Origin: Bilabrum cf. latius
Lineage: Eukaryota
Assembly (NCBI GenBank): GCA_965178125.1
Contig: OZ237757.1
Location: 124,001-188,000 of the forward strand
Direction: 5' to 3'
Length of the DNA: 64,000 nt
This document shows positions 1-64,000 of the stretch, piece by piece. The position numbers were made by a program, and so were the translations under genes. Below the pieces are notes generated by a model. That model was not told where the DNA came from. It searched no databases and saw nothing but the letters and a program-made list of their open reading frames with translations. How positions within the stretch are numbered: the first letter of the stretch is position 1; each line of letters starts with the position of its first letter.

Positions 1-1382
1 CCCCCTCCATGACCCGCCGCCTGCATGGCAGCGGGGGCCCAGGGCGGCAGCTCGGCGTGTGCTGCGGCCCACTGCAGGGACATGCGCGCCCTGGCTGATT
101 TCTCCACCTGGTTGCGGAACATGTCCGCGCGGCGCCTCAGGTCGGCATCGTGCGCTTGTGCCTGACTCTCAATTTCCCGCGCGTCAACCGATGCAGTCCC
201 CCCGGCCTGTGCTTCCCTACTGCTGCCGTGCCCACCACTCCTCCCCTGTTGACCCCCCTCGGCGCTGAGCCACTGCCCCGCATCCACCTTTTCGTCGTGC
301 CGTACTGCCTCAAGCAGGGTGAATAGAATACCGTTGTCTTGATCCGTGCCTGACTCCTGCTCCCTTGCAGACATCACACGGTCCCAGCATGGCCCGCACG
401 GCTGCCAGTCCATCCCAGCACCAGCACCAGCACCAGCACCAGCAAGTGAACCAGCACCAGCACCAGCACCAGCACCAGCACCAGCACCAGCACCAGCACC
501 AGCACCAGCACCAGCACCAGCACCAGCACCAGCATCAGCACCAGCACCAGCACCAGCACCAGTACCAGCACCAGCACCAGCACCAGCACCAGCCTTCCCA
601 AGACTTTCCGCTCCCTCAGGCTCAGGCCTGTCGCTGCCTACAGATCCACTGTCATACAGCAGTTGATCATCTCCCCACGCACCCTCTAGCACCACCCCGC
701 GGGCCCCTCTCTCCCGCCAGCCCGCGCTGCCACTCGCTGGTCCATGGTGATGACCCACGCTCGCCCGAAGGAGGGCCCGTCTGGCGGCGCGGAAAGGAGC
801 TGTGCCCGCCCAGACGCTTCGATTTGCAAGGCGTTCCGAATCCCTACTGTGAACGGTACCAATAGCAACACGGAGGGCGATGCCGAGCACGGCAAACTCT
901 GGCACCGGGAGAGCGAGCATCCGGTCCAGCAGGGCGAGGCGATTCTCGGGACAGTCCAGGCAGCTTTGCCGCATCATGTGCCGACGATGCATGACGGAAG
1001 AACCTGCCAGGACCCATGCCACCATCTTGGGTCCACCGAGTGCCTCAAGGCCTGTCTTGTTGCGCAGTTGCGACACACAAAGCGATGACTTTGCAGCGAG
1101 AGCATCTGCCAATGTATGCATGGTGCTCATGCCTTGAAACAAGAGCTATGTTGCGTGGGTAGAGCTGGCTTGCGCAGGGCAAACTACTGTTGCACACACG
1201 TCCTGCCAGCAAAGGCTAAGCTCCTTCCACCAATCTAAAATGTGACAGACGGTCTCCCTGGAGCAAAACGAGGGCGTATCATGACCAACACAGAATGGAT
1301 AGAAACATACGTCATTCATTGCCCAGGGAGCGTTTCGTACGCTCCACACAAAGGGAAAATATGGCCATCTCAACGAATCCAT
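1..1382 (-). CDS. Hypothetical protein with a long Gly-Ala dipeptide tract; runs off the window start (partial)
   Basis: ORF 1146..1397 ends in TAG (1146-1148), but the same frame then stays open to position 1 (QLLFQGMSTMHTLADAL...LGKAGAGAG...). Start is uncertain (ATG 1382 or 1319). No family recognised. Confidence 0.65.
415..591. repeat. (CCAGCA)n hexamer microsatellite, about 29 units with a few variant units; encodes (Gly-Ala)n on the minus strand
   Basis: Seen directly. It lies in the open minus-strand frame as GGT GCT repeats. Confidence 0.95.
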
Positions 1383-1453
1383 GCAATTGCAGCGCACTGC
1401 CGCACACCAAGAACATTTGGTCCAACGTCATATTTGGTTGTTTCTGCCTCACG

Positions 1454-2926
1454 ATGCGAGCCAAACTAAGTATTCTTGCATCAGCTTGCTTTATTGCCCA
1501 AGTATGGTCCATGGGAAGCAGTTTTGCTTCGCCATCGTTCGACATGCCTGACCTGCCGGAGTGGTACGACGCACGGATCCAGTCGCGCCGAATCAGCGCC
1601 AAGCAGGCCGCTGATGATGGCAAGGCATTTGCAATTGTGATTGATGCTGGCAGTACTGGAAGTAGGTTGCATGTGTACACGTGGAAGCCAGATTCCTCCG
1701 AGCATCTGCCTGCCAACCTGTCTACCCCCGTCGAAGAAACTCAAGACACCTACAGCGTAAAGCCGGGCATCGGCTCCGATGGCGGTCTAGACGCGCTGCA
1801 GACACTCCTGGATTACGCGCAGCAGAACACGACCCTGAAGGATATGAAGGACCTCTGGCCAGACATTCCGATTTTCCTCAAGGCCACTGCTGGCATGCGC
1901 ATCCTCCCTCGGGCCGAGAGGGAGAGCATCATGACCCAGGTGAGGGACAAGCTGAAGGCCACTGGATTCGAGTGGGTCTGCAGCTCCCAGGCCCGCGTGA
2001 TCAGCGGCGAGGAGGAGGGCGTCTTCGGGTGGATCACCGTGAACGCCCTGCAGAAGCGGTTGCAACCGGGACACATCCACGCCCTGGCCGACACCGTCGG
2101 GGCCATGGACCTCGGGGGCGCCTCCACGCAGATCACCTTCCGTCCCCAGTCTCCCGACATTTTGGCGGGCCTGTTCAACCTGCAGCTGGGCATGCAGATC
2201 AACGAGGACCTGTACACCCACTCCTTCCTCTACTTTGGCCAGAACGAGGCAATCCGGAGGCTCCTGCAGGTTAGCCTCTACCAGCAGCCGGGTGCCAGCA
2301 CCATCAAGAGCCCCTGCTACTACAAAGGCCTCTCCTTCGACTTCTATGACGCAGCGTCGGGCCGCAACGTGACGGTCGAAGGCGACGGCAGCTTTGAGCA
2401 GTGCGCCGGTTTGGCCACCGTGCTCATGGACAAGGACGCGACCTGCCTCACGGACTCGGCCCCGCGCTTCGGGGCCGCGGGTGGTGTGACGAGTGCGGCC
2501 CGGTCCGTGTCCCCCCCACCGATCAACCCCAAGGAGGGGGGCGCCTCTTGCAGCATCGGGGGCACGTACCAGCCCGCGCTCGGCGACTCGCCGTTCGTGG
2601 CGTTCAGCGCGTTCAGCTACCTGTGGGGCTTCCTCAAGCTCCCGTTTCAGGGAACGGACATGGACGCTCTGGAGGACGCCGTGCAGGTCCTGTGCGGGAC
2701 CAGCTGGGAGCAGGTGCAGAAGTAGAACCCGGGTGTGCCGGCGGAGTACCTGAGCCAGTACTGCGCCACCGGGACCTTCGCGCACTCGCTGTTTACCGAG
2801 GGGTACGGCATTGCCGGGGCCAGTACGCAGGTGATCGTGGCTGACCCAGCCGGGGCTGGGGCGGACTATGGCTGGACGCTTGGCTCGATCTACTTTGACG
2901 CCAACGCGGCGTGGAGGCTCAGGTGA
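1454..2926 (+). CDS. GDA1/CD39-family NTPDase (apyrase) with an N-terminal signal peptide
   Basis: Apyrase conserved regions are present: IDAGSTGSR (ACR1), ATAGMR (ACR2), GEEEGVFGWITVN (ACR3), DLGGASTQ (ACR4). ACR5 (GWTLG) lies downstream of an in-frame TAG at 2723-2725. Ends at TGA 2924-2926. Confidence 0.92.
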
Positions 2927-3303
2927 GCGAGCGAGCGGCTTGTTGTTCAGTGGCTCTAGACGGCTCGTTGGCTATGCCTTGGATCGCTCGGCTCGAAATC
3001 ACGGAGTGTCGCTGGCACCACCTTTGAACCGGTCTCGCGGCGTGGAGGGCCGACTAGGCCGTGCGAGGTGGCGTGTATGCTTGCTTGATGACATCCATGT
3101 GCGTGTGTGAATCGTGCTTGCGTTAAGCGTCGGATACCTGCTACTGCGTCCAAGTGAATCATCAGCGCGCACCGACTGCCACACTTGTAAGGACGCAGCA
3201 CAGCGTGGCGAAGGCTAGGCCCTAGGCCCGGGTTCCCGGTTCCGGAGCCATATTGTTCAAGTGCCGTTTGCTTGGCTGGCCGCAGACACGATTCCCTCGT
3301 AAC

Positions 3304-4653
3304 ATGGCGGGTGCAGGTGCAAGTGAAAGCAAAGAATCAATGGCAGAGGGATCATTCATGACAGATTTGGCGCGACAGCCCGACAAAGCTGCAGACGACG
3401 AGGCAGGGGAGACGAAGTCCAGCGATGGTTTGGTTGACGGAGCTGTAGATGAGGTCCCCATCAAGGCAGCCGATGCGCCGCAGGCGGATGCACCAGATGA
3501 CTCGCGACCTGATTTTCCATCCTCTTTGCTTGACGAGCCCTCGATGGCGGAATCACAGGAACCTTTCACGTTTCGACGCGTGGCTGATTTTGGCCTTTCA
3601 TTTTTGGAAAGCAGCGAGGGCAAGGAGTACTGGAAGAAATGGGGACTCGCGCCATACGTACAAACATATAGATTTGAATTCGCTGAGCGCTTCGAGGACG
3701 ATGCCGAGGGGCACCTGCGCAGCAAACGAGCAGCAGAGGCAGTCGAGGCCGGGACGACCGTCGCGGGCGCAGCCCTCGGCGGAATCGAGCTAGCTGACGC
3801 GAACGAAGAGACCTCTGGCAAGGCCGCTGATTTCTTGCTGTCATTGATGCGGTCTCCGGCGCTTCACGCAGCCCTTCGCGTGCCCTCGTCGTCGTCCTCC
3901 GCGGCCGCTGGTGGCAGCGGCTCCGGTTCGGCTGCTGCAGCAGCCGGATCAGGGCTGTCTGGAGTGCCTGGGGGCGTCCGTTTCGAGAGGCTGCGCTGCA
4001 CTTAGACGAGTCTTTCTTTCTTGGACCGCCTGCAGGAGGAAGGCCTCGTGTACCAGGACGGGACAGTGGCTCGTTGCCTGCCCCAGCAAGCAGGGGGGGT
4101 GGAGGTGCAGGACCGTCTGCGTGCTTGCCTCGCGGACGAAGAGGGGGAGGATTGGGGCCTGTTCGGGGAGGAGGAGAGAAGGGAGCTGCTGCTGCACCTG
4201 CTGACCGACGTGGCGGTGGGCGGTGGCATGTGCCAATGGGAGGACAACTGGGAGCCGTATCTGCAGGCGGCTCGTGCCCTATACAAGGACCTCGTTCGAG
4301 TGACGAGGGCGGCGGACACGGGCGATATCAAGGTGGTGACCCGCGCTTTCCTGCTCAAGGGGCTGCTGGGCGAGTCGGCTCCTGCTGTGGAGGCGGAGGC
4401 GGCAGGTGCTGGTGCTGGTGAGGCCACAGGAGATGACAAACGGGGCAAATCAGACGACAAGGAAACAGACGGTACAGCCACAACTAAGACGAAGAAGAAG
4501 AGGAGGAGAAGGAGAGACCGGAAGCCAGCGGGTCCTCCCCCGGGGCCTGCCTTGTTCCCTGGAGACAGCCCTCACAACCGGATGGTGGTGACGGTGGACC
4601 CCAAGAAGAGAATCGCCACGGTGTACTACTCACCCTTCACGTCGTGGTGGTGA
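3304..4653 (+). CDS. CFAP300: Cilia- and flagella-associated protein 300 (C11orf70) homolog, dynein arm assembly
   Basis: Motifs KKWGL, CT*TSLSFLDRL, GGGMCQWEDNWEPYL, LYKDLVRV, VDPKKR match the recalled family consensus. The two track ORFs join in frame across TAG 4003-4005. Ends at TGA. Confidence 0.85.
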
Positions 4654-4790
4654 AGCCTGGTGGCTGCGCTGCAACCTGACAGGGGCACCGTTCTGGAATC
4701 TTGATTTCTGATCCGGCAGCCTTCTTGTCCAGCATGCCCCATTCCGGTTGAAATCATGTATGCAGCACACCAAGCCTCAGACCCCCCTGC

Positions 4791-6554
4791 TCACAGCTCA
4801 TCGTCGTCCTCGTCCTCGTCCTCGCCCTCGCCCCCTTCCTTAAGCTCAGGGACCGCTGCATCCTTAGCCTCCGATGCGCCGACTCCTGCCGCATCACTCG
4901 TCACACCACTGCCGCCCCGCAGCACCTCGGCAGGCGGCTCATCCGCCCCATCGGTTGCAGAGGCGACTTCCCCCGGCCCCGCCACCCACATGCCCGCCAG
5001 AGCCTCCTCCTCGCCCTCAACAGCAGCCGAGCCATCGCCTCGCAGGACAGCCCGAGCCACCCGCTCTCCCCGGGGGATCACCCCCCAGTGCGGGGACATG
5101 GCCAGCTTGTGCCACCCGAAGTCTTTCACGTCGAACCACGTCCTCCTCCTCGCGCTGCCGCCCGCACCCTCCACCTGCTCCCCCGCTGCACCCCCGAGAC
5201 CAGCGCCGGCACCGCTGCTCGCAGCTTCGCCGGCACGCGCGCCCGCACTGCTGCTGGCCTCTCCATCCGTTCTGCTGCTGCTATCGCTGCCTTCCTCAGC
5301 CCCCGCAGTCCTCCCAGCTGGTGCATGCAGGCCAGCAGCTCTCAGATCCGCTAGCACCTGGCCCGCCTCCTCCACTTTGCCCACCCCCGCGATCCTCTGA
5401 GCCTCTGTTACCCTCTCCTCCACTTTGCCCACACCCCGGGCCCATGCCTCCGTGTACCTAAGCGAATACGGCGCGAATCTGAGCTCGTCACAGTGCTCGA
5501 TGATCGGACCAGAAGCCGTCCGCACGAAAAAGTCGCATCGAGTGCTCCTGTGCAGCCTGATCTATCTTGCTCCCAGCTAAAGCACGCAGTCCTTGCAATC
5601 GTGCAGAAGCACCGACCCGCTCACGGGCCGCGCCCACACGCGGCACCCCACGAGCCCATCCACCCTAAGTGCACGCAACCCCGTGGCCCTAATCACCACG
5701 GTGCAGCCCACGAGCCCCACCAGCCGAACGTCGCCCCCGTCCCCCCCTCCGACGTCCTCCTGCCTCACCTGCACGCAGGCGCCCTCCAGGCCCCGCACCA
5801 CGTGCTCCTCACCGGCCTCGCTGGCCATGGCGCGGAGTCGGGCATCGGCTGCAGTGGCCGCTGCGCTTGATACTGTGACGGTGGGCTTGCCCGACGGATC
5901 GGGTCCTCCGGGAGCAGCCGCGCCCCCTGCCGCCGCTGATGCCCCTGATGCGCCGCTGCCGCTGCCCGCAGCCGGGGTCTTCTTCTGCTGCTTGCGGCGA
6001 CCAAACGCAAAGCGCTTCCTGGGAAGAATGCGGGCTCGGACTTCCTACGACTGCTTGTCGACTGCATCAAAGAGCTGCCCCGCATGCTCGGCGTCGTACG
6101 GCGGCAGGAACACGGTGCTGTCGGCGAGCAGCTTACGGGCCTTGGACAGCTGCTCCGTCCACTGGTCGACGAATGCCTGGCAGTCCGATTGGGGCGCACC
6201 GTTTCCCTTTGCCTCCTCAGCTTTCTCCAAAACGGATTTCACGGAGTCGACTGCGGCGTGGAACTATTCCCAGAACGCATCGACACGGGACACGATGCCA
6301 TCGCCGGACGCCCGGATCTCGTCTCTCCGCGCGGACCGTTCCGCGTTCTTGGCATCAAGCCTCGCAAAAACCACTTTTCGCTTATCCTCCTGCGAGATGG
6401 GATACATCAATGCAAGAGCACACTGTGTTGGTTGTTGGATGGCCGTACAGATCGGCCTCGCAGCTCATAAGCGCTAAATAAGTTCAGTAAAAAGGCGTAT
6501 ATCAGATGCAAAGCGTGTGACATGTATTTACGTACTCACCCAGGTGGATGCCAT
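4791..6554 (-). CDS. TBCC: Tubulin-binding cofactor C; complement(join(4791..6389,6540..6554))
   Basis: N-terminal domain ends in PRKRFAF. C-CAP domain reads GSVLLHDCKDCVL*LGAR*IRLH...GPIIEHC..RFAPY, followed by VKDFGW. In-frame TAGs at 6264, 6045, 5577, 5562. Intron is GTGAG...CGCAG (6539-6390). Ends at TGA. Confidence 0.9.
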
Positions 6555-6764
6555 CACTAATACTAGCAGGGGACGACCGTTCTGAGGAAGCAAAGTTTTG
6601 GAATTCAAGCCGGTTTTGTAAGGTGTGACTTCGATAAATCTAGCCGTTCACGCGGGCACCTGGCGAGCAGGTGCCTGGAGGCCAATATACCAGCCATCAG
6701 GAAGGCATATCTCTAATTCACGCCGATATTTGACAAAAAAGGTGCTTAAATTATATTATCGTCC

Positions 6765-9700
6765 ATGCGTATCGTTATTGTACACCAGCCGAAGGTGCTG
6801 AAGCGACGGCGGCTTGCTGACGTGCGACTCGTGCAGCGCTTGTTCCGAGCTGTTGGTCAGGGGGATGCAAGCTGCCAGTGCGTTAGTACCAATAAACTAT
6901 AGCCTTATGTGTATAGGAAGGGCACCGCATGCACGGATTTTGCGGCCGTGGAACGATTCGAACGGGTTGACGCGTTTTTCTGCTTCGGCAACCCGCACTC
7001 CGTCCCATGGAGCCGCGAGCTGTGGCTTCTGCAGATGCTGGTTGTCCAATGCATCCGATTTTCCAAACCATTCGTTGGCGTCGAGCTGGGCGCCAACGCG
7101 CTGGCGTACTCGCTGGCTGTCGGCGACAGCTTGTACGATGTCATGAACGGAGGCAGCCGCAAGGAGGGCTCGGACGGCTCCAGCGCTGGAGAAAGAAGCC
7201 GAGCAGCAGAGAAAGCCAAGTCTATCGCAGCGCGGCAGGCAGATGCACTCGGTCCTCAGGACCCCTGGCTCCCGGTGTTTCTCTGCGACAGGACGGGCGA
7301 CCTCAGCGTGCACAGGGGGAGGCGCCTGCCCGCCGCCTTGAAGCCCGCCGCGGGGAGCAGCAAGGGCGGCCCCGCGCTGGGAGCATGGGAGCCTCTCACC
7401 TCCACCTCCCTCCGCCGCTGGGACAAGTACCCGGCGGACAGATCCGAGGAGGCTGCCGCGCAGACGAGGCCACCCGGGGACCGGGCCCGGCAGCTGGAGG
7501 CCGCGGGGGCCTGTGACCCGGGGCAGGTAGCGGTGGAGCTGAAGCCGGGGGCGGGGATGGAGGCTGGGATAGCCGCGGGGGTGGAGGGGTCGTACTTCCG
7601 GGTTGTGAGCAGGTGCCCCTGGCGGTTGGACGTGCGCCGCCTGCTTCCCCGGGCCCCGTCCCTTCAGGTTCTGGCCGAAGCGATCGAGAGGCGGGGTGCC
7701 CTGGTGTGGCGCGTGGGATCTTGCATGGCAGTGCAGGCGGACGTGCTGGAGGAGGCCACGGGGGGCACCGAGCTGCAGGCGATGATCAGGGAACACATCG
7801 GGATGGTCGTGGATGCGGCGAGTAGGCGGGGCACTGTGGGCGAGGCTGCCGCTGCCATGGCGGCTGGCGGGGTGGGCGGATCCCAGGCGGGTGAGACGCT
7901 GCCCGTGGCGGCTGCACCCGTCGAGCTCATGGCCTTTAGAGGGGCGGCGAGAAAGGAAGAGGAGGATGACGACAACTCGACGGATGGGGAAGGGGATGCG
8001 GGACGTGGCCTTGGGCATGCGGCGGGCGCGGGGCATGGAGTCAGGGTGAGGAGGAAACCCAGGCTCAGCGACACTCGTGGTGGCCAGAGCCGTGGCAGCA
8101 CTGCGCGCAAGCTTGGAGGTGTGAGCCGATCGCGACCCGCCACTGCGGCCCGCATGCGGCGCCCTGGCTCGGCGGCGCGGCCGGGGCACGGGGGCGCGCT
8201 GCCTCGGGGAACTGGGACATCGGCCTCGACCTCCAGGCATCGGCCTGGGTCGGCTGTGCATCGGTCGCGTGCTGCGCTGGGAGGTGTTCCAGGGGGACCA
8301 GGGGGGAAGGGTGAGAGGACAGAGTCCCCATTGCGGGAGGGGAACCCCTGGGGGTTCCTGCAGGGGACCCAGGGGAATGCGACCAGTACCGCGGGCGGCA
8401 GCACGGGCTTGCCATCGCTGCCTCAACCCAGGGGAGGAGGAAGAGGTGCTGAGCTGGGGGCCGACACGAACGGCGGGAGGGTCCGTGGGGAGTCAGGTGC
8501 ATCGCACGCAGGTGCATCCACCAGCCCCGGATCGACGGGGTGGGACCAGGACCATGGTCAGCGGCTGGACTCACCAGAGTTCGAGTACGGCCGGGAGTCC
8601 CCCTGGCATGCCCAGGGAACAAGAGACGGAGGCATGCTGCTGTTCCCATGGGACGAGCAGCAGCGGAGGGTGGGTGGTGGGGCAGACACAGACACCGGCC
8701 TCTCCCGCCCCCGCACCTCCCAGGGCAGCGTCCTCCTGGCCACCGCGCGGGCCAGGAGGAGGCCCTCCAAGAAAGAGGCCGTCAGGGCCGTCGTGCAGAG
8801 GGCCGGGCCCCTCAACCGCGCGGGGGCCTCTGCGGAACCGACCCGCCGCGGCGCCAAGCACCTCGTCTCCCGGATGGGCCTATCCCGGGGCGCCCTCGAC
8901 GCTGGCGCGGGGCGGGCCCTGGAGACGGAGAGGAGGGCCCGGGAACTGGCCCACCGGTTCGAAAGGGTGGCGGTGGTGCCTCCGAGGGAGCGGGCGAGGG
9001 CCTGGGATGACCCCACCATGGGGGCGCTGGAGCGGTTCAGCGACGCGGCGAGCGTGGGGGAGGTGCTCCGGAGGGCCGACGAGGAGGTGGGCGGGGCTGC
9101 GAGGGAGGCGGAGCGGGCCGCCGCGGTGCTGGGCAAGGTGCAGCGGCAGAAGCAGGAGAGGAGGAAGAGGCGGAGGAGGGAGGAGGCCCGGCAGAAGGCC
9201 CGCAGGCAGGAGGCAAGGAGGGCCAGGGAACAACGGGAGGCGGAGAGGAGGGGACGTGGCCCGCTTGGCATGACGGGACAGCTACTGAAGGACCAGGGGC
9301 TCAGGGAAGCGGCTCTGCGAACCGAGCAGGAGGAGGCTGCCAGGCGCACGGGAGGGGCATCGGGCGCAGAGGGAGCGACCGAGTCCAAGGAACAAAGCGA
9401 GCCTTCGTCTTCCTCCTTGGCCTCCCGGCCCGAGTCCGCGTGGGCCTTTGTGGACCAGGAAGCGCTGGGGGGCGACACCATGCTGACGGCGGTGGCCAAG
9501 CGGCTGGGGGCGGCGGGCGCCGGGGCAGGGGACCCCGAGAGGGCCGCCTCCGCGGGGTGGCAGGGCCAGGGAACAAGGGACCGGGGAGCAGGCACCAACC
9601 AAAGACAACAGTCGGATGACCCCGAGTGGCACCGCCGTGCAGTGCAGGATGGGAGGCGGGATGCCATGAGGCGGGGCCCGAGGCACTCCGAGACTGTCAG

Positions 9701-10457
9701 CCTAAAGACGAGGGGCCAAGGGATTCGGAGCCCGGAGGGCAAGTACCACAAGGTGGTGGCCAAAGAGGCGAAGGATCTCCAGGAGGCGATGCAGGGGCAC
9801 GGCGGGGGCGTCACAAGGTCCGTGCGTGTCTCGGGGCCGTATCTGGAGGCCTATCGCCAGGAGCGGCAGAAGGACCTGGAGGCGAGGAGGAGGGCCATCG
9901 GGGGGACCTTCCACGCTGGGGGGACGAGGGGGGGGGCCTTGAGGGAGGAGGAGAAGCAGTACAAGGGCATCAGGGTGGGCAAAGGGGAGTCATACCTGGG
10001 CAAACCGGGCTCGATCCCAGTCGCGCCACGGTTCCGGGAGGAGCGGCCCGACCGTTGGGTCGCGGGGCCCGGCCGCAACTTCACGGCACGGCCCAGGGAC
10101 GGGACGGGGGGCAGGCTCGCGAGGCCTCGGTTCGGAGCTGCTTCTCCTCATGGGACGGGGACGGGGGCGGGGATGGGGCCTGGAGGCAGCATATCCAGCA
10201 GGGGCAGGGGCAGGGCGGGGTTCGGCGGTCTGGCGGGCGGGGGCAGGGGCCCTCTGTCCCCCGCGGCCACCGCCACCCTCCGGTCGGGAGGGCGGTCTGC
10301 CACGGCCCTGGGGCTGCACGAGGCCACCACGGTGCCGTTCTACGAGGTGGGCGGGGGCGTGGGGCGGGCGCTGTACCAGCCCGTGGTGCCCGTGGGAGGG
10401 GTGCGGAGGGCTCGTCGGCTGGTGGCCAGGCAGGGGGGCGGGAAGTCTTCTCCATGA
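6765..10457 (+). CDS. Large low-complexity/coiled-coil hypothetical protein (about 1230 aa)
   Basis: The 1182-aa track ORF extends in frame through TAG 6900-6902 to ATG 6765 (MRIVIVHQPK). It has an R/E/A-rich coiled-coil segment. Ends at TGA. No family recognised. Confidence 0.7.
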
Positions 10458-11313
10458 GCGAGCGAAATAGTGTAGGTGGGTGCCGTCAGTGACGAGTGCC
10501 TGCCTCACGTACAGTCGAATGTGGAGTCGCTGGTATGGGTATGCTGGGCGAGTTTGTCGATCAGATGAGGCAGATCTGTAAGCCATCGGACTATGAAGGC
10601 TTGGCCGATCTGTTGAAGGAAGGCAGGCAGGCGAGACGTTTGCCATGATCCGTTGATCCGCATGGACGGCTGGAGCCCCCCCCCCCCAACACGACGAGTG
10701 AGAGTATGCAACGTAGGGGGGGGATGGGGGTTGCATTCGTACGAGCTTGCGCAAGGAGAGCTGGAGGCTTCCCTCGCTCTGATGCCTGATGCTCGACGGA
10801 GGCTGGCTGCTGCCAGTGAGGCAGCGCACTGCAACCATGCAACCATAGGCTGCCATCTCATCCTACATGGAGTGAGTGGCAGCTCCGCCGCCATGATGCC
10901 AAGCTTGCAGTTGGTAATCGCTATGGCCTGTGGCCGGATTCAGCTCACCCTGGCATACCTTTACTCAATGCTACACGTTGCGCTTTGGCAGAACCAGTCG
11001 CTGGCCATGTGTGCTTGCTGCTATACAACCAGTAGTGAAAGTATATAACATACTATATACATAATCACACGAAACATGGCCCGCCCGATCTACTTGCCAT
11101 CTGATAAACGGCGCGTTATCGAGCAGTGTCCACCGTAGCTGGGCACTTGCTCCAGCTGAACCACGGCTCCTCCGCCTGCGCCGGGAGACGCACCGCATGC
11201 CATCAAGCAGGCATGCGGTGCCCCAGCAACAGATTAAAACACATCAGTTAATGTCCTTCTTTGATTACCACCCCCGCCCGCCCTTCCCAGCCTGCTACGT
11301 GCAGCCGAAGAGG

Positions 11314-12680
11314 TTACAACCGGTTTGCGGCCGCGGCGGCCTGCGCGGTGGCGTGCTGCGCGTCCTTGACCCTCCTCTTGAACACCTCGAAGGCCAGCAT
11401 GCTGAACCCGAACAGGGGACCCACCACGGCCATGCGTGGGCCCAGGCCCCTCCAGAGGGCCTTGTGCCCGTCCTTGGCCACGGTCTTGGTGTAGCAGTCC
11501 CTCAGCCCAGTGTACCCCTGGCCCTTCTTGGCGCTCTGGATGCGCGTCTTCAGCACGTCCATCGGGGTGCACAGCCCGGAGGCGATGGCACCCGCCCCCG
11601 TGCCCGCAGCGAACACGGCCCCCAGCTCCACGGCCCCGGGCATCTCGCCCTTGGCGCCCCCGGCGAGCGCCCAGGCCGCGTGCGCCGTCTCCACCATGGC
11701 GTCCTTCGCGATGGCGTACCCAGGGAACATGACAACGGAGAAGGGGATGTCCCTCGCCAGCGTGGTCATGGACCCCGTGTACAGCCCCCTGAGACCCAGG
11801 TCCCGCACCACTTGCGCGGCGGACGGCGCCCCCATCTGCAGCCTGATCTTGACGATCTCCATCGGGTTGGTGGCGACCACCTGGGCAAGGCCCGCGCCCA
11901 CGCCCGCGGCCACCTGGTGTGCGAGCGGGAGGGGTGCCCCAGCGGGTGCCCCGGCCCTCCTGTTCCTCCTGGCGAATTCTTCTCTCAGCGAGTCGTTCAC
12001 GCCGAGCTTGATGGCCTTCTCGGGGAGCGCCCCTGCCAGCACGGCGGGGAGTCCTGCGGTAGAACGAACAGAGAGAAGCGATAATGGCGGGAAGAAATGG
12101 AAGAAAACGCACGGGAGGCTGTCAATCACGGCTCCACGACTTCGCATGGCTCGAAGGGGTGCTATCGCGGTGCACGGAGACGATTCTTGGCGGATGGGTC
12201 GTCGTCCTCGAGAGGAAGCTTGGCTGGCGGCACGAGCGAACGAAAACGCGCCTGTGCACTTCATAGGCATGCAATGCTTGCGCAGAGACGGCACGCATCG
12301 GCTGGCTGAGCTCCGCGCCATTGACGAGACAGGCAGGGAGGCGAAACTGGAGCAGCTCACCTCGGTAGAAAGCAAACGGTCCTCCTCTTGCCACTTCACG
12401 AATATTGGCCACGAGGCCCATGCCTGCAAGTTGAAAAGGTAGCACAGAGATTGCTATCGACAGCAGTGCGCAGACACAGCAGCAAGGGGACGCATGGCGC
12501 GCACTACACTTCTGCGTGTCGGTTTCACGGGGCTTCCGTTGAGGGCTCACCAGAGCTGGCTTGGAGCCTCGTCTTGATGACGTCGATCGGGAAGACCGCC
12601 GTCGTGCCCACGAATCCAGCTGCTGCTCCAACCATGAGCTTCAGGTGCAACGGAATCACTACTTCGGGCAACTGGGCAAC
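11314..12680 (-). CDS. Mitochondrial carrier (SLC25), glutamate or aspartate-glutamate carrier-like; exons 12680-12551, 12423-12361, 12053-11314
   Basis: Three carrier signatures (PIDVIKTRLQ, PMEIVKIRLQ, PMDVLKTRIQ) plus PEKAIKL and RDIPFS. Two phase-compatible GTGAG..CAG introns. Ends at TAA. The start exon is unresolved. Confidence 0.88.
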
Positions 12681-13221
12681 CTGCGGAGACAGCAGTGAGA
12701 AAACTCGGACGGCGCACCTCGGTCCCTTGCGCGGTACCAGACGATTTCTTGGCGATTCCTCGGGCCCAAGAAAATAATATTAGGGTTTATTTGACATAGA
12801 GCGGTCGCCACGTGTGATCACGAGCTTGTTGCAGATGCTGTTTGAAGCTGTACCCCAACGCAAGAACGATGACGGTACACATCTATTTGAACCAGCTGTC
12901 CGCGCACAGATAAGTCATATTGCTCACTGGTCCAACATTAGGTATCTTTGCGTATGCCATATTGTAGTTCTCGAGTGCAATCTCTGGTAAATGTGTGATT
13001 CTGCAGTACGAGCTGTCTGTCCGTGGCAGTAGTTCGTCTTCCGCCGAGCGAGCGAAAACCCCACCAGATGTCGGATTCATAACGCAACCCTTTCTCGGAA
13101 CACTCGTGCTCCTCTTTGGCCACCACTGTTCCGACGATGTTTGACGAACGTTCGATTTCAATAAAAGTTGCATGTGGGCCAAGAAAAGCATGAATCAATG
13201 TATCTTTTTCGTGTGTACTTG

Positions 13222-14964
13222 TTAGCAATGCCTTATCCGTGCCACTACCGCCACAATGTCTCGAACGTTGCTGCGCCCGTCCTCCAGGCAGGCAACAGGA
13301 CCAGCCAGCCACCTCCCGCACGGGCTGGCCAGCACCTGCCCTGCGCCCCACGGTTCTGCTGCACCCCTTCGACTGCCATCGTGACCCACACCTTCCGGCT
13401 CGAGAGCTGCTTCCGGTTTGGCGGCGCTCTCACACGCCCGCGCCCCCGGCCCCGGCCCCGCTTGCTAGTGCTCTGCCCCCCCCTCCCCGGCCCACCCCTG
13501 CTTCTCCTCCAGCCACGCCATGAACCGCCCCGCGCCCCCTCCCACGCCGAAGTACATCCGCTTCGCAGCAAATAGTGCCACCCCGGGTGGCGCGGCGCTG
13601 CCACGGCCGCCCCCTCCCGCCCCATCGGCTTCATCTTCATCTTCATCTTCATGATCACCGTCTGACTGGGCCAAGCATCGCTGGCACGCGAGCCAGTTCG
13701 CGCGCAGGTCCGATTCCCGGTAGAGCGTCTCGCTGGCGAGAAGCAGAGACACGGTGCCCTGCGGCAGGCGTGCCGATGCACCGGTTGCAACCGCCACATC
13801 CTACCCCTCGCCCACCCCTGACCCCGCTTCGGTCGAGCCCAGCAGCTGCTCCCACGGGCCTGCCGCCAGTAAGCATCGCTCCGCCCACTCGTGACTATCC
13901 TTCTCCGCCCGTTCTGCCCCCGGTTCTGCCGCCGGTCCCTTGCTGGGGCCAGCTCCAGTAGGCCCATGCTGCCTCGACCCTCGCGCCAGGGTCTCCCGCA
14001 CCGTGGGCAGTGTCCTGTCTGCGAGCACACCGGCGTTCAGGTCCTGCCACCACCACGACTAACGCAGGTCCGGGGTGGATCCTGACGCACCCGAACCATC
14101 GATTGTTGCAGGCATTGGGGCGGGGGATGCTGCCTATGCCGAGGTGTCATGTCCGAGCTTATCTCCCCTTGCCCTTGCCCCACGCACCGCGCCCGCCCCT
14201 GCCCCTGCCCCTGCCCCTGCCCCTGCTGCCACGTGCTGCATCGCGAGTCGGAGGGCGCCGCAGCCCGCCAGCCCTGTGCCGCAGCCCAGGTCAAGCACGT
14301 CGCCCTGGCCGCGCATGATCGCACTCGTCACACCGCGACGCACGAGGGAGCCGAGCTCAGCCGCGATGCCCTTGGGATGCTGGAACCCTTCGCCCGGACT
14401 GCCGCTGCTCCTCCTGATGCCCCCATCACTGTACTCACCCCTATCCCTACCCTAAGCACACACAGACACGAGGAACGACACCAGGTCCAGCGTGCACTCC
14501 CAAACCTTGAGGCCGCCCTCGTACTGACCGGGCACCACGTCAAGGCGAGCATCCAGCGAGGGGTCGATCGAAGCATACGCAGGTAGCGCAGCCGAGGCTT
14601 GTTTTGGCAGAGTACTGGTTGAACTCTTTGCATCGGCTGAAACTTCTCTTGGTCGCTTCTTGCCCCGCAGGCGAGGCAGCTCGAGGCCAGTGGTGTGGTG
14701 CTGCAACTCTGCTGGGCACCGCAGACACGGCGCTAGATCCTTAGTATCCATCGGGGTTATGATTAGTGCATCAAATGCAGCACTAGTGACAGGTGACTCC
14801 CAGTCTGCGATTTTCCCGACTCTCGTGGATGTTTTTGCAACTGTAGCGTCCATCCCAACATCCTCGCCTGCAACGGTTTCCTTTTCCACAACTATCTCGG
14901 CCCATGGATCTGCAACGATCGCATCTCCGTCAGAGTCGTCATCAAATCCAAACTCGAATGACAT
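13222..14964 (-). CDS. METTL18: Histidine protein methyltransferase 1 (METTL18/HPM1-like)
   Basis: Motifs in order: PGQYEGGLKVWECTLDL, VLDLGCGTGL, QDLNAGVL, LASETLY, AAKRMYFGVGGG, DGRSNVRDI. All are in one frame across TAGs at 14452, 14134, 14059, 13801, 13465. Ends at TAA 13222-13224. Confidence 0.9.
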
Positions 14965-15071
14965 TTCGTGCGGAGTATAGGTTTGCGAAGCCGTCTTCCT
15001 TGCGTTATGGGTCAAACCGGAATTGCGAACGGTGTTCAATCCAGCGGCATTATTTCGCCGGATTGGGACCA

Positions 15072-15994
15072 ATGGGAGATAATCCCGTGTTTTTTGTGCC
15101 AAATTTGATTGGATATGTGCGTGTTGCTACCGCGCTGGCTTCGTTTTTCTACATCCAAACAGATCCGTGGGTGTTTGGTGCGCTCTACTCCGTCTCGTAC
15201 GCTTTGGATGCCGTCGATGGCCCGGCAGCAAGGGCTTTGAACCAAGGTATGGTAGCATTGAAAATGATTTGACTTTAAACAGGGGACAGGACGTGCACCG
15301 TGAAAGTTTGTCTGTCCCGTTCTGCGTTCCCCTCGCAGCCTCCTAGTTCGGCGCCGTCCTCGACATGGTGACCGACCGGGCGTGCACGAACGTGCTGCTC
15401 CTGGAGCTAAGTCGCTTGTATGGCGACTATCGCTGGCTAAGTTTTTTTTGGACGGCATGCGCGTCGCTGGACCTTGTCTCGCACTGGTGGCACATGCACC
15501 AGTCCCTGTCTCAGGGCGCATCGTCTCACAAGGCACTGGGCAAGGAGAGAAGCTGGCTCTTGCGCATCTACTACTCCCGAATCTGGCTTTTCTTGATATG
15601 CGCCGCGAACGAGGCATGCCTGCTGTTAGCCTATGCCGCCGCTCGCCCGGAGACTGCAGGTCCCGACGTGCTGGTGGCTCGGTCTGCCCTGCCCGAGCAA
15701 GTGCTCCGTGCTCGCTCCCTCGGCTGGCTCCCCTGGCTGCGGTCTGCGGGCGAAGAGGAAGGCCCCCTGCTGATCTCTCTCACGGCGTGCCTCGCACTCG
15801 TCACAGCCCCCGTGTTCCTCCTGAAGCAGCTCATCTCCGCGGTGCAGCTGGCCGAGGCGGCCGCCCTGACGGCGGAGCAGGACGCGAGGGAGAGGAGGGC
15901 GAAGAGGGAGGCAGGGGAGCGGGGACAAGGGGAATCCAAGGCAAGCGGAGAGGGTGCTATAGCGGACATTGAAGATGATAAAAAATCGCAATGA
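15072..15994 (+). CDS. PIS1: Phosphatidylinositol synthase (CDP-alcohol phosphatidyltransferase); join(15072..15246,15339..15994)
   Basis: Motifs FFVPNLIGYVR, LDAVDGPAARALNQ/AS*FGAVLDMVTDR, LDLVSHW, SSHK, LRIYY, KQLISAVQL. TAG 15344-15346 lies inside the catalytic signature. Ends at TGA. Confidence 0.92.
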
Positions 15995-16044
15995 GTAGAG
16001 GGTGTTTACCGTGTCACGGATCCATCGATCGACCCGCCAGGACT

Positions 16045-17434
16045 TCACCCCTCCGTCACCATGACAACGACCTTGCCCAGGCTGGCGTTGGACTCGACGT
16101 ACCTGTGTGCCTCGGCCAGGTGCTGCAGCCCCGGGCCAGCCTCCTCACTCGTCACACCACCCACCCGCTCCTTGACCTCCTCCCCCGCCTCCTTGCCCTC
16201 GTCGTCGATCTGCGCCCCAAACACGCGGCCCACCACGGGCACCAGTTCTCCCGCCTCCAGCCCGGGCCCCGCCTCGGCCCAGAAAGACCGCACCAGCGCA
16301 GCCTTGTACCCCCTGGATCGGGCCCTCAGCGTGGTGCCAAGCACGCGCGCACGCTTGCGCAAGATGGCCGCCAGCATGGGCGCCGGCACGGGTGCCTCCC
16401 CCGGCTCACCTTCGCCCTGTCCCCCCACTGGCACGGCGCTGCTGTTCCCCGGGCCCTTGCCGCCCTTCCTGGCGGTCATGGGCACGGCACCCCCCATCAG
16501 GCCATAGACCACCCAGGTCCCCTCCGCCGCCAGCGCCACACCGTTCTGCTCGGCATGCGATCCCCCCACGCAGTCAAGGATCACGTCTGCGCCCTTGCCG
16601 CCAGTGGCGGCTCGCACAGCCTCTCCGAAGGCGGGGTTCTCCTTGTAGTTGATGCCGGCGATCGCGCCCAGCCCAGCGGCGTACTCCAGCTTGGCGGCAG
16701 ATCCAGCCACGGCCACAGCCCTGCCCTTGATCACGGCCCGGATCAGCTGCAGCGCGGCCGTCCCCACGCCGCTGCCCGCCGCGTGCACGAGGACGTCTGG
16801 GGAACTGGGCGGGGCCAGCGACGGGACATCGCTTCCGGTGCTGGATTTCGACTCCGAGTCGGGCGCGGGCACCTGCGCGACGAAGCGGAGCAGCTGGTGC
16901 GCCGTGAGCCAGACCTCTGGCACGGCAGCGGCTTGCTGCCAGGTGAAGCTCGACGGGACAGGAAGCAGGAGGGCCTGCTCGGCGACAACGTACTGCGCGT
17001 ATCCACCGCCAGTCAGTAGAGCCATGGCCCGGTCACCGGCAGTCCACTTGTGCACGCCGGCTTGGTCATCTTCTGGCAGGCGCTCGCCGACTGCCACCAC
17101 CTCGCCCGCCGCTTCGAGGCCCAAGATATCGGTTGTGCCGGGCGGGGGCGAGTACTTTCCCTTTCGTTGCAGCGTGTCGGCCCTGTTGATTGCTGTCGCG
17201 TGTACTTTCAGCAGAACCTGGCCTGGGCCCGGGGACGGCACCTGCTTGCAACAGGTGCGAGTTCAGGGAAACGTGGGTAGTTCTAGACTGGGGCAGCTGA
17301 AACATTCTAAAGGGTATCACGGTCCAGTGCCTCACCGGCCGATCTACGATTTTGAGTTCCCCCTCCTCTGCAATCGCTGCCTGCATGGTGGACGGGACAG
17401 ATGCGTCGCCTGCGGAGCCTCCAGTAGCCGCCAT
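16045..17434 (-). CDS. NAD(P)H quinone oxidoreductase, PIG3/TP53I3 family (MDR superfamily); exons 17434-17336, 17241-16045
   Basis: Motifs AINRADTLQRKGKY, ILGLEAAG, GGGYAQY, PEVWLTA, HAAGSGVGTA, GTTLRARS, GKVVV. One GTGAG..CAG intron. Ends at TGA. No internal TAG. Confidence 0.9.
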
Positions 17435-17715
17435 CTGGGCAAGTGCAACGCAAGCGAAAGCTGTAACAATGAATGAGATAGACCGGCCGTGTATGGGCCA
17501 GTGCATTCAGTAATGATTCACGGCCAAAGCACCCACGCAGCCCGAGTAGGCGCGATCCGGAACACACGACCAATCCGCAACGAACCGCGTAGGCCCTCAT
17601 CAAAAGAGGAATGTATCAGAACACCAGTACAGCATGTTTTGTTACAGAGAGAAATGACAGGTTCACGAATCAGTACCCAACGGATCCGGTGGGCTCGCAG
17701 CGCACCCGCGAAAAG

Positions 17716-20700
17716 TTAGTTGCCTCCACCCAGGCCCCAGGTGTTCCACATCATGAGCTGGAAGTACGAGTCGTCCTCGATCCCAGCGCTCAGCAGCGCA
17801 AAGCTTTCGTTCCACTGCGCGCGAGACACGGGAGCCTCGTCCCTGGGCCCCACGCCGGCCTGCTCCCTGAACGGCAGCAAGAACTCCTCGAGGGCCTCCT
17901 GCGCCGTCTGCCTGCCAGACTTGACCGAGCTCAGGTGGCGCGCCTGGTACGCGCGCGCAAGGTCCGACGTTGTTATAGTCCCCGTCCCGCGCCGATCCAG
18001 CCTCCGGAACGCCCTGTCCACCAGCGCCAGCCGGAAGGGTGCCGGCTTGCCCGCCAGCCCCTGCAGGAAGGCGCCCACGGAGATCAGTCCGGTGCTCACA
18101 GCCCCCGCGCCGGCATCGAACCGAACGAACAGCGCGCCCAGCTCTCCATCCGTGCACCCCAGCCCTGCCTTCTCCAGCGCCCCCTTGAACTGAGTCCCCG
18201 TCAGCGCGCCCCTCCGCGACCCGTCCTGCCCCCGAACGATACGGGCGAACTTGATGAAGCCGTCGGGACCACGCCGGGCCATGGACCCACGCAGCCGCTG
18301 CAGGGCGTATTGCACCGGGTCTGCCTCGCCCCCCGCCATCGCCTTCGCCTCCGCCTCTGCCTTCGCCCTCAGGGCCGGGTCCCTGCTGCTCGCCGCCCTG
18401 TAGGCCAGCGTGCTGCCCTCTCCCGCGCCCGCCCTCCCGCCGATCATCTCACCCACGGAGGCCTGCGCGTATCCCTCCCGCTCAATGCCCCACCCGGACG
18501 CGACCATGCTGCCACCCCCGGCAGCGTGCCCCCCGCCCGACATCTTCCGCATGTCACGCACCACCGGCGCCCCTCCCCCCGTCACGTGCTCCTCGTGCCT
18601 CCGCACCGCGCCCGCGGGCACCACGCCCCTGGGGGAACCGAACGGCGACCCCACCACGGGGCCACCCTGCGTCCCCGTCAGCGCCCCCGCGGGAGCACCC
18701 CCCGCCCCCGCCCTGGGGTCCGACTGCATCCTCCACCCCCCCCACACAGCCACCGCGAAGAAGTCCCCCCCCTCCGAGCCGAGGGTCGCAGCCAGAGCCG
18801 CATGCCAGGCCTCGAAGTCCCCGAGCCTCACGGGCGCCTCCTCCCCCGCATCCGGGTAGAAGGTCTCGAGGAACTCCCGCAGCACGTCTGCCTCTTGCCT
18901 CCGCCCGCTCGCGCACTCTGGGTGGGCAGAGGGGTCGAAGGTCTCCCTGCACCGGGACACGGGCACTGCCCTCACGGGCGTGTCCACCCCCGCGGCTGCC
19001 TGCGCCTCTGCCATCAGCTTGTCGTACGCCTTGGCCACGAGGCCCTTCTGCTGCGGGCTCAGCTCGCCCATCACGGCCCGTGCCAGCTGCCCGCAAGCCA
19101 CCGCGCCCGTGGCAGGGTCCCTGAAGGCGCCCTCCAGCGAGGCCAGTTCCTCGGGTGAGAGGCCCACGCCGAGCTCCGACAGGCGCCGGGAGAGATCGTC
19201 GGGGGAACAAAGGGACTCGGAGGGGAGGTCGCCCAGCTCTCGAGAGGTGGCCAAACCCACGCCGAGGGCGTGGGCAAACCCCACCACGCCTCGCAGACCG
19301 CGGGGCACCACCCGACCTCGGATCCGCGCCACAGCCGAGGCAGCCACGCCCGCGCCCCCGCTCCCGTTGCTGGGACCCCCCGAGCCGCCGCCCCTGCCTG
19401 GGGTCGTCGGCGCCCCCCCTGCCCCGCCTCCTCCGTGGGAAAACCGGAACTCCTGTCGCATGCGCCGCAGCTCCTCCTCCACAGGAGCGGCGCCCGGCGC
19501 ATCGGGCTTGAAGCTCTGCAGCGCCTGCTGCGACTCCTGCAGGGCAAGGGCCTGCCCGTACCTGCGCCTGCCCCTGTCCCTCCCGAACCCCAGGTAATCG
19601 TCACCCCGTGCTTGTGCCCTGGGGCTCTGCGCCAGGCGCGCCTGCTCCGCCGCATGCTCGGCCTCCGCTGCGGCCCTGAGTCCATCGGGCAGCCCCACGG
19701 GGCCCCGCCTCGCAGCGGCGGCGCGCGCCCCCGCGGTGGGTCCCGCGGGGCTCTGCAGCGGGTGCTCTTCACCCCCCAGGCCCCTCTTGCCCATGGCCGG
19801 TCCCATGCCGTAGCCCGCTCTGGTGGCGTAGGGGCTGCGCATGGCGGCCGTGCTGGCAGCTCCCGTGCCCGCCACCTGCGCGTTCTGCTGCATGGCGGGG
19901 TGCGAGACGAACTGTGCCTTGGCGCTGTACGAGTGGTCCAGCCCAGCGGCCTGCGACCCCAGCCGCGTCATGGACCGCAAGATCCCGTCCTCGTCCGTCC
20001 GCGCGCGGCCCGTGAGCGAAGCGGCCGTGCCCGCGCCCCCCCCACGTCGGGAGGGTGTCCGCGGTGCACCCCCGCCCACCCCGTGGCTCCCCCCGCTGCC
20101 CACGGCCCCCCTCGGCTTGGTGTCGAAGCAGGACCACAGCACGAGACCCAGCTCCTCGTCCGTCGATGCCCCACAGCTGACCCCCTCCATCAGCAGCTCA
20201 AAGTACGGCAGCCGCACCACCCGCCCAGACATGCCAGACCCGGGGGTAGGGCCTAAAGAACCGGGGTAGGGGGCCTCCCCCTGGCCCAGCGCCTGCAGGA
20301 AGTCGCCCATGATCGCCTCCTGCGTGCGCCTGCCCGCGCGCACCGTGGGGTGCCCCTGGGGAACAAATCTCGCCCCCAGCTCCTCAAGGGGAATGGCCCC
20401 CTGCGCGTCACCCCCCCCTACGGCCCTCTCCAGCCGCTCCCAGGCCTGCACCACCAAGGCCCTCCTCGCGGCATTCATACGCCCCCGCAGCTGCGAGTGG
20501 AACTCCTCCACCACGATCACGGGCCGCCCAGCCGTGGGACTCTCGCGAGCCAGCACGCCGAACACCGCGTCCGCCAAGAAGGCGGCATCGCTGGTGGGCG
20601 GGGACAGCGTCATGCCCACGTCCTCCAGAGCAGCCCGCCACTGCCCCTCGTGCACCGCACCGTCTCCGTCCTCGTCCCGGGCCAGCATACGCTCCCGCAG

Positions 20701-22287
20701 CACTGCCACGGCCAGGGGCCCGCAGGACACGAGCATGTCTCGGAGCTTGCCCAGCAGGGGAGCCGGGTCGTCCGTGCGCGTGTACGAGTACCCCAGGGAT
20801 GACTTGCCCACCGAGAGGCCAAGCCGGCGCTGCGTGGCCGCGGCCTGGGTTGCGGCGGTGGCCGCCTGGGCCGCGGTCTGCATGCCGCTCGCGGGCCGGA
20901 TCTTGGACGTGAGCCTATCGCCGAGTTTGCCCAGGGCAGCGTCCGTGGGTGCAGACGATGGCACCGAAGACGAGGGGCCCCCCGTCCCTGGTGCCTGCCC
21001 CTCCAGCCCCCACACGGCCCAGATCGCCATGGCGAACGCGTTGTCGTCCTCAGTCCCCGCGGAGATGTCCGCGTAATAGTCCTCGAACTCGCTCACGTGC
21101 ACCCGCCTCCCCCTCCTCTGCACCCCGAATGTCTCGAGGAACTCCCGAAGCACCTCCTCTTCCCCCCTGCGGCCAGCAAGCACCTGTGGGTGCGCCTTTG
21201 CGTTGAACAGCACCGCCACGTCGTCCATGGACACCTGCCCCGTCCCGCTGACGTCCATCTTGGCAAAGGCCGCGTGGATAGCAGCCCTCCTGGCAGGGGA
21301 CAGCTCCCCGCGGATGAAGTCGCTGAGCGCAGCCGCCCCCGCGCCGCCTCCTCCTGGTCCCCCGTGCGCTCTCTCCAGCCCCACCACGTGCTCCACGAGC
21401 TCCCTCGCGTGTTCCTCCGACAGACGGATCGAGCCACCACGGAAGCTCCCCAGAGCAGCCAGCAGCTGGGCAGCGGAGAGGGAGCCCCCGGTGAGTGCGG
21501 CCTGCGACTCAAGGTGCCTCCTGAGGTAGCAGTGCGTGGCCGTCCCGATCCTGGCCTCTTGTGCCCTGATCTGAGCCGCGATGGAGGACGCATCCTCGGT
21601 GGCTTCCTCCTCCTTGTCGCCGCTGTGGCGGGGGGCCACGGAGGCTGCCTGCCTGCGGAAGTCCTCGCGGTTGAGCAGCCGGTGCACCTGCATCTTCTGC
21701 TCGTGCGTCTCGGGGCATAGCCCCTTTGTTCCCTGGCGGTGGGACCTGGACCTCTGGCAGGCATCGATCGCCTCCGAGGAGGACATGCCGTACACGAGGC
21801 CCAGCAAAATGGAGCCGATGGTGCCCGTGCGGCCGTTCCCGTCGTGGCACTGGAGGTACAGCACCTCCCCTGCCTTGATGTGGGACAGCAGCTTGAGAGC
21901 GAACTGCGCGACGTCCTCGTCCTTGGTCGTGGCCCCGTCCCTCTCCCCGATGGGGAAGTGGATGTAGGACAGCGGCCGGCCGTCGGGGCCCGTCACCTGC
22001 GGCATGCGCCCCGCCTCGGCGATGAGACGCGCGTCCTCTGCGTAGGGTGTGGCCGTGACCACGTTGGAGCCCCCGAACGTGGAGCGGAGCTTGGCACCCT
22101 GCGAGCCCGAGGCGCCCGTGGAGGGCATGTCGTGCTGCAGGCACACAAATGTGGTGACACCGGCCTCGAGCAGCTTGCTCAGATTCGCCACCATGCCCTC
22201 CGTGGACAGGGGGCCTGGATGCGGCCCCGCCAGCAGGTGGTCTCGCACCAGCCAGTTTGACTGCACGGGACCGTGCATCGACTCCAT
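17716..22287 (-). CDS. Cys-based (PTP/DSP-like) phosphatase domain fused to four calcyphosin-like EF-hand modules
   Basis: The N-terminus has SNW...AGPHP, GVTTFVCLQ, HFPI and the CX5R motif YLQCHDGNGRTG. Repeated modules follow, e.g. AFAKMDVSGTG...HPQVLAGRRGEEEVLREFLETF...FEDYYADISAG. Ends MMWNTWGLGGGN-TAA. Start is uncertain (track ORF begins 22431). Confidence 0.8.
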   Translation of the reverse strand: MESMHGPVQSNWLVRDHLLAGPHPGPLSTEGMVANLSKLLEAGVTTFVCLQHDMPSTGASGSQGAKLRSTFGGSNVVTATPYAEDARLIAEAGRMPQVTGPDGRPLSYIHFPIGERDGATTKDEDVAQFALKLLSHIKAGEVLYLQCHDGNGRTGTIGSILLGLVYGMSSSEAIDACQRSRSHRQGTKGLCPETHEQKMQVHRLLNREDFRRQAASVAPRHSGDKEEEATEDASSIAAQIRAQEARIGTATHCYLRRHLESQAALTGGSLSAAQLLAALGSFRGGSIRLSEEHARELVEHVVGLERAHGGPGGGGAGAAALSDFIRGELSPARRAAIHAAFAKMDVSGTGQVSMDDVAVLFNAKAHPQVLAGRRGEEEVLREFLETFGVQRRGRRVHVSEFEDYYADISAGTEDDNAFAMAIWAVWGLEGQAPGTGGPSSSVPSSAPTDAALGKLGDRLTSKIRPASGMQTAAQAATAATQAAATQRRLGLSVGKSSLGYSYTRTDDPAPLLGKLRDMLVSCGPLAVAVLRERMLARDEDGDGAVHEGQWRAALEDVGMTLSPPTSDAAFLADAVFGVLARESPTAGRPVIVVEEFHSQLRGRMNAARRALVVQAWERLERAVGGGDAQGAIPLEELGARFVPQGHPTVRAGRRTQEAIMGDFLQALGQGEAPYPGSLGPTPGSGMSGRVVRLPYFELLMEGVSCGASTDEELGLVLWSCFDTKPRGAVGSGGSHGVGGGAPRTPSRRGGGAGTAASLTGRARTDEDGILRSMTRLGSQAAGLDHSYSAKAQFVSHPAMQQNAQVAGTGAASTAAMRSPYATRAGYGMGPAMGKRGLGGEEHPLQSPAGPTAGARAAAARRGPVGLPDGLRAAAEAEHAAEQARLAQSPRAQARGDDYLGFGRDRGRRRYGQALALQESQQALQSFKPDAPGAAPVEEELRRMRQEFRFSHGGGGAGGAPTTPGRGGGSGGPSNGSGGAGVAASAVARIRGRVVPRGLRGVVGFAHALGVGLATSRELGDLPSESLCSPDDLSRRLSELGVGLSPEELASLEGAFRDPATGAVACGQLARAVMGELSPQQKGLVAKAYDKLMAEAQAAAGVDTPVRAVPVSRCRETFDPSAHPECASGRRQEADVLREFLETFYPDAGEEAPVRLGDFEAWHAALAATLGSEGGDFFAVAVWGGWRMQSDPRAGAGGAPAGALTGTQGGPVVGSPFGSPRGVVPAGAVRRHEEHVTGGGAPVVRDMRKMSGGGHAAGGGSMVASGWGIEREGYAQASVGEMIGGRAGAGEGSTLAYRAASSRDPALRAKAEAEAKAMAGGEADPVQYALQRLRGSMARRGPDGFIKFARIVRGQDGSRRGALTGTQFKGALEKAGLGCTDGELGALFVRFDAGAGAVSTGLISVGAFLQGLAGKPAPFRLALVDRAFRRLDRRGTGTITTSDLARAYQARHLSSVKSGRQTAQEALEEFLLPFREQAGVGPRDEAPVSRAQWNESFALLSAGIEDDSYFQLMMWNTWGLGGGN

Positions 22288-22832
22288 GCCTGCGAACGAG
22301 GGGAGCGGCGTAGGGATGCATCGAAGAGATTGCTCATGGAGCTGTATGTACGAGCTTCGTACATGCAAGCACCGCACCGACCGGCGAGGTAGCCGCTTGC
22401 GACACGGATCCGAGCGAGTGAACCGCCACACGTCCGAACACGTGAAAGTTGCCCAACAACCTTTGTCCCAGGTCTACACGCACAAACATGATATTTAACT
22501 TGCAGTGCGCTGTGAAAACATCGAGCGAGGCTACTGTAGCGACCAGTTTCCGCCATGAGACTCACGATGTGGCGGAGCAGGAGGAAAAGCTTGCATCTTC
22601 GCGTTCCGGGTCGCCCAGAAGGAAGCCATTGCGCTTTCTATCTAGTCACTACCGATCCAAAACACAAATAACGTATAGCACCGTTGTACTATATACGGAT
22701 CTGGCGAGGGTTGCACCGCAATGCAGAGCCCGCGCGAGTTGCCGGTGAGACGTAACGTGCAGTTTAAACCCCCAAAATCATAAATCGGATCGACAGGACC
22801 ACGCTATATGGCCAGTCTACGCCGTCGTAGGG

Positions 22833-24937
22833 ATGTTTTGCTCCAGTGAGACGATGTTACATACATCCAGTATTAGAATGCATGTCGTGGTATGTTGTAG
22901 TGCCTGCTTGTGGAAAGAATGGGGCCATATTCATCGCTTCACCTCTTAGCGATTTCAAGATGTGCATGCCTGTCTTGGCCCCAGAGCTTCGTGGTCCATT
23001 GTACGCAAACCATGTACGATGATCATGTGAATGCATCTGACTGGTTCGGCTGAACGCTGTTAGTACGGCTCAGTCCGCCCACCTACCGCGCCCTACCTGC
23101 AGTCCCCCAAAGCACGTCTGCCGCTTCGGACGCCCTCATTGATATAGTTCGGCACCATGCCGCTGAAACAAGATGTTTACCTGCTCCTGCCTGCGCAGTC
23201 TCTGGCGAAGTCCCTCGGGACCCTGTCGTGGATCCCGCCACGGGCATGCTGTTCGAGCGCTCGCTCATCGAGAAGCACCTGCAGCTCACAGGCACGAATC
23301 CCTCCACTGGAGAGCCCCTGGACAAGGCCTCTCTAGTATCGGTCAAGTCACAGGCCCCCCAGCGCCCCCGCCCTCCGTCGATGACCTCCTTCCCCTCCAT
23401 GCTGGCTGCCTTCTAGTAGGAGTGGGACGGGCTCATGCTTGAGACGGCCAAGATGCGCACCGAGCTGGACTCCACGAGGCAGAACCTAGCCAGGGCGCTG
23501 TACCAGTACGACGCCGCATGCAGGGTCATCGTGCGGCTGCAGAAAGAGAGGGACGAGTCTAGGGCGGCGCTGGCGGCGGCGCAGCAGGGGCTGGCCATGG
23601 CGCACGTTGGCGCCGCGCAGGTAGGTTCCGCAGGGGACAACGGGGGGGCGGGGGCGGCGGCGGCGGCCGGGGCCGCATCCGGCGCCGGTGCCTCTTCGGG
23701 TCCCCAGGGGCTGGCCGGGCTGGAGGGGGATGCGCTGGCGGCCGCCGTGTTCGCCCGCGCTGACGAGTGCAGCCAGAGGCTGAGCAAGCGGCGGGTCGGT
23801 CGCAAGCCAGCGAAGAGCCTCGCCACGCAGGCCTCCGTCGGGGCCTACGGCGAGACGTCGTCCTTTGCGCCCCACAGCAGCGACAGGGGTCAGGTGCACT
23901 GCATGGCACTGCACCCGGACCGGGATGGCGTGGTTGCAACCGGCGGTGCGGACAAGGCCGTGGTGCTGTGGGACTCTGCGGAGGGGCGGCAGGTGACTCG
24001 GCTGGAGGGGCTGGGCAAGGCTCCCTGCTTCGTGGGTGTGCTCGGCAGCACGGAGGGAGCGATGGGGGCGGGCGGCGCGGGGGCGGGGATGGTGCTAGCG
24101 GGCAGCGGCGCGGGTGACGTGCTCGGCTGGAGGTCATCGTCATCGTCGGAGGGGGGTGACGAGTGGGGCGCGGTGCTGAAGTCGGCCCCGCACGGAGGGG
24201 CGGCCATCGTGGCGGGCGCGGTGCACCCCGCCGGCGACCTCGTCCTCACGGCTGGGTCGGACGGGCGCTGGGCGGGCACGGAGCTGTCGCGAGGCACGGT
24301 GGTCTGCGGGGCGGCGACGGAGTCCAGCAGATCGGGCGCCTCGTCCTCGTCATCCTCCTCATCGGGTGCCGCCGTGGAAGCCTCCCGGCGGCCCGGGGCG
24401 CTGTCGGTGCACCCCGACGGCGGGCTCGTGGGGGTTGCAACCGGGCCCGTGGTGGAGGTGTGGGACCTCAGGGCCAGCGGGGTGCAGCTGAAGCTGCACG
24501 ACCCGGGGCAGGCCGCGGCCGTGCGGTCCATCGCCTTCAACGAGAACGGCTACCTGGCAGCAACGGGTGACGCTGGAGGCGCGGTGCGGCTGTGGGACGT
24601 GAGGCAGCCGTCGGTCAAGCACATGTCCGAGCTGGCGGGGGCAGCCGATGCGGCACAGGGGAGTGGGGCCGCGGCGGCGGTGGCTGACGGCGTGAGGTGC
24701 GTCCGGTTCGACTGGTCGGGGCGGTACCTGGGCGTGGCGCTGGGGGGTCGGGTGGAGGTGCTGGGCGTCAAGAAGTGGAAGCAGCTGGCTAGTGTGGTTC
24801 CGCAGGGAGAGGGCGCGGCGCCGTGCTGCCTTGGGTTTGGGAAGGACGCCAAGACGATGTTTGTGGGCGGCGGAGACAGGCTGGTGCGGGTGTTCGGGGC
24901 TGGTGCTGGCGCAGGGCAGCAGGGTATGCAGCAGTGA
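22833..24937 (+). CDS. PRP19: Pre-mRNA processing factor 19 (U-box, coiled coil, WD40); join(22833..22845,23199..24937)
   Basis: U-box MFCS/ISGEVPRDPVV...FERSLIEKHL, then PRPPSMTSFPSMLAAF**EWDGLMLE, ALYQYDAACRVIVRL and WD40 repeats. Tandem TAG TAG at 23414-23419. Ends at TGA. Confidence 0.95.
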
Positions 24938-25625
24938 TGTTCGGTGTGGTGCGTGGTGCGTGGTGCGTGGCGTGTGCGTGGGAGCATGCTGGATGGGTAC
25001 GCCTTATCCTCCTTGGAGAGTTTGGTGTGTTAGAGGCCTGCATGGGCTACCTACATTCTGCCTTGGCCTGTCCGTGGTCGGTGGGCAGCAGCCGCTTCAG
25101 GTTGGGTGATTCCGTGAAGCCATGCTCTCGTCGGAGGTGGGGGGGATTGTCCTTGGGATCACTCGTCGGCGAACAAGTGCCGCCCAGCCACTGGAAGGTG
25201 GCCAAGTACACCCGGTGCTCGATCCAGATCCAGATCCAGACCTCGGGTGATGAGGTGCTGCTCCGGGTATCCAAAGGAGACACATGCGGCTTCAGTACCA
25301 CTGCAAGCGTATCTAGCGGTTTCAAAGCAAGTACGTATTTTCTTGAAATGCAGTCGTGGTCCATAATATATGCGTACACCCCTTCTTACTCGTAGCGGGC
25401 GCCCATTCGAAGGATCCAATCAGATCCGGAAATTGCACGCTACTTGCCAGCTAAATCGGTTTGGATCCACAAAGCTTGGCTGCACACCAGCGATTACGAG
25501 CATAGCCCATCACAGCGATAATTTGCTCATTGCGAACAGCAGCTAGGCGATTCATTTTTAACTGTTGCTTACAACCGTGTGCAGCGTCGAGGTATTGGGA
25601 CATTTGTGTATTGCTTTTGCTGCAA

Positions 25626-27484
25626 ATGTCGCAACGATCTGGCAGGTGGCTGCAAGAGGAGCACGACCAATTCGAGCTTGCCCTACAGGAGTTCGGTAAA
25701 GACTGGAAGAAAATATAGGAATACGTCCCGACGCGAACTGTCGTACAGATCCGCACGCATGCCCAGGTGAGTCCGGCTTGCCGGGCTAAGGAAATGAGCC
25801 AGGCTTGTTGGCCTGCTTGCCGAGCTGTCAATGCCAACGACATGGCACTACTATGCCGAATAGATACACTGTATTGTCATCGCAGAAATATTTTGATAAG
25901 CTGAGCAAGAGTGGGCAGAAGCTGCCAGAGTTCATCGCCGACGTAAGAGTTGTCGCCCACGTGGGCATGCCGTGCACCATCAACTGAAGCATACCTCATG
26001 ATATCAGCATCAGCGTGACGAATCGTATCATTCCAAGGTTTTTGCAGGATGTTGTCGCCCAAGGATCGTCTTCCAGACCGGTGATAAGCACCGCGCAGAA
26101 ACGTACCGCTCGGGGCCGGGGCGACAAGGCGCGACAAGGGGCAGGCGGAGCAGGACGCCGGCAGAGGGGCAAGCAGCAAAGCAGTGGCCGTCAAGTTGCA
26201 GCCGAGGCGGCGCTCCATAGCACGTACCACCCCATGCCAGGCGTGCCGCACGTGCCTGCCTCAGGCGTGGATTAGGACGCGGGGGGTGCAGTGGGGCTGG
26301 GCCCCAGGGGAGGGGGAGGGTCTATGCTTGGAAGCAAGCGCGGGTTCTCGGGGTCGGACGCTTCAGGTCGCCCGAGTAAGGGCCGCAGAATCGGGATGGG
26401 GTACGATTCCGGCGAAGGGGCGGGTGCGGGTGCAGGTGTAGGGGCGGGCTTTCCCGACGCGACTGGGGACGCGAGCGGTGCGATGGCACTGGCGCAGATC
26501 GCGAGCCGGTCGTATTTGTCCCATCAGCAGCAGCAGCAGCAGCCCTATGGATACCAAGGTGGCCTGCCCAGCGGGGACGGCATTGGCATGCAGCCGGGCA
26601 TTCCTTCTGCATTGCCTTGGGGAGCCATGGGAATCCCAGCTGCAGGCCTCCTCCCAGTGCCCGTGGGGTACCCCCCCATGCTGGGGACGCCCGCCCCCAT
26701 GATACCCCCGGGGCGCTCGCTGACCCTCCGACACGCGCGCCTGACCACGGCGCATCCCAGCGATGACCTTGGCCTGGTTCTGGAGGACGGAGACTCCTTC
26801 CCCATGGTCAAGGAGCTGCCCAGGCTCAGGAGGGCTGGCCCGGGCGAGGCGGCCAAGCAGCAGCCGGGGACCGGCCTGGGGGTATCTGCTTCCTCTGCTT
26901 CCTCTGCCTCTTCTGCATTGTCGTCATCCGGAGGGGTGGGTGAAGGAGGTCTCGTGGACGGCGTGACGGCCACAAGCGGAGCTGTATAGGTGGGCAACTG
27001 CCTGGTGGGGGTCAGCGGGGTTCTGTGTTACGGTCTGAGCGCCGCCGCTGCCCTGCAGGTGATCGACGCAGCGAGGCAACAGGCCACTAGCAGGTCTGTG
27101 GTCCTGCATTTCTCCAACCAGGCCCCCCCCGCCAGGTCTCAGCCGCTTGCCAAGACGCACATCCAGCAGGCAGTGGGGCAGCTCTTCTCCAAGCTCGAGC
27201 TGCAGCGGGTGCAGTCGGCGGTGGAGAAACACATGGAGTAGCTGAAGAGCAACGGGGTGCCTCTCTCGGCCACAGGGCTGGCGGGGGCAGGGGCAGGGGC
27301 AGGGCCAAATGCAGGGGCAGGGGCTAGCGCCAGCAGCAGCAGCAGCAGCAGCGCGAGCGAGGCCCCGGCAATTGTAGACACTGCTAGTGCTGCGATGAGC
27401 AATGTGACCAGCTCAGGAACTGAAACGCAGCCAGCAAATGCTGGCACTGGGGACCTTGGTAGCGCGGGAGGCGGCGTTGGGTAA
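25626..27484 (+). CDS. SHAQKYF-class MYB-domain protein with a C-terminal PDZ-like region; join(25626..25766,25886..25942,26048..27484)
   Basis: GRWLQEEHDQF...FGKDWKKI*EYVPTRTVVQIRTHAQ/KYF. Two phase-0 introns. TAGs at 25716, 26273, 26987, 27239. Ends at TAA 27482-27484. Confidence 0.85.
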
Positions 27485-27962
27485 AGGCATTAAAATGATT
27501 TTCTGCGTCGCTCCAAGGGGCGCATGTGTTTGTATCATGATAGGTTAAAGCATACACCCAACTCCCACCCAACTATAGCCTCTGAGCGCTCTGCTGTCTT
27601 ATCAACCTGGGTTTCGTTGACGTCCAAGCACTGGCAAGATCCTCATAGCGTACTTTGGCCTGGTTTGCGCATTGTTTCCTAAATTTTGGATATAAAAATC
27701 AATACTTTGCGAGTTTATAACTAGCATAAGAAGACATAAATCAAAAATATTGTTCGCGGATGCACAATAGACGAGAAAATAGAGAGATATGCACCATGGC
27801 CAGTTGCGCCACGCAAAGTGTCCGGAGCCAGAAGGCCATTGGTCGCACCAGAGTTCTTTCACACTTGCTGGTGGCGAAAATCGCGTTAAATTGGGTACGC
27901 ATTCTTTCACGGGTATATTTGAACCCATAGTTTGACCAACAGAGGCAAGAAGGACCGTTGTC

Positions 27963-29824
27963 ATGTCAGAATCCTCCGGAGAGGGGAATGCACTTAAGGA
28001 ACTCATGGAAATGCTGTTTCACCCCAGAGAGGATGTAAGGATATGCTTTTCAAAGTGGCTCGAGATAATTAATGTGTGCCTTTCGTTCTTCCGTACGGCG
28101 TGTCGACGAGTGCTACCATGCAATAGGCACATGGCATCCCTTTCCAATCTTGTCAAGCGCAGGTTCGAGCAAGTGCCGCCCAGATTGTGAGCGGGCTAGC
28201 AGCCGACACCGGCGGGCGGGATGCGCTTTTCACCACTGGAATTGCTGGAAAGCTCGCTCGCTTGCTTGGGGACGAGCCGGCCGTGGCTAGGCATGCGGCG
28301 GACGCACTCGTGAATCTCTCGGACGAAGGTCGGTTTCTGCACCAGATGCTGGACATCAAGGTGGTCCGCATGGTCATGGATAGCATACGCTCCCCTCGAT
28401 GCCAACACCGGCGCGCGGCCGTGATGCTTCTCAGCAACCTCTGCCTGACGCCCGAGGGTTGCATCCAGCTGCTGCAGCGCGACGAGGACGACGGCCGCCT
28501 CATGGGGCTCTACCTCAGGCAGCTGCTGCACTGGATGCTCAAGGGGCCGCCTAGATCGGCCTCGGGAAGCGGTCCCCGCGCCGACGCGCCCCGCTCCTCA
28601 ACCGCCACCCCGGGCGCGTCGAGCAGCGAGGCAGACGAGATGGAGTACGCCGGCCTTGTGCTGCAGAACGTCACTACCTTGAGCGAGGCCAGGAAATTGC
28701 TGCTGGACCGAGAGAGGAAGATCGTGCCGGACCTGCTGCTGCAGCTGCGCTCGCCCTCCGTGGTGAGAAGGCGCGGCGCCAGCGGAACCTTGAAGAACCT
28801 GTGCTTCCACGTGGACCAGCTGGACGCCCTCGCCGAACCTTCGCTGGGGTTCATCGAGGCGGCCACGCGCCCCCTGGTGGGGCCAGAGGCGCGGAGCGCC
28901 GAGCTGCGCGCGGACATGCCCGCCGCCTGGCTGGAGATGGGCTCTGCCAAGCAGCGCGAGAGGGACCCTGTCACCCGGCGGAACCTGCTCGAGATCCTGT
29001 CCATGCTCGCGGGCAGCCGGCTGGCCAGGGAACAAATGAGGGCCATGCGGGTGTATGAGGTGGTGCGCGACCTGCACGTGTGGCTGGAGGGTCACAGCGA
29101 GGAGGAGACGTGCGAGCCAGCGGAGGCGAGGGGGGCGAGGCAGGCGCGGGAGGCTGCTTACCTGGAGGCGAGGGGGGTGGGGGCCGAGGGGGTGGGGCCT
29201 AAAGCGGGCGGAGTGGCCGCGGGCGAGAAGGCGGAGCCGGGGGCGGCCAGCGGTGCAGGTGCGGATGGGGGCTCCCCTGCTTAGGCGGGCGATAGCAAGG
29301 TGTCTACAGGCGATAGCAAGGTGTCCACAGGCGATAGCACGGGCGATAGCAAGGGTCAGCTCCTGGCCGGTGTGTCTCCTGACGAGGCCGATATGGAGGA
29401 AGAGAACCCCTTGTCGGCGGACGATCTCAGGACCGTGAATGCGGTGAGCACGATCGCAGATTTCTTGCACCGCGACGAGGAGGGCCCCCCGGTGCTGCCA
29501 GGCAGCAAGGGGACGGGCAGCGGTGAGGAGGAGGGGGCTGCCGCGGGTGGGTCGGGGTCTGAAGCCGGGGCAGGGGCAGGGTCAGGGGCACCCTCGGGGG
29601 CCGCAGCAGGGAGCGAGGAGGGTTCATCGCATGGCGGTGCGGAGAAACTGGCTGGCAGCACACGAGAGGCTGCGCTGACAGAGCTGGACCCGTTCGCTTC
29701 CCCCCACGCGGCCGAGGCTGCAGCCCTGCTGGTCAAAGGGGGGGTCGGGGGCGGGGGGCGCGGTGGTGCCGGGGCAGTTGCCGGTGCCGCAGTGGATCTG
29801 GCGGGAATGGGCGACATGGACTGA
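27963..29824 (+). CDS. HGH1: HGH1/FAM203-like armadillo-repeat protein (eEF2 chaperone); join(27963..28034,28163..29824)
   Basis: Motifs ALVNLS, MLLSNL, RRRGASGTLKNLCF, KQRERDP...LLEIL, REQMR...VYEVVRDLH. One GTAAG..CAG intron. TAG at 29282-29284. Ends at TGA. Confidence 0.82.
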
Positions 29825-30019
29825 GCACTGTGTGACAAAGAGATTTGATCTGCCAGTGTGCTGCAATCTATTTTGATGACGCAGCACGCCCGGTGTTTGC
29901 GACTGATTGCGCTCGCGCAGCAAGCCTGTCTCCAAGCGCACGCTGCAAGTCAGCACCGAGCACATTGTCAATTCGCACATCGCTCGTACTGCATCGTATC
30001 GACTGCAATCCGCTGACGC

Positions 30020-30640
30020 TCACTGCCTGGCGTCGTCTTGCAAGCGAGCCCGCCTCGCCTGCTCCAGCCAGTCCTCCAGAGCATCGTCTGCGGCAGGGGC
30101 TGGCGCCGCATTTGCTTCCCCGCCCCCTTCTTTGGGACTAGAAGTAACTTCGATATGAGGCTGGTGGCTCTCCTGTGCAGTAGTGCCAGTGTGGCCAGCA
30201 TCTTGGAGCATCCGCTCAAAGTCAATCTCTGCCTGGCGGGCAGCACGCTCCTCTATGCTATCATACGCCGGTGGCCCCATGATTGACAGTTCGTTTGCTT
30301 TCACTGGTTCGTCTCCTTCCCGATGGTACCTGGATTCCCTGAGCTGTCGAAGCCTGTTCTAGTACGCCACCCGAATCATTTCATACCTGGTTCTAGCCTC
30401 TTCATCGTCTGGGCGTTCCTGCGCCAATAAGTCGTACTTTTGAACTTCCTCGGCGATAATTTCTTCCTCGGTCATCGGTCTGTCTATTCCATGCTCATCT
30501 GGAGTGATACGCAGCGGGTTGCCGCTGCGACGAGCTGCTGCCATCCATACCCCAGAGGCTGCACCGAGACCGAGGACACCCCAAGTTACATAGTTTGCCA
30601 GTCGTGGGGGGATAGACAAAATGTGTCCAAACAGCCTCAT
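30020..30640 (-). CDS. Small hypothetical protein (206 aa) with one N-terminal hydrophobic segment
   Basis: Track ORFs 30359..30640 and 30020..30304 are in the same frame and join across TAG 30359-30361 (RVAY*NRLRQLRE). Ends at TGA. Confidence 0.65.
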
Positions 30641-30785
30641 TTCAACCGAAGCACCGCGGCATTCGCAGAGTGCTTGGCAAATCCTGGTCCTATCCTCGAA
30701 GCTTCCAAAGTGCTCGCTACAATATTTCTTTGTCCGCGCGCCATGCTGAGCACAGGAACCCCAGCGCCCCGTCCGCGGGGTAATT

Positions 30786-31550
30786 ATGGTGATGCAAGTA
30801 GCTAATAAAACAATTGCTTACGTGCTCTGGCTTTTCTTTGGTGAGATCTAGCTGGTCTAGCCGCAGAAGTGCTTGCAAGCATCTGGCTCAATACTCTTTC
30901 CAGTTCAGTCCGACCGATCCAAACTTTTGGCAAGAGGCTTGATCATACGCATTTTTCTTCTGTAACGCACTTGTTTGCAGGGTTATTCGGGGCACACGTG
31001 AGTTAAGTCGCATACTGATCTATTCGAGCACCGGCTGATGCGCCGAGCATTTGCGGGGAAAATAGTACCTGGGCGACTGCTGCTGCTTTTGTATATCGCA
31101 GAGATTTTATGTAGGAAGATGGCAGTCCGGATTGGTCTGGATGTTTACGCTAGGGCTACTAGGCATAGGCTGGATCATCGACGGGTTCTTGCTATCCGAC
31201 TTCGTCGACCAGTACAATAGCGAAGCATTCCAGAAGCATTTCTAGGATTTGTAGCAAGACGATGTAGAATTCACAGATGTGTATGACGTGAGCGCAGCTG
31301 CTTCTTTATACGATCCCACGCCGTTCGCCGCGATTACTGATCATCCTATCCAGCACTTGTCCCATGCACCCTTGCCTTGCAGCCGCTAGCAAACGGAGGA
31401 GGAGGCTACGAAGACGGCGCATACGGCCAGCAGCAGGCATACTATCCAGATGGGGGCGATTATGGCGGGGGTGGGGGCCAGTACGATGACCCGTACGCTC
31501 CGATGGGTGGGGCGCAAGCCCCGCTGGACGGCGACTACAATGATGTGTGA
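30786..31550 (+). CDS. TM2-domain membrane protein; join(30786..30840,30981..30997,31102..31287,31383..31550)
   Basis: The spliced product [48 protein letters not shown] is a typical TM2 motif. It has a 17-nt exon, TAGs at 31243 and 31252, and a G/Y/D-rich tail. Ends at TGA. Not represented in the ORF track. Confidence 0.85.
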
Positions 31551-31969
31551 CGAGTGTTTCACCTGGTGGATCTCGAGATTGGTTGGAGGATAAGGGGTTG
31601 CATTGCACTGTGGTGGATCACCAGGCTTGCGGGGGCCGCGCTTGCGGGTGGCGGGCTGCTCTTCAGCGTGCCTGTGGGAGGGAGGGGGAAGGGGGTGCTA
31701 TGCTTGCAGTCTTTGGTAGCATCAGTACGGAGGCCGTATGGGTGGTCTGGGCGAGAGATGGGACCGAGGCAGGGGTTTGATGCGGCCTGCAAGCCGGTTC
31801 TGGCACGGTGGAAGGGGGGGGTGGTGGAGGTGCCTGAAGGCGCGGCCCCAATGGCTTGGGCCCCGACTGGCTCGCTTTATTCCATGGGATCTTAAGGTTA
31901 AAAGCATTTGTCTCATTCTTATAGCTTGCTTGCAGTCGTCAATGGTCGTACAATCCGTGGCAGAGCGCG

Positions 31970-33625
31970 TCATGATCCCGAATGGATTGTCGCGGTGTAG
32001 AGCCCCCCATCCGCTGCCGCGCCAGTGGGCCCCACGCCGAGTCGGCCCCCGCCAGTCGCGCCGTGCTTGCCCCCCACCACCTCTGCATCCGCATGGCCCT
32101 CGCCTGCACCTGCCCCCCCATCCCCTGCCCCCCCCTCGAGCTCTGCGGTCCGCCTCCAGTGCCGCACCCACAGGTCCATCTCTGCAGCGCGATGCACCCA
32201 TGGGGCGTCAGAACCAGACGGGCTTCCTCTAAGACTGCTTTCGCTTCTGTCACGCTCAGAATCGGCCTAAGAGTCGGGCAGCTGGACCAGCTCGATGACC
32301 CGAAGCAGAGGCAGGCGCACCCCGGCTGCAGGCTGGGCGGCGCCGCGCACTTCGTGACAGCGGAACCACACAGAGCACCCTTCCTCCGCGCCTTCCCCAC
32401 CGGGCTTCCACTTGGAACGCTAGAACCCGAGCGAAGCAGCGAAAGGCTCAACTGCGCCGGCCTCTGCCCCTGCTCCTGTCCCTGCCGTTGCCCCCGCTTC
32501 AGTCCCAACCACCCCTCCTGCACCCATTTTTTTTGAGTCTTCCGGAGCATCCCCCTTTGAGACCGCATCCTCAGCGGATACCAACCCTTCCCCTTGAGCA
32601 GAAGACGTGCCGCCCTGACCTCCCTTCAGCAGCCCAAGCGCCGCAGTTGCCGCTGGCCTCCCGCAGTCGAACAGCAGCCCCGTCCCGCCCGCCCTCAGCG
32701 ACCCAGCAATGGACCGCAGCACGTGCGGGGCCGACTCGGGAAGGTACAGAACGTCGCAGCCAACACTCAGGTCATACCCTCCAAGGTGTGATGAGTGCGA
32801 TGGATCTTCGGTCGTGCTGTCACTGTCCCTGAGCAGCTGCTTCAGGGCGAGCACGGCCGTGGGCGAGCACCAGTCGACCGCTCCCACCGTCAGGGCGGTT
32901 GGGGCCCGGGATGGCGCGGCAATGTCAAACCCATCGCGTGCACCGCCATGCGTGGCTGATCGGTCTACCATCGGCCCGCAGCTGGCAGGAGTTGCTGCTT
33001 TGGTGCCTGCCAGTGACGTCGTGCTCGCCTCATGACTGGATGTTGGGCATACCACAGTGGCACCGGCCCCAACCCGGTCGCACGCACCTCTCGACGAATC
33101 ATCCGACTATTCCACAATGGAAACTAACACTGTTTCAGTTTCACTCCCGTGTTCCCCCGGGCCACGGTTCGGCTTGGAGGCGGCAGCGACCAGTGAGCGA
33201 GCATCCAGCAACCCGCGGGTCTCTACGTCAGAGGCAACCACGACCCGTGGAAGCGCAGTAGCGCATGCAGCAACAGACACGAGCGCTCGTCCCGCGCCAG
33301 TTTCTACCATACTAATACGGTCGTCTCCAGTGCCTCTCAGCAAGCCAGCGGATCCTTTTCCGGACCAGCTGTGCGATAGAAGTGCCTGGCATGCAAACAC
33401 GTTGCAGCTCCACACCTGATCCCAAACGCCAGTTTCCACAGCTTCAACATCTGAAAAGTCAGAGTCAGAGTCAGAGCTCGAGCCTGGAGCCGCGTCGCTA
33501 GGGACCCGAACCGCTGATGTAGCTACAGCTTGGTCGCACGATTGAGGCTCAACTGGCAACGTGATCGCGACTCTCCTCCATGCACCCGCTGGCCCCACTA
33601 CTTGGAGCAATAATTGTGAGCTCAT
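31970..33625 (-). CDS. Family-16 (METTL21/EFM-like) SAM-dependent protein methyltransferase
   Basis: Motifs DQVWSC, VETGAGRAL, VVASD, AVDW, YDLSVGCDVLY, in one frame across TAGs at 33107, 32420, 32267. Ends at TGA. Confidence 0.75.
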
Positions 33626-33765
33626 ACTGCTAGCATTGCGGCGAAGTCTAGCTTTAGGGGCCACTGTACGTTGCCATCGATGTCGCACTCGGAGCCGGAA
33701 AATTGTGACGGACCGGCAACTCCCAAACAGAAGCTATTGCAGGGACAGATACGGTGCTGTTTGCA

Positions 33766-34803
33766 ATGCCATCAGCTTCAGATGCAACTACTGATACTGT
33801 GCAAGGGGTCCAGGGCGCTGTGATGGCCAGGGTTATGACTCTGGGCTTCACGGACTACCTTGCTATCCTTCTGTTCGTGCTCACGGTTACCATCCTGCTA
33901 CGCAATGCTGCTCGGTCTGTGTTGGGTTCCAGGAGCGTAGGATCGACCGATTCCTTTGATGGTTTGGTTATGCGTCAAGTTGGCGAGCCGGTTGCCGCCA
34001 AAAAGCTGGAGAAACCAGACGCGACCAAAGGTGCGAACGTAACGGGGGATGCGGCAGCCGGGGATGGCGGGAAGAAAGACGAGAAAGAATCGGCAAGCCA
34101 AGCACCCGGTGAAGAGGGATAGCACGTCAAGTTTGAGCACGTACCCATGCCGGAAAGTGCGATGCTTCGTCGTTCCGACGGCTTCCTCCGCCTCATGAAC
34201 TTGAGGCGGAGTGTGCGCTTCTTCGATTCGAGCAAGCCCATCCCCGAGGGCGTCCTGGAGCGATGTATTATGACGGCAGGCACGGCTCCAAGCGGCGCCC
34301 ACGTGCAGCCGTGGACGTTTGTGGTGATCCGGGACCCGGCCAAGAAGCAGAAGGTGAGGGAGCTGATCGAGGCAAAGGAGAAGGAGAACTACTCGGGGAG
34401 GATGCAGGACCAGTGGGTGGGACACGTGAGGGGCCTGGTGGATGCACTGCACGGCACTGCAGCTGGAGACGCCGTGCTGAAGCCCTACCTCACTGAGGCA
34501 CCCGCCCTGGTGGCCGTGATGATGCACCGTAGCACGCCAGACAAGCCGGTGTACTACGGCATGGAGTCAGTGGGGATCGCCACGGGCATGTTCATCGCCG
34601 CCCTGTAGAACGCCGGCCTGTGCACGCTCACGTCTACCCCACTGGGCGCGGATGCCGAAATCAGGCAGGTGCTCGGGAGGCCACAGAGGGAGAAGGTGTT
34701 CGTGGTCATGCCCGTTGGATTCGCAAGCAAGGAGTGCACCGTGCCGTACAGGGCGCCTAAGGAGCTCCGCAAGTCCAAGAAAAAGGTGATGGTCGAGGTG
34801 TGA
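33766..34803 (+). CDS. IYD: Iodotyrosine deiodinase-like flavoprotein (nitroreductase superfamily) with an N-terminal membrane anchor
   Basis: Motifs RRSVRFF, AGTAPSGAHVQPWTFV, ENYSGRM, KPYLTEAP, YYGMESVGIATG, AAL*NAGLCTLTSTP, LGRPQREK, PVG. TAGs at 34120 and 34606. Ends at TGA. Confidence 0.88.
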
Positions 34804-35095
34804 CGAGAGCGCATCCTCATGCCCGAGCGCAGCGTGGCGGCAGCGCTGGCTGTGCGCGGCAGCCAGGGCCCCGCACTCTCCACCGGCACTGCCGCCTCTC
34901 ACTACCGAACTTGATCGCAGCTATTGATTGTTTCCTACCATGGATAAAAAATGAAATGAACTAGCCGTCGTGCTAGGGCCGGTAGCGCCTCAACCCCGCT
35001 GGCCGGTCTGTCTGGATTAGCGTGAATGTGCACCTCACAAAATTGTGGAGCCGGCGCGAGCGAATCCTCAAATATTTCCCCCGCTGGGGGAGTTA

Positions 35096-38000
35096 ATGTC
35101 ACTGTTCATGATACTAACTGTATTTATAGTCGTATAGTTTGCCGCTGCATTCAGATTGCGTGCGGGAGGACTTCCTAGCACAGCGTATGGTCGTCCAGTA
35201 GCGGCCCGGCACTCTTCAGTAGCCGTATGTGTGGCTGCCAAATAGCATCCCAAGGATTCAAAAGCATAGATCCAACCTTCTGTATGGGGTTCAAGCCTTG
35301 GGCTGGGTGTTTGTGCGGAATCGACCCGAGTGAATGCTGTTGCGAGCGGGAAGTTGGACGTACCGAGCAAACCTAGCCAGTGGCCTTCCCTGCGAGTGGA
35401 AGGCAAGATGACAAGCTCATCCCAGCGTAAAATGCTGCAAGTGATCAACAGTAACCCGCCACCGAGCCCACATGCGGCCAGGCTCGCTACTGCCCGAGCG
35501 ATGGGGTTTTCCGACGGGTACCTATCGTGCCCGCTGGTGCTCGAGATGATCCGGCGTGTGGGCCTCGGAGCGTGGAGAGATCAGGCTTACGAGGACCACG
35601 TAAGGGGTTTTATCCAGCAGTAGTGGGAGCCCATCCGCAGGCGAGCAGAAGCGGAGATCGCCGCCTCCGATGGCCAGCCGAGTGACGGCGAGCCGCACCG
35701 GCAGGACCTGTGGACGAGCATCCTCGAGTGGCACCACGCCGCAGAGGGCGTGTGGGAGGGCTGCAGGACGTGGCAGACCGAGCACGGGCACGGCCCCGAG
35801 CAGTTGCTCGGTCTCATCGACGTGCTCGCCCTGGACTACGACGCGGAGGCGTTCGACATCGTGGATGCGGTCAGGGACTCGAGGGCGTGCTTCCTGGGGG
35901 AGGACCGCTGCAGGCAAGAGGCAAAGGACGGGGAGAGGTTCCGCAGCAGGAGCGGCGCCGCGCAGTACGGGGCTGGAGTCGCTGGAGTGGACGGGGCCCA
36001 GGCCGCTGGCCAGCAAGGCCAAGAACCGAGGGCGTAGGGAGGTGAGGGGGCGGAGGCGGGGGCGGGGGCGGGGGCGGGGATGGGAATGGGGGCGGCGCTG
36101 GACCGGACGCTCTACTCGAGGAGGCGATGGGTGGAGCTGTCCAGGAGGGGTCGATGCTCGGCAGTGCTGGCGATGGCGGGGGGGGCCTGCGGCAAGGTCG
36201 GAGCCAAGGAGGGCAACGAGGCGGCGGCGCGTTGCAGTGCGATGCAGCCCTGGTGGCGAGAGCTGCTGCCACGCCGTGGCAAAGAAAAGCAGCAGCAGCA
36301 TGAGACGACGACGTGCACAAACCGAGGGGGCCCCGTGGACATCGTGGTGGGGCACTCCACGTGGGGGGACTACTCGGAGCAGCTCCGGCTGTGGAAGGTG
36401 TACGTGTTCCCTGGGGAACACACGCCGGCGGATGGAAACAAGAGCAAGGGCAAGAGCAAGGACGGTTCGTTTGTGCTCTCGTTCTCCTCGTACGCCGGTG
36501 TCTCTGCCTCCACCGACGACTGGATGCTCACCTCAACCGGGCTCACCGTCATGGAGACCACTCTGACCACCCCCGACCCGGCCACCGCGCTGCGTGACCT
36601 GAGGCCGTTGCCCAAGAGCTGCGCCTCGAGCGGGTGCACCGCACTGCAGGACCCCGTTGCGCTGCCAGCGTTCCTCCGGGCGATGGCGGCCAGCCGCGCC
36701 GCTGGGTCTGCAAAGGAGTGGGCTGCGCTGTACGCAGGGGGGACGCGGGCGGGAGGGACGTACAACTGCCAGTGGCTGGTGGTCGATGGCCCCTTGCTGG
36801 CGAAACAGGCCGAGCTGGGCAAAGGAGCCGTGAGTGGGAGTGGGAGTGGAGGTGAAGGTGGTGTTTGCAAGCTACCCCGTGACACCGTGTGGGTGGTGGA
36901 GCAGAGCGCCGACAGGTCCGTTGGAGCGGACGTGTCGGGGCTGCTGTCCCGCGTCGGGTACTGGCCGTCCATGAACCGGCCTTTCTTCGAGGCAGTGAGG
37001 AGCGACCTCCGCTTCCCGCTCGACGACCATAGTGGTACCCAGCAGACCCAGGTCAGAGGCAGGTTTGCGGAGGGCGGGCTGGACGTGGTCGAGTGGCCCG
37101 GTGGGCTCGCTGCAGGGGCAGGGGCAGGGGCGGGGGCGGGTGGGCTCGCTGCAGGGGCCGGGGCAGAGGCGGGGGCGGGGGCGGTTGGGGTTGCTGCAGG
37201 GGCAGGGGCGGGTGGTGCCACCATCACCATCGCTGAGCAAAACGATGCTGAGGGGAACGGGGAGGATGAAGTCGAAGGGGGGCAAGATGAAGATGAAGAG
37301 GAACCAGCAGACAACGAGGAGCTAGCCAATGGCATGTCCCAGCCAAGCCTGCTGCAGTCCACAGGCCACCGAGCACAGGCAGCCGAGGGCAGGACACAGC
37401 GAAGCGCGGCCCGCCAGCGGGCGCGGCGCCGTGCATCGCGCGTGAGAGCATGCAAGGGCTCCGCGGCGGCTTGTTCCCTGGCCCCTCTAGACGACAGCCC
37501 TGGTGTGAGCTCCATGATGCGCTTCGAGAGTGCTCGCTCGCGGGTGAATGCTCGGTCGGGTGCTCGGGCCAGTGCCAGCGTCACGGTGTCATCGCTGGGG
37601 GAGGACGGGGCGTACTATTCGTTCGGGCAGAACCCCAGAGCGCTTGAGGCGGCGCAGGCCAGGGAACAAGGGGGGCTTGGCTCAGCGGGCGGGGTGGGGC
37701 TGTTCCTGCGTAGCAATGCCGCGGCGGGTGGTGGGGGCGGTTCCGTTGTCCTGACGGCGGCGCCGCGCTTTGACCTGGCGGCAGGGGAGGATGGGAAGCC
37801 GGAGCCGTTCGGAGCCGTGGACACCAAGGTGACGAGTGCGCTGGCCGTGGGGCGGGGTCGGGCCGAGAGCGTGTCGGTGCTGGGCCCGACCACTGCGGGG
37901 GGATCGCTGGCTCCCTTCGACTGGTCCAAGTTCGCCGACAGAGATAGCAAGTGGGGCGGGGAGCGGGGACTGGGCAAGCAGGTGTGCGCCTCTTCGCAGC

Positions 38001-38131
38001 AAGTGCTCGATCGGGACGGGGCGAGCACCGAGTAGGGCGCCGGGCCAAGCGCAGGCTCTGCTAGCAGCGGCAAGTGCGAGCTCTCTGACGATTGGGACAG
38101 GGATGGGAGGCCCGATTGGGCCGTTTACTGA
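35096..38131 (+). CDS. Phospholipase B-like (PLBD) Ntn-hydrolase precursor with a signal peptide and long low-complexity inserts
   Basis: Motifs RCSA, GHSTWGDY, SFSSYAG, STDDW, GLTVMETT, GTYNCQWLVVD, YWPSMNRPFF, GAVDTKV, GPT...PFDW. One frame across TAGs at 35135, 35243, 35267, 35621, 36035, 38033. Ends at TGA 38129-38131. Confidence 0.85.
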
Positions 38132-38652
38132 TGATTCTTAAGCAATGGCTGTATTGTGTATTTTATTGGCTCTTTCCGCTGCGGCACAAGCGACCGGCCC
38201 TGCAGCAGTACTACGAACGTTGCTTGGCGACCGGCTCTGAACAAAATAATACAAACTCTCCTAGCTTCAACATCGAGAAACGCTTCGGCCCTCGCTCACC
38301 CCAAGAAATGTGAGATATGCGGCAATTCTCGATCTGTATGCTGAAACTTGTGAAACTGATTCTTCAAACTTTAGATTGCTGGCGTTCTACCCCGGAAATT
38401 GCGCTCATGTGGGTGTCGGCATCCGGTTGTAGTTCAAGGCGGTGGAATCCGCCGGTTCCTCGCCTATCTTGCCTTGCGATGGCTCAAGTGCTGCATCAGT
38501 AGCGTACCATTGTGCCAATAGTTGTTCTTAGTTTATAACACTTGTGTGTTACAAACCGCAACTATCGCCATTGGCGAGTAGTGTACCAACAATCATGATT
38601 TCGCTCTTCGTGGGTCCATCTCCTTTGCACGACCACGCAGCCACGAGAAACC

Positions 38653-39775
38653 ATGTCTGCCGCCGCATTCCAGGTTGGAACTTTTGATTGGTGAGACAAG
38701 CTGCGCTGAGATTGGTACAAATCGAAGTGAATCGCGGCGCTCATGTCGCCAAGGGAGGAGCCGTTTAGCCTGGCTCTGCGATTCAAGGCGCGCAAGCCTC
38801 GCATATCCTGCCATTTCGCCGAATGTATCGTTCATAGAACATGGTAGACTTCTCAGTGTTGCAAAGTGGTCCCTCATACGCGACCCAAGGCTTAAGCTTG
38901 CTTGAATCCGGTCGGTTTCCTCGTGCACTATCCTCTAGTTTCTGCACACCTCTTCCCTTGTCGCAGCTGCGCCGCACCCGGTGGCACCATGGGCTGGTGA
39001 GTGTAGTTTGGACGCCATGTTGCGACTTTTCCTGCATTTGGCCCGCATTTGACCGGTGAATCCATTTGATTCCTTCTCTATCGGCATGATCTCTGTCTTA
39101 ATGTTTCGCAGCCTTTACAGTGAGACTGTAGCTTCAAGCCGCAGCTTTGAATATGCACGAAGTGATTTCATCATCAAATGGCTACGTGTGTGTAGCATCA
39201 CCCGTTTTATGCCCTAAACTACCCACCCACGCAGCCTTCTGCTGCACGCCCTGCGCCGCTGGTGACGTCGGCACCCACACCGGTGTAAGCCAATAGTTGC
39301 AATGGGTTTATTTCTCAGTTAATGCGCTCTGCGCGCTTTGCGTGGCCTCACATTCAAGATACTCAGCTCGCTCCTACCCCGGGATTCTCGCAGTACGGCT
39401 GCCTCGGCGCCTGCCTCGCCGTGCAGTGCTGCGGCTGCCTCGGCATCTGCTACCTGCGTGGCGTGGTCCGCCAGAAGTACTCCATCCAGGAGTCCTGCAT
39501 CAACGACCTGCTGTGCAGCTGCTGCTGCCCCGCCTGCAGTGAGACGATGGCGCCGCCACTCGAGAGGATGACAGGGCAGCGCAAACAAGCTTGCGCGTTG
39601 GATCCAATCTTGCCCCTTCTTTTCCAACCACCGGCCACCATCCATTATCTACCTACCTTTCACCGCAGCTGTGTGCCAGATGCGCAACGAGGCCATGTCC
39701 AGGGAGGCCAAGGCGAACAACCAGGTGAACGTGCACGCGGGTGCGGCCCCCGGCCAGGCTGGCGTGCAGCGCTGA
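38653..39775 (+). CDS. PLAC8-family Cys-rich protein, copy A; join(38653..38690,38967..38996,39112..39119,39235..39284,39394..39538,39669..39775)
   Basis: Spliced product reads FQVGTFDCC...CLYTFCCTPCAAG...LRGVVRQKYSIQESCINDLLCSCCCPACTVCQMRNE. All five introns are GT..CAG and phase-compatible. Ends at TGA. Confidence 0.85.
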
Positions 39776-40283
39776 GCCAAGATGGGGATGAGGACAACGG
39801 GTCTTGAGTGCTAGCTCTTTCGCAGGGCTTGCCACCCGACCAACAAGAGATCTAGATCTGGATAGGGTTTCGGCAGGGCCTGCCGTGCAGGCGGTAGGCT
39901 GCTGTGTGGTGTGTGGGCTCGACGTGCGGGTGGGGGGGGGGCGCTGTGCAAAGTGATGCGTCCGCACGTAGGGTTCGTGATATGATGTGTTTGACTGCAC
40001 GGTATCAGCTATCTCTGTCTCAATTTGTGGTCTTGAACATCCACTCACTTTGCTTCTCTTGCTTTCCTGCGTGGGTAACGGTTGCGTGCACCTTCGACAA
40101 ATAATCAGAATGCAACGCGCTCGCTTCCTTCAGCATACAAGCCCCTATACCTTGTGAGATTGTGACCTGCATTTCGAATTCACAGTCCCTGCTTCATTGT
40201 TGATTTTGTTTGAAAGATTTGTGGTAAAAGCACCGCCAGTTCAACATGCGTTCGCCCGCTCGTACGTCTCACAGAACCTAAAG

Positions 40284-41332
40284 ATGGCACAGGAGCAGTT
40301 CAAGACAGGCCTCTGCGATTGGTGAGCGACTGGCAGTCGATATTCAAACAAAACTGGCAATATTACTGCCAGTTGGATTTGCCCCGGGGACGGTATACTC
40401 GTCTCACCGGGCAGCATGGGCGCGGCCCGTCGGCTCCCACAAGAGCTTCTGTCTCCGACCAAACCGAACGCCTCTCCCCCCTCGCAGCTGCGCTTCTGGG
40501 TTCCCAACCTGCCTGTATGGCACTTTCTGTGGTGTAAGAATAACTAATTGACGGGGTGCACGCGCATTACTCGCTCCGGGCCATATGACATGCTCACCAC
40601 AATCTCGACTCGTGCACACGAGATTTCTTCTCCATTCCCTCCATCGCTTCTCTGTTCGCAGCCATGCGCCGCCGGTGAGTCGGCGCAAGCTGTGTGCAAC
40701 GTTGATCTGTAGAACCATGCATCAAGGTTGTGATCGGCCTCGAGCACCGCCATGCCTGCAAGTTCGGTTTCGACTCCCCAATGCTTTGTTGGACACTTTT
40801 TGGCCTACGATTACCGATTTATGACCTCGCAGGCGACGTCTGCCGCTCGGCCGATGTGAGCCATTAAACATTATCAGTCGAGCGCTACTTCTCTGCCCCT
40901 CGTCAAAAATCTTGCATTGGTGTCTTGACCAAGCATTCGCTGCTACCCCTCCCTTTGCGCAGGGCAACTGGATGCTCGGCTGCCTGGGCACGTGCTGCCT
41001 CGGCTGCATCGGTACCACGATTGTCCGCAACTCATACCGCACGAAGAACAACATCGAGGGCGGATGCTTCATGGACTGCATCCTGTCCACCTTCTGCGGC
41101 GGATGGTGAGATGGTTGCTATGTAACACTACCCTTGCTCCTCCTTGTGCTTTTTGCTGCCGTTGCCCGCATGTCCTCACCCCACTCGGCACCACCATTCA
41201 ATCACTTGCAGTGTACTGTGCCAGCTGATGAGCGACCACGAGGCCCGCTCCAAGACGGGCACGGTCGTCAACATCAACTCTGCGCCCCAGAGCGCTCCCG
41301 GTGGGGCCGTCGTCACCATCACCCAGAACTGA
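40284..41332 (+). CDS. PLAC8-family Cys-rich protein, copy B; join(40284..40321,40488..40533,40662..40674,40833..40855,40963..41105,41212..41332)
   Basis: Spliced product reads FKTGLCDCC...CLYGTFCGPCAAGDV...VRNSYRTKNNIEGGCFMDCILSTFCGGCVLCQ. Five phase-compatible introns. Ends at TGA. Confidence 0.85.
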
Positions 41333-41909
41333 GGGGAAACCTAAGGAGGGCCAATAATGACTGCAATAATGTGAAGGAGAGGGGAGGGTGGGATCGCACT
41401 GCTGTTGGGGTTGCATTGCAAGCCGGCACGATGCCAGGGCTGGCCAGGACAGACGTGTCGTCCATGTGTTGAAACGATCACATCAATCAAGACCCGATCG
41501 CGCGTCATACACAAAGCCTGCAGCTGGAGATGGAGGCTGCAGCAGCAAATCCAATCGCTTCCCGTCCTACTAGGTACCACGCCATCTGATCCCCACCGCT
41601 CGCACTCGCACGCGACTCCAAGCCACACCCTTCCGACTAGTGTGCCGTAGCTCGCTGCAACCACTGGCAGCACATGACCCAACCAAATCAGGCCTCAGAC
41701 TTGCCCTGTTGTCGTGCCCAGCATACTGGTGCACAGCTTTGCTGAATTTCACGGGCGAGCACGCTGCACGCACAGCATCTACACTAATCTACACACGCTG
41801 CATCCTTGTGGATGATTCCGGGAACACTGGTCACACCTGGCCACACTTGCCGTTCCCCAAAGTGTCGAAGGCAGCAACAATCGCCGATTCCTAGGTTTCA
41901 TCGGTTCGC

Positions 41910-43631
41910 ATGCCGCGTCGTAAGGGGAAAAGTAAATCTGGTGGAGACCCGAGGCAGCGGGCGGCCGAGCTCGACGAACGCTTAGCCGCAGCCGGCATTG
42001 TGGAAGGGTCGCCGTTCGCACCTGCGGAGGTTTTGGGCGACGAAAGTGACGACGAAATTGGGGAGGATCGATTCATTGAGATGAATGATGAGCAAAAGGC
42101 CATCATAGCAGAACTCTAGCAACTGCAAGCAAAGCAGGACGCCCTAGCAAAGACCACGGCAAGACGCATCCAGAAAGCGATGGAGCAGCTCCGAGCCGAG
42201 AGCGAGGCTCTGTTTGCGCGCCGAAAGGCCCTCCTGTCCGGTGATGCCAAGTCATCGTTTCTTTCTGATCTGGAGGGCGCTGCAGGTGCAGGGGAACAAC
42301 CAGAGTCTTCGAAGCCATCCGCCGCAGATCCCGCAGCCGCTTCCAGCAAGCCCTCCGTGGCGGAACTTGCACTCCAGGCAGCCCTAGGCAGCAGCACGGA
42401 CGGGACTACTGGTGCTGTGTCTAAACCAGCCCCGAGCTCTGGCGCAGGCGCCGGCACCGCCCCGTCGGGCCCTGGCCCTCTGCCTGGGTTCTGGCTGCAG
42501 GCGCTCGGCTCGCACCCCATGTGGCAGGACATGGTGGAGGAGTGGGACGTGCCGGCGCTGGAAAGCATCACAGACATAACGTACGGCATGCTGCCCGACG
42601 GCCCGGGGTTCACGATTTCTTTCTCCTTCGCGCCCAATGATTTCTTTACGGACGACCAGGTCTCCGTGTCGTTCCGAGTGGCGAACTTCTTCGTGCCCGG
42701 GGAGGAACCTTCGGTCGAGACCGTGGAGGCGAGCACGATCCATTGGAAGAAGGGCAAAGACCTCACTGTGCTCATCAAGAAGGCCAGGGGTGGAGGAGGC
42801 GGCAGTGGAGGCAGTGGTGGAGGTCGTCGTAAGGGCAAGAAGGGCAAGGGCGGGCGCGGGCCAGCCGGCGGCTCTGGAGGAGGGAAGGACATCAGGGAGC
42901 CAAGGGACAGCTTCTTCCGGTTTTTCACCTCGGTGGACGTGCAGGGTGTGCTGGAGCATGGGACCGACGATGATCGCATGGAGCTGATGCAGCAGGTGGA
43001 CCTCCAGTACCAGCTGGCCACTGCACTCAGGACGGACATCATCCCCAGGGCCGTGAAGTGGTTCACTGGAGAAGCTGAGGAGGAGGATGATGATGAGAAT
43101 GACGGGGACTGGGACCCTGCGCTGGACGGGATCGATGAGGAGGACGAGGAGGAGGAAGGGGACAGCGAGGAGGAGGAGGGGGAGGGGGCGGCGAGCAGGA
43201 TGCTGGCTGCTGCCATGGGGGGGGCTGCCGTGCCCGCGGGGGGGGAGGGTGACGAGGAGGAGGGAGAAGAGGACGAGGAGGAATAGGACGAGGAGGCAGA
43301 CATGTAGCGCGCCTCCGAGGACGCCAAGAAGCTGGAGGCGTCGCTGGCGGCTGCATTCGGGGGTTCCGGTGGTGACGCTGACCCCAGTGCGGGGGATGAG
43401 GGCGCCGAAGGGGTGTTTGATTAGCTGTTTGACGGGACGGGCGGGGGCAGGGCCGGCAATGGAGAGCCGCAGGGAAGCAGTGGGGGTGGTGCTGGCGGTG
43501 AAGCATCGACTGCGTGGGGTGTGCCTGACGGGAGCGGCTGGGAGGTGGAGGGGGAGGAGCAGGGAGGCGGTGGGGAGGGGGAGGGGGGGAACAAGGCGGG
43601 GGCAGACGAGGAGAAGTGCAAGCAATCTTGA
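41910..43631 (+). CDS. NAP1: Nucleosome assembly protein 1 (NAP1/SET family) with an acidic tail and C-terminal CaaX box
   Basis: Motifs LPGFWLQAL, LESITDI, FSFAPNDFF, IHWKKGKDLT, DSFFRFF, IIPRAVKWFTGEA. TAGs at 42117, 43284, 43305, 43422. Ends EEKCKQS-TGA. Confidence 0.9.
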
Positions 43632-44602
43632 TTGATCCGATCCAATGGGCTTCCATGCGCCACGAAGCGCACTTGCGCGTTGACCCGTTGCGATGCCGGC
43701 AGGACAGACCACATCAAAGGTGAGGGAACCAGTCGGTAAGAGCCACCAGTCATGCTAGAATGTGTGCGCATGCGTTCATGGATCCAATTGGCCAAGTAAT
43801 GCGCTAGCATGCGTGCCGAATGCCCGAACCGAATTGAGGTAAGGTGCAGTTAAGCTCTCAGATCCGGGCGAAGTCAATCTTCATTTCTGGTGATTCTAAC
43901 AATTTTTTGTCCCCGTGAGTAAGTCTATCGTTTTATGTATTCGATGTACTCAGAATGAGTTGAGTGAATCCGTTTATCTCTTATCATTTTCTGGTATACG
44001 CATGGATTTGTGGGAGTTTCACATGGGTATCATAGCTGCTGTTACCGCTCTTACGAACAATATTTCGGTATTTTATGAGTGTTTAGGCGTATTTAAAGCT
44101 TATATGTAACTGAATTTACTTTGAATTATTCCAACTACTGCTATGTCGTGATTTAGTAGGCCTACAGGGACTCTGATTTTTCATGTGAATTAGGGCGGGT
44201 TGTGGCCCTCCTTAACGCGTCTGTCTGCTAATTGCTGCTGAAGGCTCTTCTTGTGGGTACTTTGATAGATCATATACGACCCTATGCTTGCGCTAAGACC
44301 CCTATTGAGCACACAGCACGAGACATTCGGATCGAGTGGGCTCGGCACGATTTTGTAGCGTGTGTTTGTATACTCGAGTGGATCTCGCCGCCATCCGTCG
44401 CCCCGATGACCCAATCTTTGTAAGCCTTGTCACAAACCAATGTGAAAGTCTTCATGCTCGCAGTTAGTTGACTGCAAGCCGGCCCAGTGCCGTACATTGT
44501 GGCAATCTCGTGTTCTCTGACACACTGGCACCGAGTTGCTGGCGCTTGTGCCCCATCGACGACACGCACAACCTGGTCGTGCACAGCTGCTAAGTCGCTG
44601 AC

Positions 44603-44780
44603 ATGGCAGCCATCCCGCCAGCTAGTGCACCAGCCCACCGGCCCAACGATTCGGCTGCTCGACGCATCGCTGGAGCCAGCGCTAGCACCACTTCCGGTAG
44701 CAGCACCACATCCGGTAGCAGCAGCAGCAGCAATACCACATCCGGTAGCAGCACCACTTCCGGTAGCAGCACCACATCCG

Positions 44781-44814
<34 letters not shown>

Positions 44815-47800
44815 CGTTTTAAACGGACCGCAATCGTAGCACCAAAATCCATACTCGTCACACTGGCCGACTGCACCCGGGGGTTTAGGTGGTGTGTACA
44901 GCATTGGAATTGGCGGAAGCGGAGGGTCAGGGAAGTACCAGTCAGGGCTTCACATGCAGGCGCATGTAGGTGCACCGCATGGCAATACACTACCCTTAGC
45001 AGCGCAATTGATTCATCAGGGCCCTGCTGACACTGCAGTCCCAGTGCCCATGGGCCCACCCGTAGTGTCAAGCGGCGCAGTGGCGCGGCCTGCTGCTGCC
45101 ATCAGGATGACTGCGGGTCACGCGCGGCACACGGCGATCATGCACCCCTTAGGAGGGGCCACAACTGCGGGCGCGCACGCAGGGTCCACGGACGTCTCCA
45201 GCAGGCGATCTGCATAGCAAGTTCACGCCGGTCAAGTCACATAGACCCAGGGACACAGGCATGGGCACGGCCGTGGGCATGATGACATGGTGCCTGCTGG
45301 GTTCCCTCCCGCCAGCACGCAGGCCAGACTGGCAGTCAGGAGCAGCCCGTGGTCCAGGGTGCTGGCTCCCTCCCAGGTGCACGGCATCTTTGCCAGATTT
45401 GAAATGGAGGGCGCGATGAGCACACCGGTGCAGAGCGTGCTCATCTCCGGTGAGCGAGCGAGCAAGCAGCCCAGTGACATCGCGCTTGCCGCGTTGCCAT
45501 GCTTTCGAAATCGAAAATGAACGATTCTGGACACGCTCGCGCCCACCGAATGTGTATGCCTATCTTCTTACCGCTTCTTCTATGCGCAGGGGTGTCGGCC
45601 CAGGGGCCTGACCACTGCAACGTGATCATAGATCTGCATGGGAGGCACAGTGACCGAGCCACGATCGTCGCAACGCTGCCCCTGAGCCTGCCGCAGCCAC
45701 TGGGAGCTGCCAAGGCAGCACCCAAGCGGGCAAAGCTGTCTGCATCTTCGCGACCGTCCTCCAAGTCATCCACGCCGTCGACCTCGCCTCAACCACCGAG
45801 CAAGCCAGCCAAGCGACGACGAGCCAAGGCCGGCCGGCCCACGGTCCGGGATGCAGGCGTCCTGCGGTCGATCGAGCAGGCCATCCGGAGCAGGGGCCAC
45901 GGGGCGGGGAGGAGGCTCCTCTGGATGAGGTGTGCGGAAGGGACGCTCTCCCGCGAGGGTGCAATGCACTGCATCCGGAAGCACCCCGACATGCGAGCCA
46001 GCGCGGCGAAGTCGGACCTCCACGGCCAGGCGGACGCGCTTGCCGACGTGAGCTGGACGGGTTTCAAGCGAAGATGTCGCATGAGGGATGACGAACAGGC
46101 CCGCTGCGAGGTGTGCAACGGTGGCCTGTCGCTGGAAGACGACGCCATTTTGATCTGCGACGGGTGCGACTGCGCGGTGCACCAGAGGTGCTACGGCGTG
46201 GAAAAGGTGCCCGACGGCGACTGGCTCTGCCACACGTGCGATGCAGGACTCACGGAAATGCCGCCGCAGTGCGCTGCATGTTCGCTGCACGGCGGGATCA
46301 TGTGTCGCGCGGCGGGATCCGAGAGGGAGCGCCAGGACTCCAGCTGGGTGCACGTGGCGTGCGCCGTATGGTGCCCCTGCCTGCTGCTGGCGGACGGGAG
46401 GTGCCAGCTGGCGGTGGGCGTGCTGCCGTCCGGCGATCTCGTGTCTGTGAGGCAGGCCGTGCAGATGGACGTGCTCAGGAGGCAGCGCATGTACGACGCC
46501 ACACTGAAGCAGGCGGTGCAGGAGCACGTCACGAGGGCGAGGACGCTGGACGGGGCCTTGAATAGACACGCGGAGCAGCGCAGCGATCCCAGTGGCACTG
46601 CAACCTCGGACCCGGGAGAGCTGACTGAGCACCCCCTGCCCGGAGAGCTGGTCAAGCAGTGGCTCGGCTTGCCGCGGGCATCCCCCTGTGGCCCGCTGCA
46701 CGTGTCCGTGTCCCCGCAGCAGAACCACTTCCCTCAGTGCGCCGTGTGCAAGTCGGCGGGGGGGTCCATGGTGCAGTGCGGGGACCCTTGGTGCCAGGTG
46801 CAGATGCACGCCATGTGTGCTCTGAGGGCCTGCCTGCCCTTCTAGTTTGAGAGCAAGGACGGTCCCGGGGCCACCACGAAGCTGGAGTGGATGGGCGACT
46901 TCGGGCAAGGCGTGGGCCTGCCTCAGTTCGACCCGAACGACCCGCTGGGGGTACCCAGCAGCACGCACACGCTCGGCTACGGCAGCGTGGCCGCGGCTGC
47001 CGGCCTAGTCCGCACGACCTCCATGCTGCACAGCTTCGAGCTCTCCATAGGGTCCTCTGACCTCAAGAGGCACAGGAGGCGGGCAGAGCCGGCCGTGCAA
47101 GGGAACCCCAAGCTGCCCGCGTGCCAGGCCTCCTTCGACTTTCGCCTGGAGTGCCCCTGTTCCCACCCGTGGAGGATGCTGGCGCCCTCCTCGGCCGCCG
47201 CCACCATGCCTGCACTGCACTGCAGCGCGGTGCGGCTGCCCGGTCCGGTGCTCCGCGCGGGCCCTCCCGCCTCTGATGGCGCGATGCCGCCCGTGGTTGA
47301 GGATGAAGACGCGCGGAGGTTGGAGACAGTGTATGGAATGGAGGAAGGGGAGCTGGGCTGGCTACCGGATGACCCCGGCCTGGCGGCAAAGGCGGAGAAA
47401 TCGCGTGCGGGCCATGACTCTTCGCCTCCCAAAGCATCGAGTTCTTCTCCCGGCAGCGGCAGCGTGCCACAGCCGTCGTCTTCGTCCCCTAGTCAAGCGA
47501 CAGCTGCCGACAGCTCCATCGATCCGCTGTCACCCTTGGCGGCCGACGTGTTCATCCAGGTAGGCATGCGCCGGAGGAGGCCGTGGGACTGCCCCTGCGC
47601 CGATCTCGAGTGCTGGGAGCCCAACCGGGGCGGGGACAGCGGCCGGGCCTTCAAAGCAGTGCAAGAAGCGGAGGCTCAAGAGGAGGAATCAGAGGGTGAG
47701 GAGGAAAAGCAGGAGGACATTGTCGATGAGGTTGATGAGGACGATGAGCACCCGCCGGGTGGGGATGCAGCGGCGAGCGCCCAAGCAGACGGTGGGCATG

Positions 47801-50800
47801 GAATCGAGGATCAGGTGCCCGGCACCCTGCCGCGCGGCCTCTCCTGGGAGGAAGCCAGCCGCAGCGCGTGGCACGCGGATGGCATCTTCCCTAGAGCGGT
47901 ACTTCCCGAGACGCTAGGTATTCAGAGGACGCCCCTGCTGCCGGTGGGGCGGCGCCTCGCCACTAGAGCGGTGTGCTGGGTGGCGCAGGCTCCCGATGTG
48001 AAGCCCTCCGCGAAGTCTGCCGTCAAGCAGGCAGCGCATGCCATCCAGCAGCTGTTTGTACCGTTACCCAACGAAGCCTTGGGTGTTAATGAGGCTGGAT
48101 CCGGCCAGGCGATGACTAGCAGCAGCAGTCCTGCAAGCAGTCAGGTCGGTGCGAGTACAAGTGCAGGATCTGCGTCTAGCTCGGATGCGCATGGAGCTAG
48201 CCAGCCCCAGCCCCAGCCCCAGGCCCGCACAAGCGAGCTTAACACCGCTAGTCACAGCTCCGCAGGGTCACAAAAAGGCCCTGAGACCGTCTTCTTGTAC
48301 GAGCCGCTGCTCCCCGACTGGCGGCAGAGGCTCAACACGGAGCCGCCGGTGCCTCGCAGCGACACTCACCCCACATAGGGCTCCACCGCGGCGACTGTTC
48401 CCTGGATGCGGGCGCTCCCGTTCCTCCCCACCGCCGCCATGTCCCGCCTGGCGCTCTCCGATGCAGCCGTGCACGCGGCGCAGGAGACCACGGCGCTGAA
48501 CGCCCTGCAGACCAGCGGCGGGATGCCGGCTGCGCTCGCCAAGGTTCGTTTCACGCACGATGCCGCGCTGTACGCAGCAGCCAGCGGGCGCCCCGTCAGC
48601 CTCGACGAGCCGGAGCGCGTGCTCTCCTCTGGTACCCCCGCCTTCCATGCCAAGCTGAAGAAGCTCATCGAGCTTACGGTGGCTCTGCGGAAAGAGGACC
48701 TGGCTAGAGCCAAGCAGGGTGTGGACGGTGAAAGGAAAGAGGCTGGCAGTGAGCAGCAGGGGCAGGGGAAGGGGCAGGACCCAAAGGCGGTTAGCACGAA
48801 TCCGAAGGCAGCAGCCACAATTGCGAGCTCGGCAAGCGAGGCTCTCGCAGACGCCCTGGACGCCGACCCTGACATGAGAGATCTGTCGCAGATCTGGGGG
48901 GGGTTCGCGGCGGTGCTGGCCCGCGTGGGCGGGTGGTCGCCGACCGTCTCGCCGGTATTCCGGCTGCTTGCCATGGCGGTGGGTGCGCCCCCGCTGGGCA
49001 ACGAGGAGCGGGCCGGCATCTCCGTGCCGCTGCCCAACACCTCTGGGCTGCCGGACAAGTGGGCGAAGGGCGGCAGGTCGGGCAACCACACGGTGGCCAA
49101 GTGGGTGTTCAAAGACAGGACGGCTCGCAGGCAGCGACTCGTCCTCGTTGGCCTCACCCGCGCGGCCTCGGCCTCCTCGAGCCAGGCCTGGTGCAGGGAG
49201 AGGCAGGCTGCAAGGGAGCTCATCGGCAGCGAGGCATCACCGCCAGAGGGCTCACCCTTGGCCAGATCGTCCTCGCAGGATACCCCATCGGCGTCCACGC
49301 CGCTGCCTGGCTCTTCTCCTGTTGCCACACCCGCCGGGCACAAGCGATGGGCGGCGCAGGTGAATGCCCATCGTGACGTGAACATGCCCGCCCACCTGGG
49401 ACTCAGGGCGGGCAGCATCCGGCTGCGACGCGTGCGTGGCAGCGGCGACACCACCGGCGCAGGTGCAGGTGCAGGCCAGCAGGATCGAGCGCCCGCCTAC
49501 CGAGTGGTGAGCAGGAGCGGCGAGTGGGGCCCATCGTGGATCCTGCACAGGCTCTACAGCGCCGTAAGCCAGCGCATCCGAAGCATGGGTAGGACGGGCA
49601 CGCGCAGGCCGCCCCCAGTACCAGTCCGTTGCTCTGACAGGGGCGGCTTGATGCTGCTGCACCGCATCCATGCGAGGCTGTTCTCCGACCCAGAGCAGAG
49701 AGAGGCCGCCAAGCTGGCTGCTGCCCGCGTAGAGGCACTCCAGCTGGAACAGCAGCTGCGTCAGGCCGAGGATGGCAAGCAACACGAGGATATTGGACGA
49801 TAGTCTTTGCAGTACGACTAGAGAGGACCATCGATTGGATCCAAGCGGTCCGCTTCTGCTGCCGGGTTGGGAGGAGTGTCGCGAGACCGTGCGGGTGGAG
49901 AGGGCAAGTCGGACGACGGCATGAGCAGCGAGTCGGAGTCAGACGGCATCGAGACAGATTCAAGTGACGAGGACGAGGATGCTGGCAGCAACACGCGCGT
50001 CAGCAGCTCGAGCCCCAGCTCACCTATTAAGCGTCGCAGCCATAGTATCCAGTCACTCGGCCCTCGGCGGAAGCGGGGGCCATCCGGCCACGGGCTGTCC
50101 ACCGCCCTCCCACTCGTCATGGAGCGGGTGCTCCTCGGAGCGCCCATGCCGCCGCCCGTGCTCGTCTCTCGCATGAAGGCGAGGGCGCCTCTGCTGGACG
50201 CCGAGCTGGAGTCACTGCAGAGGGTCAGGGAGGAGCGGGTCCGGAGGGAGAAAGAGGCGAGGCTTGGAAACTTGAGCAACCTTCACAACCAGAGGCAGCT
50301 CAACCTCCTCCTCGAGTCGGCGGCATGGGGCCAGCGCAACCCGGACGTCGCCGATCCGCGAGACCTGAAGCTGGATGCCCAGAGAAGGAGGAAACCTGCG
50401 GGGGCTCCCGGGGCCCAGGGGCAGGCATCAGCACAGAGTGTGGGCCAAGCATCATTGGATTCCGCGCCGGAAGGCATGCGGATTCAGGTGCCCCCGGGTG
50501 GGCCTGGCGCTGGTGCCAGCGCTGCCTCTGGCACTGGTGATGCGGGCCAGCTCCCGATGGGCTCGCCTCTAGGTACGGAGGATATCGTCACACCGGCCGC
50601 TAGTGCCAGCAAAGGATGGGTTGGGCGAGCAAAGGGCGATGCGGGCCCCGCTGCCCAGCCCTCTGCGTCTGCTGCTGAGACCGCAGGTGGCAGCTCGAGT
50701 GGGTCCAATGTAGAGGAGGAGCTGGGCGAGGAGGAGCTGAACGACCCCATGGCACGGGCGCGGCAGGCCGTTGAGTCGCAGGTGCGGCCTCCGCAAGTGA

Positions 50801-51450
50801 GCGAGATAGAGAGGTGGGTGCTTGCCCGACGTGCGCTGCTGGAAGGGATCGGAAGCGGGGAGGATTACACAGGTGGATTTGGGCTGCAGGCAGCGGCCTG
50901 GGACGGCCTCTCCCAGCTGGACGAGGTCGCGAGGGACGCGCCCGGCTCATTCTAGCTGGGCGGGTCTGTGGGGAAGGTTGGTTTGGGGCGGTCTCGCATG
51001 CCTCTTGCGCTGCTGTGGGCGGGCCACCCCGCGATTCGGCTGCGAGCCATGGCGGCCATGCGGCCGTGGGCCCCTCTGCTGGCAGCGCGCAAGAAGGTCA
51101 AGGCAGAGGCGGGTGCAGGCAATCCAATAGACAAGCAAAACTCTCCGCAGCAGCGGGATGGCCCCTCAAATGGGCAGGAAGCCATGAAAGGGAGCAAAGG
51201 GGCGGATGATGCGGAGGCAGACAGTGGTGGGGGCAGCCGGTAGCAACCAGAAGCGCATGACTCTGGTAGCACAGCGACCACCGTATCGCCGAGCCCGCCC
51301 GAGCTGCTGAAACGCAGCGTGGTTGAGATGTGCGGAGGCTCGCTCGTGGACGAGTGCCTGGTGATGGAATTCGGGGACATGTTCCCAACGGAGAATCGCC
51401 TGCACGCGCGGCTGGGGGCAGTGTCCTCTGCACTCGGCGGGTTCGAATAA
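44603..51450 (+). CDS. Large PZP (PHD-Zn knuckle-PHD) chromatin protein, BRPF/JADE/AF10-like; join(44603..45449,45590..51450)
   Basis: Motifs CEVC...ILICDGCDCAVHQRCYGV..VPDGDWLCHTC, CAAC...WVHVACAVW, CAVC...QCGDPWCQVQMHAMCA. Track ORFs join in frame across nine TAGs (44837, 45215, 45242, 46843, 48376, 49801, 49819, 50953, 51241) and one phase-1 intron. Ends at TAA. The 5' end is uncertain. Confidence 0.78.
44684..44812. repeat. Coding minisatellite: ACCACWTCCGGTAGCAGC units (TTSGSS) followed by (AGC)n poly-Ser
   Basis: Seen directly: five TTSGSS-type units plus AGC runs. Confidence 0.85.
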
Positions 51451-51557
51451 ACCTGGGTCCTGTAACAGACAAGGTCTCATAGCTTGGTCTTGGATTCCAT
51501 CGCCTGTTGGCTCCACCCGTGGATCCATACTGACAGCCTCTGATACGAAGGTTACTG

Positions 51558-53666
51558 TCACTCCAACAAAGCGACACACTCTACGTGACCCCCTCGCCTT
51601 GCCGCCTCTAGGGCCGTCACGAGCGGCCGGGAGGCGGTTTGTTCTTCATTATCACCCTCACAGCCGCCGAGTGGTCGAGTCATCGTCAATGCACCAGCCA
51701 GCTTGCCCAGTCTCAGCCTCTTGGCCAACTCCAGCGGCCTGCCCTCGCTCGCTGCCTGAAATACGAGCTCCGAGTCTCTTAAGGCCTCATACCCATGGCG
51801 CCACTGCACCAGCACCTTCGCCCGCTCCTTCGCCTCCCGGGCCAGCAGCGTGTTGCACCGCCGGACGATGCCTCGCCGCAGCGCAAGCACCTGTGCAGAC
51901 CTGACCTGCCATGGCTCTGCAGCCCCGCATCCAGTTGCGGCCGTGGGTTGGGGCTCATCAGCCTCACAGGCAGCAGTGCCAGAGGTGGCTTGCTCCACAA
52001 ATCGAAGCGCTTGCAGCAGGCCCGATCGTCTCACGCTCGCCATGTCCATCCCTCTGTCCTCGACTGCACCGCGCATGTAGATACCGGCCGGGTCATCATC
52101 ATCATCACCTGCAGGTACCGGCGCCGTGACTTCGACCACCTTTTGCACAACTATAAGAGCATCTCCTAGAGCGCTAATAACACATGTGGCATGCCTGTCC
52201 GGCTGTCCGTCACTGCTTGCTTTCGTTGCTACGAGCGGAGCCATCCCTTGTCTTGTGATGCATTCAGTGGCCCGGGCTAGTGCGCTGGTGGCGTAGGCGA
52301 GGACATCCGCCGAGTCCAGAAGCTCTCGCTGCGTCCACAACGCAAGCATGCAGGCAGCCCGCCGGCAATACAGCGATACCGATTTGGGGTCGTCGCAGCT
52401 AGGCTTGTCTCCCGTCGCTGGAGTTCCCCTGCCTCGCTCGACCCCTGCCTCCATAAGCCAGCCCCTGGCTCGCTCGCATCTGTCCGAGGGGTGCATGCCC
52501 ACCGATGCCTCGTCACTGGTGAGATCTTCGATGTCCGTTCGCCGCGCGAGATGCTTTGCGAACGGGCGCCTGTCAGACACGCTCAGGGGGTGCTCCCAGC
52601 CCAGCCACTCCATTGCCGCCGTGGCCATTTCGGACTGTGAACTCCGGTGCTTGACTACGCAGAGCGCTGGGCTATCTTGTATCGCGCCAATGATCGAGCG
52701 GATCATGGGTTCTGTCAGTCTACTGTAGTCCAGTACGATTTCTTGGAGCGACAGACCGGTTCGTATCAGGTCGCACAGCCTAGGCACAGACCCAGGGCTG
52801 GACCCAAGCGCCTGCAGCTGCACGTGCTCCACTGCACTGCACTGCAGCGCATCGACAAGGCGCCCGTACCTGACCATGCCACCCGCGTGCCTTGTATTGT
52901 TCACAAGATCCGAAACGTCCAGCCAGCGCAACGACCTGTTCGCGGCCAGGCCCTGCGCCAGGCCGTGCAGCCCCTCCTCCCCAATCGAGGGCTATCCCCG
53001 AGTGTACCAGTGGCCTTGCCGCAATAACAGGCGCTGCAGCGTGCAGTTGGTCTGCAGTGATCTACCAACCGCAGCGAAACCCTCGTCCCCGGGTGCGTTC
53101 ATGGCCAGGTCCAGATGCTCCATGGCGGGGTCGGCGGCCAGCATGGCGGCGAGGGCCTGGAAGCCCTCGGGTCCGATCTTACAATGCTTCAGCCAGAGAT
53201 TAGTGACTGTCCCATGCTTGACTGAAGAGTCGGTACCGTGAGCGGGCGGTGTGAGGGCTCGCGCGATGAGGGCGGCTCCCGCACTGCCGATGGAGTTCCC
53301 CGTCAGGTCGAGTGTGAGCAGCCGGCCGCCCCTCGAGAGCTGCTCGGCGATGATGGCTGCGCCCTCCTCCCGTACGTTGCACTGATAAAGTGTAAGCTTA
53401 GATAGGTGATGGCAAGTTGCGAGGGATGCAATACCGCGCAGTCCGTCGAGATCGACTGTGCAAATCCTGAGCATCAAGTGCTCAGCTGAGCTGTAAACGC
53501 GAACAGCCGATGCAACGGATTCAGCAGACCCCACCGGGAACAAGGATGCGACAAACTACAATGCCTGTACCTTCAAACCAGCTTGGATAGCGTGAGCAAC
53601 TGTTGCAGGGCACTGGTCCTCAGCAGATCCGAGTACCAAGCGCTTGAGAACGACTGGTGCTGCCAT
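51558..53666 (-). CDS. RNI-like leucine-rich repeat protein
   Basis: Repeats LTLDLTGNSIGSAGAALIARAL, LWLKHCKIGPEG, LDLAMNAPGDEG, LAANRSLRWLDVS. Joined in frame across TAGs at 53556 and 52992. Ends at TGA. Confidence 0.8.
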
Positions 53667-54070
53667 TAGGCTCTAGAGCACCGCACCAAGCCCATCAGAG
53701 GCGAGCCGCTCGCAATCAGCGTGAACATACTGTCCCTGATTGCGAGAAATGTCAGCTACGAGCTTGTGCATCTGCGTGTGCATGGGAATTCAAGCCAAAA
53801 ACTGGGGTAGCATCCTCACGCAGAGTTGGTTCCAAATACATGGCGACGGGCTTAATCTGACTTCGTCGAGGTGATACGACCTTTCGTATGTAGATACTGC
53901 CATTACAAGCTGTCGCAGGAAAATGGAGACCTAGGGGTGGATAAATGTTAGCTTTGGCTGCACTTCGAATCGGAATAACAACAACAATAGAATTGACCCG
54001 GTGCATTGGCACTGTTCGAAAGATTGAAATGGAAAGATCAACTTCCCTTTGCTGTTAACCTCCACTGGCA

Positions 54071-55765
54071 ATGTCTGTAGCACCAAGTCTGGTGGTCAAA
54101 ATACAGAATTCGAACAGCAGAACTGAGTGGACTTGGAGAGATGCCGATACACATACAAAGACTAAACGCACCGAGAGTACCGATACAGCGACATCCGCAA
54201 TAGTTGCGGAGCGGATGGACACGGCTGCTCGGCAAGACGGGGATATGATCGGCACGCTAAGATGGCCGGCAGGTCACCGGTGGCGGCCGCTGCCTTCGAA
54301 CGCCCTCACTTTCAACCTGGAGCGTCCCGAGGCTATGTTAGCAGCCACCATGAAGGGCTGGGGTATTTGGCTCAGAGCAGTGTTCGGGCAGCCGTGCCAG
54401 CCGTGGCTGGGCAGCCCCTCCGAAGCAGCTCGCTCGCTCCCCGCCGGCGTACGGCCGGTCCATCCTTCCCTCCTCGACGCTGCATCCTTCCCGCTGAGCA
54501 CATGTAGAGGCCTTCTGCTGCAGAAATTCCCACCATTGCCCGCTGAGGATCGCGATGCTTCGGGCGGAGCGAGCACGAGCAGCGACATTGTCCTGCTGCT
54601 GGCGGGGGCCTCGAGGCGAGCAGAGCAGCGGGTGCTGGAGGAGACGGAGCTCTACGGGGCCCTCGTCATGCCCGCGCTGGCTGCTTGGCAGCAGGTGCAG
54701 CGCACTAAGGCGGGTGGGAAGGGTTCTACTGCAGCTGCGTGCTCCCGTCGACTGCGGCTCATCCTGCTGGGCCCCGAGGTGAGTCCCAGTCCAGGTCCCT
54801 GTCATGCAGACGACTCGGATGGACTCGGAGCCGCAATGGATAGCGCTCGGAAAGGGGCCGGAGGGGGCAGTCGAAGGAAGAGAGGAAACAGAAAGTCGAA
54901 GACGAAGGGCAGGGGCAAAGGCTCTGGTGTGAGGGGTGCCGGTACTAGTGCAGGGGCTAGTGCTGCTGTTGGCTCCATTGCCGGCGATGCGCTTTGTGAG
55001 CCCGAGGATGCAGCAGCACCGTGGATGCCCACTCCGGGCTGGGAGAGGTGTGACGAGTGGATGCACCAGGCAGGGGAGGCGAAGCCGGCGAAGAGCAAGT
55101 CACCGCTTTCCTCGGCATCCCCCCGGGTCCAGCACGTGCTGCTACGAGGCACCCCCGAGGGGTTCTTCAGCCCCCGCGTTGGGGACACCGCTGACTCCCC
55201 ATCGCTAGCCGCAGCACGATCGGCATGGGCACGCGCCAAAGGCAATGGGCTCGCCGCCGCCGTTGTGTGCAACGGCGGCTTCGGCAACACCAACCGCGCC
55301 CTCACTGTATCATGGGCCTATTCCCTGCGCGCGCTCCTGGGAGAAGACGTCCCTCTCGTCTTCACGTGCGCCAACGCGGTGGATCGGGCGGGGGAGGCGG
55401 GCGTGATGAGTGCAATGGGAGCACGTGTGACGAGTGAGATGTCCAAGAACCCATTCCACGGCTGCTCCACGTTCGTGCCTGATGCTTCCGGTGCAGGGAA
55501 AGGAAAAGGAGCTGGCGGTTCGGATCCTCTCGAGCAGATGCAGTCGTCGTGTGCCAATGAGAGCACATACGGTGTGTAGGGGTACCAGAGCGGGCCTTCT
55601 GGCGAGGGGTTGGGTGTTCAAAAGAGCGCGGTGGTGTCACCAAAGACGAGACCGAGTGGGCCGCGAGGTGCAGTTGATGCGGTGGCGGCAGCGCATGCCG
55701 TCCTGCGTCGAAGAGTAGCAATGGAGGGTGCCATGGGTATCATCAGGGGTGGTAGCGGGAGCTGA
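54071..55765 (+). CDS. Hypothetical protein resembling the MSS51/ZMYND15 C-terminal domain
   Basis: LRLILLGPEV...CNGGFG...SW...LL..DVPLVFTCAN...KNPF resembles the recalled MSS51_C motif order. Extends through TAG 55577 to TGA 55763-55765. Start is uncertain. Confidence 0.55.
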
Positions 55766-56013
55766 GTGCCGTGTGTGGGTGCTGGTGAGGCAGGAAAGTT
55801 GACTTGCACGATGTTTGCGTGGCAATGCGTGCAACTCGCGCTAAGTTCACCCAACAATATAGGATCCGATTAAAGCGTTGCACCGGTGGGGTCATCAGGA
55901 ATCCCCTTGTTCCTGCTGCTTTTCGTTGCCGCTAGCGAGCCAACATCGGCAAAAAGTTGTTTCTATTCATCATAACTTCAGAGGGTTTCGTGTAAGAGGA
56001 CGTTCAAGAGTAC

Positions 56014-59000
56014 ATGTCGCAGGGTGCCACTGAAAACGAAGGGAGGTAAGGTTCACGACAGCTGAGAGCGCAGCCTTGCTACAAAAAAGCGAAGCGATTT
56101 CGCTTTAGTCACGTGTGTACAATCCAAATGTGCTGGTTCAGCACGATGCAAGCAAGAAGCTGCTTTTTTCGCTTGAATCTATTCGTTCTCGCGCCTCGCA
56201 GTGTTGGCGTTGGCGCTGCAGCCGTCAAGGCTGATGCTGTAGTGCCAGCTGAACCAGAAAGCTCCACCGAATAGAAAGACGAGGATAGACGAGTACTGTG
56301 CTGCGCAGGCAACGTATGCTGCGCGACGTCCGCCTCGGTGGCATTTGTAGCTGTTGCCGTTGCAGCGTTCGCTTCGATTGCGATGACCGGCGACAGCGGA
56401 ACGGACGATGGCAGCGACTCATTCCGTTCTCTGCCAGGTTCATCTGGTGGCGCCGGATTAGATGGGGTGCGCAACGTCTCAGCAGCCTTTGGTGGCGACT
56501 GCGGTTCCGGCGTGTCTCGGTCACTCGCTGACGCAGCCATGGACGAGCAGTACGAGGGCTTCACGATCGCGTCGTTCGGGTTCAACGCAACGGGAATGAA
56601 CGCCACGTCCAGGTGCAATATGACAGACGCCATATCACGGAGCGCCAGGTCACGGCTGCCGCTCCCCACCGGTCCCACCGCAGAGACGTCGGGCGAGCGG
56701 GATGTGTTCGTCAGTCTGCTGGACGCGGAAGGGGCCCCTGGCACTGGCGGCCCCTTGCTCTACACGCCCATGGTGGCAACCATGGCCGTGATGGTCTCGA
56801 GCGAGAGCGACGCGGTGGTTGTGGTGGAGAGCCTGGCATCGCAGTCGGCCGGCTCGCAGCTGGTGCTGGGGCCTATCAGCCGATTGGGGGTCCGATCACT
56901 CGGCAACGCCAGCGCGGTGCCCCCTCCAGCCGTGATCACGGAAGCCATCCGGGCGGCTAGCAGCGAGGGAGGCAGTCAGAACCCACCACTGGGTGGGGAC
57001 AGTGAGTCGAATGCACCAGGGATTGGCCCTGTGCTGCTAGACTTGTCCCCACTCAGGAGGCAGCAGGCCAGCGCGGCTGCTGCTGGGACTCCGCTGCCCT
57101 CCGCTTCCAGCACGCCCACTCCATCGACCACAAGCACCAGCAGCGCAACACCAACGGCCAGTACTACCAGCACCAGCAGCGCAACACCCACAGCTAGTAC
57201 CACAAGCACCAGCAGCGCAACACCCACAGCTAGTACCACCAGCACCAGCAGCGCAACACCCACAGCTAGTACCACAAGCACCAGCAGCGCAACACCGACT
57301 CCATCGATCACAAGCACCAGCAGCGCAACACCCACAGCTAGTACCACAAGCACCAGCAGCGCAACACCGACTCCATCGATCACAAGCACCAGCAGCGCAA
57401 CACCCACAGCTAGTACCACCAGCACCAGCAGCGCAACACCCACAGCTAGTACCACCAGCACCAGCAGCGCAACACCGACTCCATCGATCACAAGCACCAG
57501 CAGCGCAACACCCACAGCTAGTACCACCAGCACCAGCAGCGCAACACCCACAGCTAGTACCACCAGCACCAGCAGCGCAACACCGACTCCATCGATCACA
57601 AGCACCAGCAGCGCAACACCCACAGCTAGTACCACAAGCACCAGCAGCGCAACACCATCCCCATCGACCACCAGTAGCTCAACGCCGTCAAATAGCCCCA
57701 GCCCCAGCATCAGCCCGTCTCCCGTGAGTTGGCATACGAGCCACGTACGGTCACCTGGTACATTGTGCACACGAACCTATGTCAGGCTCTGTTTCTATCC
57801 AAATTGCATCTAGGCAACGTTGATTGTTTTACTCCTTAGGTTTCTCTTGCAGTCAGTCTCCCCGTCAGGTACCCCTTCACCTTCGGCGACCCCCTAGTCG
57901 TGGGGCTATCTAGAGCACACGCCAAGCCCGGGCCGGTTCATCCCGTACGAGTTCACGCCCATGGGAGACGAGATGTTCTTCCGGGCGACCGACATCGATT
58001 CCAACACCGAGACGGGTCTGTACTCGTGGGACGAATCGAATGGCATCCAGCTGCGGGTGGATGTTGCCACGGGGGGTAACATTCCTCAGTATTTTACTCC
58101 CTGGGGTCAGGACAGGCTGGTCTACTGGTCTACCGTGCAGGAGGCTGGGCAGTCGGTGATGCGAATTGTGGTGTACAACATGACAAGCGACACAGTGTAC
58201 GTCGTGCCAGGCACCAACGGCATCGGCGAGGACATGTCGGCAGCCGGCACAGACCTGCTGCTGGACGAGGCAGGCGGGCGCGTGCTCTTCTTCGGCAAGC
58301 CCGAGGGATACACGGAAGTAGGGGCAGTTCATCGTTGGTACTTCGGTGCGTATTTCCTGTACTCGAACATGACAGTGTCGCGGGTGTTCGACATGAGCCC
58401 TTACATGAACTCTGGTGGCTGGAGCAGGCGAGAGGGCTTCATGGCCATGTTCCAGGGGGACTGCTACGTGGCGCTGTCGGGGGCCACGCAGTCCGTGGTG
58501 AGGGTCAAGGCCGGCACTCACGATGTCGACGTGATATACGACTCGGGGAGGACCTAGAGCAACCTGATCATGTTCCGTCCATTGTTCGAGTTCAACAGCA
58601 AGCTTTACATGGTTGACTGGAGCAACACAGACTACAAGGTCCACACGTACACCGGGAGCGGGACACCGACGCAGGTGACTTCCGGTGGCGCCGCTGACAT
58701 CCTGCGAACCATATCCAAGCCTACCGTGCACGACGGCAAGGTGTACTGCATGGGTTTCGATGGATCCACCTGGAACTTATACACATATGACGGTGCCACG
58801 ACGGTGACGGCCGTGTCGGGGTCAAGCAACGTGGATGGAAACTACAGGCAGCCCCGATTCCCCATCATGGATGGCGAGCTGTACTTTCCCAAGAGGCCTG
58901 CTTCCTTTGAGATGTGGCGGGTGAGTGCGTCCACCGGGAACGCCGAGCTTGTGCTGGACACGACAGGCACGGGCGGGAACTGGTTCGGCCTCGAATGGAT

Positions 59001-59082
59001 GATGCCGTTCAAGGGATACATCTGGCACATCACGTCGGTGTCGTCGACCGAGGCGATGGCGTGGTGGTACAAGCTTGACTGA
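56014..59082 (+). CDS. Predicted type II membrane surface protein: TM helix, Ser/Thr mucin-like stalk, C-terminal beta-propeller-like domain; join(56014..56045,56202..57723,57853..59082)
   Basis: Hydrophobic VAFVAVAVAAFASIAM, then a 12-aa S/T repeat, then repeated beta-rich blades (GDEMFFRA, NSKLYMV, DGKVYCMG, DGELYF). Two phase-compatible introns. TAGs at 56272, 57895, 58555. Ends at TGA. Confidence 0.72.
57121..57660. repeat. 36-bp coding tandem repeat, 15 copies, encoding (A/P)S(T/I)TSTSSATPT
   Basis: Seen directly: 15 TSSATP units spanning 540 bp. Confidence 0.95.
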
Positions 59083-59253
59083 GGGCTGCTGGCTGAACCC
59101 CTCCCTTCGAGCGATGAATTGACTTCCTGTGAGACCGTAGTTATCTGTTGAAGAATGTACTTGTGCACCCAGATGGACTCGGAGTGCCCCCATTACCCCA
59201 TCATCGTTCTACGCCGCCGTAGCATAGACGGATAGGCCTACGGACTGCAACTA

Positions 59254-61318
59254 TCATGTGTACGGGAGATCGTCGAGCGCAAGCTTTGCGTCCGCAGACA
59301 CCCGTAGCCAGTGCAGTTTAGTCACTCCCTTGCCACTGACCCGCGGGTAAAACGGCCCCGCCTCAGCCGCCGGGGGCATGTTCGTATCCAGCACGAGCTC
59401 CTTGCCCTGAATCACCGCCAGCAGCCGGGATTTTGTGCATCCGTTGCCCAGCTCCAGCCGAAACCGGACAATTTCGCCGCGCCCCACGATAGGGATTTCC
59501 CCCGCGATCGAAACACTGCTATGGGATCCAGTAAAAAGCCGACTACACCCGTACTCAATCATTATTTTGTTCCCTTCATAGGGCCCCGTTCCCATTTGCT
59601 CACGAGTGCCCCACGCCACACCGATCTTCGCGCTATCTGCCCAAGTGGACACCTCAAACTCCATCGTGCCACTGCGGAGTCCGACTCGGAAGTGCGTATC
59701 GAAATAGTAAGGATGCTTCACAAATCCGTTGGAGTCCAGAGTCTCGGAATGCTCGACAGTGACCCACCGCATGCCCGGACCAGACACACCGCATGAGAGA
59801 CTTCTGCAGCCTGGGGGGCTCAAGTGCTACTCTCTGTCAAGCACCAGCCCATCAGGCCAATCACCGCGCGGCTGTAAGTCCGGGACTGCCCTGTGGATGG
59901 CCGCCATTGCTTTTCTGGCTCTCTGACGGGTAATGGGATCGAGAAGGCCCTGCCAGGTGTACTCCAGCGCCCGAACCGCCACGAGTCGGCGGCGACATGC
60001 AGCACTGTCCTCGTCTGCAGGGTCTAGCCAGGCCAGCCGCCTGCGGGTAGTGGCATCCATGGCATCGTCGCACACCTTCTTGGCCGCGCGCGAGTATGGA
60101 CTCAGCCATGGCGCAATCAGTCCTACTAAAAACCGCATGTCTGCCTCGTATGCCGCCGTGACGCTCGCCTGCAGGTCTGCATCAACGTCAATGCTGCTCT
60201 GCACAGCTTCACCGTCGACGACCCCAGCGGCCTCAAGCTCGTCGCGAATCCCCTGGGCCACCTCAACCGGAATCCGCACAATACGGCAAGCACCGCCGCG
60301 AGGCGCACTTGCCGCGTCACTTGCTGCCATTTCTGCTGCTGCGGCTGTGCTTGCCCCGCCAGTCTCCATTTCTGTTGCCCGTGCAGTTGTCGTGCGGTCT
60401 TCCTTCGACCTGGCTGCGACAGCCTCAGTGCCAGGTACGGCAGCCTGCCCATGCGTTCCGCGTAGTAGTCCAGCAGCTGTGCTGGTCCGCTATATCCCCC
60501 TACGAATTACCCCCGCGACGATGCGGTGCCTTCGTTTGAGCTGCTCGGGCTCGTCAGGGTCCAGCTCCAGCAGCAGAGCGAACTCATCGTCCTCAATGAA
60601 CCTCAGCCCGGTCATCGCCTCCAGCCCCGGATCTCCCACACCTCCCGACGCTAGCACGCTGGGTCATTGCCTTCAGTTCGGCATGGTAGGCTTCTTGAAT
60701 CCCTGATGAGAGTCGGCCAAGGCGGCTCTTGCGCTCGACCACCTGCCTCAGCCCCGCCTTGAGCTTCGTGAGTGATTCTTCCACCAGAGGAATGTCGAAT
60801 GCGCCAATACTCACTAGTAGCCTCCGAACCACATCAATTTGCATCCTCAGGCTTTCGCGAAGGCCTTCTGGTACCCCGTATAGGCGCCGATGCCTAGGCT
60901 TGGACGGGTTCGCGATCGTGAGGATCGTTCGGCACAGCTCTCTCGTATGCGCAATGCACCTGCTCTCGGCCTCCAACAGAGACGGAAGGGCAGCGGCACC
61001 AGTAGCAAGGCTATCGCTTTTATCATCCGTGTCAGCACCTGCCCCGCTCGCAGATGAGGGAGACTAAGAAGGGATGCCGCCGCTGGCTGCAGCAGCCGGA
61101 GAATCTCCTGCATCCCCGATAGCTCCAGCGAACTCCTCATGCCCTGTCTACCTCCCGCTGTCGTTCATCTCGATCTATTTCGCAAGGCGGTCAAATTCTT
61201 GGATCTCCTCCTGGGTGCAAGCGTCCTCATCATTGCAATCACAATACGTGTCTGAGTCGACGCCTCCGTCTGGATGGAGTCCCTCCGATCCCCCACGTTT
61301 CTTAACGGCAATAGCCAT
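59254..61318 (-). CDS. Hypothetical protein with a C-terminal SPRY/B30.2-like domain; unresolved frame change near 60600-60670
   Basis: Frame A is open 61318-60596 (TAGs 61175, 61148, 61064). Frame B is open from about 60670 to 59254 (TAGs 60490, 59827). The C-terminus has SGTMEFEV...IGVA...GEIVRFRLEL...FYPRVS. Ends at TGA. Confidence 0.5.
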
Positions 61319-62424
61319 CTCACCCTTGTTCTCAAGCTCAGATTTTGTTGAGTTGCCTTAGATGCCGGCAGTTCGAGCGGGTGGGTCCTCGGGCGCTCCA
61401 TGGTAGGCTACGCTGCTCATCGGCGAATCTTGGTGCCACTGTGTGGGGCGCCAAAAGGTCAAATGGGAGGCATTACTCGTAATAGGATTTTTAAAATGTG
61501 TAAAGTGTCTTAAATATAGTACTGGCGCCAATTGAAGGCCCAATTCATTGCTCGGGGTTGCTGATGGAACCGTAGTCTTATTCCGGGATCGGCGAAGCAA
61601 CTACCGCACACAGTGCAGCTCAGTATTTGGGCCGATATTTTAATAATTTGGTGGGGTCTTCTACTCACAACTTTCCACTAGGGAGCCTTTTTGCAGAAGG
61701 CTGTGAACAATTGCCAATTTATTTCGGATTTGCCAGGGTACGAGGAATTGCACGCTACAAAACTGATGCGGAGTGGCAGAGAATGTCTCGTTCCACAAGA
61801 AATAATGGGGCACAATCGGTCTAATTATAGTTAACAAATGAAGCAAAGCTCCACAGGCCGACTGTTCTCTCCCTCAAGAGACAGTCTCGACAAGAGACTA
61901 GCGTAGCAAGTTGATCCATTGCGACTGGTGCCGCGGCCGCGCATATGCCAGCAGCAACGGAGCATTAAATGGAGCGCCCGATCACGGTCGCAAATCAGCA
62001 TCGAACACATCCGTGTTAGAGGAATCGTAAAAGCCAGGCTTTAAAAAATCGGCACCGCCCGACCCACGCCCTCCTGACCCCCCTTCCGTTGTCCAGCTTC
62101 CGAATGAGTCAGGTGATGTACGCCCTCCGCGATGGACCGAGCCCACGCACGCCATAACGTACTCATACCCCACAGGCCCGCCCGACTCCGACTCCTCGCA
62201 CATTTGCTCGCCCAATCATGTACACTCGTCACACTGCATACTCACCAAATTTTAACCCAAGCCAAATCTCTCAAGGTTCAGCTTTTCACGGCCATAAAAC
62301 CCCCCAAGAACTGTGTTGGGCCATAATGAGAGCTCGCAATAAACCGTAGTATAGCATTAGGCTCATAAATCATGGTAGACAGAGACAACGCTAGTAGAGC
62401 ACGAGCGGGAAGCGCACCTTCTTG

Positions 62425-64000
62425 ATGCAGCGGAGCGGAGCTGCACAGCTAGTGAATCGGTGCGTTTTAATCGCCTTGGTTTGTCTCTGTGTAGTAATTG
62501 TGTTTGGATTGGCATGGAAGCTGTCTTCCGTCAACAATGTGTCTGATCGAGAAGCTCGATCCGTGCAGGACAAGTCGACCACTGATGGTACACCAGAAAG
62601 CACGATAGGAGTCCAAATGGGAGTCTTGCGCGACCTGAATTCTGAATTATACGTACCAATACTCGAAGGCGCGTCTGATAGGGAGAGCGTGGGGAGTCGC
62701 AGCTCTGCAGGGCAGGTCTAGGCAGGCGGCGAAGATGACGTTTGGTCAGAACAGCCAGCCGCTGAGTCGTTTACGCAGGCTCAGTCCGAGCCAAGGCCCA
62801 GCGAGAATTCACCACGAGGCAATGGTGCCGCTGAGAGCAGCAAATCCCAGCCCGCACTGCCAGGCACCAGCACAAGCACAAGCACAAGCACCAGCACCAG
62901 CACCAGCACCAGCACCGGCACCAGCACCAGCACCAGCCCCGTAGAGGACAGCCCTCCAGCTTGGCTCACAGGCCGCAAGCTCGTGCTCTGGAAGCAGCGA
63001 CAGAGGTTGCAGAAAATCAAGCAAGAACGATTGCACGCACAGCAGCTCGAGCACGAGTCCCAGGACATCTGGTCCGAGGACAGGCAGCTTGCTGAGTCCC
63101 ACGCTCTGACAGCGCGCGAGCAAGACAGGGGCGCAAGGCACCGTGCAGGGGGTAGCCCCGTTCGAGCCGCGGGCTACAGTGACCAAGTCAAACAGGACAG
63201 GCCAGGCGTGCAATCGCAATCCTCGCACGGATTTGCCGGCCTGCAGACCCCAGCTGAATCGCAGCAATCAGAATCAGCGCAGTCGGAACCCCCAGAGGCG
63301 GTCCCCCCAAATCGTGCTGCAGAGCAGCTGACAAGCTAGAATGAGGCCCAGCACGAGAGCACACCATCCACTAGCCCCTCAAAACCCGCCTCGTACACGT
63401 ACCGAGGCCACCGCCCGGAGTACTCGTGGGAGCAGCTTGAGGTGGACCCGAAGGCAGGGCTCAAGCCCTTGGTCCTAGGCTCGGAGGCGGCCGGGCGCTC
63501 TGCTCGGAGCCAGTCCGCTGGGTTAGACGACTGGCACCCTTGTCGGACCATGCTCCTCGGAAGTAGATCGTTGCAGAGGTGCACTGCACTGTGGCACGCG
63601 GTGGACAGGTCGACCGGACCGGCGCAGGCACAGGCACAGGCACAGGATAGCGACTCACCAGATGCCCGCCCCCTGCTGTTTCGATACTTGCGGGGGCATT
63701 CAACCCTGAGCAGAGCGGGACTGACACCTAGTCTGTTCCCTCCGCTCGTCACACCGCAGCAGCACCCGCTTCTCCCACCCGCGTCGGCTTCGCCAAAGGA
63801 AGAGTGGGCCCTGATCGAGAACTTGCGGCAGGCGCACGCCCGCGAAGCCGAGCTGCTGGTCCTCATGACCACGGCCATGAGGCACGTCGTGAGCATGCCC
63901 ACCGCCGAGCACGAAGGGTGGCTCCGATCTGGTGGAATACCACTATCTACACCTTACAGAGTGGTCCCAGACGCACGGCACCCGTGGGAGGTCGCCGCAG
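62425..64000 (+). CDS. Predicted type II membrane protein with a low-complexity stem; runs off the window end (partial)
   Basis: N-terminal TM segment CVLIALVCLCVVIVFGLAW. The frame stays open to 64000 across TAGs at 62719 and 63337. Confidence 0.7.
62865..62937. repeat. (ACMAGC)n hexamer repeat encoding (Thr-Ser)n
   Basis: Seen directly. It is the same CCAGCA-type unit as at 415-591 but is read on the plus strand. Confidence 0.9.

Follow-up and report, generated by a model that had tools for sequence, protein, structure and literature searches.

We found that UAG encodes an amino acid, almost certainly glutamine, in the genes of the 64-kb stretch of DNA analysed here (the window). We consider it very probable that the nuclear code of the lineage as a whole, probably of a bicosoecid-related host, reads UAG as Gln and terminates mainly on UGA and to a minor extent on UAA, by the tRNA and eRF1 changes proposed below; the genome-wide reading is extrapolated from this one 64 kb window and one 3.2 kb contig of a relative. 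Reassignment of UAG to Gln had been suggested in an initial annotation, and it is now supported by conserved alignment columns, CAG in an orthologue, selection acting beyond the TAGs and independent sequencing runs.

In-frame TAG codons and stop usage

Across 15,590 codons in 25 gene models we counted 55 in-frame TAG in 22 models and no internal TAA or TGA, which matches the earlier count of about 60 TAG in 22 of 27 models. No model had been thought to need TAG as its stop, and indeed the 23 modelled ends were TGA (18) or TAA (5) and never TAG; for models without homologues, the retention of UAA and UGA as stops is partly circular. The following genes are among these models, the last three being free of TAG.

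1454..2926, + strand: GDA1/CD39 apyrase; TAG at 2723, TGA end
3304..4653, + strand: CFAP300; TAG at 4003 within the Pfam PF14926 match, TGA end
13222..14964, − strand: METTL18-like methyltransferase; five TAG, TAA end
27963..29824, + strand: HGH1-like (DUF383/384); one TAG, TGA end
35408..38131, + strand: phospholipase B-like; three TAG, TGA end
41910..43631, + strand: NAP1; four TAG, the first covered by the Pfam NAP match, TGA end
45592..51450, + strand: PHD/JADE-like gene; six TAG, TAA end, 5' end uncertain
11314..12960, − strand: mitochondrial carrier; four exons, TAG-free, TAA end
16045..17386, − strand: quinone oxidoreductase-like; two exons, TAG-free once spliced, TGA end
17716..22287, − strand: phosphatase/EF-hand gene, the marker for placement; TAG-free (0 of 65 Gln codons), TAA end

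Twelve further models carry TAG, and for most of them family matches were absent; their frames were picked by ORF length and codon-position composition.

6765-10457: one TAG; no Pfam family matched this ORF
15341-15994: one TAG
26051-27484: three TAG
30020-30640: one TAG
31970-33625: three TAG
44603-45400: three TAG
51558-53771: LRR model, three TAG
54071-55765: MSS51-like model, one TAG
56146-59082: three TAG
59254-60615: two TAG
60593-61318: three TAG
62620-63999: open-ended, two TAG

In raw ORFs some TAGs were intronic or preceded the start codon, the HGH1 ORF being an example. The quinone oxidoreductase-like gene seemed to carry a TAG in exon 1, but with the RNA-supported intron this was out of frame and was discarded. 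Three more small multi-exon genes were partly modelled; their last exons run to TGA, and the stretches read hold no in-frame TAG.

TAG made up 55 of 644 Gln-type codons (8.5%), i.e., it was the third and minor Gln codon. Its share dropped as GC3 rose (Spearman −0.68, p 0.0002, n 25 genes), TAG being commoner where the GC3 bias of a gene is weak; the window has a GC content of about 63%. As a control for chance we compared 55 TAG per 488 CAG with 0 TGA per 123 CGA (Fisher p 1e-5) and with 0 TAA per 101 CAA (p 1e-4), a control that is partly circular because the models were drawn to TAA or TGA. A ciliate-type code with UAR as Gln does not describe the window, where no TAA is in frame and five genes, one with its end defined by homology, stop at TAA.

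The non-circular evidence, as read from the alignments, is homology running through the TAGs. Pfam-supported models contained 28 TAG in 11 of 14 cases, the matched-domain stretches of seven genes contained 11, and TGA or TAA interrupted none of the homology-defined genes. GDA1/CD39 homology ran past TAG 2723 up to the last conserved motif, and the METTL18-like protein aligned with PDB 4rfq (E 1e-7) on both sides of its TAGs. Alignments of the phospholipase B-like, METTL18-like and PHD/JADE-like proteins placed no TAG on an informative column. Homologue searches with CFAP300 found none, leaving its TAG column unreadable, and the search with NAP1 gave no match; in a weak PDB stretch the first NAP1 TAG faces K. 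For PIS1, listed earlier among the affected housekeeping genes, Pfam gave no support for the name, which rests on a motif.

Glutamine at conserved TAG positions and in a relative

Three genes allowed us to read the residue expected at TAG.

4791..6407, − strand: TBCC gene; four in-frame TAG (6266, 6047, 5579, 5564), TGA end after a homologue-like acidic tail
5562..5564, − strand: TBCC codon 282, a TAG in an invariant Gln column
22833..24937, + strand: PRP19 gene; two exons (22833-22845, 23199-24937), TGA end, Pfam Prp19
23414..23419, + strand: tandem TAG TAG within the F-x-x-E-W-D motif of PRP19 (codons 77-78), inside the Pfam Prp19 match
33766-34803, + strand: iodotyrosine deiodinase-like (IYD) gene; TAG at 34606..34608, second TAG at 34120

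At TBCC codon 282, Q was found in 149 of 149 homologues and in all five PDB alignments shown. The earlier claim that TAG falls on conserved Gln in TBCC thus stands for one of its four TAGs; the other three columns are variable, with A, E and M as commonest residues. For PRP19 the corresponding claim was borne out: the first TAG faces Q in all 55 loci with a scorable motif (59 fetched), and the second column holds mostly N, S or T. Likewise, the IYD TAG at 34606, inside the Pfam Nitroreductase match, had been placed on Gln and faces Q in four of the five PDB alignments shown, all four to near-identical IYD sequences, and H in the fifth. A combined profile score over six TBCC and PRP19 columns gave Q 0.988 and each other residue less than 0.003 under a flat prior. 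The assignment to Gln depends on just three strongly conserved columns; homologue searches used a query with TAG translated as Q, which may slightly favour Q-bearing matches. Gln enrichment beside TAG was not significant (12 of 219 neighbours, p 0.13).

We compared the window with L001, the 3.2 kb syntenic contig of a relative, whose PRP19 is 69% identical to that of the window and has the same first exon and TGA end. L001 has CAG CAG opposite the TAG TAG of the window, and its own single in-frame TAG, which precedes the TGA of L001 by 185 codons, faces CGG (Arg) in the window. This alignment shows TAG interchanging with CAG in a relative. Differences between both genes were in excess at third positions downstream of the window's TAGs (176 of 332, p 1e-13) and downstream of the TAG of L001 (98 of 177, p 1e-9). 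Judged from these substitutions, codons after the TAGs of either gene are under purifying selection. Pseudogenisation, which the initial annotation had called implausible, is at odds with this selection and with homology-defined genes free of TGA and TAA. On comparative grounds, the analysis shows TAG sitting inside intact, selected genes, and on Gln where columns are conserved.

Independent sequencing runs and alternative readings of UAG

Four of ten listed sequencing runs were compared with the window (X5, X6, X8 and X10). None of the ten is recorded as RNA, and X1-X4 probably come from the source itself. In X5 and X6, which stem from two other studies, TAG was unchanged at 8 of the 13 sites of the compared stretch with no differing letter, which argues against assembly error and editing. 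Among these sites were GDA1/CD39 TAG 2723 and CFAP300 TAG 4003, each in both runs, and four of the five METTL18-like TAGs. Both runs also skip four GT-AG introns, three GT-AG introns of the mitochondrial carrier are visible in them as joints, and their contigs stop near gene ends; that they are RNA is a guess (X5 bears the flag 'probably DNA'), and none of the contigs with a TAG spans an intron. The appearance of CAG in reads or transcripts had been named as a refuting result, and with the same guess about RNA, CAG was not seen and TAG was kept at these eight sites. X8 and X10 represent a relative about 7-10% divergent in all 30 bins; among the GDA1/CD39 substitutions listed, all nine from 1573 on fall at third positions.

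By analogy with Iotanema, in the available parts of its description (PMC5304391), we infer that a duplicated tRNA-Gln(CUG) would have acquired the anticodon CUA, pairing with UAG and not with UAA, and that eRF1 would have lost or weakened UAG recognition. More speculatively, stops in a GC-rich genome may have drifted to UGA; UAG, by then seldom used for termination, would have been captured, after which C-to-T changes in CAG could have spread it. ARAGORN and Rfam gave no hits in the 64-kb window, tRNA and 18S genes included, and eRF1 is absent among its genes.

Instead of a CUA tRNA, an ordinary tRNA-Gln might read UAG by first-position mispairing once eRF1 ignores this codon. The window without a tRNA would agree with this, as would three strongly biased genes that avoid TAG (0 of 65, 0 of 15 and 0 of 10 Gln codons), a pattern that poor decoding would produce, and readthrough by tRNA-Gln has been reported in standard-code organisms in the accessible text of PMC13192750. 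However, adjacent TAGs in the essential PRP19 and a TAG at the invariant TBCC Gln require efficient decoding, and the available text of PMC5304391 argues that CUA is the sole anticodon reading UAG but not UAA. We hence regard such mispairing as unlikely. We give still less credence to an ambiguous UAG, i.e., one read as Gln within genes but terminating close to the ends of transcripts, like the context-dependent codes of ciliates. Model ends without homologues were drawn to TGA or TAA and could hide a terminal TAG, and in several models the last TAG is 31-70 codons away from the end; but ends fixed by homologues (TBCC, PRP19, phosphatase/EF-hand, GDA1) are TGA or TAA, and in this small sample of 23 modelled ends the nearest TAG is 31 codons away.

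That UAG specifies another residue (Glu, Lys, Leu, Ser or Tyr) is very improbable: the variable TBCC columns 48 and 121 favour E or A, NAP1 has K and the TAG of L001 faces Arg, but the invariant-Q columns of PRP19 and TBCC, CAG CAG in the orthologue and the profile score all speak against it. Least credible of all are U-to-C editing of the mRNA, assembly errors or pseudogene stops, for which one may cite that neither X5 nor X6 is recorded as RNA, yet against which stand the unaltered TAGs in contigs of two other studies, their termini near gene ends and spliced joints, the selection past the TAGs, the uninterrupted homology-defined genes and the in-frame TAG of the distant L001. Glutamine read by a dedicated tRNA remains our preferred explanation.

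Placement of the organism and comparison with known codes

In a tree of the phosphatase/EF-hand marker the organism was sister to a Cafeteria-containing clade (support 89/94; one gene with two taxa labelled, and a warning of long branches). Two alternative placements were rejected (p-AU 0.013 and 0.024), as was nesting within the sampled Cafeteria clade (P0175, P0177, P0189; p-AU 3e-54). The nearest named homologue of the marker, from Cafeteria roenbergensis, is 39% identical over 855 aligned positions, which supports the earlier statement that the organism does not look like a ciliate. By these marker comparisons this single-celled flagellate probably belongs to the heterotrophic stramenopiles related to bicosoecids, as a distant relative of Cafeteria beyond the sampled Cafeteria clade. 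A TBCC tree, made by a quick method from 67 rows (the query and 66 of 149 matches), grouped the query with four proteins and did not serve for placement; one named member carries a taxon id that maps to a fungus.

UAA and UAG share their meaning in nearly all codes. If UAG-to-Gln arose a second time outside ciliates, in a different supergroup, the discrimination by eRF1 of UAA and UGA from UAG, the source of the decoding tRNA and codon capture after GC pressure become testable; public runs already offer genomic DNA together with transcripts that appear to be spliced. Database proteins P0001 and P0045 both terminate at a TAG, and because gene callers truncate proteins in this way, the proteome of the lineage is mis-annotated in databases.

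UAG reassignment in this branch of life appears to be previously undescribed. On balance, we lean towards this being the first nuclear code change in Stramenopiles. Not described before, the reassignment of UAG to Gln would be of independent and fairly old origin, common to a bicosoecid-related lineage (about 30% PRP19 divergence), and would have taken place in a GC-rich genome terminating on UGA. The known cases differ in terminating on UAA; GC-driven drift of stops may therefore have freed UAG. Our literature search found no nuclear reassignment in stramenopiles; subscription papers, theses and supplements (per-species code tables) could record one. In the parts available, two 2026 Halocafeteria preprints make no mention of genetic code or codon, a 2024 stramenopile review leaves both unmentioned outside its references, and no new codes emerged when 265 marine eukaryotes other than ciliates were screened (PMC4967479).

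The UAG=Gln nuclear code itself is already known from Iotanema and three ciliates; the following draws on the accessible portions of the sources. Within the literature searched, Iotanema is the only nuclear UAG-only Gln case named outside ciliates. Iotanema spirale likewise reads UAG as Gln and retains UAA as a stop (Panek et al. 2017, PMC5304391; PMC9161772). It is a fornicate, unrelated to the probable stramenopile here, its eRF1 carries a T32G change (PMC5304391; PMC9161772), and UAA is described as a dominant stop, whereas UGA dominates here (18 of 23 ends). The ciliates Hartmannula sinica, Trochilia petrani and Protocruzia tuzeti share the codon table (McGowan et al. 2024, PMC11687900). 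UAG occurs in 78-84% of genes in the first two, compared with 22 of 25 models here, and in recoded phyllopharyngeans it makes up 18.5-31.8% of Gln codons versus 8.5% here, with UAA ending 87-98% of genes, unlike the UGA-dominated window (PMC11687900). UAG is decoupled from UAA also where it encodes Leu, in exLh (a rhizarian) and in ciliate MAGs from TARA, and in Scotinosphaera (Ser), with other residues and in other lineages (PMC11687900). In crAss-like phages, genetic code 15 reads TAG as Gln too, but within a bacterial system of two release factors and not a single-eRF1 nuclear one (PMC9523058). Cafeteria roenbergensis is GC-rich like the window, and in the available text a non-standard code is mentioned for its mitochondrion only, i.e., UGA=Trp (10.1101/751586).

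In-frame TAG codons in the gene models

The window has a GC content of 58-70% per 4 kb and is eukaryotic, dense in genes and poor in introns. A Pfam search with TAG translated as X matched the families GDA1, CFAP300, TBCC, mitochondrial carrier, quinone oxidoreductase, phosphatase/EF-hand and PRP19, and further HGH1, nitroreductase (IYD-like), phospholipase B, NAP1, PHD, LRR and MSS51. We modelled 25 genes (15,590 codons). They contained 55 in-frame TAGs, spread over 22 of the 25 models, and zero internal TAA or TGA; the 23 modelled ends were TGA (18) or TAA (5). The initial annotation, which had counted about 60 TAGs in 22 of 27 models, was essentially right. TAG was present in 11 of the 14 Pfam-supported models (28 codons), and eleven TAGs fell inside the matched domain stretch, i.e., TBCC 4, PRP19 2 and one each in CFAP300, IYD, NAP1, PHD and GDA1. 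TAG accounted for 8.5% of Gln-type codons and its share dropped with rising GC3 (rho -0.68, n = 25 models), as would that of a minor synonymous codon. The following genes were also seen:

6765-10457: ORF of 1230 codons with strong codon bias and 1 TAG, without Pfam family match
33766-34803: protist IYD-like gene with N-terminal hydrophobic segment; best PDB matches iodotyrosine dehalogenases (E 2e-48)
38989-39774 and 40822-41332: tandem pair of small Cys-rich multi-exon genes, both finishing in TGA, presumably resembling PLAC8-family members
56146-59082: long Thr/Ser/Pro repeat tract (~57100-57720), then an aromatic-rich domain without family match; the predicted product looks like a surface glycoprotein
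59254-61318 (-): two ORFs in different frames that share ~20 bases (60593-60615), which may reflect two separate genes, a frameshift or an intron missed in the model

Artefact, editing and gene decay

Part of 1100-10500 was present in 10 public sequencing runs from 5 studies, and four of these runs were compared over 1100-21000. X5 and X6 come from two other studies. Four introns, all with GT-AG ends, are missing from their contigs, several of which start and stop near gene ends; the status of both runs as RNA is a guess, X5 being flagged as probably DNA.

Introns skipped in X5/X6 (RNA by guess)
12054-12360
12424-12550
12681-12927
17242-17335

These introns have 94-307 bases, each beginning with GTGAG and finishing with CAG, and introns gather at gene 5' ends. 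As X5 and X6 do not differ from the window, they may be the same strain. Their listed pieces span 8 of the 13 TAG sites of 1100-21000 with zero other letters, although no TAG-bearing piece spans an intron; on these runs, RNA by guess and possibly from the same strain, the TAGs are probably neither artefact nor product of editing.

TAG occurred 55 times per 488 CAG, compared with zero TGA per 123 CGA and zero TAA per 101 CAA (25 models). Random nonsense changes would also turn CGA into TGA and CAA into TAA, and since none are present the TAGs are not decay; this test is partly circular, because the frames were drawn to TAA or TGA. A non-circular test is the codon-position spread of PRP19 differences between the window and L001, a 3.2-kb metagenome contig of a distant relative on which the phosphatase and PRP19 genes again stand head to head (PRP19 identity 69% in protein, 67% in DNA). 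L001 has its own in-frame TAG (L001:2477) in the WD40 region of PRP19 (L001 956-3034), and its database protein P0001 ends there, cut to 380 aa. Third positions held 32 of 47 differences upstream of the window TAGs, 176 of 332 downstream of them and 98 of 177 downstream of the L001 TAG. This excess before and after the TAGs places the PRP19 frame under protein-level selection beyond every TAG, and pseudogenisation is, as initially proposed, implausible. The database TBCC protein P0045 (61 aa, 98% identical to window TBCC) likewise stops at the second TAG. A relative in runs X8/X10, with ~7-10% DNA difference, spans all of 1100-21000 and is suited to counting TAG/CAG exchanges; among its listed GDA1 substitutions, all upstream of the TAG, third positions hold 10 of 15 over the coding sequence and 9 of 9 from 1573 on.

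The amino acid read at UAG

Glutamine had been proposed from conserved columns. For PRP19 this was borne out, with Q opposite the first TAG in all 55 loci with a scorable motif (59 fetched) and in four of five PDB alignments shown; the second TAG column is mostly N, S or T, and L001 has CAG at both positions. For TBCC the proposal held at codon 282 (Q in 149/149 homologues); the other three TAG columns are variable among the 149. In IYD, Q stood opposite TAG in four of five alignments, those four being near-identical IYD sequences, and the fifth was not Q. Scored together by profile, the four TAG columns of TBCC and the two of PRP19 gave Q 0.988. Contrary to Gln, the NAP1 TAG stands opposite K in a weak stretch and the TAG of L001 opposite Arg; Gln enrichment among TAG neighbours was not significant (12/219, p 0.13). 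The analysis shows that translation continues past UAG, which evolves like a Gln codon, and a real, lineage-level reassignment of UAG to Gln is very probable.

According to the available text of PMC5304391, CUA is the one anticodon to read UAG but not UAA, with tRNA-Gln(CUG) as simplest source, and eRF1 of Iotanema carries T32G. By analogy, a CUA-anticodon tRNA, most simply derived from tRNA-Gln(CUG), would read UAG here, and an eRF1 change such as T32G would accompany the reassignment. In a GC-rich genome where UGA ends most genes, UAG might moreover have been little used as a stop and hence open to capture. Neither a tRNA-Gln(CUA) gene nor an eRF1 gene lies within the 64-kb window.

Organism and comparison with known codes

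The organism was placed with the TAG-free phosphatase/EF-hand protein (gene 17716-22287, minus strand), for which 12 homologues were found. The best named one was from Cafeteria roenbergensis (P0176 cluster, 47% over the region searched). Another, P0194, is labelled Symbiodinium sp. KB8; it clusters with metagenomic proteins, and its label may reflect contamination. The tree comprised 15 rows, i.e., the query, ten of the 12 homologues and four cluster members, with P0176 swapped for its named member and P0184 omitted. The query, which had a long branch, was sister to a four-member clade containing Cafeteria (89/94). AU tests rejected a position with either of the other clades (p-AU 0.013 and 0.024) and one nested among the homologues P0175, P0177 and P0189 (p-AU 3e-54). 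Given the midpoint drawing of the tree, its small number of labelled taxa and a long-branch warning, we regard it as likely rather than firm that the organism is a bicosoecid-related stramenopile outside the sampled Cafeteria clade.

In the available texts, UAG = Gln is also reported for Iotanema, Hartmannula, Trochilia and Protocruzia, and UAG-only variants with Leu or Ser exist too (PMC11687900, PMC9161772). An MMETSP screen of 265 non-ciliates is described as yielding zero new codes (PMC4967479), and the sole variant mentioned in the available part of the Cafeteria genome preprint is mitochondrial. PMC11631190 contributed no further case. No nuclear reassignment in stramenopiles was found in the accessible literature text, including three stramenopile papers, a scope outside of which lay subscription papers and supplements. 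Since the same table is known elsewhere and no stramenopile nuclear case was found, the code is one already described, in what appears to be a new lineage for it; we lean towards an undescribed independent origin in stramenopiles. Compared with recoded ciliates, the window genes end mainly in UGA, and UAG is far rarer among their Gln codons.

Follow-up and report, generated by a model that had tools for sequence, protein, structure and literature searches.

Whether UAG can take on a sense meaning while UAA goes on terminating translation is the question raised by the window, as we call the whole 64-kb stretch of DNA analysed here. An earlier note on this DNA had assigned it a table-15-type code and had stated that UAA and UAG are mostly reassigned together, a generalization with which the accounts in PMC5304391 and PMC11687900 agree. 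Homology, protein C-termini and counts of codons flanked by coding sequence all agree with the coding part of that assignment, in which TAG is sense and TAA and TGA are stops. The nuclear code follows the table 15 pattern, with UAG read as glutamine and UAA and UGA kept as terminators, a reading to which we give a probability of about 0.8. Since TAG is in sense use and both TAA and TGA terminate, UAG and UAA are uncoupled. A code of this kind is rare yet already documented, with reports from several lineages since 2017; the window is probably a further case of this known UAG-only code, in a lineage that looks new.

The window has a GC content of 63% and a GC3 of 83%, its introns are short and of the GT-AG type, and its genes include mitochondrial carriers and an MSS51-like protein. 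No tRNA genes were found within the 64 kb using ARAGORN and Rfam, nor does the window contain eRF1. Two close relatives aside, identity to database proteins does not exceed about 51%. Among the relatives in the databases, P0001, P0002 and P0131 are fragments of the truncated type made by standard gene callers.

Table 1. Positions in the window of the TAG and TAA codons discussed in the text.
Codon	Gene	Position	Strand	Basis or remark
In-frame TAG	GDA1/CD39 apyrase	2723..2725	+	Gene end is the TGA at 2924
In-frame TAG	TBCC, C-terminal (CARP) domain	5562..5564	-	Homolog alignment
TAA terminator	Mitochondrial carrier	11314..11316	-	Pfam Mito_carr, E 1.7e-36
TAA terminator	METTL18-like (Hpm1-type) methyltransferase	13222..13224	-	Profile of 102 homologs
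Last of five in-frame TAG	METTL18-like methyltransferase	13465..13467	-	80 codons before the gene's TAA
TAA terminator	Phosphatase with four calcyphosin modules	17716..17718	-	PTP-SAK and EF-hand Pfam matches
Tandem TAG TAG	Prp19	23414..23419	+	Alignment and contig X8
TAA, gene end	MYB	27482..27484	+	Drop in coding signal; C-terminus without homology support
Possible sixth TAA end	TM2-domain frame 31039-31593	31591..31593	+	Doubtful
In-frame TAG	Iodotyrosine-deiodinase-like (IYD-like) nitroreductase	34606..34608	+	AAL[TAG]NAGL against AALQNAGL
TAA, end of frame	PHD/PZP	51448..51450	+	Drop in coding score; C-terminus without homology support

TAG occurs inside genes and aligns with glutamine

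A conservative call yielded 37 in-frame TAG among 11,497 coding-like codons of the 64-kb window; the same codons include 46 CAA, 386 CAG, 7 TTA and 60 TTG. The figure of about 60 TAG given earlier is recovered when 19 long stop-to-stop frames are searched (63 TAG), a total that overcounts because some of these triplets lie upstream of starts or inside introns, and the conservative count is lower. In a flank test, a codon was counted if coding-like sequence lay on both sides of it (threshold 5 bits). Across the window this held for 21 of 766 TAG, 0 of 389 TAA and 1 of 1455 TGA, and the difference between TAG and TAA was significant (Fisher test, P = 2e-4). By this measure TAA behaves like TGA.

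Homology passes through TAG in the Prp19, TBCC, CD39, IYD-like and METTL18-like genes. The comparison of alignment columns covers about 10 of the at least 37 TAG, and where the column is conserved it holds glutamine in four of four cases (both Prp19 positions, the CARP domain of TBCC, and IYD). The tandem TAG TAG of Prp19 stands opposite "QQ" in P0002, "QN" in P0003 and P0006 and "QD" in human and C. elegans Prp19, so that the first position faces glutamine in all five and the second in the closest relative, P0002. Contig X8 (23199-23725) spans this site with no differing letters. The TBCC codon is opposite the glutamine of ACQQLRIH in the human and of ACHQLRLK in the Leishmania protein. For the IYD-like gene, glutamine occupies the position in the three IYD chains shown (E 5e-51), and homology runs about 50 residues further.

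At the remaining five aligned TAG the column is variable, with A, A/Y, S/R and D/N, which are uninformative as to the amino acid, and with R where the relative L001 is compared. One of these five is the CD39 codon, where aligned NTPDase1/2 sequences have S or R; the alignment to rat NTPDase1/2 crosses it and continues for another 55 residues. The family C-terminal motif EDGRSNVRDIV of the METTL18-like protein follows the TAG at 13465, and translation must therefore pass this codon. L001, a metagenomic relative about 65% identical in Prp19, has an in-frame TAG of its own, after which homology continues to a TGA stop. This TAG is opposite an arginine of the window. Prp19 terminates at TGA in both, and we found no in-frame TAA in the L001 Prp19 reading frame.

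TAA ends genes

Five genes had been described as ending in TAA, and each of these triplets is in frame and reads TAA at the position given in Table 1. Gene ends at TGA number about 18, with the coding score dropping after them, against the five at TAA. That TAA comes shortly after the final family motif in three of the genes is borne out by homolog C-termini for the carrier, the METTL18-like protein and the calcyphosin module; these three of the five coincide with family C-termini, and the remaining two (MYB and PZP) rest on composition. GC3 falls across TAA in the carrier (0.95 to 0.55), METTL18-like (0.70 to 0.55), phosphatase (0.82 to 0.42) and PZP (0.80 to 0.68) genes.

The carrier gene has its last exon at 11314-12052 and introns at 12053-12359, 12423-12549 and 12679-12925. 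Its TAA lies 21 residues beyond FE.FK, where the last helix ends, and the majority of 40 aligned homologs terminate 7-20 residues past that helix. The carrier of relative P0011, 98% identical, stops at the identical residue. RNA-like contigs are colinear across this TAA without a splice; contigs of two studies stop at 11296 and contig X5 runs 278 nt beyond the TAA, although contigs cannot show where transcripts end.

The METTL18-like coding sequence runs from about 14964 down to 13222. Its protein has no Pfam match at E<=0.1 and matches PDB 4rfq, "Histidine protein methyltransferase 1 homolog" (E 1.7e-7), as well as a profile built from 102 homologs (E 1.7e-54), to which it aligns up to residue 574 of 580. 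TAA falls 6 residues past profile node 305, and the median end of the 102 homologs is 4 residues past this node (IQR 2-6). An end at the next stop, just 8 codons later, would still fall within the tail lengths of some homologs, which reach 12-15 residues in 9 of the 102; GC content drops from 0.67 before the TAA to 0.45 after it.

The main exon of the phosphatase/calcyphosin gene spans 17716-22288 and is preceded by an intron at 22289-22564. The C-terminal 200 residues match calcyphosin 3e3r (E 5e-16), and both 11yj_1A (calcyphosin-like, at its residue 208 of 208) and RIB22 (191 of 191) end about 4 residues before the TAA. The next TGA is 65 codons away. A contig (17637-18379) is colinear across the TAA and ends 79 nt beyond it. 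Because contigs are colinear across both, the carrier and phosphatase TAA are not intronic.

For MYB and PZP, the end is suggested by the coding signal. The MYB exons (to 25763, 25883-25942 and 26048-27484) include a large last exon with no Pfam match, and joining the exons upstream of it gives ...WLQEEHDQFELALQEFGKDWKKI[TAG]EYVPTRTVVQIRTHAQKYF, which we take to be a Myb repeat of the SHAQKYF type. The last 40 codons are of low complexity, with a GC3 of 0.47 on both sides of the TAA, and a second TAA follows 2 codons after the first. The PHD/PZP frame (45478-51450; 1,990 codons, six in-frame TAG) has Pfam matches to PHD_2 and zf-HC5HC2H_2; its coding score changes from +13.0 before the TAA to -11.5 after it, and a second TAA follows after 4-5 codons. 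The TM2-domain frame is a doubtful further case, as its Pfam TM2 match covers residues 22-50 only and its final 40 codons have a coding score of -6.2.

Alternative readings of TAA and TAG

The claim that no gene model contains a TAA held up: there are 0 internal TAA in the 11,497 coding-like codons. Three TAA do occur in coding-like segments, each among the final 7 codons of its segment: one at 17716, one at 51448 and one 5 codons beyond the latter. UAA could nonetheless be context-dependent, acting as a terminator at gene ends and being decoded, rarely, as an amino acid at internal positions, as described for Blastocrithidia nonstop (PMC12152300, PMC12153298). Nothing in the window speaks positively for this reading, and although 0 of about 11,500 codons leaves room for rare use, the lack of internal TAA here and in the Prp19 frame of L001 makes it unlikely.

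A coupled code of the table 6 type, in which TAA and TAG both encode glutamine and TGA is the sole stop, would require that TAA is just too rare to be seen at 83% GC3 in 64 kb. Codons ending in A are indeed strongly avoided (see the CAA/CAG and TTA/TTG counts above), and because of the high GC3 a sense TAA would be rare in any case: if TAA:TAG equalled CAA:CAG, about 4.4 internal TAA would be expected. Finding none has a probability of 0.016, a test of modest power given 64 kb and 37 TAG, or of 0.001 with the less certain count of 60 TAG. Under the coupled code, moreover, all five genes would have to extend to the next TGA through 8-145 codons with a GC3 of 0.38-0.73 and scores of -12.6 (carrier), -7.6 (METTL18-like), -26.8 (phosphatase), -90.2 (MYB) and -9.5 bits (PZP). 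Three of these extensions (carrier, MYB and PZP) contain further TAA, four of them in the 145 codons of MYB, and three of the TAA match family C-termini. Instead of in-frame UAA and UGA as sole terminator, the window has no internal TAA and five gene ends at TAA, and we consider the coupled code distinctly improbable.

TAG might also be sense and encode an amino acid other than glutamine. Published UAG-only reassignments include Leu, Ser, Glu and Lys, the variable columns show A, Y, S, R and D/N, and the TAG of L001 faces an arginine. Against this, all four conserved columns hold glutamine in the homologs, including the "QQ" of the nearest relative opposite TAG TAG, which makes another amino acid very improbable. 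Finally, a standard code in which the TAG are pseudogene lesions, assembly errors, unspliced introns or RNA-edited sites has a negligible probability, as no supporting evidence was found, at least 37 TAG are distributed across at least 20 genes, compared with no TAA and no TGA, homology is intact on either side of TAG, RNA-like contigs with splice joints elsewhere span TAG sites with 0 differing letters, and a second species (L001) has the same trait.

Proposed mechanism and significance

For the preferred reading, with UAG as glutamine and UAA as a stop, we propose that UAG is decoded by a tRNA-Gln with the anticodon CUA. This anticodon would be one base change away from the CUG isoacceptor that reads CAG, the dominant glutamine codon here. 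Under the standard rules of wobble, C34 pairs with G only, so that tRNA-Gln(CUA) would leave UAA unread. The release factor eRF1 would have lost recognition of UAG and kept that of UAA and UGA, and a tRNA with the anticodon UUA would be expected to be absent. Loss of UAG recognition by eRF1 has been proposed for Iotanema spirale, with T32G in the GTS motif (PMC5304391).

A tentative further possibility is that the window and L001 belong to a lineage of GC-rich eukaryotes with flagella and mitochondria that is little sampled and not yet described, and that gained UAG as glutamine independently and kept UAA. GC pressure should make TAA, not TAG, the vanishing stop; if this view of the lineage were true, the change would thus have been driven by the tRNA-Gln(CUA)/eRF1 route and not by loss of a rare codon. 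Only a few codes treat UAG and UAA differently; PMC5304391 and PMC11687900 name a single fornicate, a single rhizarian, a single genus of green algae and a small number of ciliates. Each independent case tests whether wobble decoding and eRF1 geometry normally tie UAA to UAG, and whether eRF1 can be adjusted to lose UAG and nothing else. What makes a GC-rich case informative is that mutation pressure would not remove TAG, and with actual genes and a second species to work from, the window is a starting point for locating the changes in eRF1 and tRNA. Most of this organism's proteins are truncated by standard gene callers, and its genome must be annotated with table 15.

Comparison with known codes

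The nuclear code of the fornicate Iotanema spirale has UAG as glutamine and UAA and UGA as stops (Panek et al. 2017, PMC5304391). As described there, it shares the codon table of the window, with UAG alone reassigned to glutamine and UAA kept as a terminator in a non-ciliate protist. Iotanema is an anaerobic metamonad, whereas mitochondrial carriers and an MSS51-like protein are among the gene products of the window, whose DNA has 63% GC.

GC-rich DNA with short GT-AG introns, as in the window, is unlike typical ciliate macronuclear DNA. The table 15 pattern itself is found among ciliates, where Hartmannula sinica, Trochilia petrani and Protocruzia tuzeti are reported to read only UAG as glutamine (McGowan et al. 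2024, PMC11687900), on the evidence of C-terminal alignments ending at UAA/UGA and of UAG distributed like a glutamine codon. In these species, 93-100% of aligned proteins end on UAA according to the same report, whereas the window has about 18 TGA and five TAA ends. UAG and UAA are likewise uncoupled in two other non-ciliate nuclear genomes, the rhizarian exLh (UAG = Leu) and the green alga Scotinosphaera (UAG = Ser), in which UAA is still a stop (PMC5304391; PMC11687900, citing Li et al. 2021); their Leu and Ser contrast with the glutamine at conserved columns of the window.

Codes of the table 6 type, with UAR as glutamine, are listed for many ciliates, Ulvophyceae, Hexamita, Streblomastix and Amoeboaphelidium protococcarum (PMC11687900, PMC6299283). 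They resemble the window in a stop-to-glutamine reassignment that includes UAG, but in them UAA is sense too, whereas TAA ends genes in the window and is absent inside them. An assignment of the window to Amoeboaphelidium was rejected, as the genomes described for it have about 40% GC (PMC10608142), against 63% here. Lastly, TAG is read as glutamine in crAss-like phages (PMC9523058), which thus use the same codon table; these are viruses, whereas the window is nuclear DNA of a cell and contains housekeeping genes and spliceosomal introns.

Gene content and splicing

GC content ranges from 58 to 70% along the 64-kb window, which carries eukaryotic nuclear genes on both strands. With TAG taken as sense, 13 of the 19 long frames and 4 of 10 others gave matches to Pfam families, including GDA1/CD39, CFAP300, TBCC, mitochondrial carrier, Prp19, NAP, phospholipase B, PHD fingers, nitroreductase and ADH-type oxidoreductase. 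The best named homologs of the window proteins are at most about 50% identical and are spread over oomycetes, chytrids and other groups. Contigs from three sequencing runs matching the window (X5, X7, and X8) contain 10 joints of 92–307 nt with GT..AG or CT..AC ends, showing that the window genes have short canonical introns and that these runs contain spliced RNA; this RNA origin is read from the splice joints, as none of the listed matching runs is recorded as RNA. Scans for tRNA genes and Rfam families gave no match in the 64 kb, and one scan of viral contigs for relatives of the carrier, seeking a virus–host link, found none.

Many of the proteins are broken up by Ala-Gly runs (AGAGAG..., for example at 3–1427, 14200, and 36900) that stem from GC-rich dinucleotide-like repeats, and RNA contigs are seemingly cut at some of them. 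In the gene at 56050–59082 (+), mucin-like TSTSSATPTAS units form an extended, almost perfect tandem array at 57000–57700, ahead of an unannotated C-terminal domain. The membrane-anchored nitroreductase at 33709–34803 (+) is strikingly close to animal iodotyrosine deiodinase (IYD; E 5e-51 to the mouse protein), an unexpected enzyme for a protist.

TAG probably encodes glutamine

The two consecutive TAG codons of Prp19 stand opposite QQ in the nearest relative (P0002), and QN in two further database relatives (P0003 and P0006); the human and worm proteins have QD there. In the CARP domain of TBCC, TAG is aligned with Q of human and Leishmania TBCC. In the IYD-like gene, it falls at the Q of the AALQNAGL motif shared by three IYD chains. 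Gln thus occupies four of four conserved columns, which argues that TAG reads as Gln; the other aligned TAG codons fall in variable columns (A, A/Y, and S/R). TAG makes up about 8% of the Gln codons (37/469). Its use seems uneven among genes, perhaps in relation to expression level: the 1,533-codon phosphatase/calcyphosin exon at 17716–22296 (−) has none, where about 5.7 would be expected from 37 per 9,964 codons elsewhere, and the highly covered carrier exon has none either.

TAA behaves like TGA in coding sequence

The earlier note had described five genes ending in TAA, about 60 TAG codons and no TAA inside any gene. Each of the five cited codons indeed reads TAA in frame. The 19 long frames hold 63 TAG, but some of these lie in 5′ regions or introns, and the conservative count is 37. 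This count comes from codon-usage scoring in which TAA, TAG, and TGA were all set to zero and segments were broken only at TGA, which avoids circularity. The 41 best non-overlapping coding-like segments comprise 11,497 codons with 37 TAG, no TGA and three TAA (at 17716, at 51448, and five codons past the latter). All three fall in the final 7 codons of their segment, so they are terminal, and no internal TAA is left.

We also scored the 40 codons on each side of every triplet in six frames. At a threshold of 5 bits, 21 of 766 TAG were flanked by coding-like sequence on both sides, compared with 0 of 389 TAA and 1 of 1455 TGA; at a threshold of 0 the counts were 47, 1, and 12, and the sole TAA belonged to a shadow frame on the antisense strand, close to other stops. 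The difference is significant for TAG versus TAA (Fisher, P = 2e-4) and not for TAA versus TGA (P = 0.32), so that TAA behaves like TGA and unlike TAG. About 18 genes in the window end at TGA and five at TAA, with a doubtful sixth TAA at 31591, and no gene in this census needs TAG as a terminator. Back-up stops were seen behind three genes (see table). ORF length under alternative codes was rejected as a test of the code, since random frames lengthen most when TGA is freed.

An unlikely alternative is that UAA and UAG both encode Gln and that internal TAA is missing through GC bias. GC3 is 83% in Pfam-supported coding sequence and A-ending codons are avoided (CAA 46 versus CAG 386; AAA 43 versus AAG 289). 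Were TAA a Gln codon with the usage of CAA, the 37 TAG should be accompanied by 4.4 TAA; the probability of finding none is then 0.016, or 0.001 if the real TAG count is near 60. Taken alone, the absence of internal TAA is suggestive but not decisive.

Homology places three of the five TAA at gene ends

That TAA follows soon after the final family motif, as proposed earlier, holds by homology for the carrier, METTL18-like and phosphatase/calcyphosin genes. The last carrier exon was aligned with 40 homologs, most of which stop 7–20 residues past the last helix, compared with 21 in the window protein; a 98%-identical relative (P0011) has the same final residue. The last 200 residues of the phosphatase/calcyphosin protein align to calcyphosin 3e3r (to 202/204), calcyphosin-like 11yj_1A (to 208/208), and RIB22 (to 191/191), all three alignments stopping opposite query residue 196. 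A protein homolog search with its C-terminal 300 aa gave nothing at E ≤ 1e-5, low-complexity words having probably swamped the query.

The METTL18-like gene, an Hpm1-type methyltransferase with five in-frame TAG, had no Pfam match and only a weak match to PDB 4rfq that left the C-terminus uncovered; its last 140 aa, searched against PDB, gave an alignment that stopped short of the final family motif. We therefore used a profile of 102 relatives of 260–400 aa, taken from the 150 listed among 626 at E ≤ 0.001. Its match to the gene (E 1.7e-54) extends to residue 574 of 580 and takes in the last family motif, EDGRSNVRDIV, which lies downstream of the fifth in-frame TAG. The 102 homologs stop a median of 4 residues (IQR 2–6) past the node aligned to residue 574.

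The MYB and PZP ends are suggested by composition; C-terminal homology covers the other three genes. GC3 drops across four of the five TAA ends, all five extensions to the next TGA have negative coding scores (see table), and three contain further TAA. RNA-like contigs are colinear over the carrier and phosphatase TAA, which are thus not intronic. Contigs stop at 11296 (in two studies) and at 17637, in each case ahead of the next in-frame TGA; as transcript ends these points are at most a weak hint.

TAA gene ends and other features of the window
Feature	Position (strand)	Codons to next TGA	Coding score of extension (bits)	TGTAA overlapping or following the stop
Carrier, TAA	11314 (−)	36	−12.6	11314–11318 (−)
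METTL18-like, TAA	13222 (−)	8	−7.6	
Phosphatase/calcyphosin, TAA	17716 (−)	65	−26.8	17642–17646 (−)
MYB, TAA	27482 (+)	145	−90.2	
PHD/PZP, TAA	51448 (+)	30	−9.5	51461–51465 (+)
TBCC, in-frame TAG	5562..5564 (−)			
Prp19, in-frame TAG TAG	23414..23419 (+)			
IYD-like nitroreductase, in-frame TAG	34606..34608 (+)			
TGA TGA after phospholipase B	38129–38134 (+)			
TGA-Gln-TAA behind LRR gene	51552–51560 (−)			
TGA then at once TAG, after gene 59254	59251–59256 (−)			

Three of the five TAA ends have TGTAA within 70 nt, whereas just one of about 19 TGA ends has it within 130 nt, which rules it out as a general polyadenylation signal. In some genes it may act as a poly(A) signal, but TGTAA is lacking near most genes that end at TGA. 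RNA-like contigs stop 10–18 nt past two of the three sites.

A second species shares in-frame TAG

L001, a metagenome contig of 3,229 nt and 58% GC, encodes a Prp19 that is 65% identical to that of the window. Its frame contains one TAG, opposite an Arg of the window protein, and no TAA, and homology runs on to a TGA stop, so that the trait is common to at least two fairly divergent relatives. The head-to-head order of Prp19 and the phosphatase start is kept in L001 (1–1330, −) and in the window (22300–22500, −). Database gene calls for the relatives P0001, P0002, and P0131 are cut off at TAG.

Proposed mechanism and comparison with known codes

Within the limits of 64 kb, the data support a code with TAG as a sense codon, placed at Gln columns, and with TAA and TGA at gene ends. 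The uncoupling of UAG from UAA put forward in the earlier note is supported by the codon census and by three family-typical C-termini. From general knowledge and PMC5304391, such a code would involve a tRNA-Gln with anticodon CUA that reads only UAG, an organism lacking a tRNA(UUA), and an eRF1 that would no longer recognize UAG but still read UAA and UGA. Simple codon disappearance is an unlikely route to TAG reassignment, because mutation pressure in a GC-rich genome would erode TAA, not TAG.

Amoeboaphelidium, in which UAR is reported to encode Gln and GC is about 40%, differs from the window in that TAA is terminal here, and its GC content excludes it as the source of the window. A search of a limited literature collection gave no paper on a GC-rich non-ciliate in which only UAG encodes Gln. 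UAG-only reassignment is described for the rhizarian exLh (Leu) and Iotanema spirale (Gln) (PMC5304391), and for Scotinosphaera (Ser), Protocruzia, Hartmannula, and Trochilia (Gln), and a phyllopharyngean group (Leu) (PMC11687900). Since such codes are published for several lineages, this kind of code is already known, and that of the window is probably a further instance.
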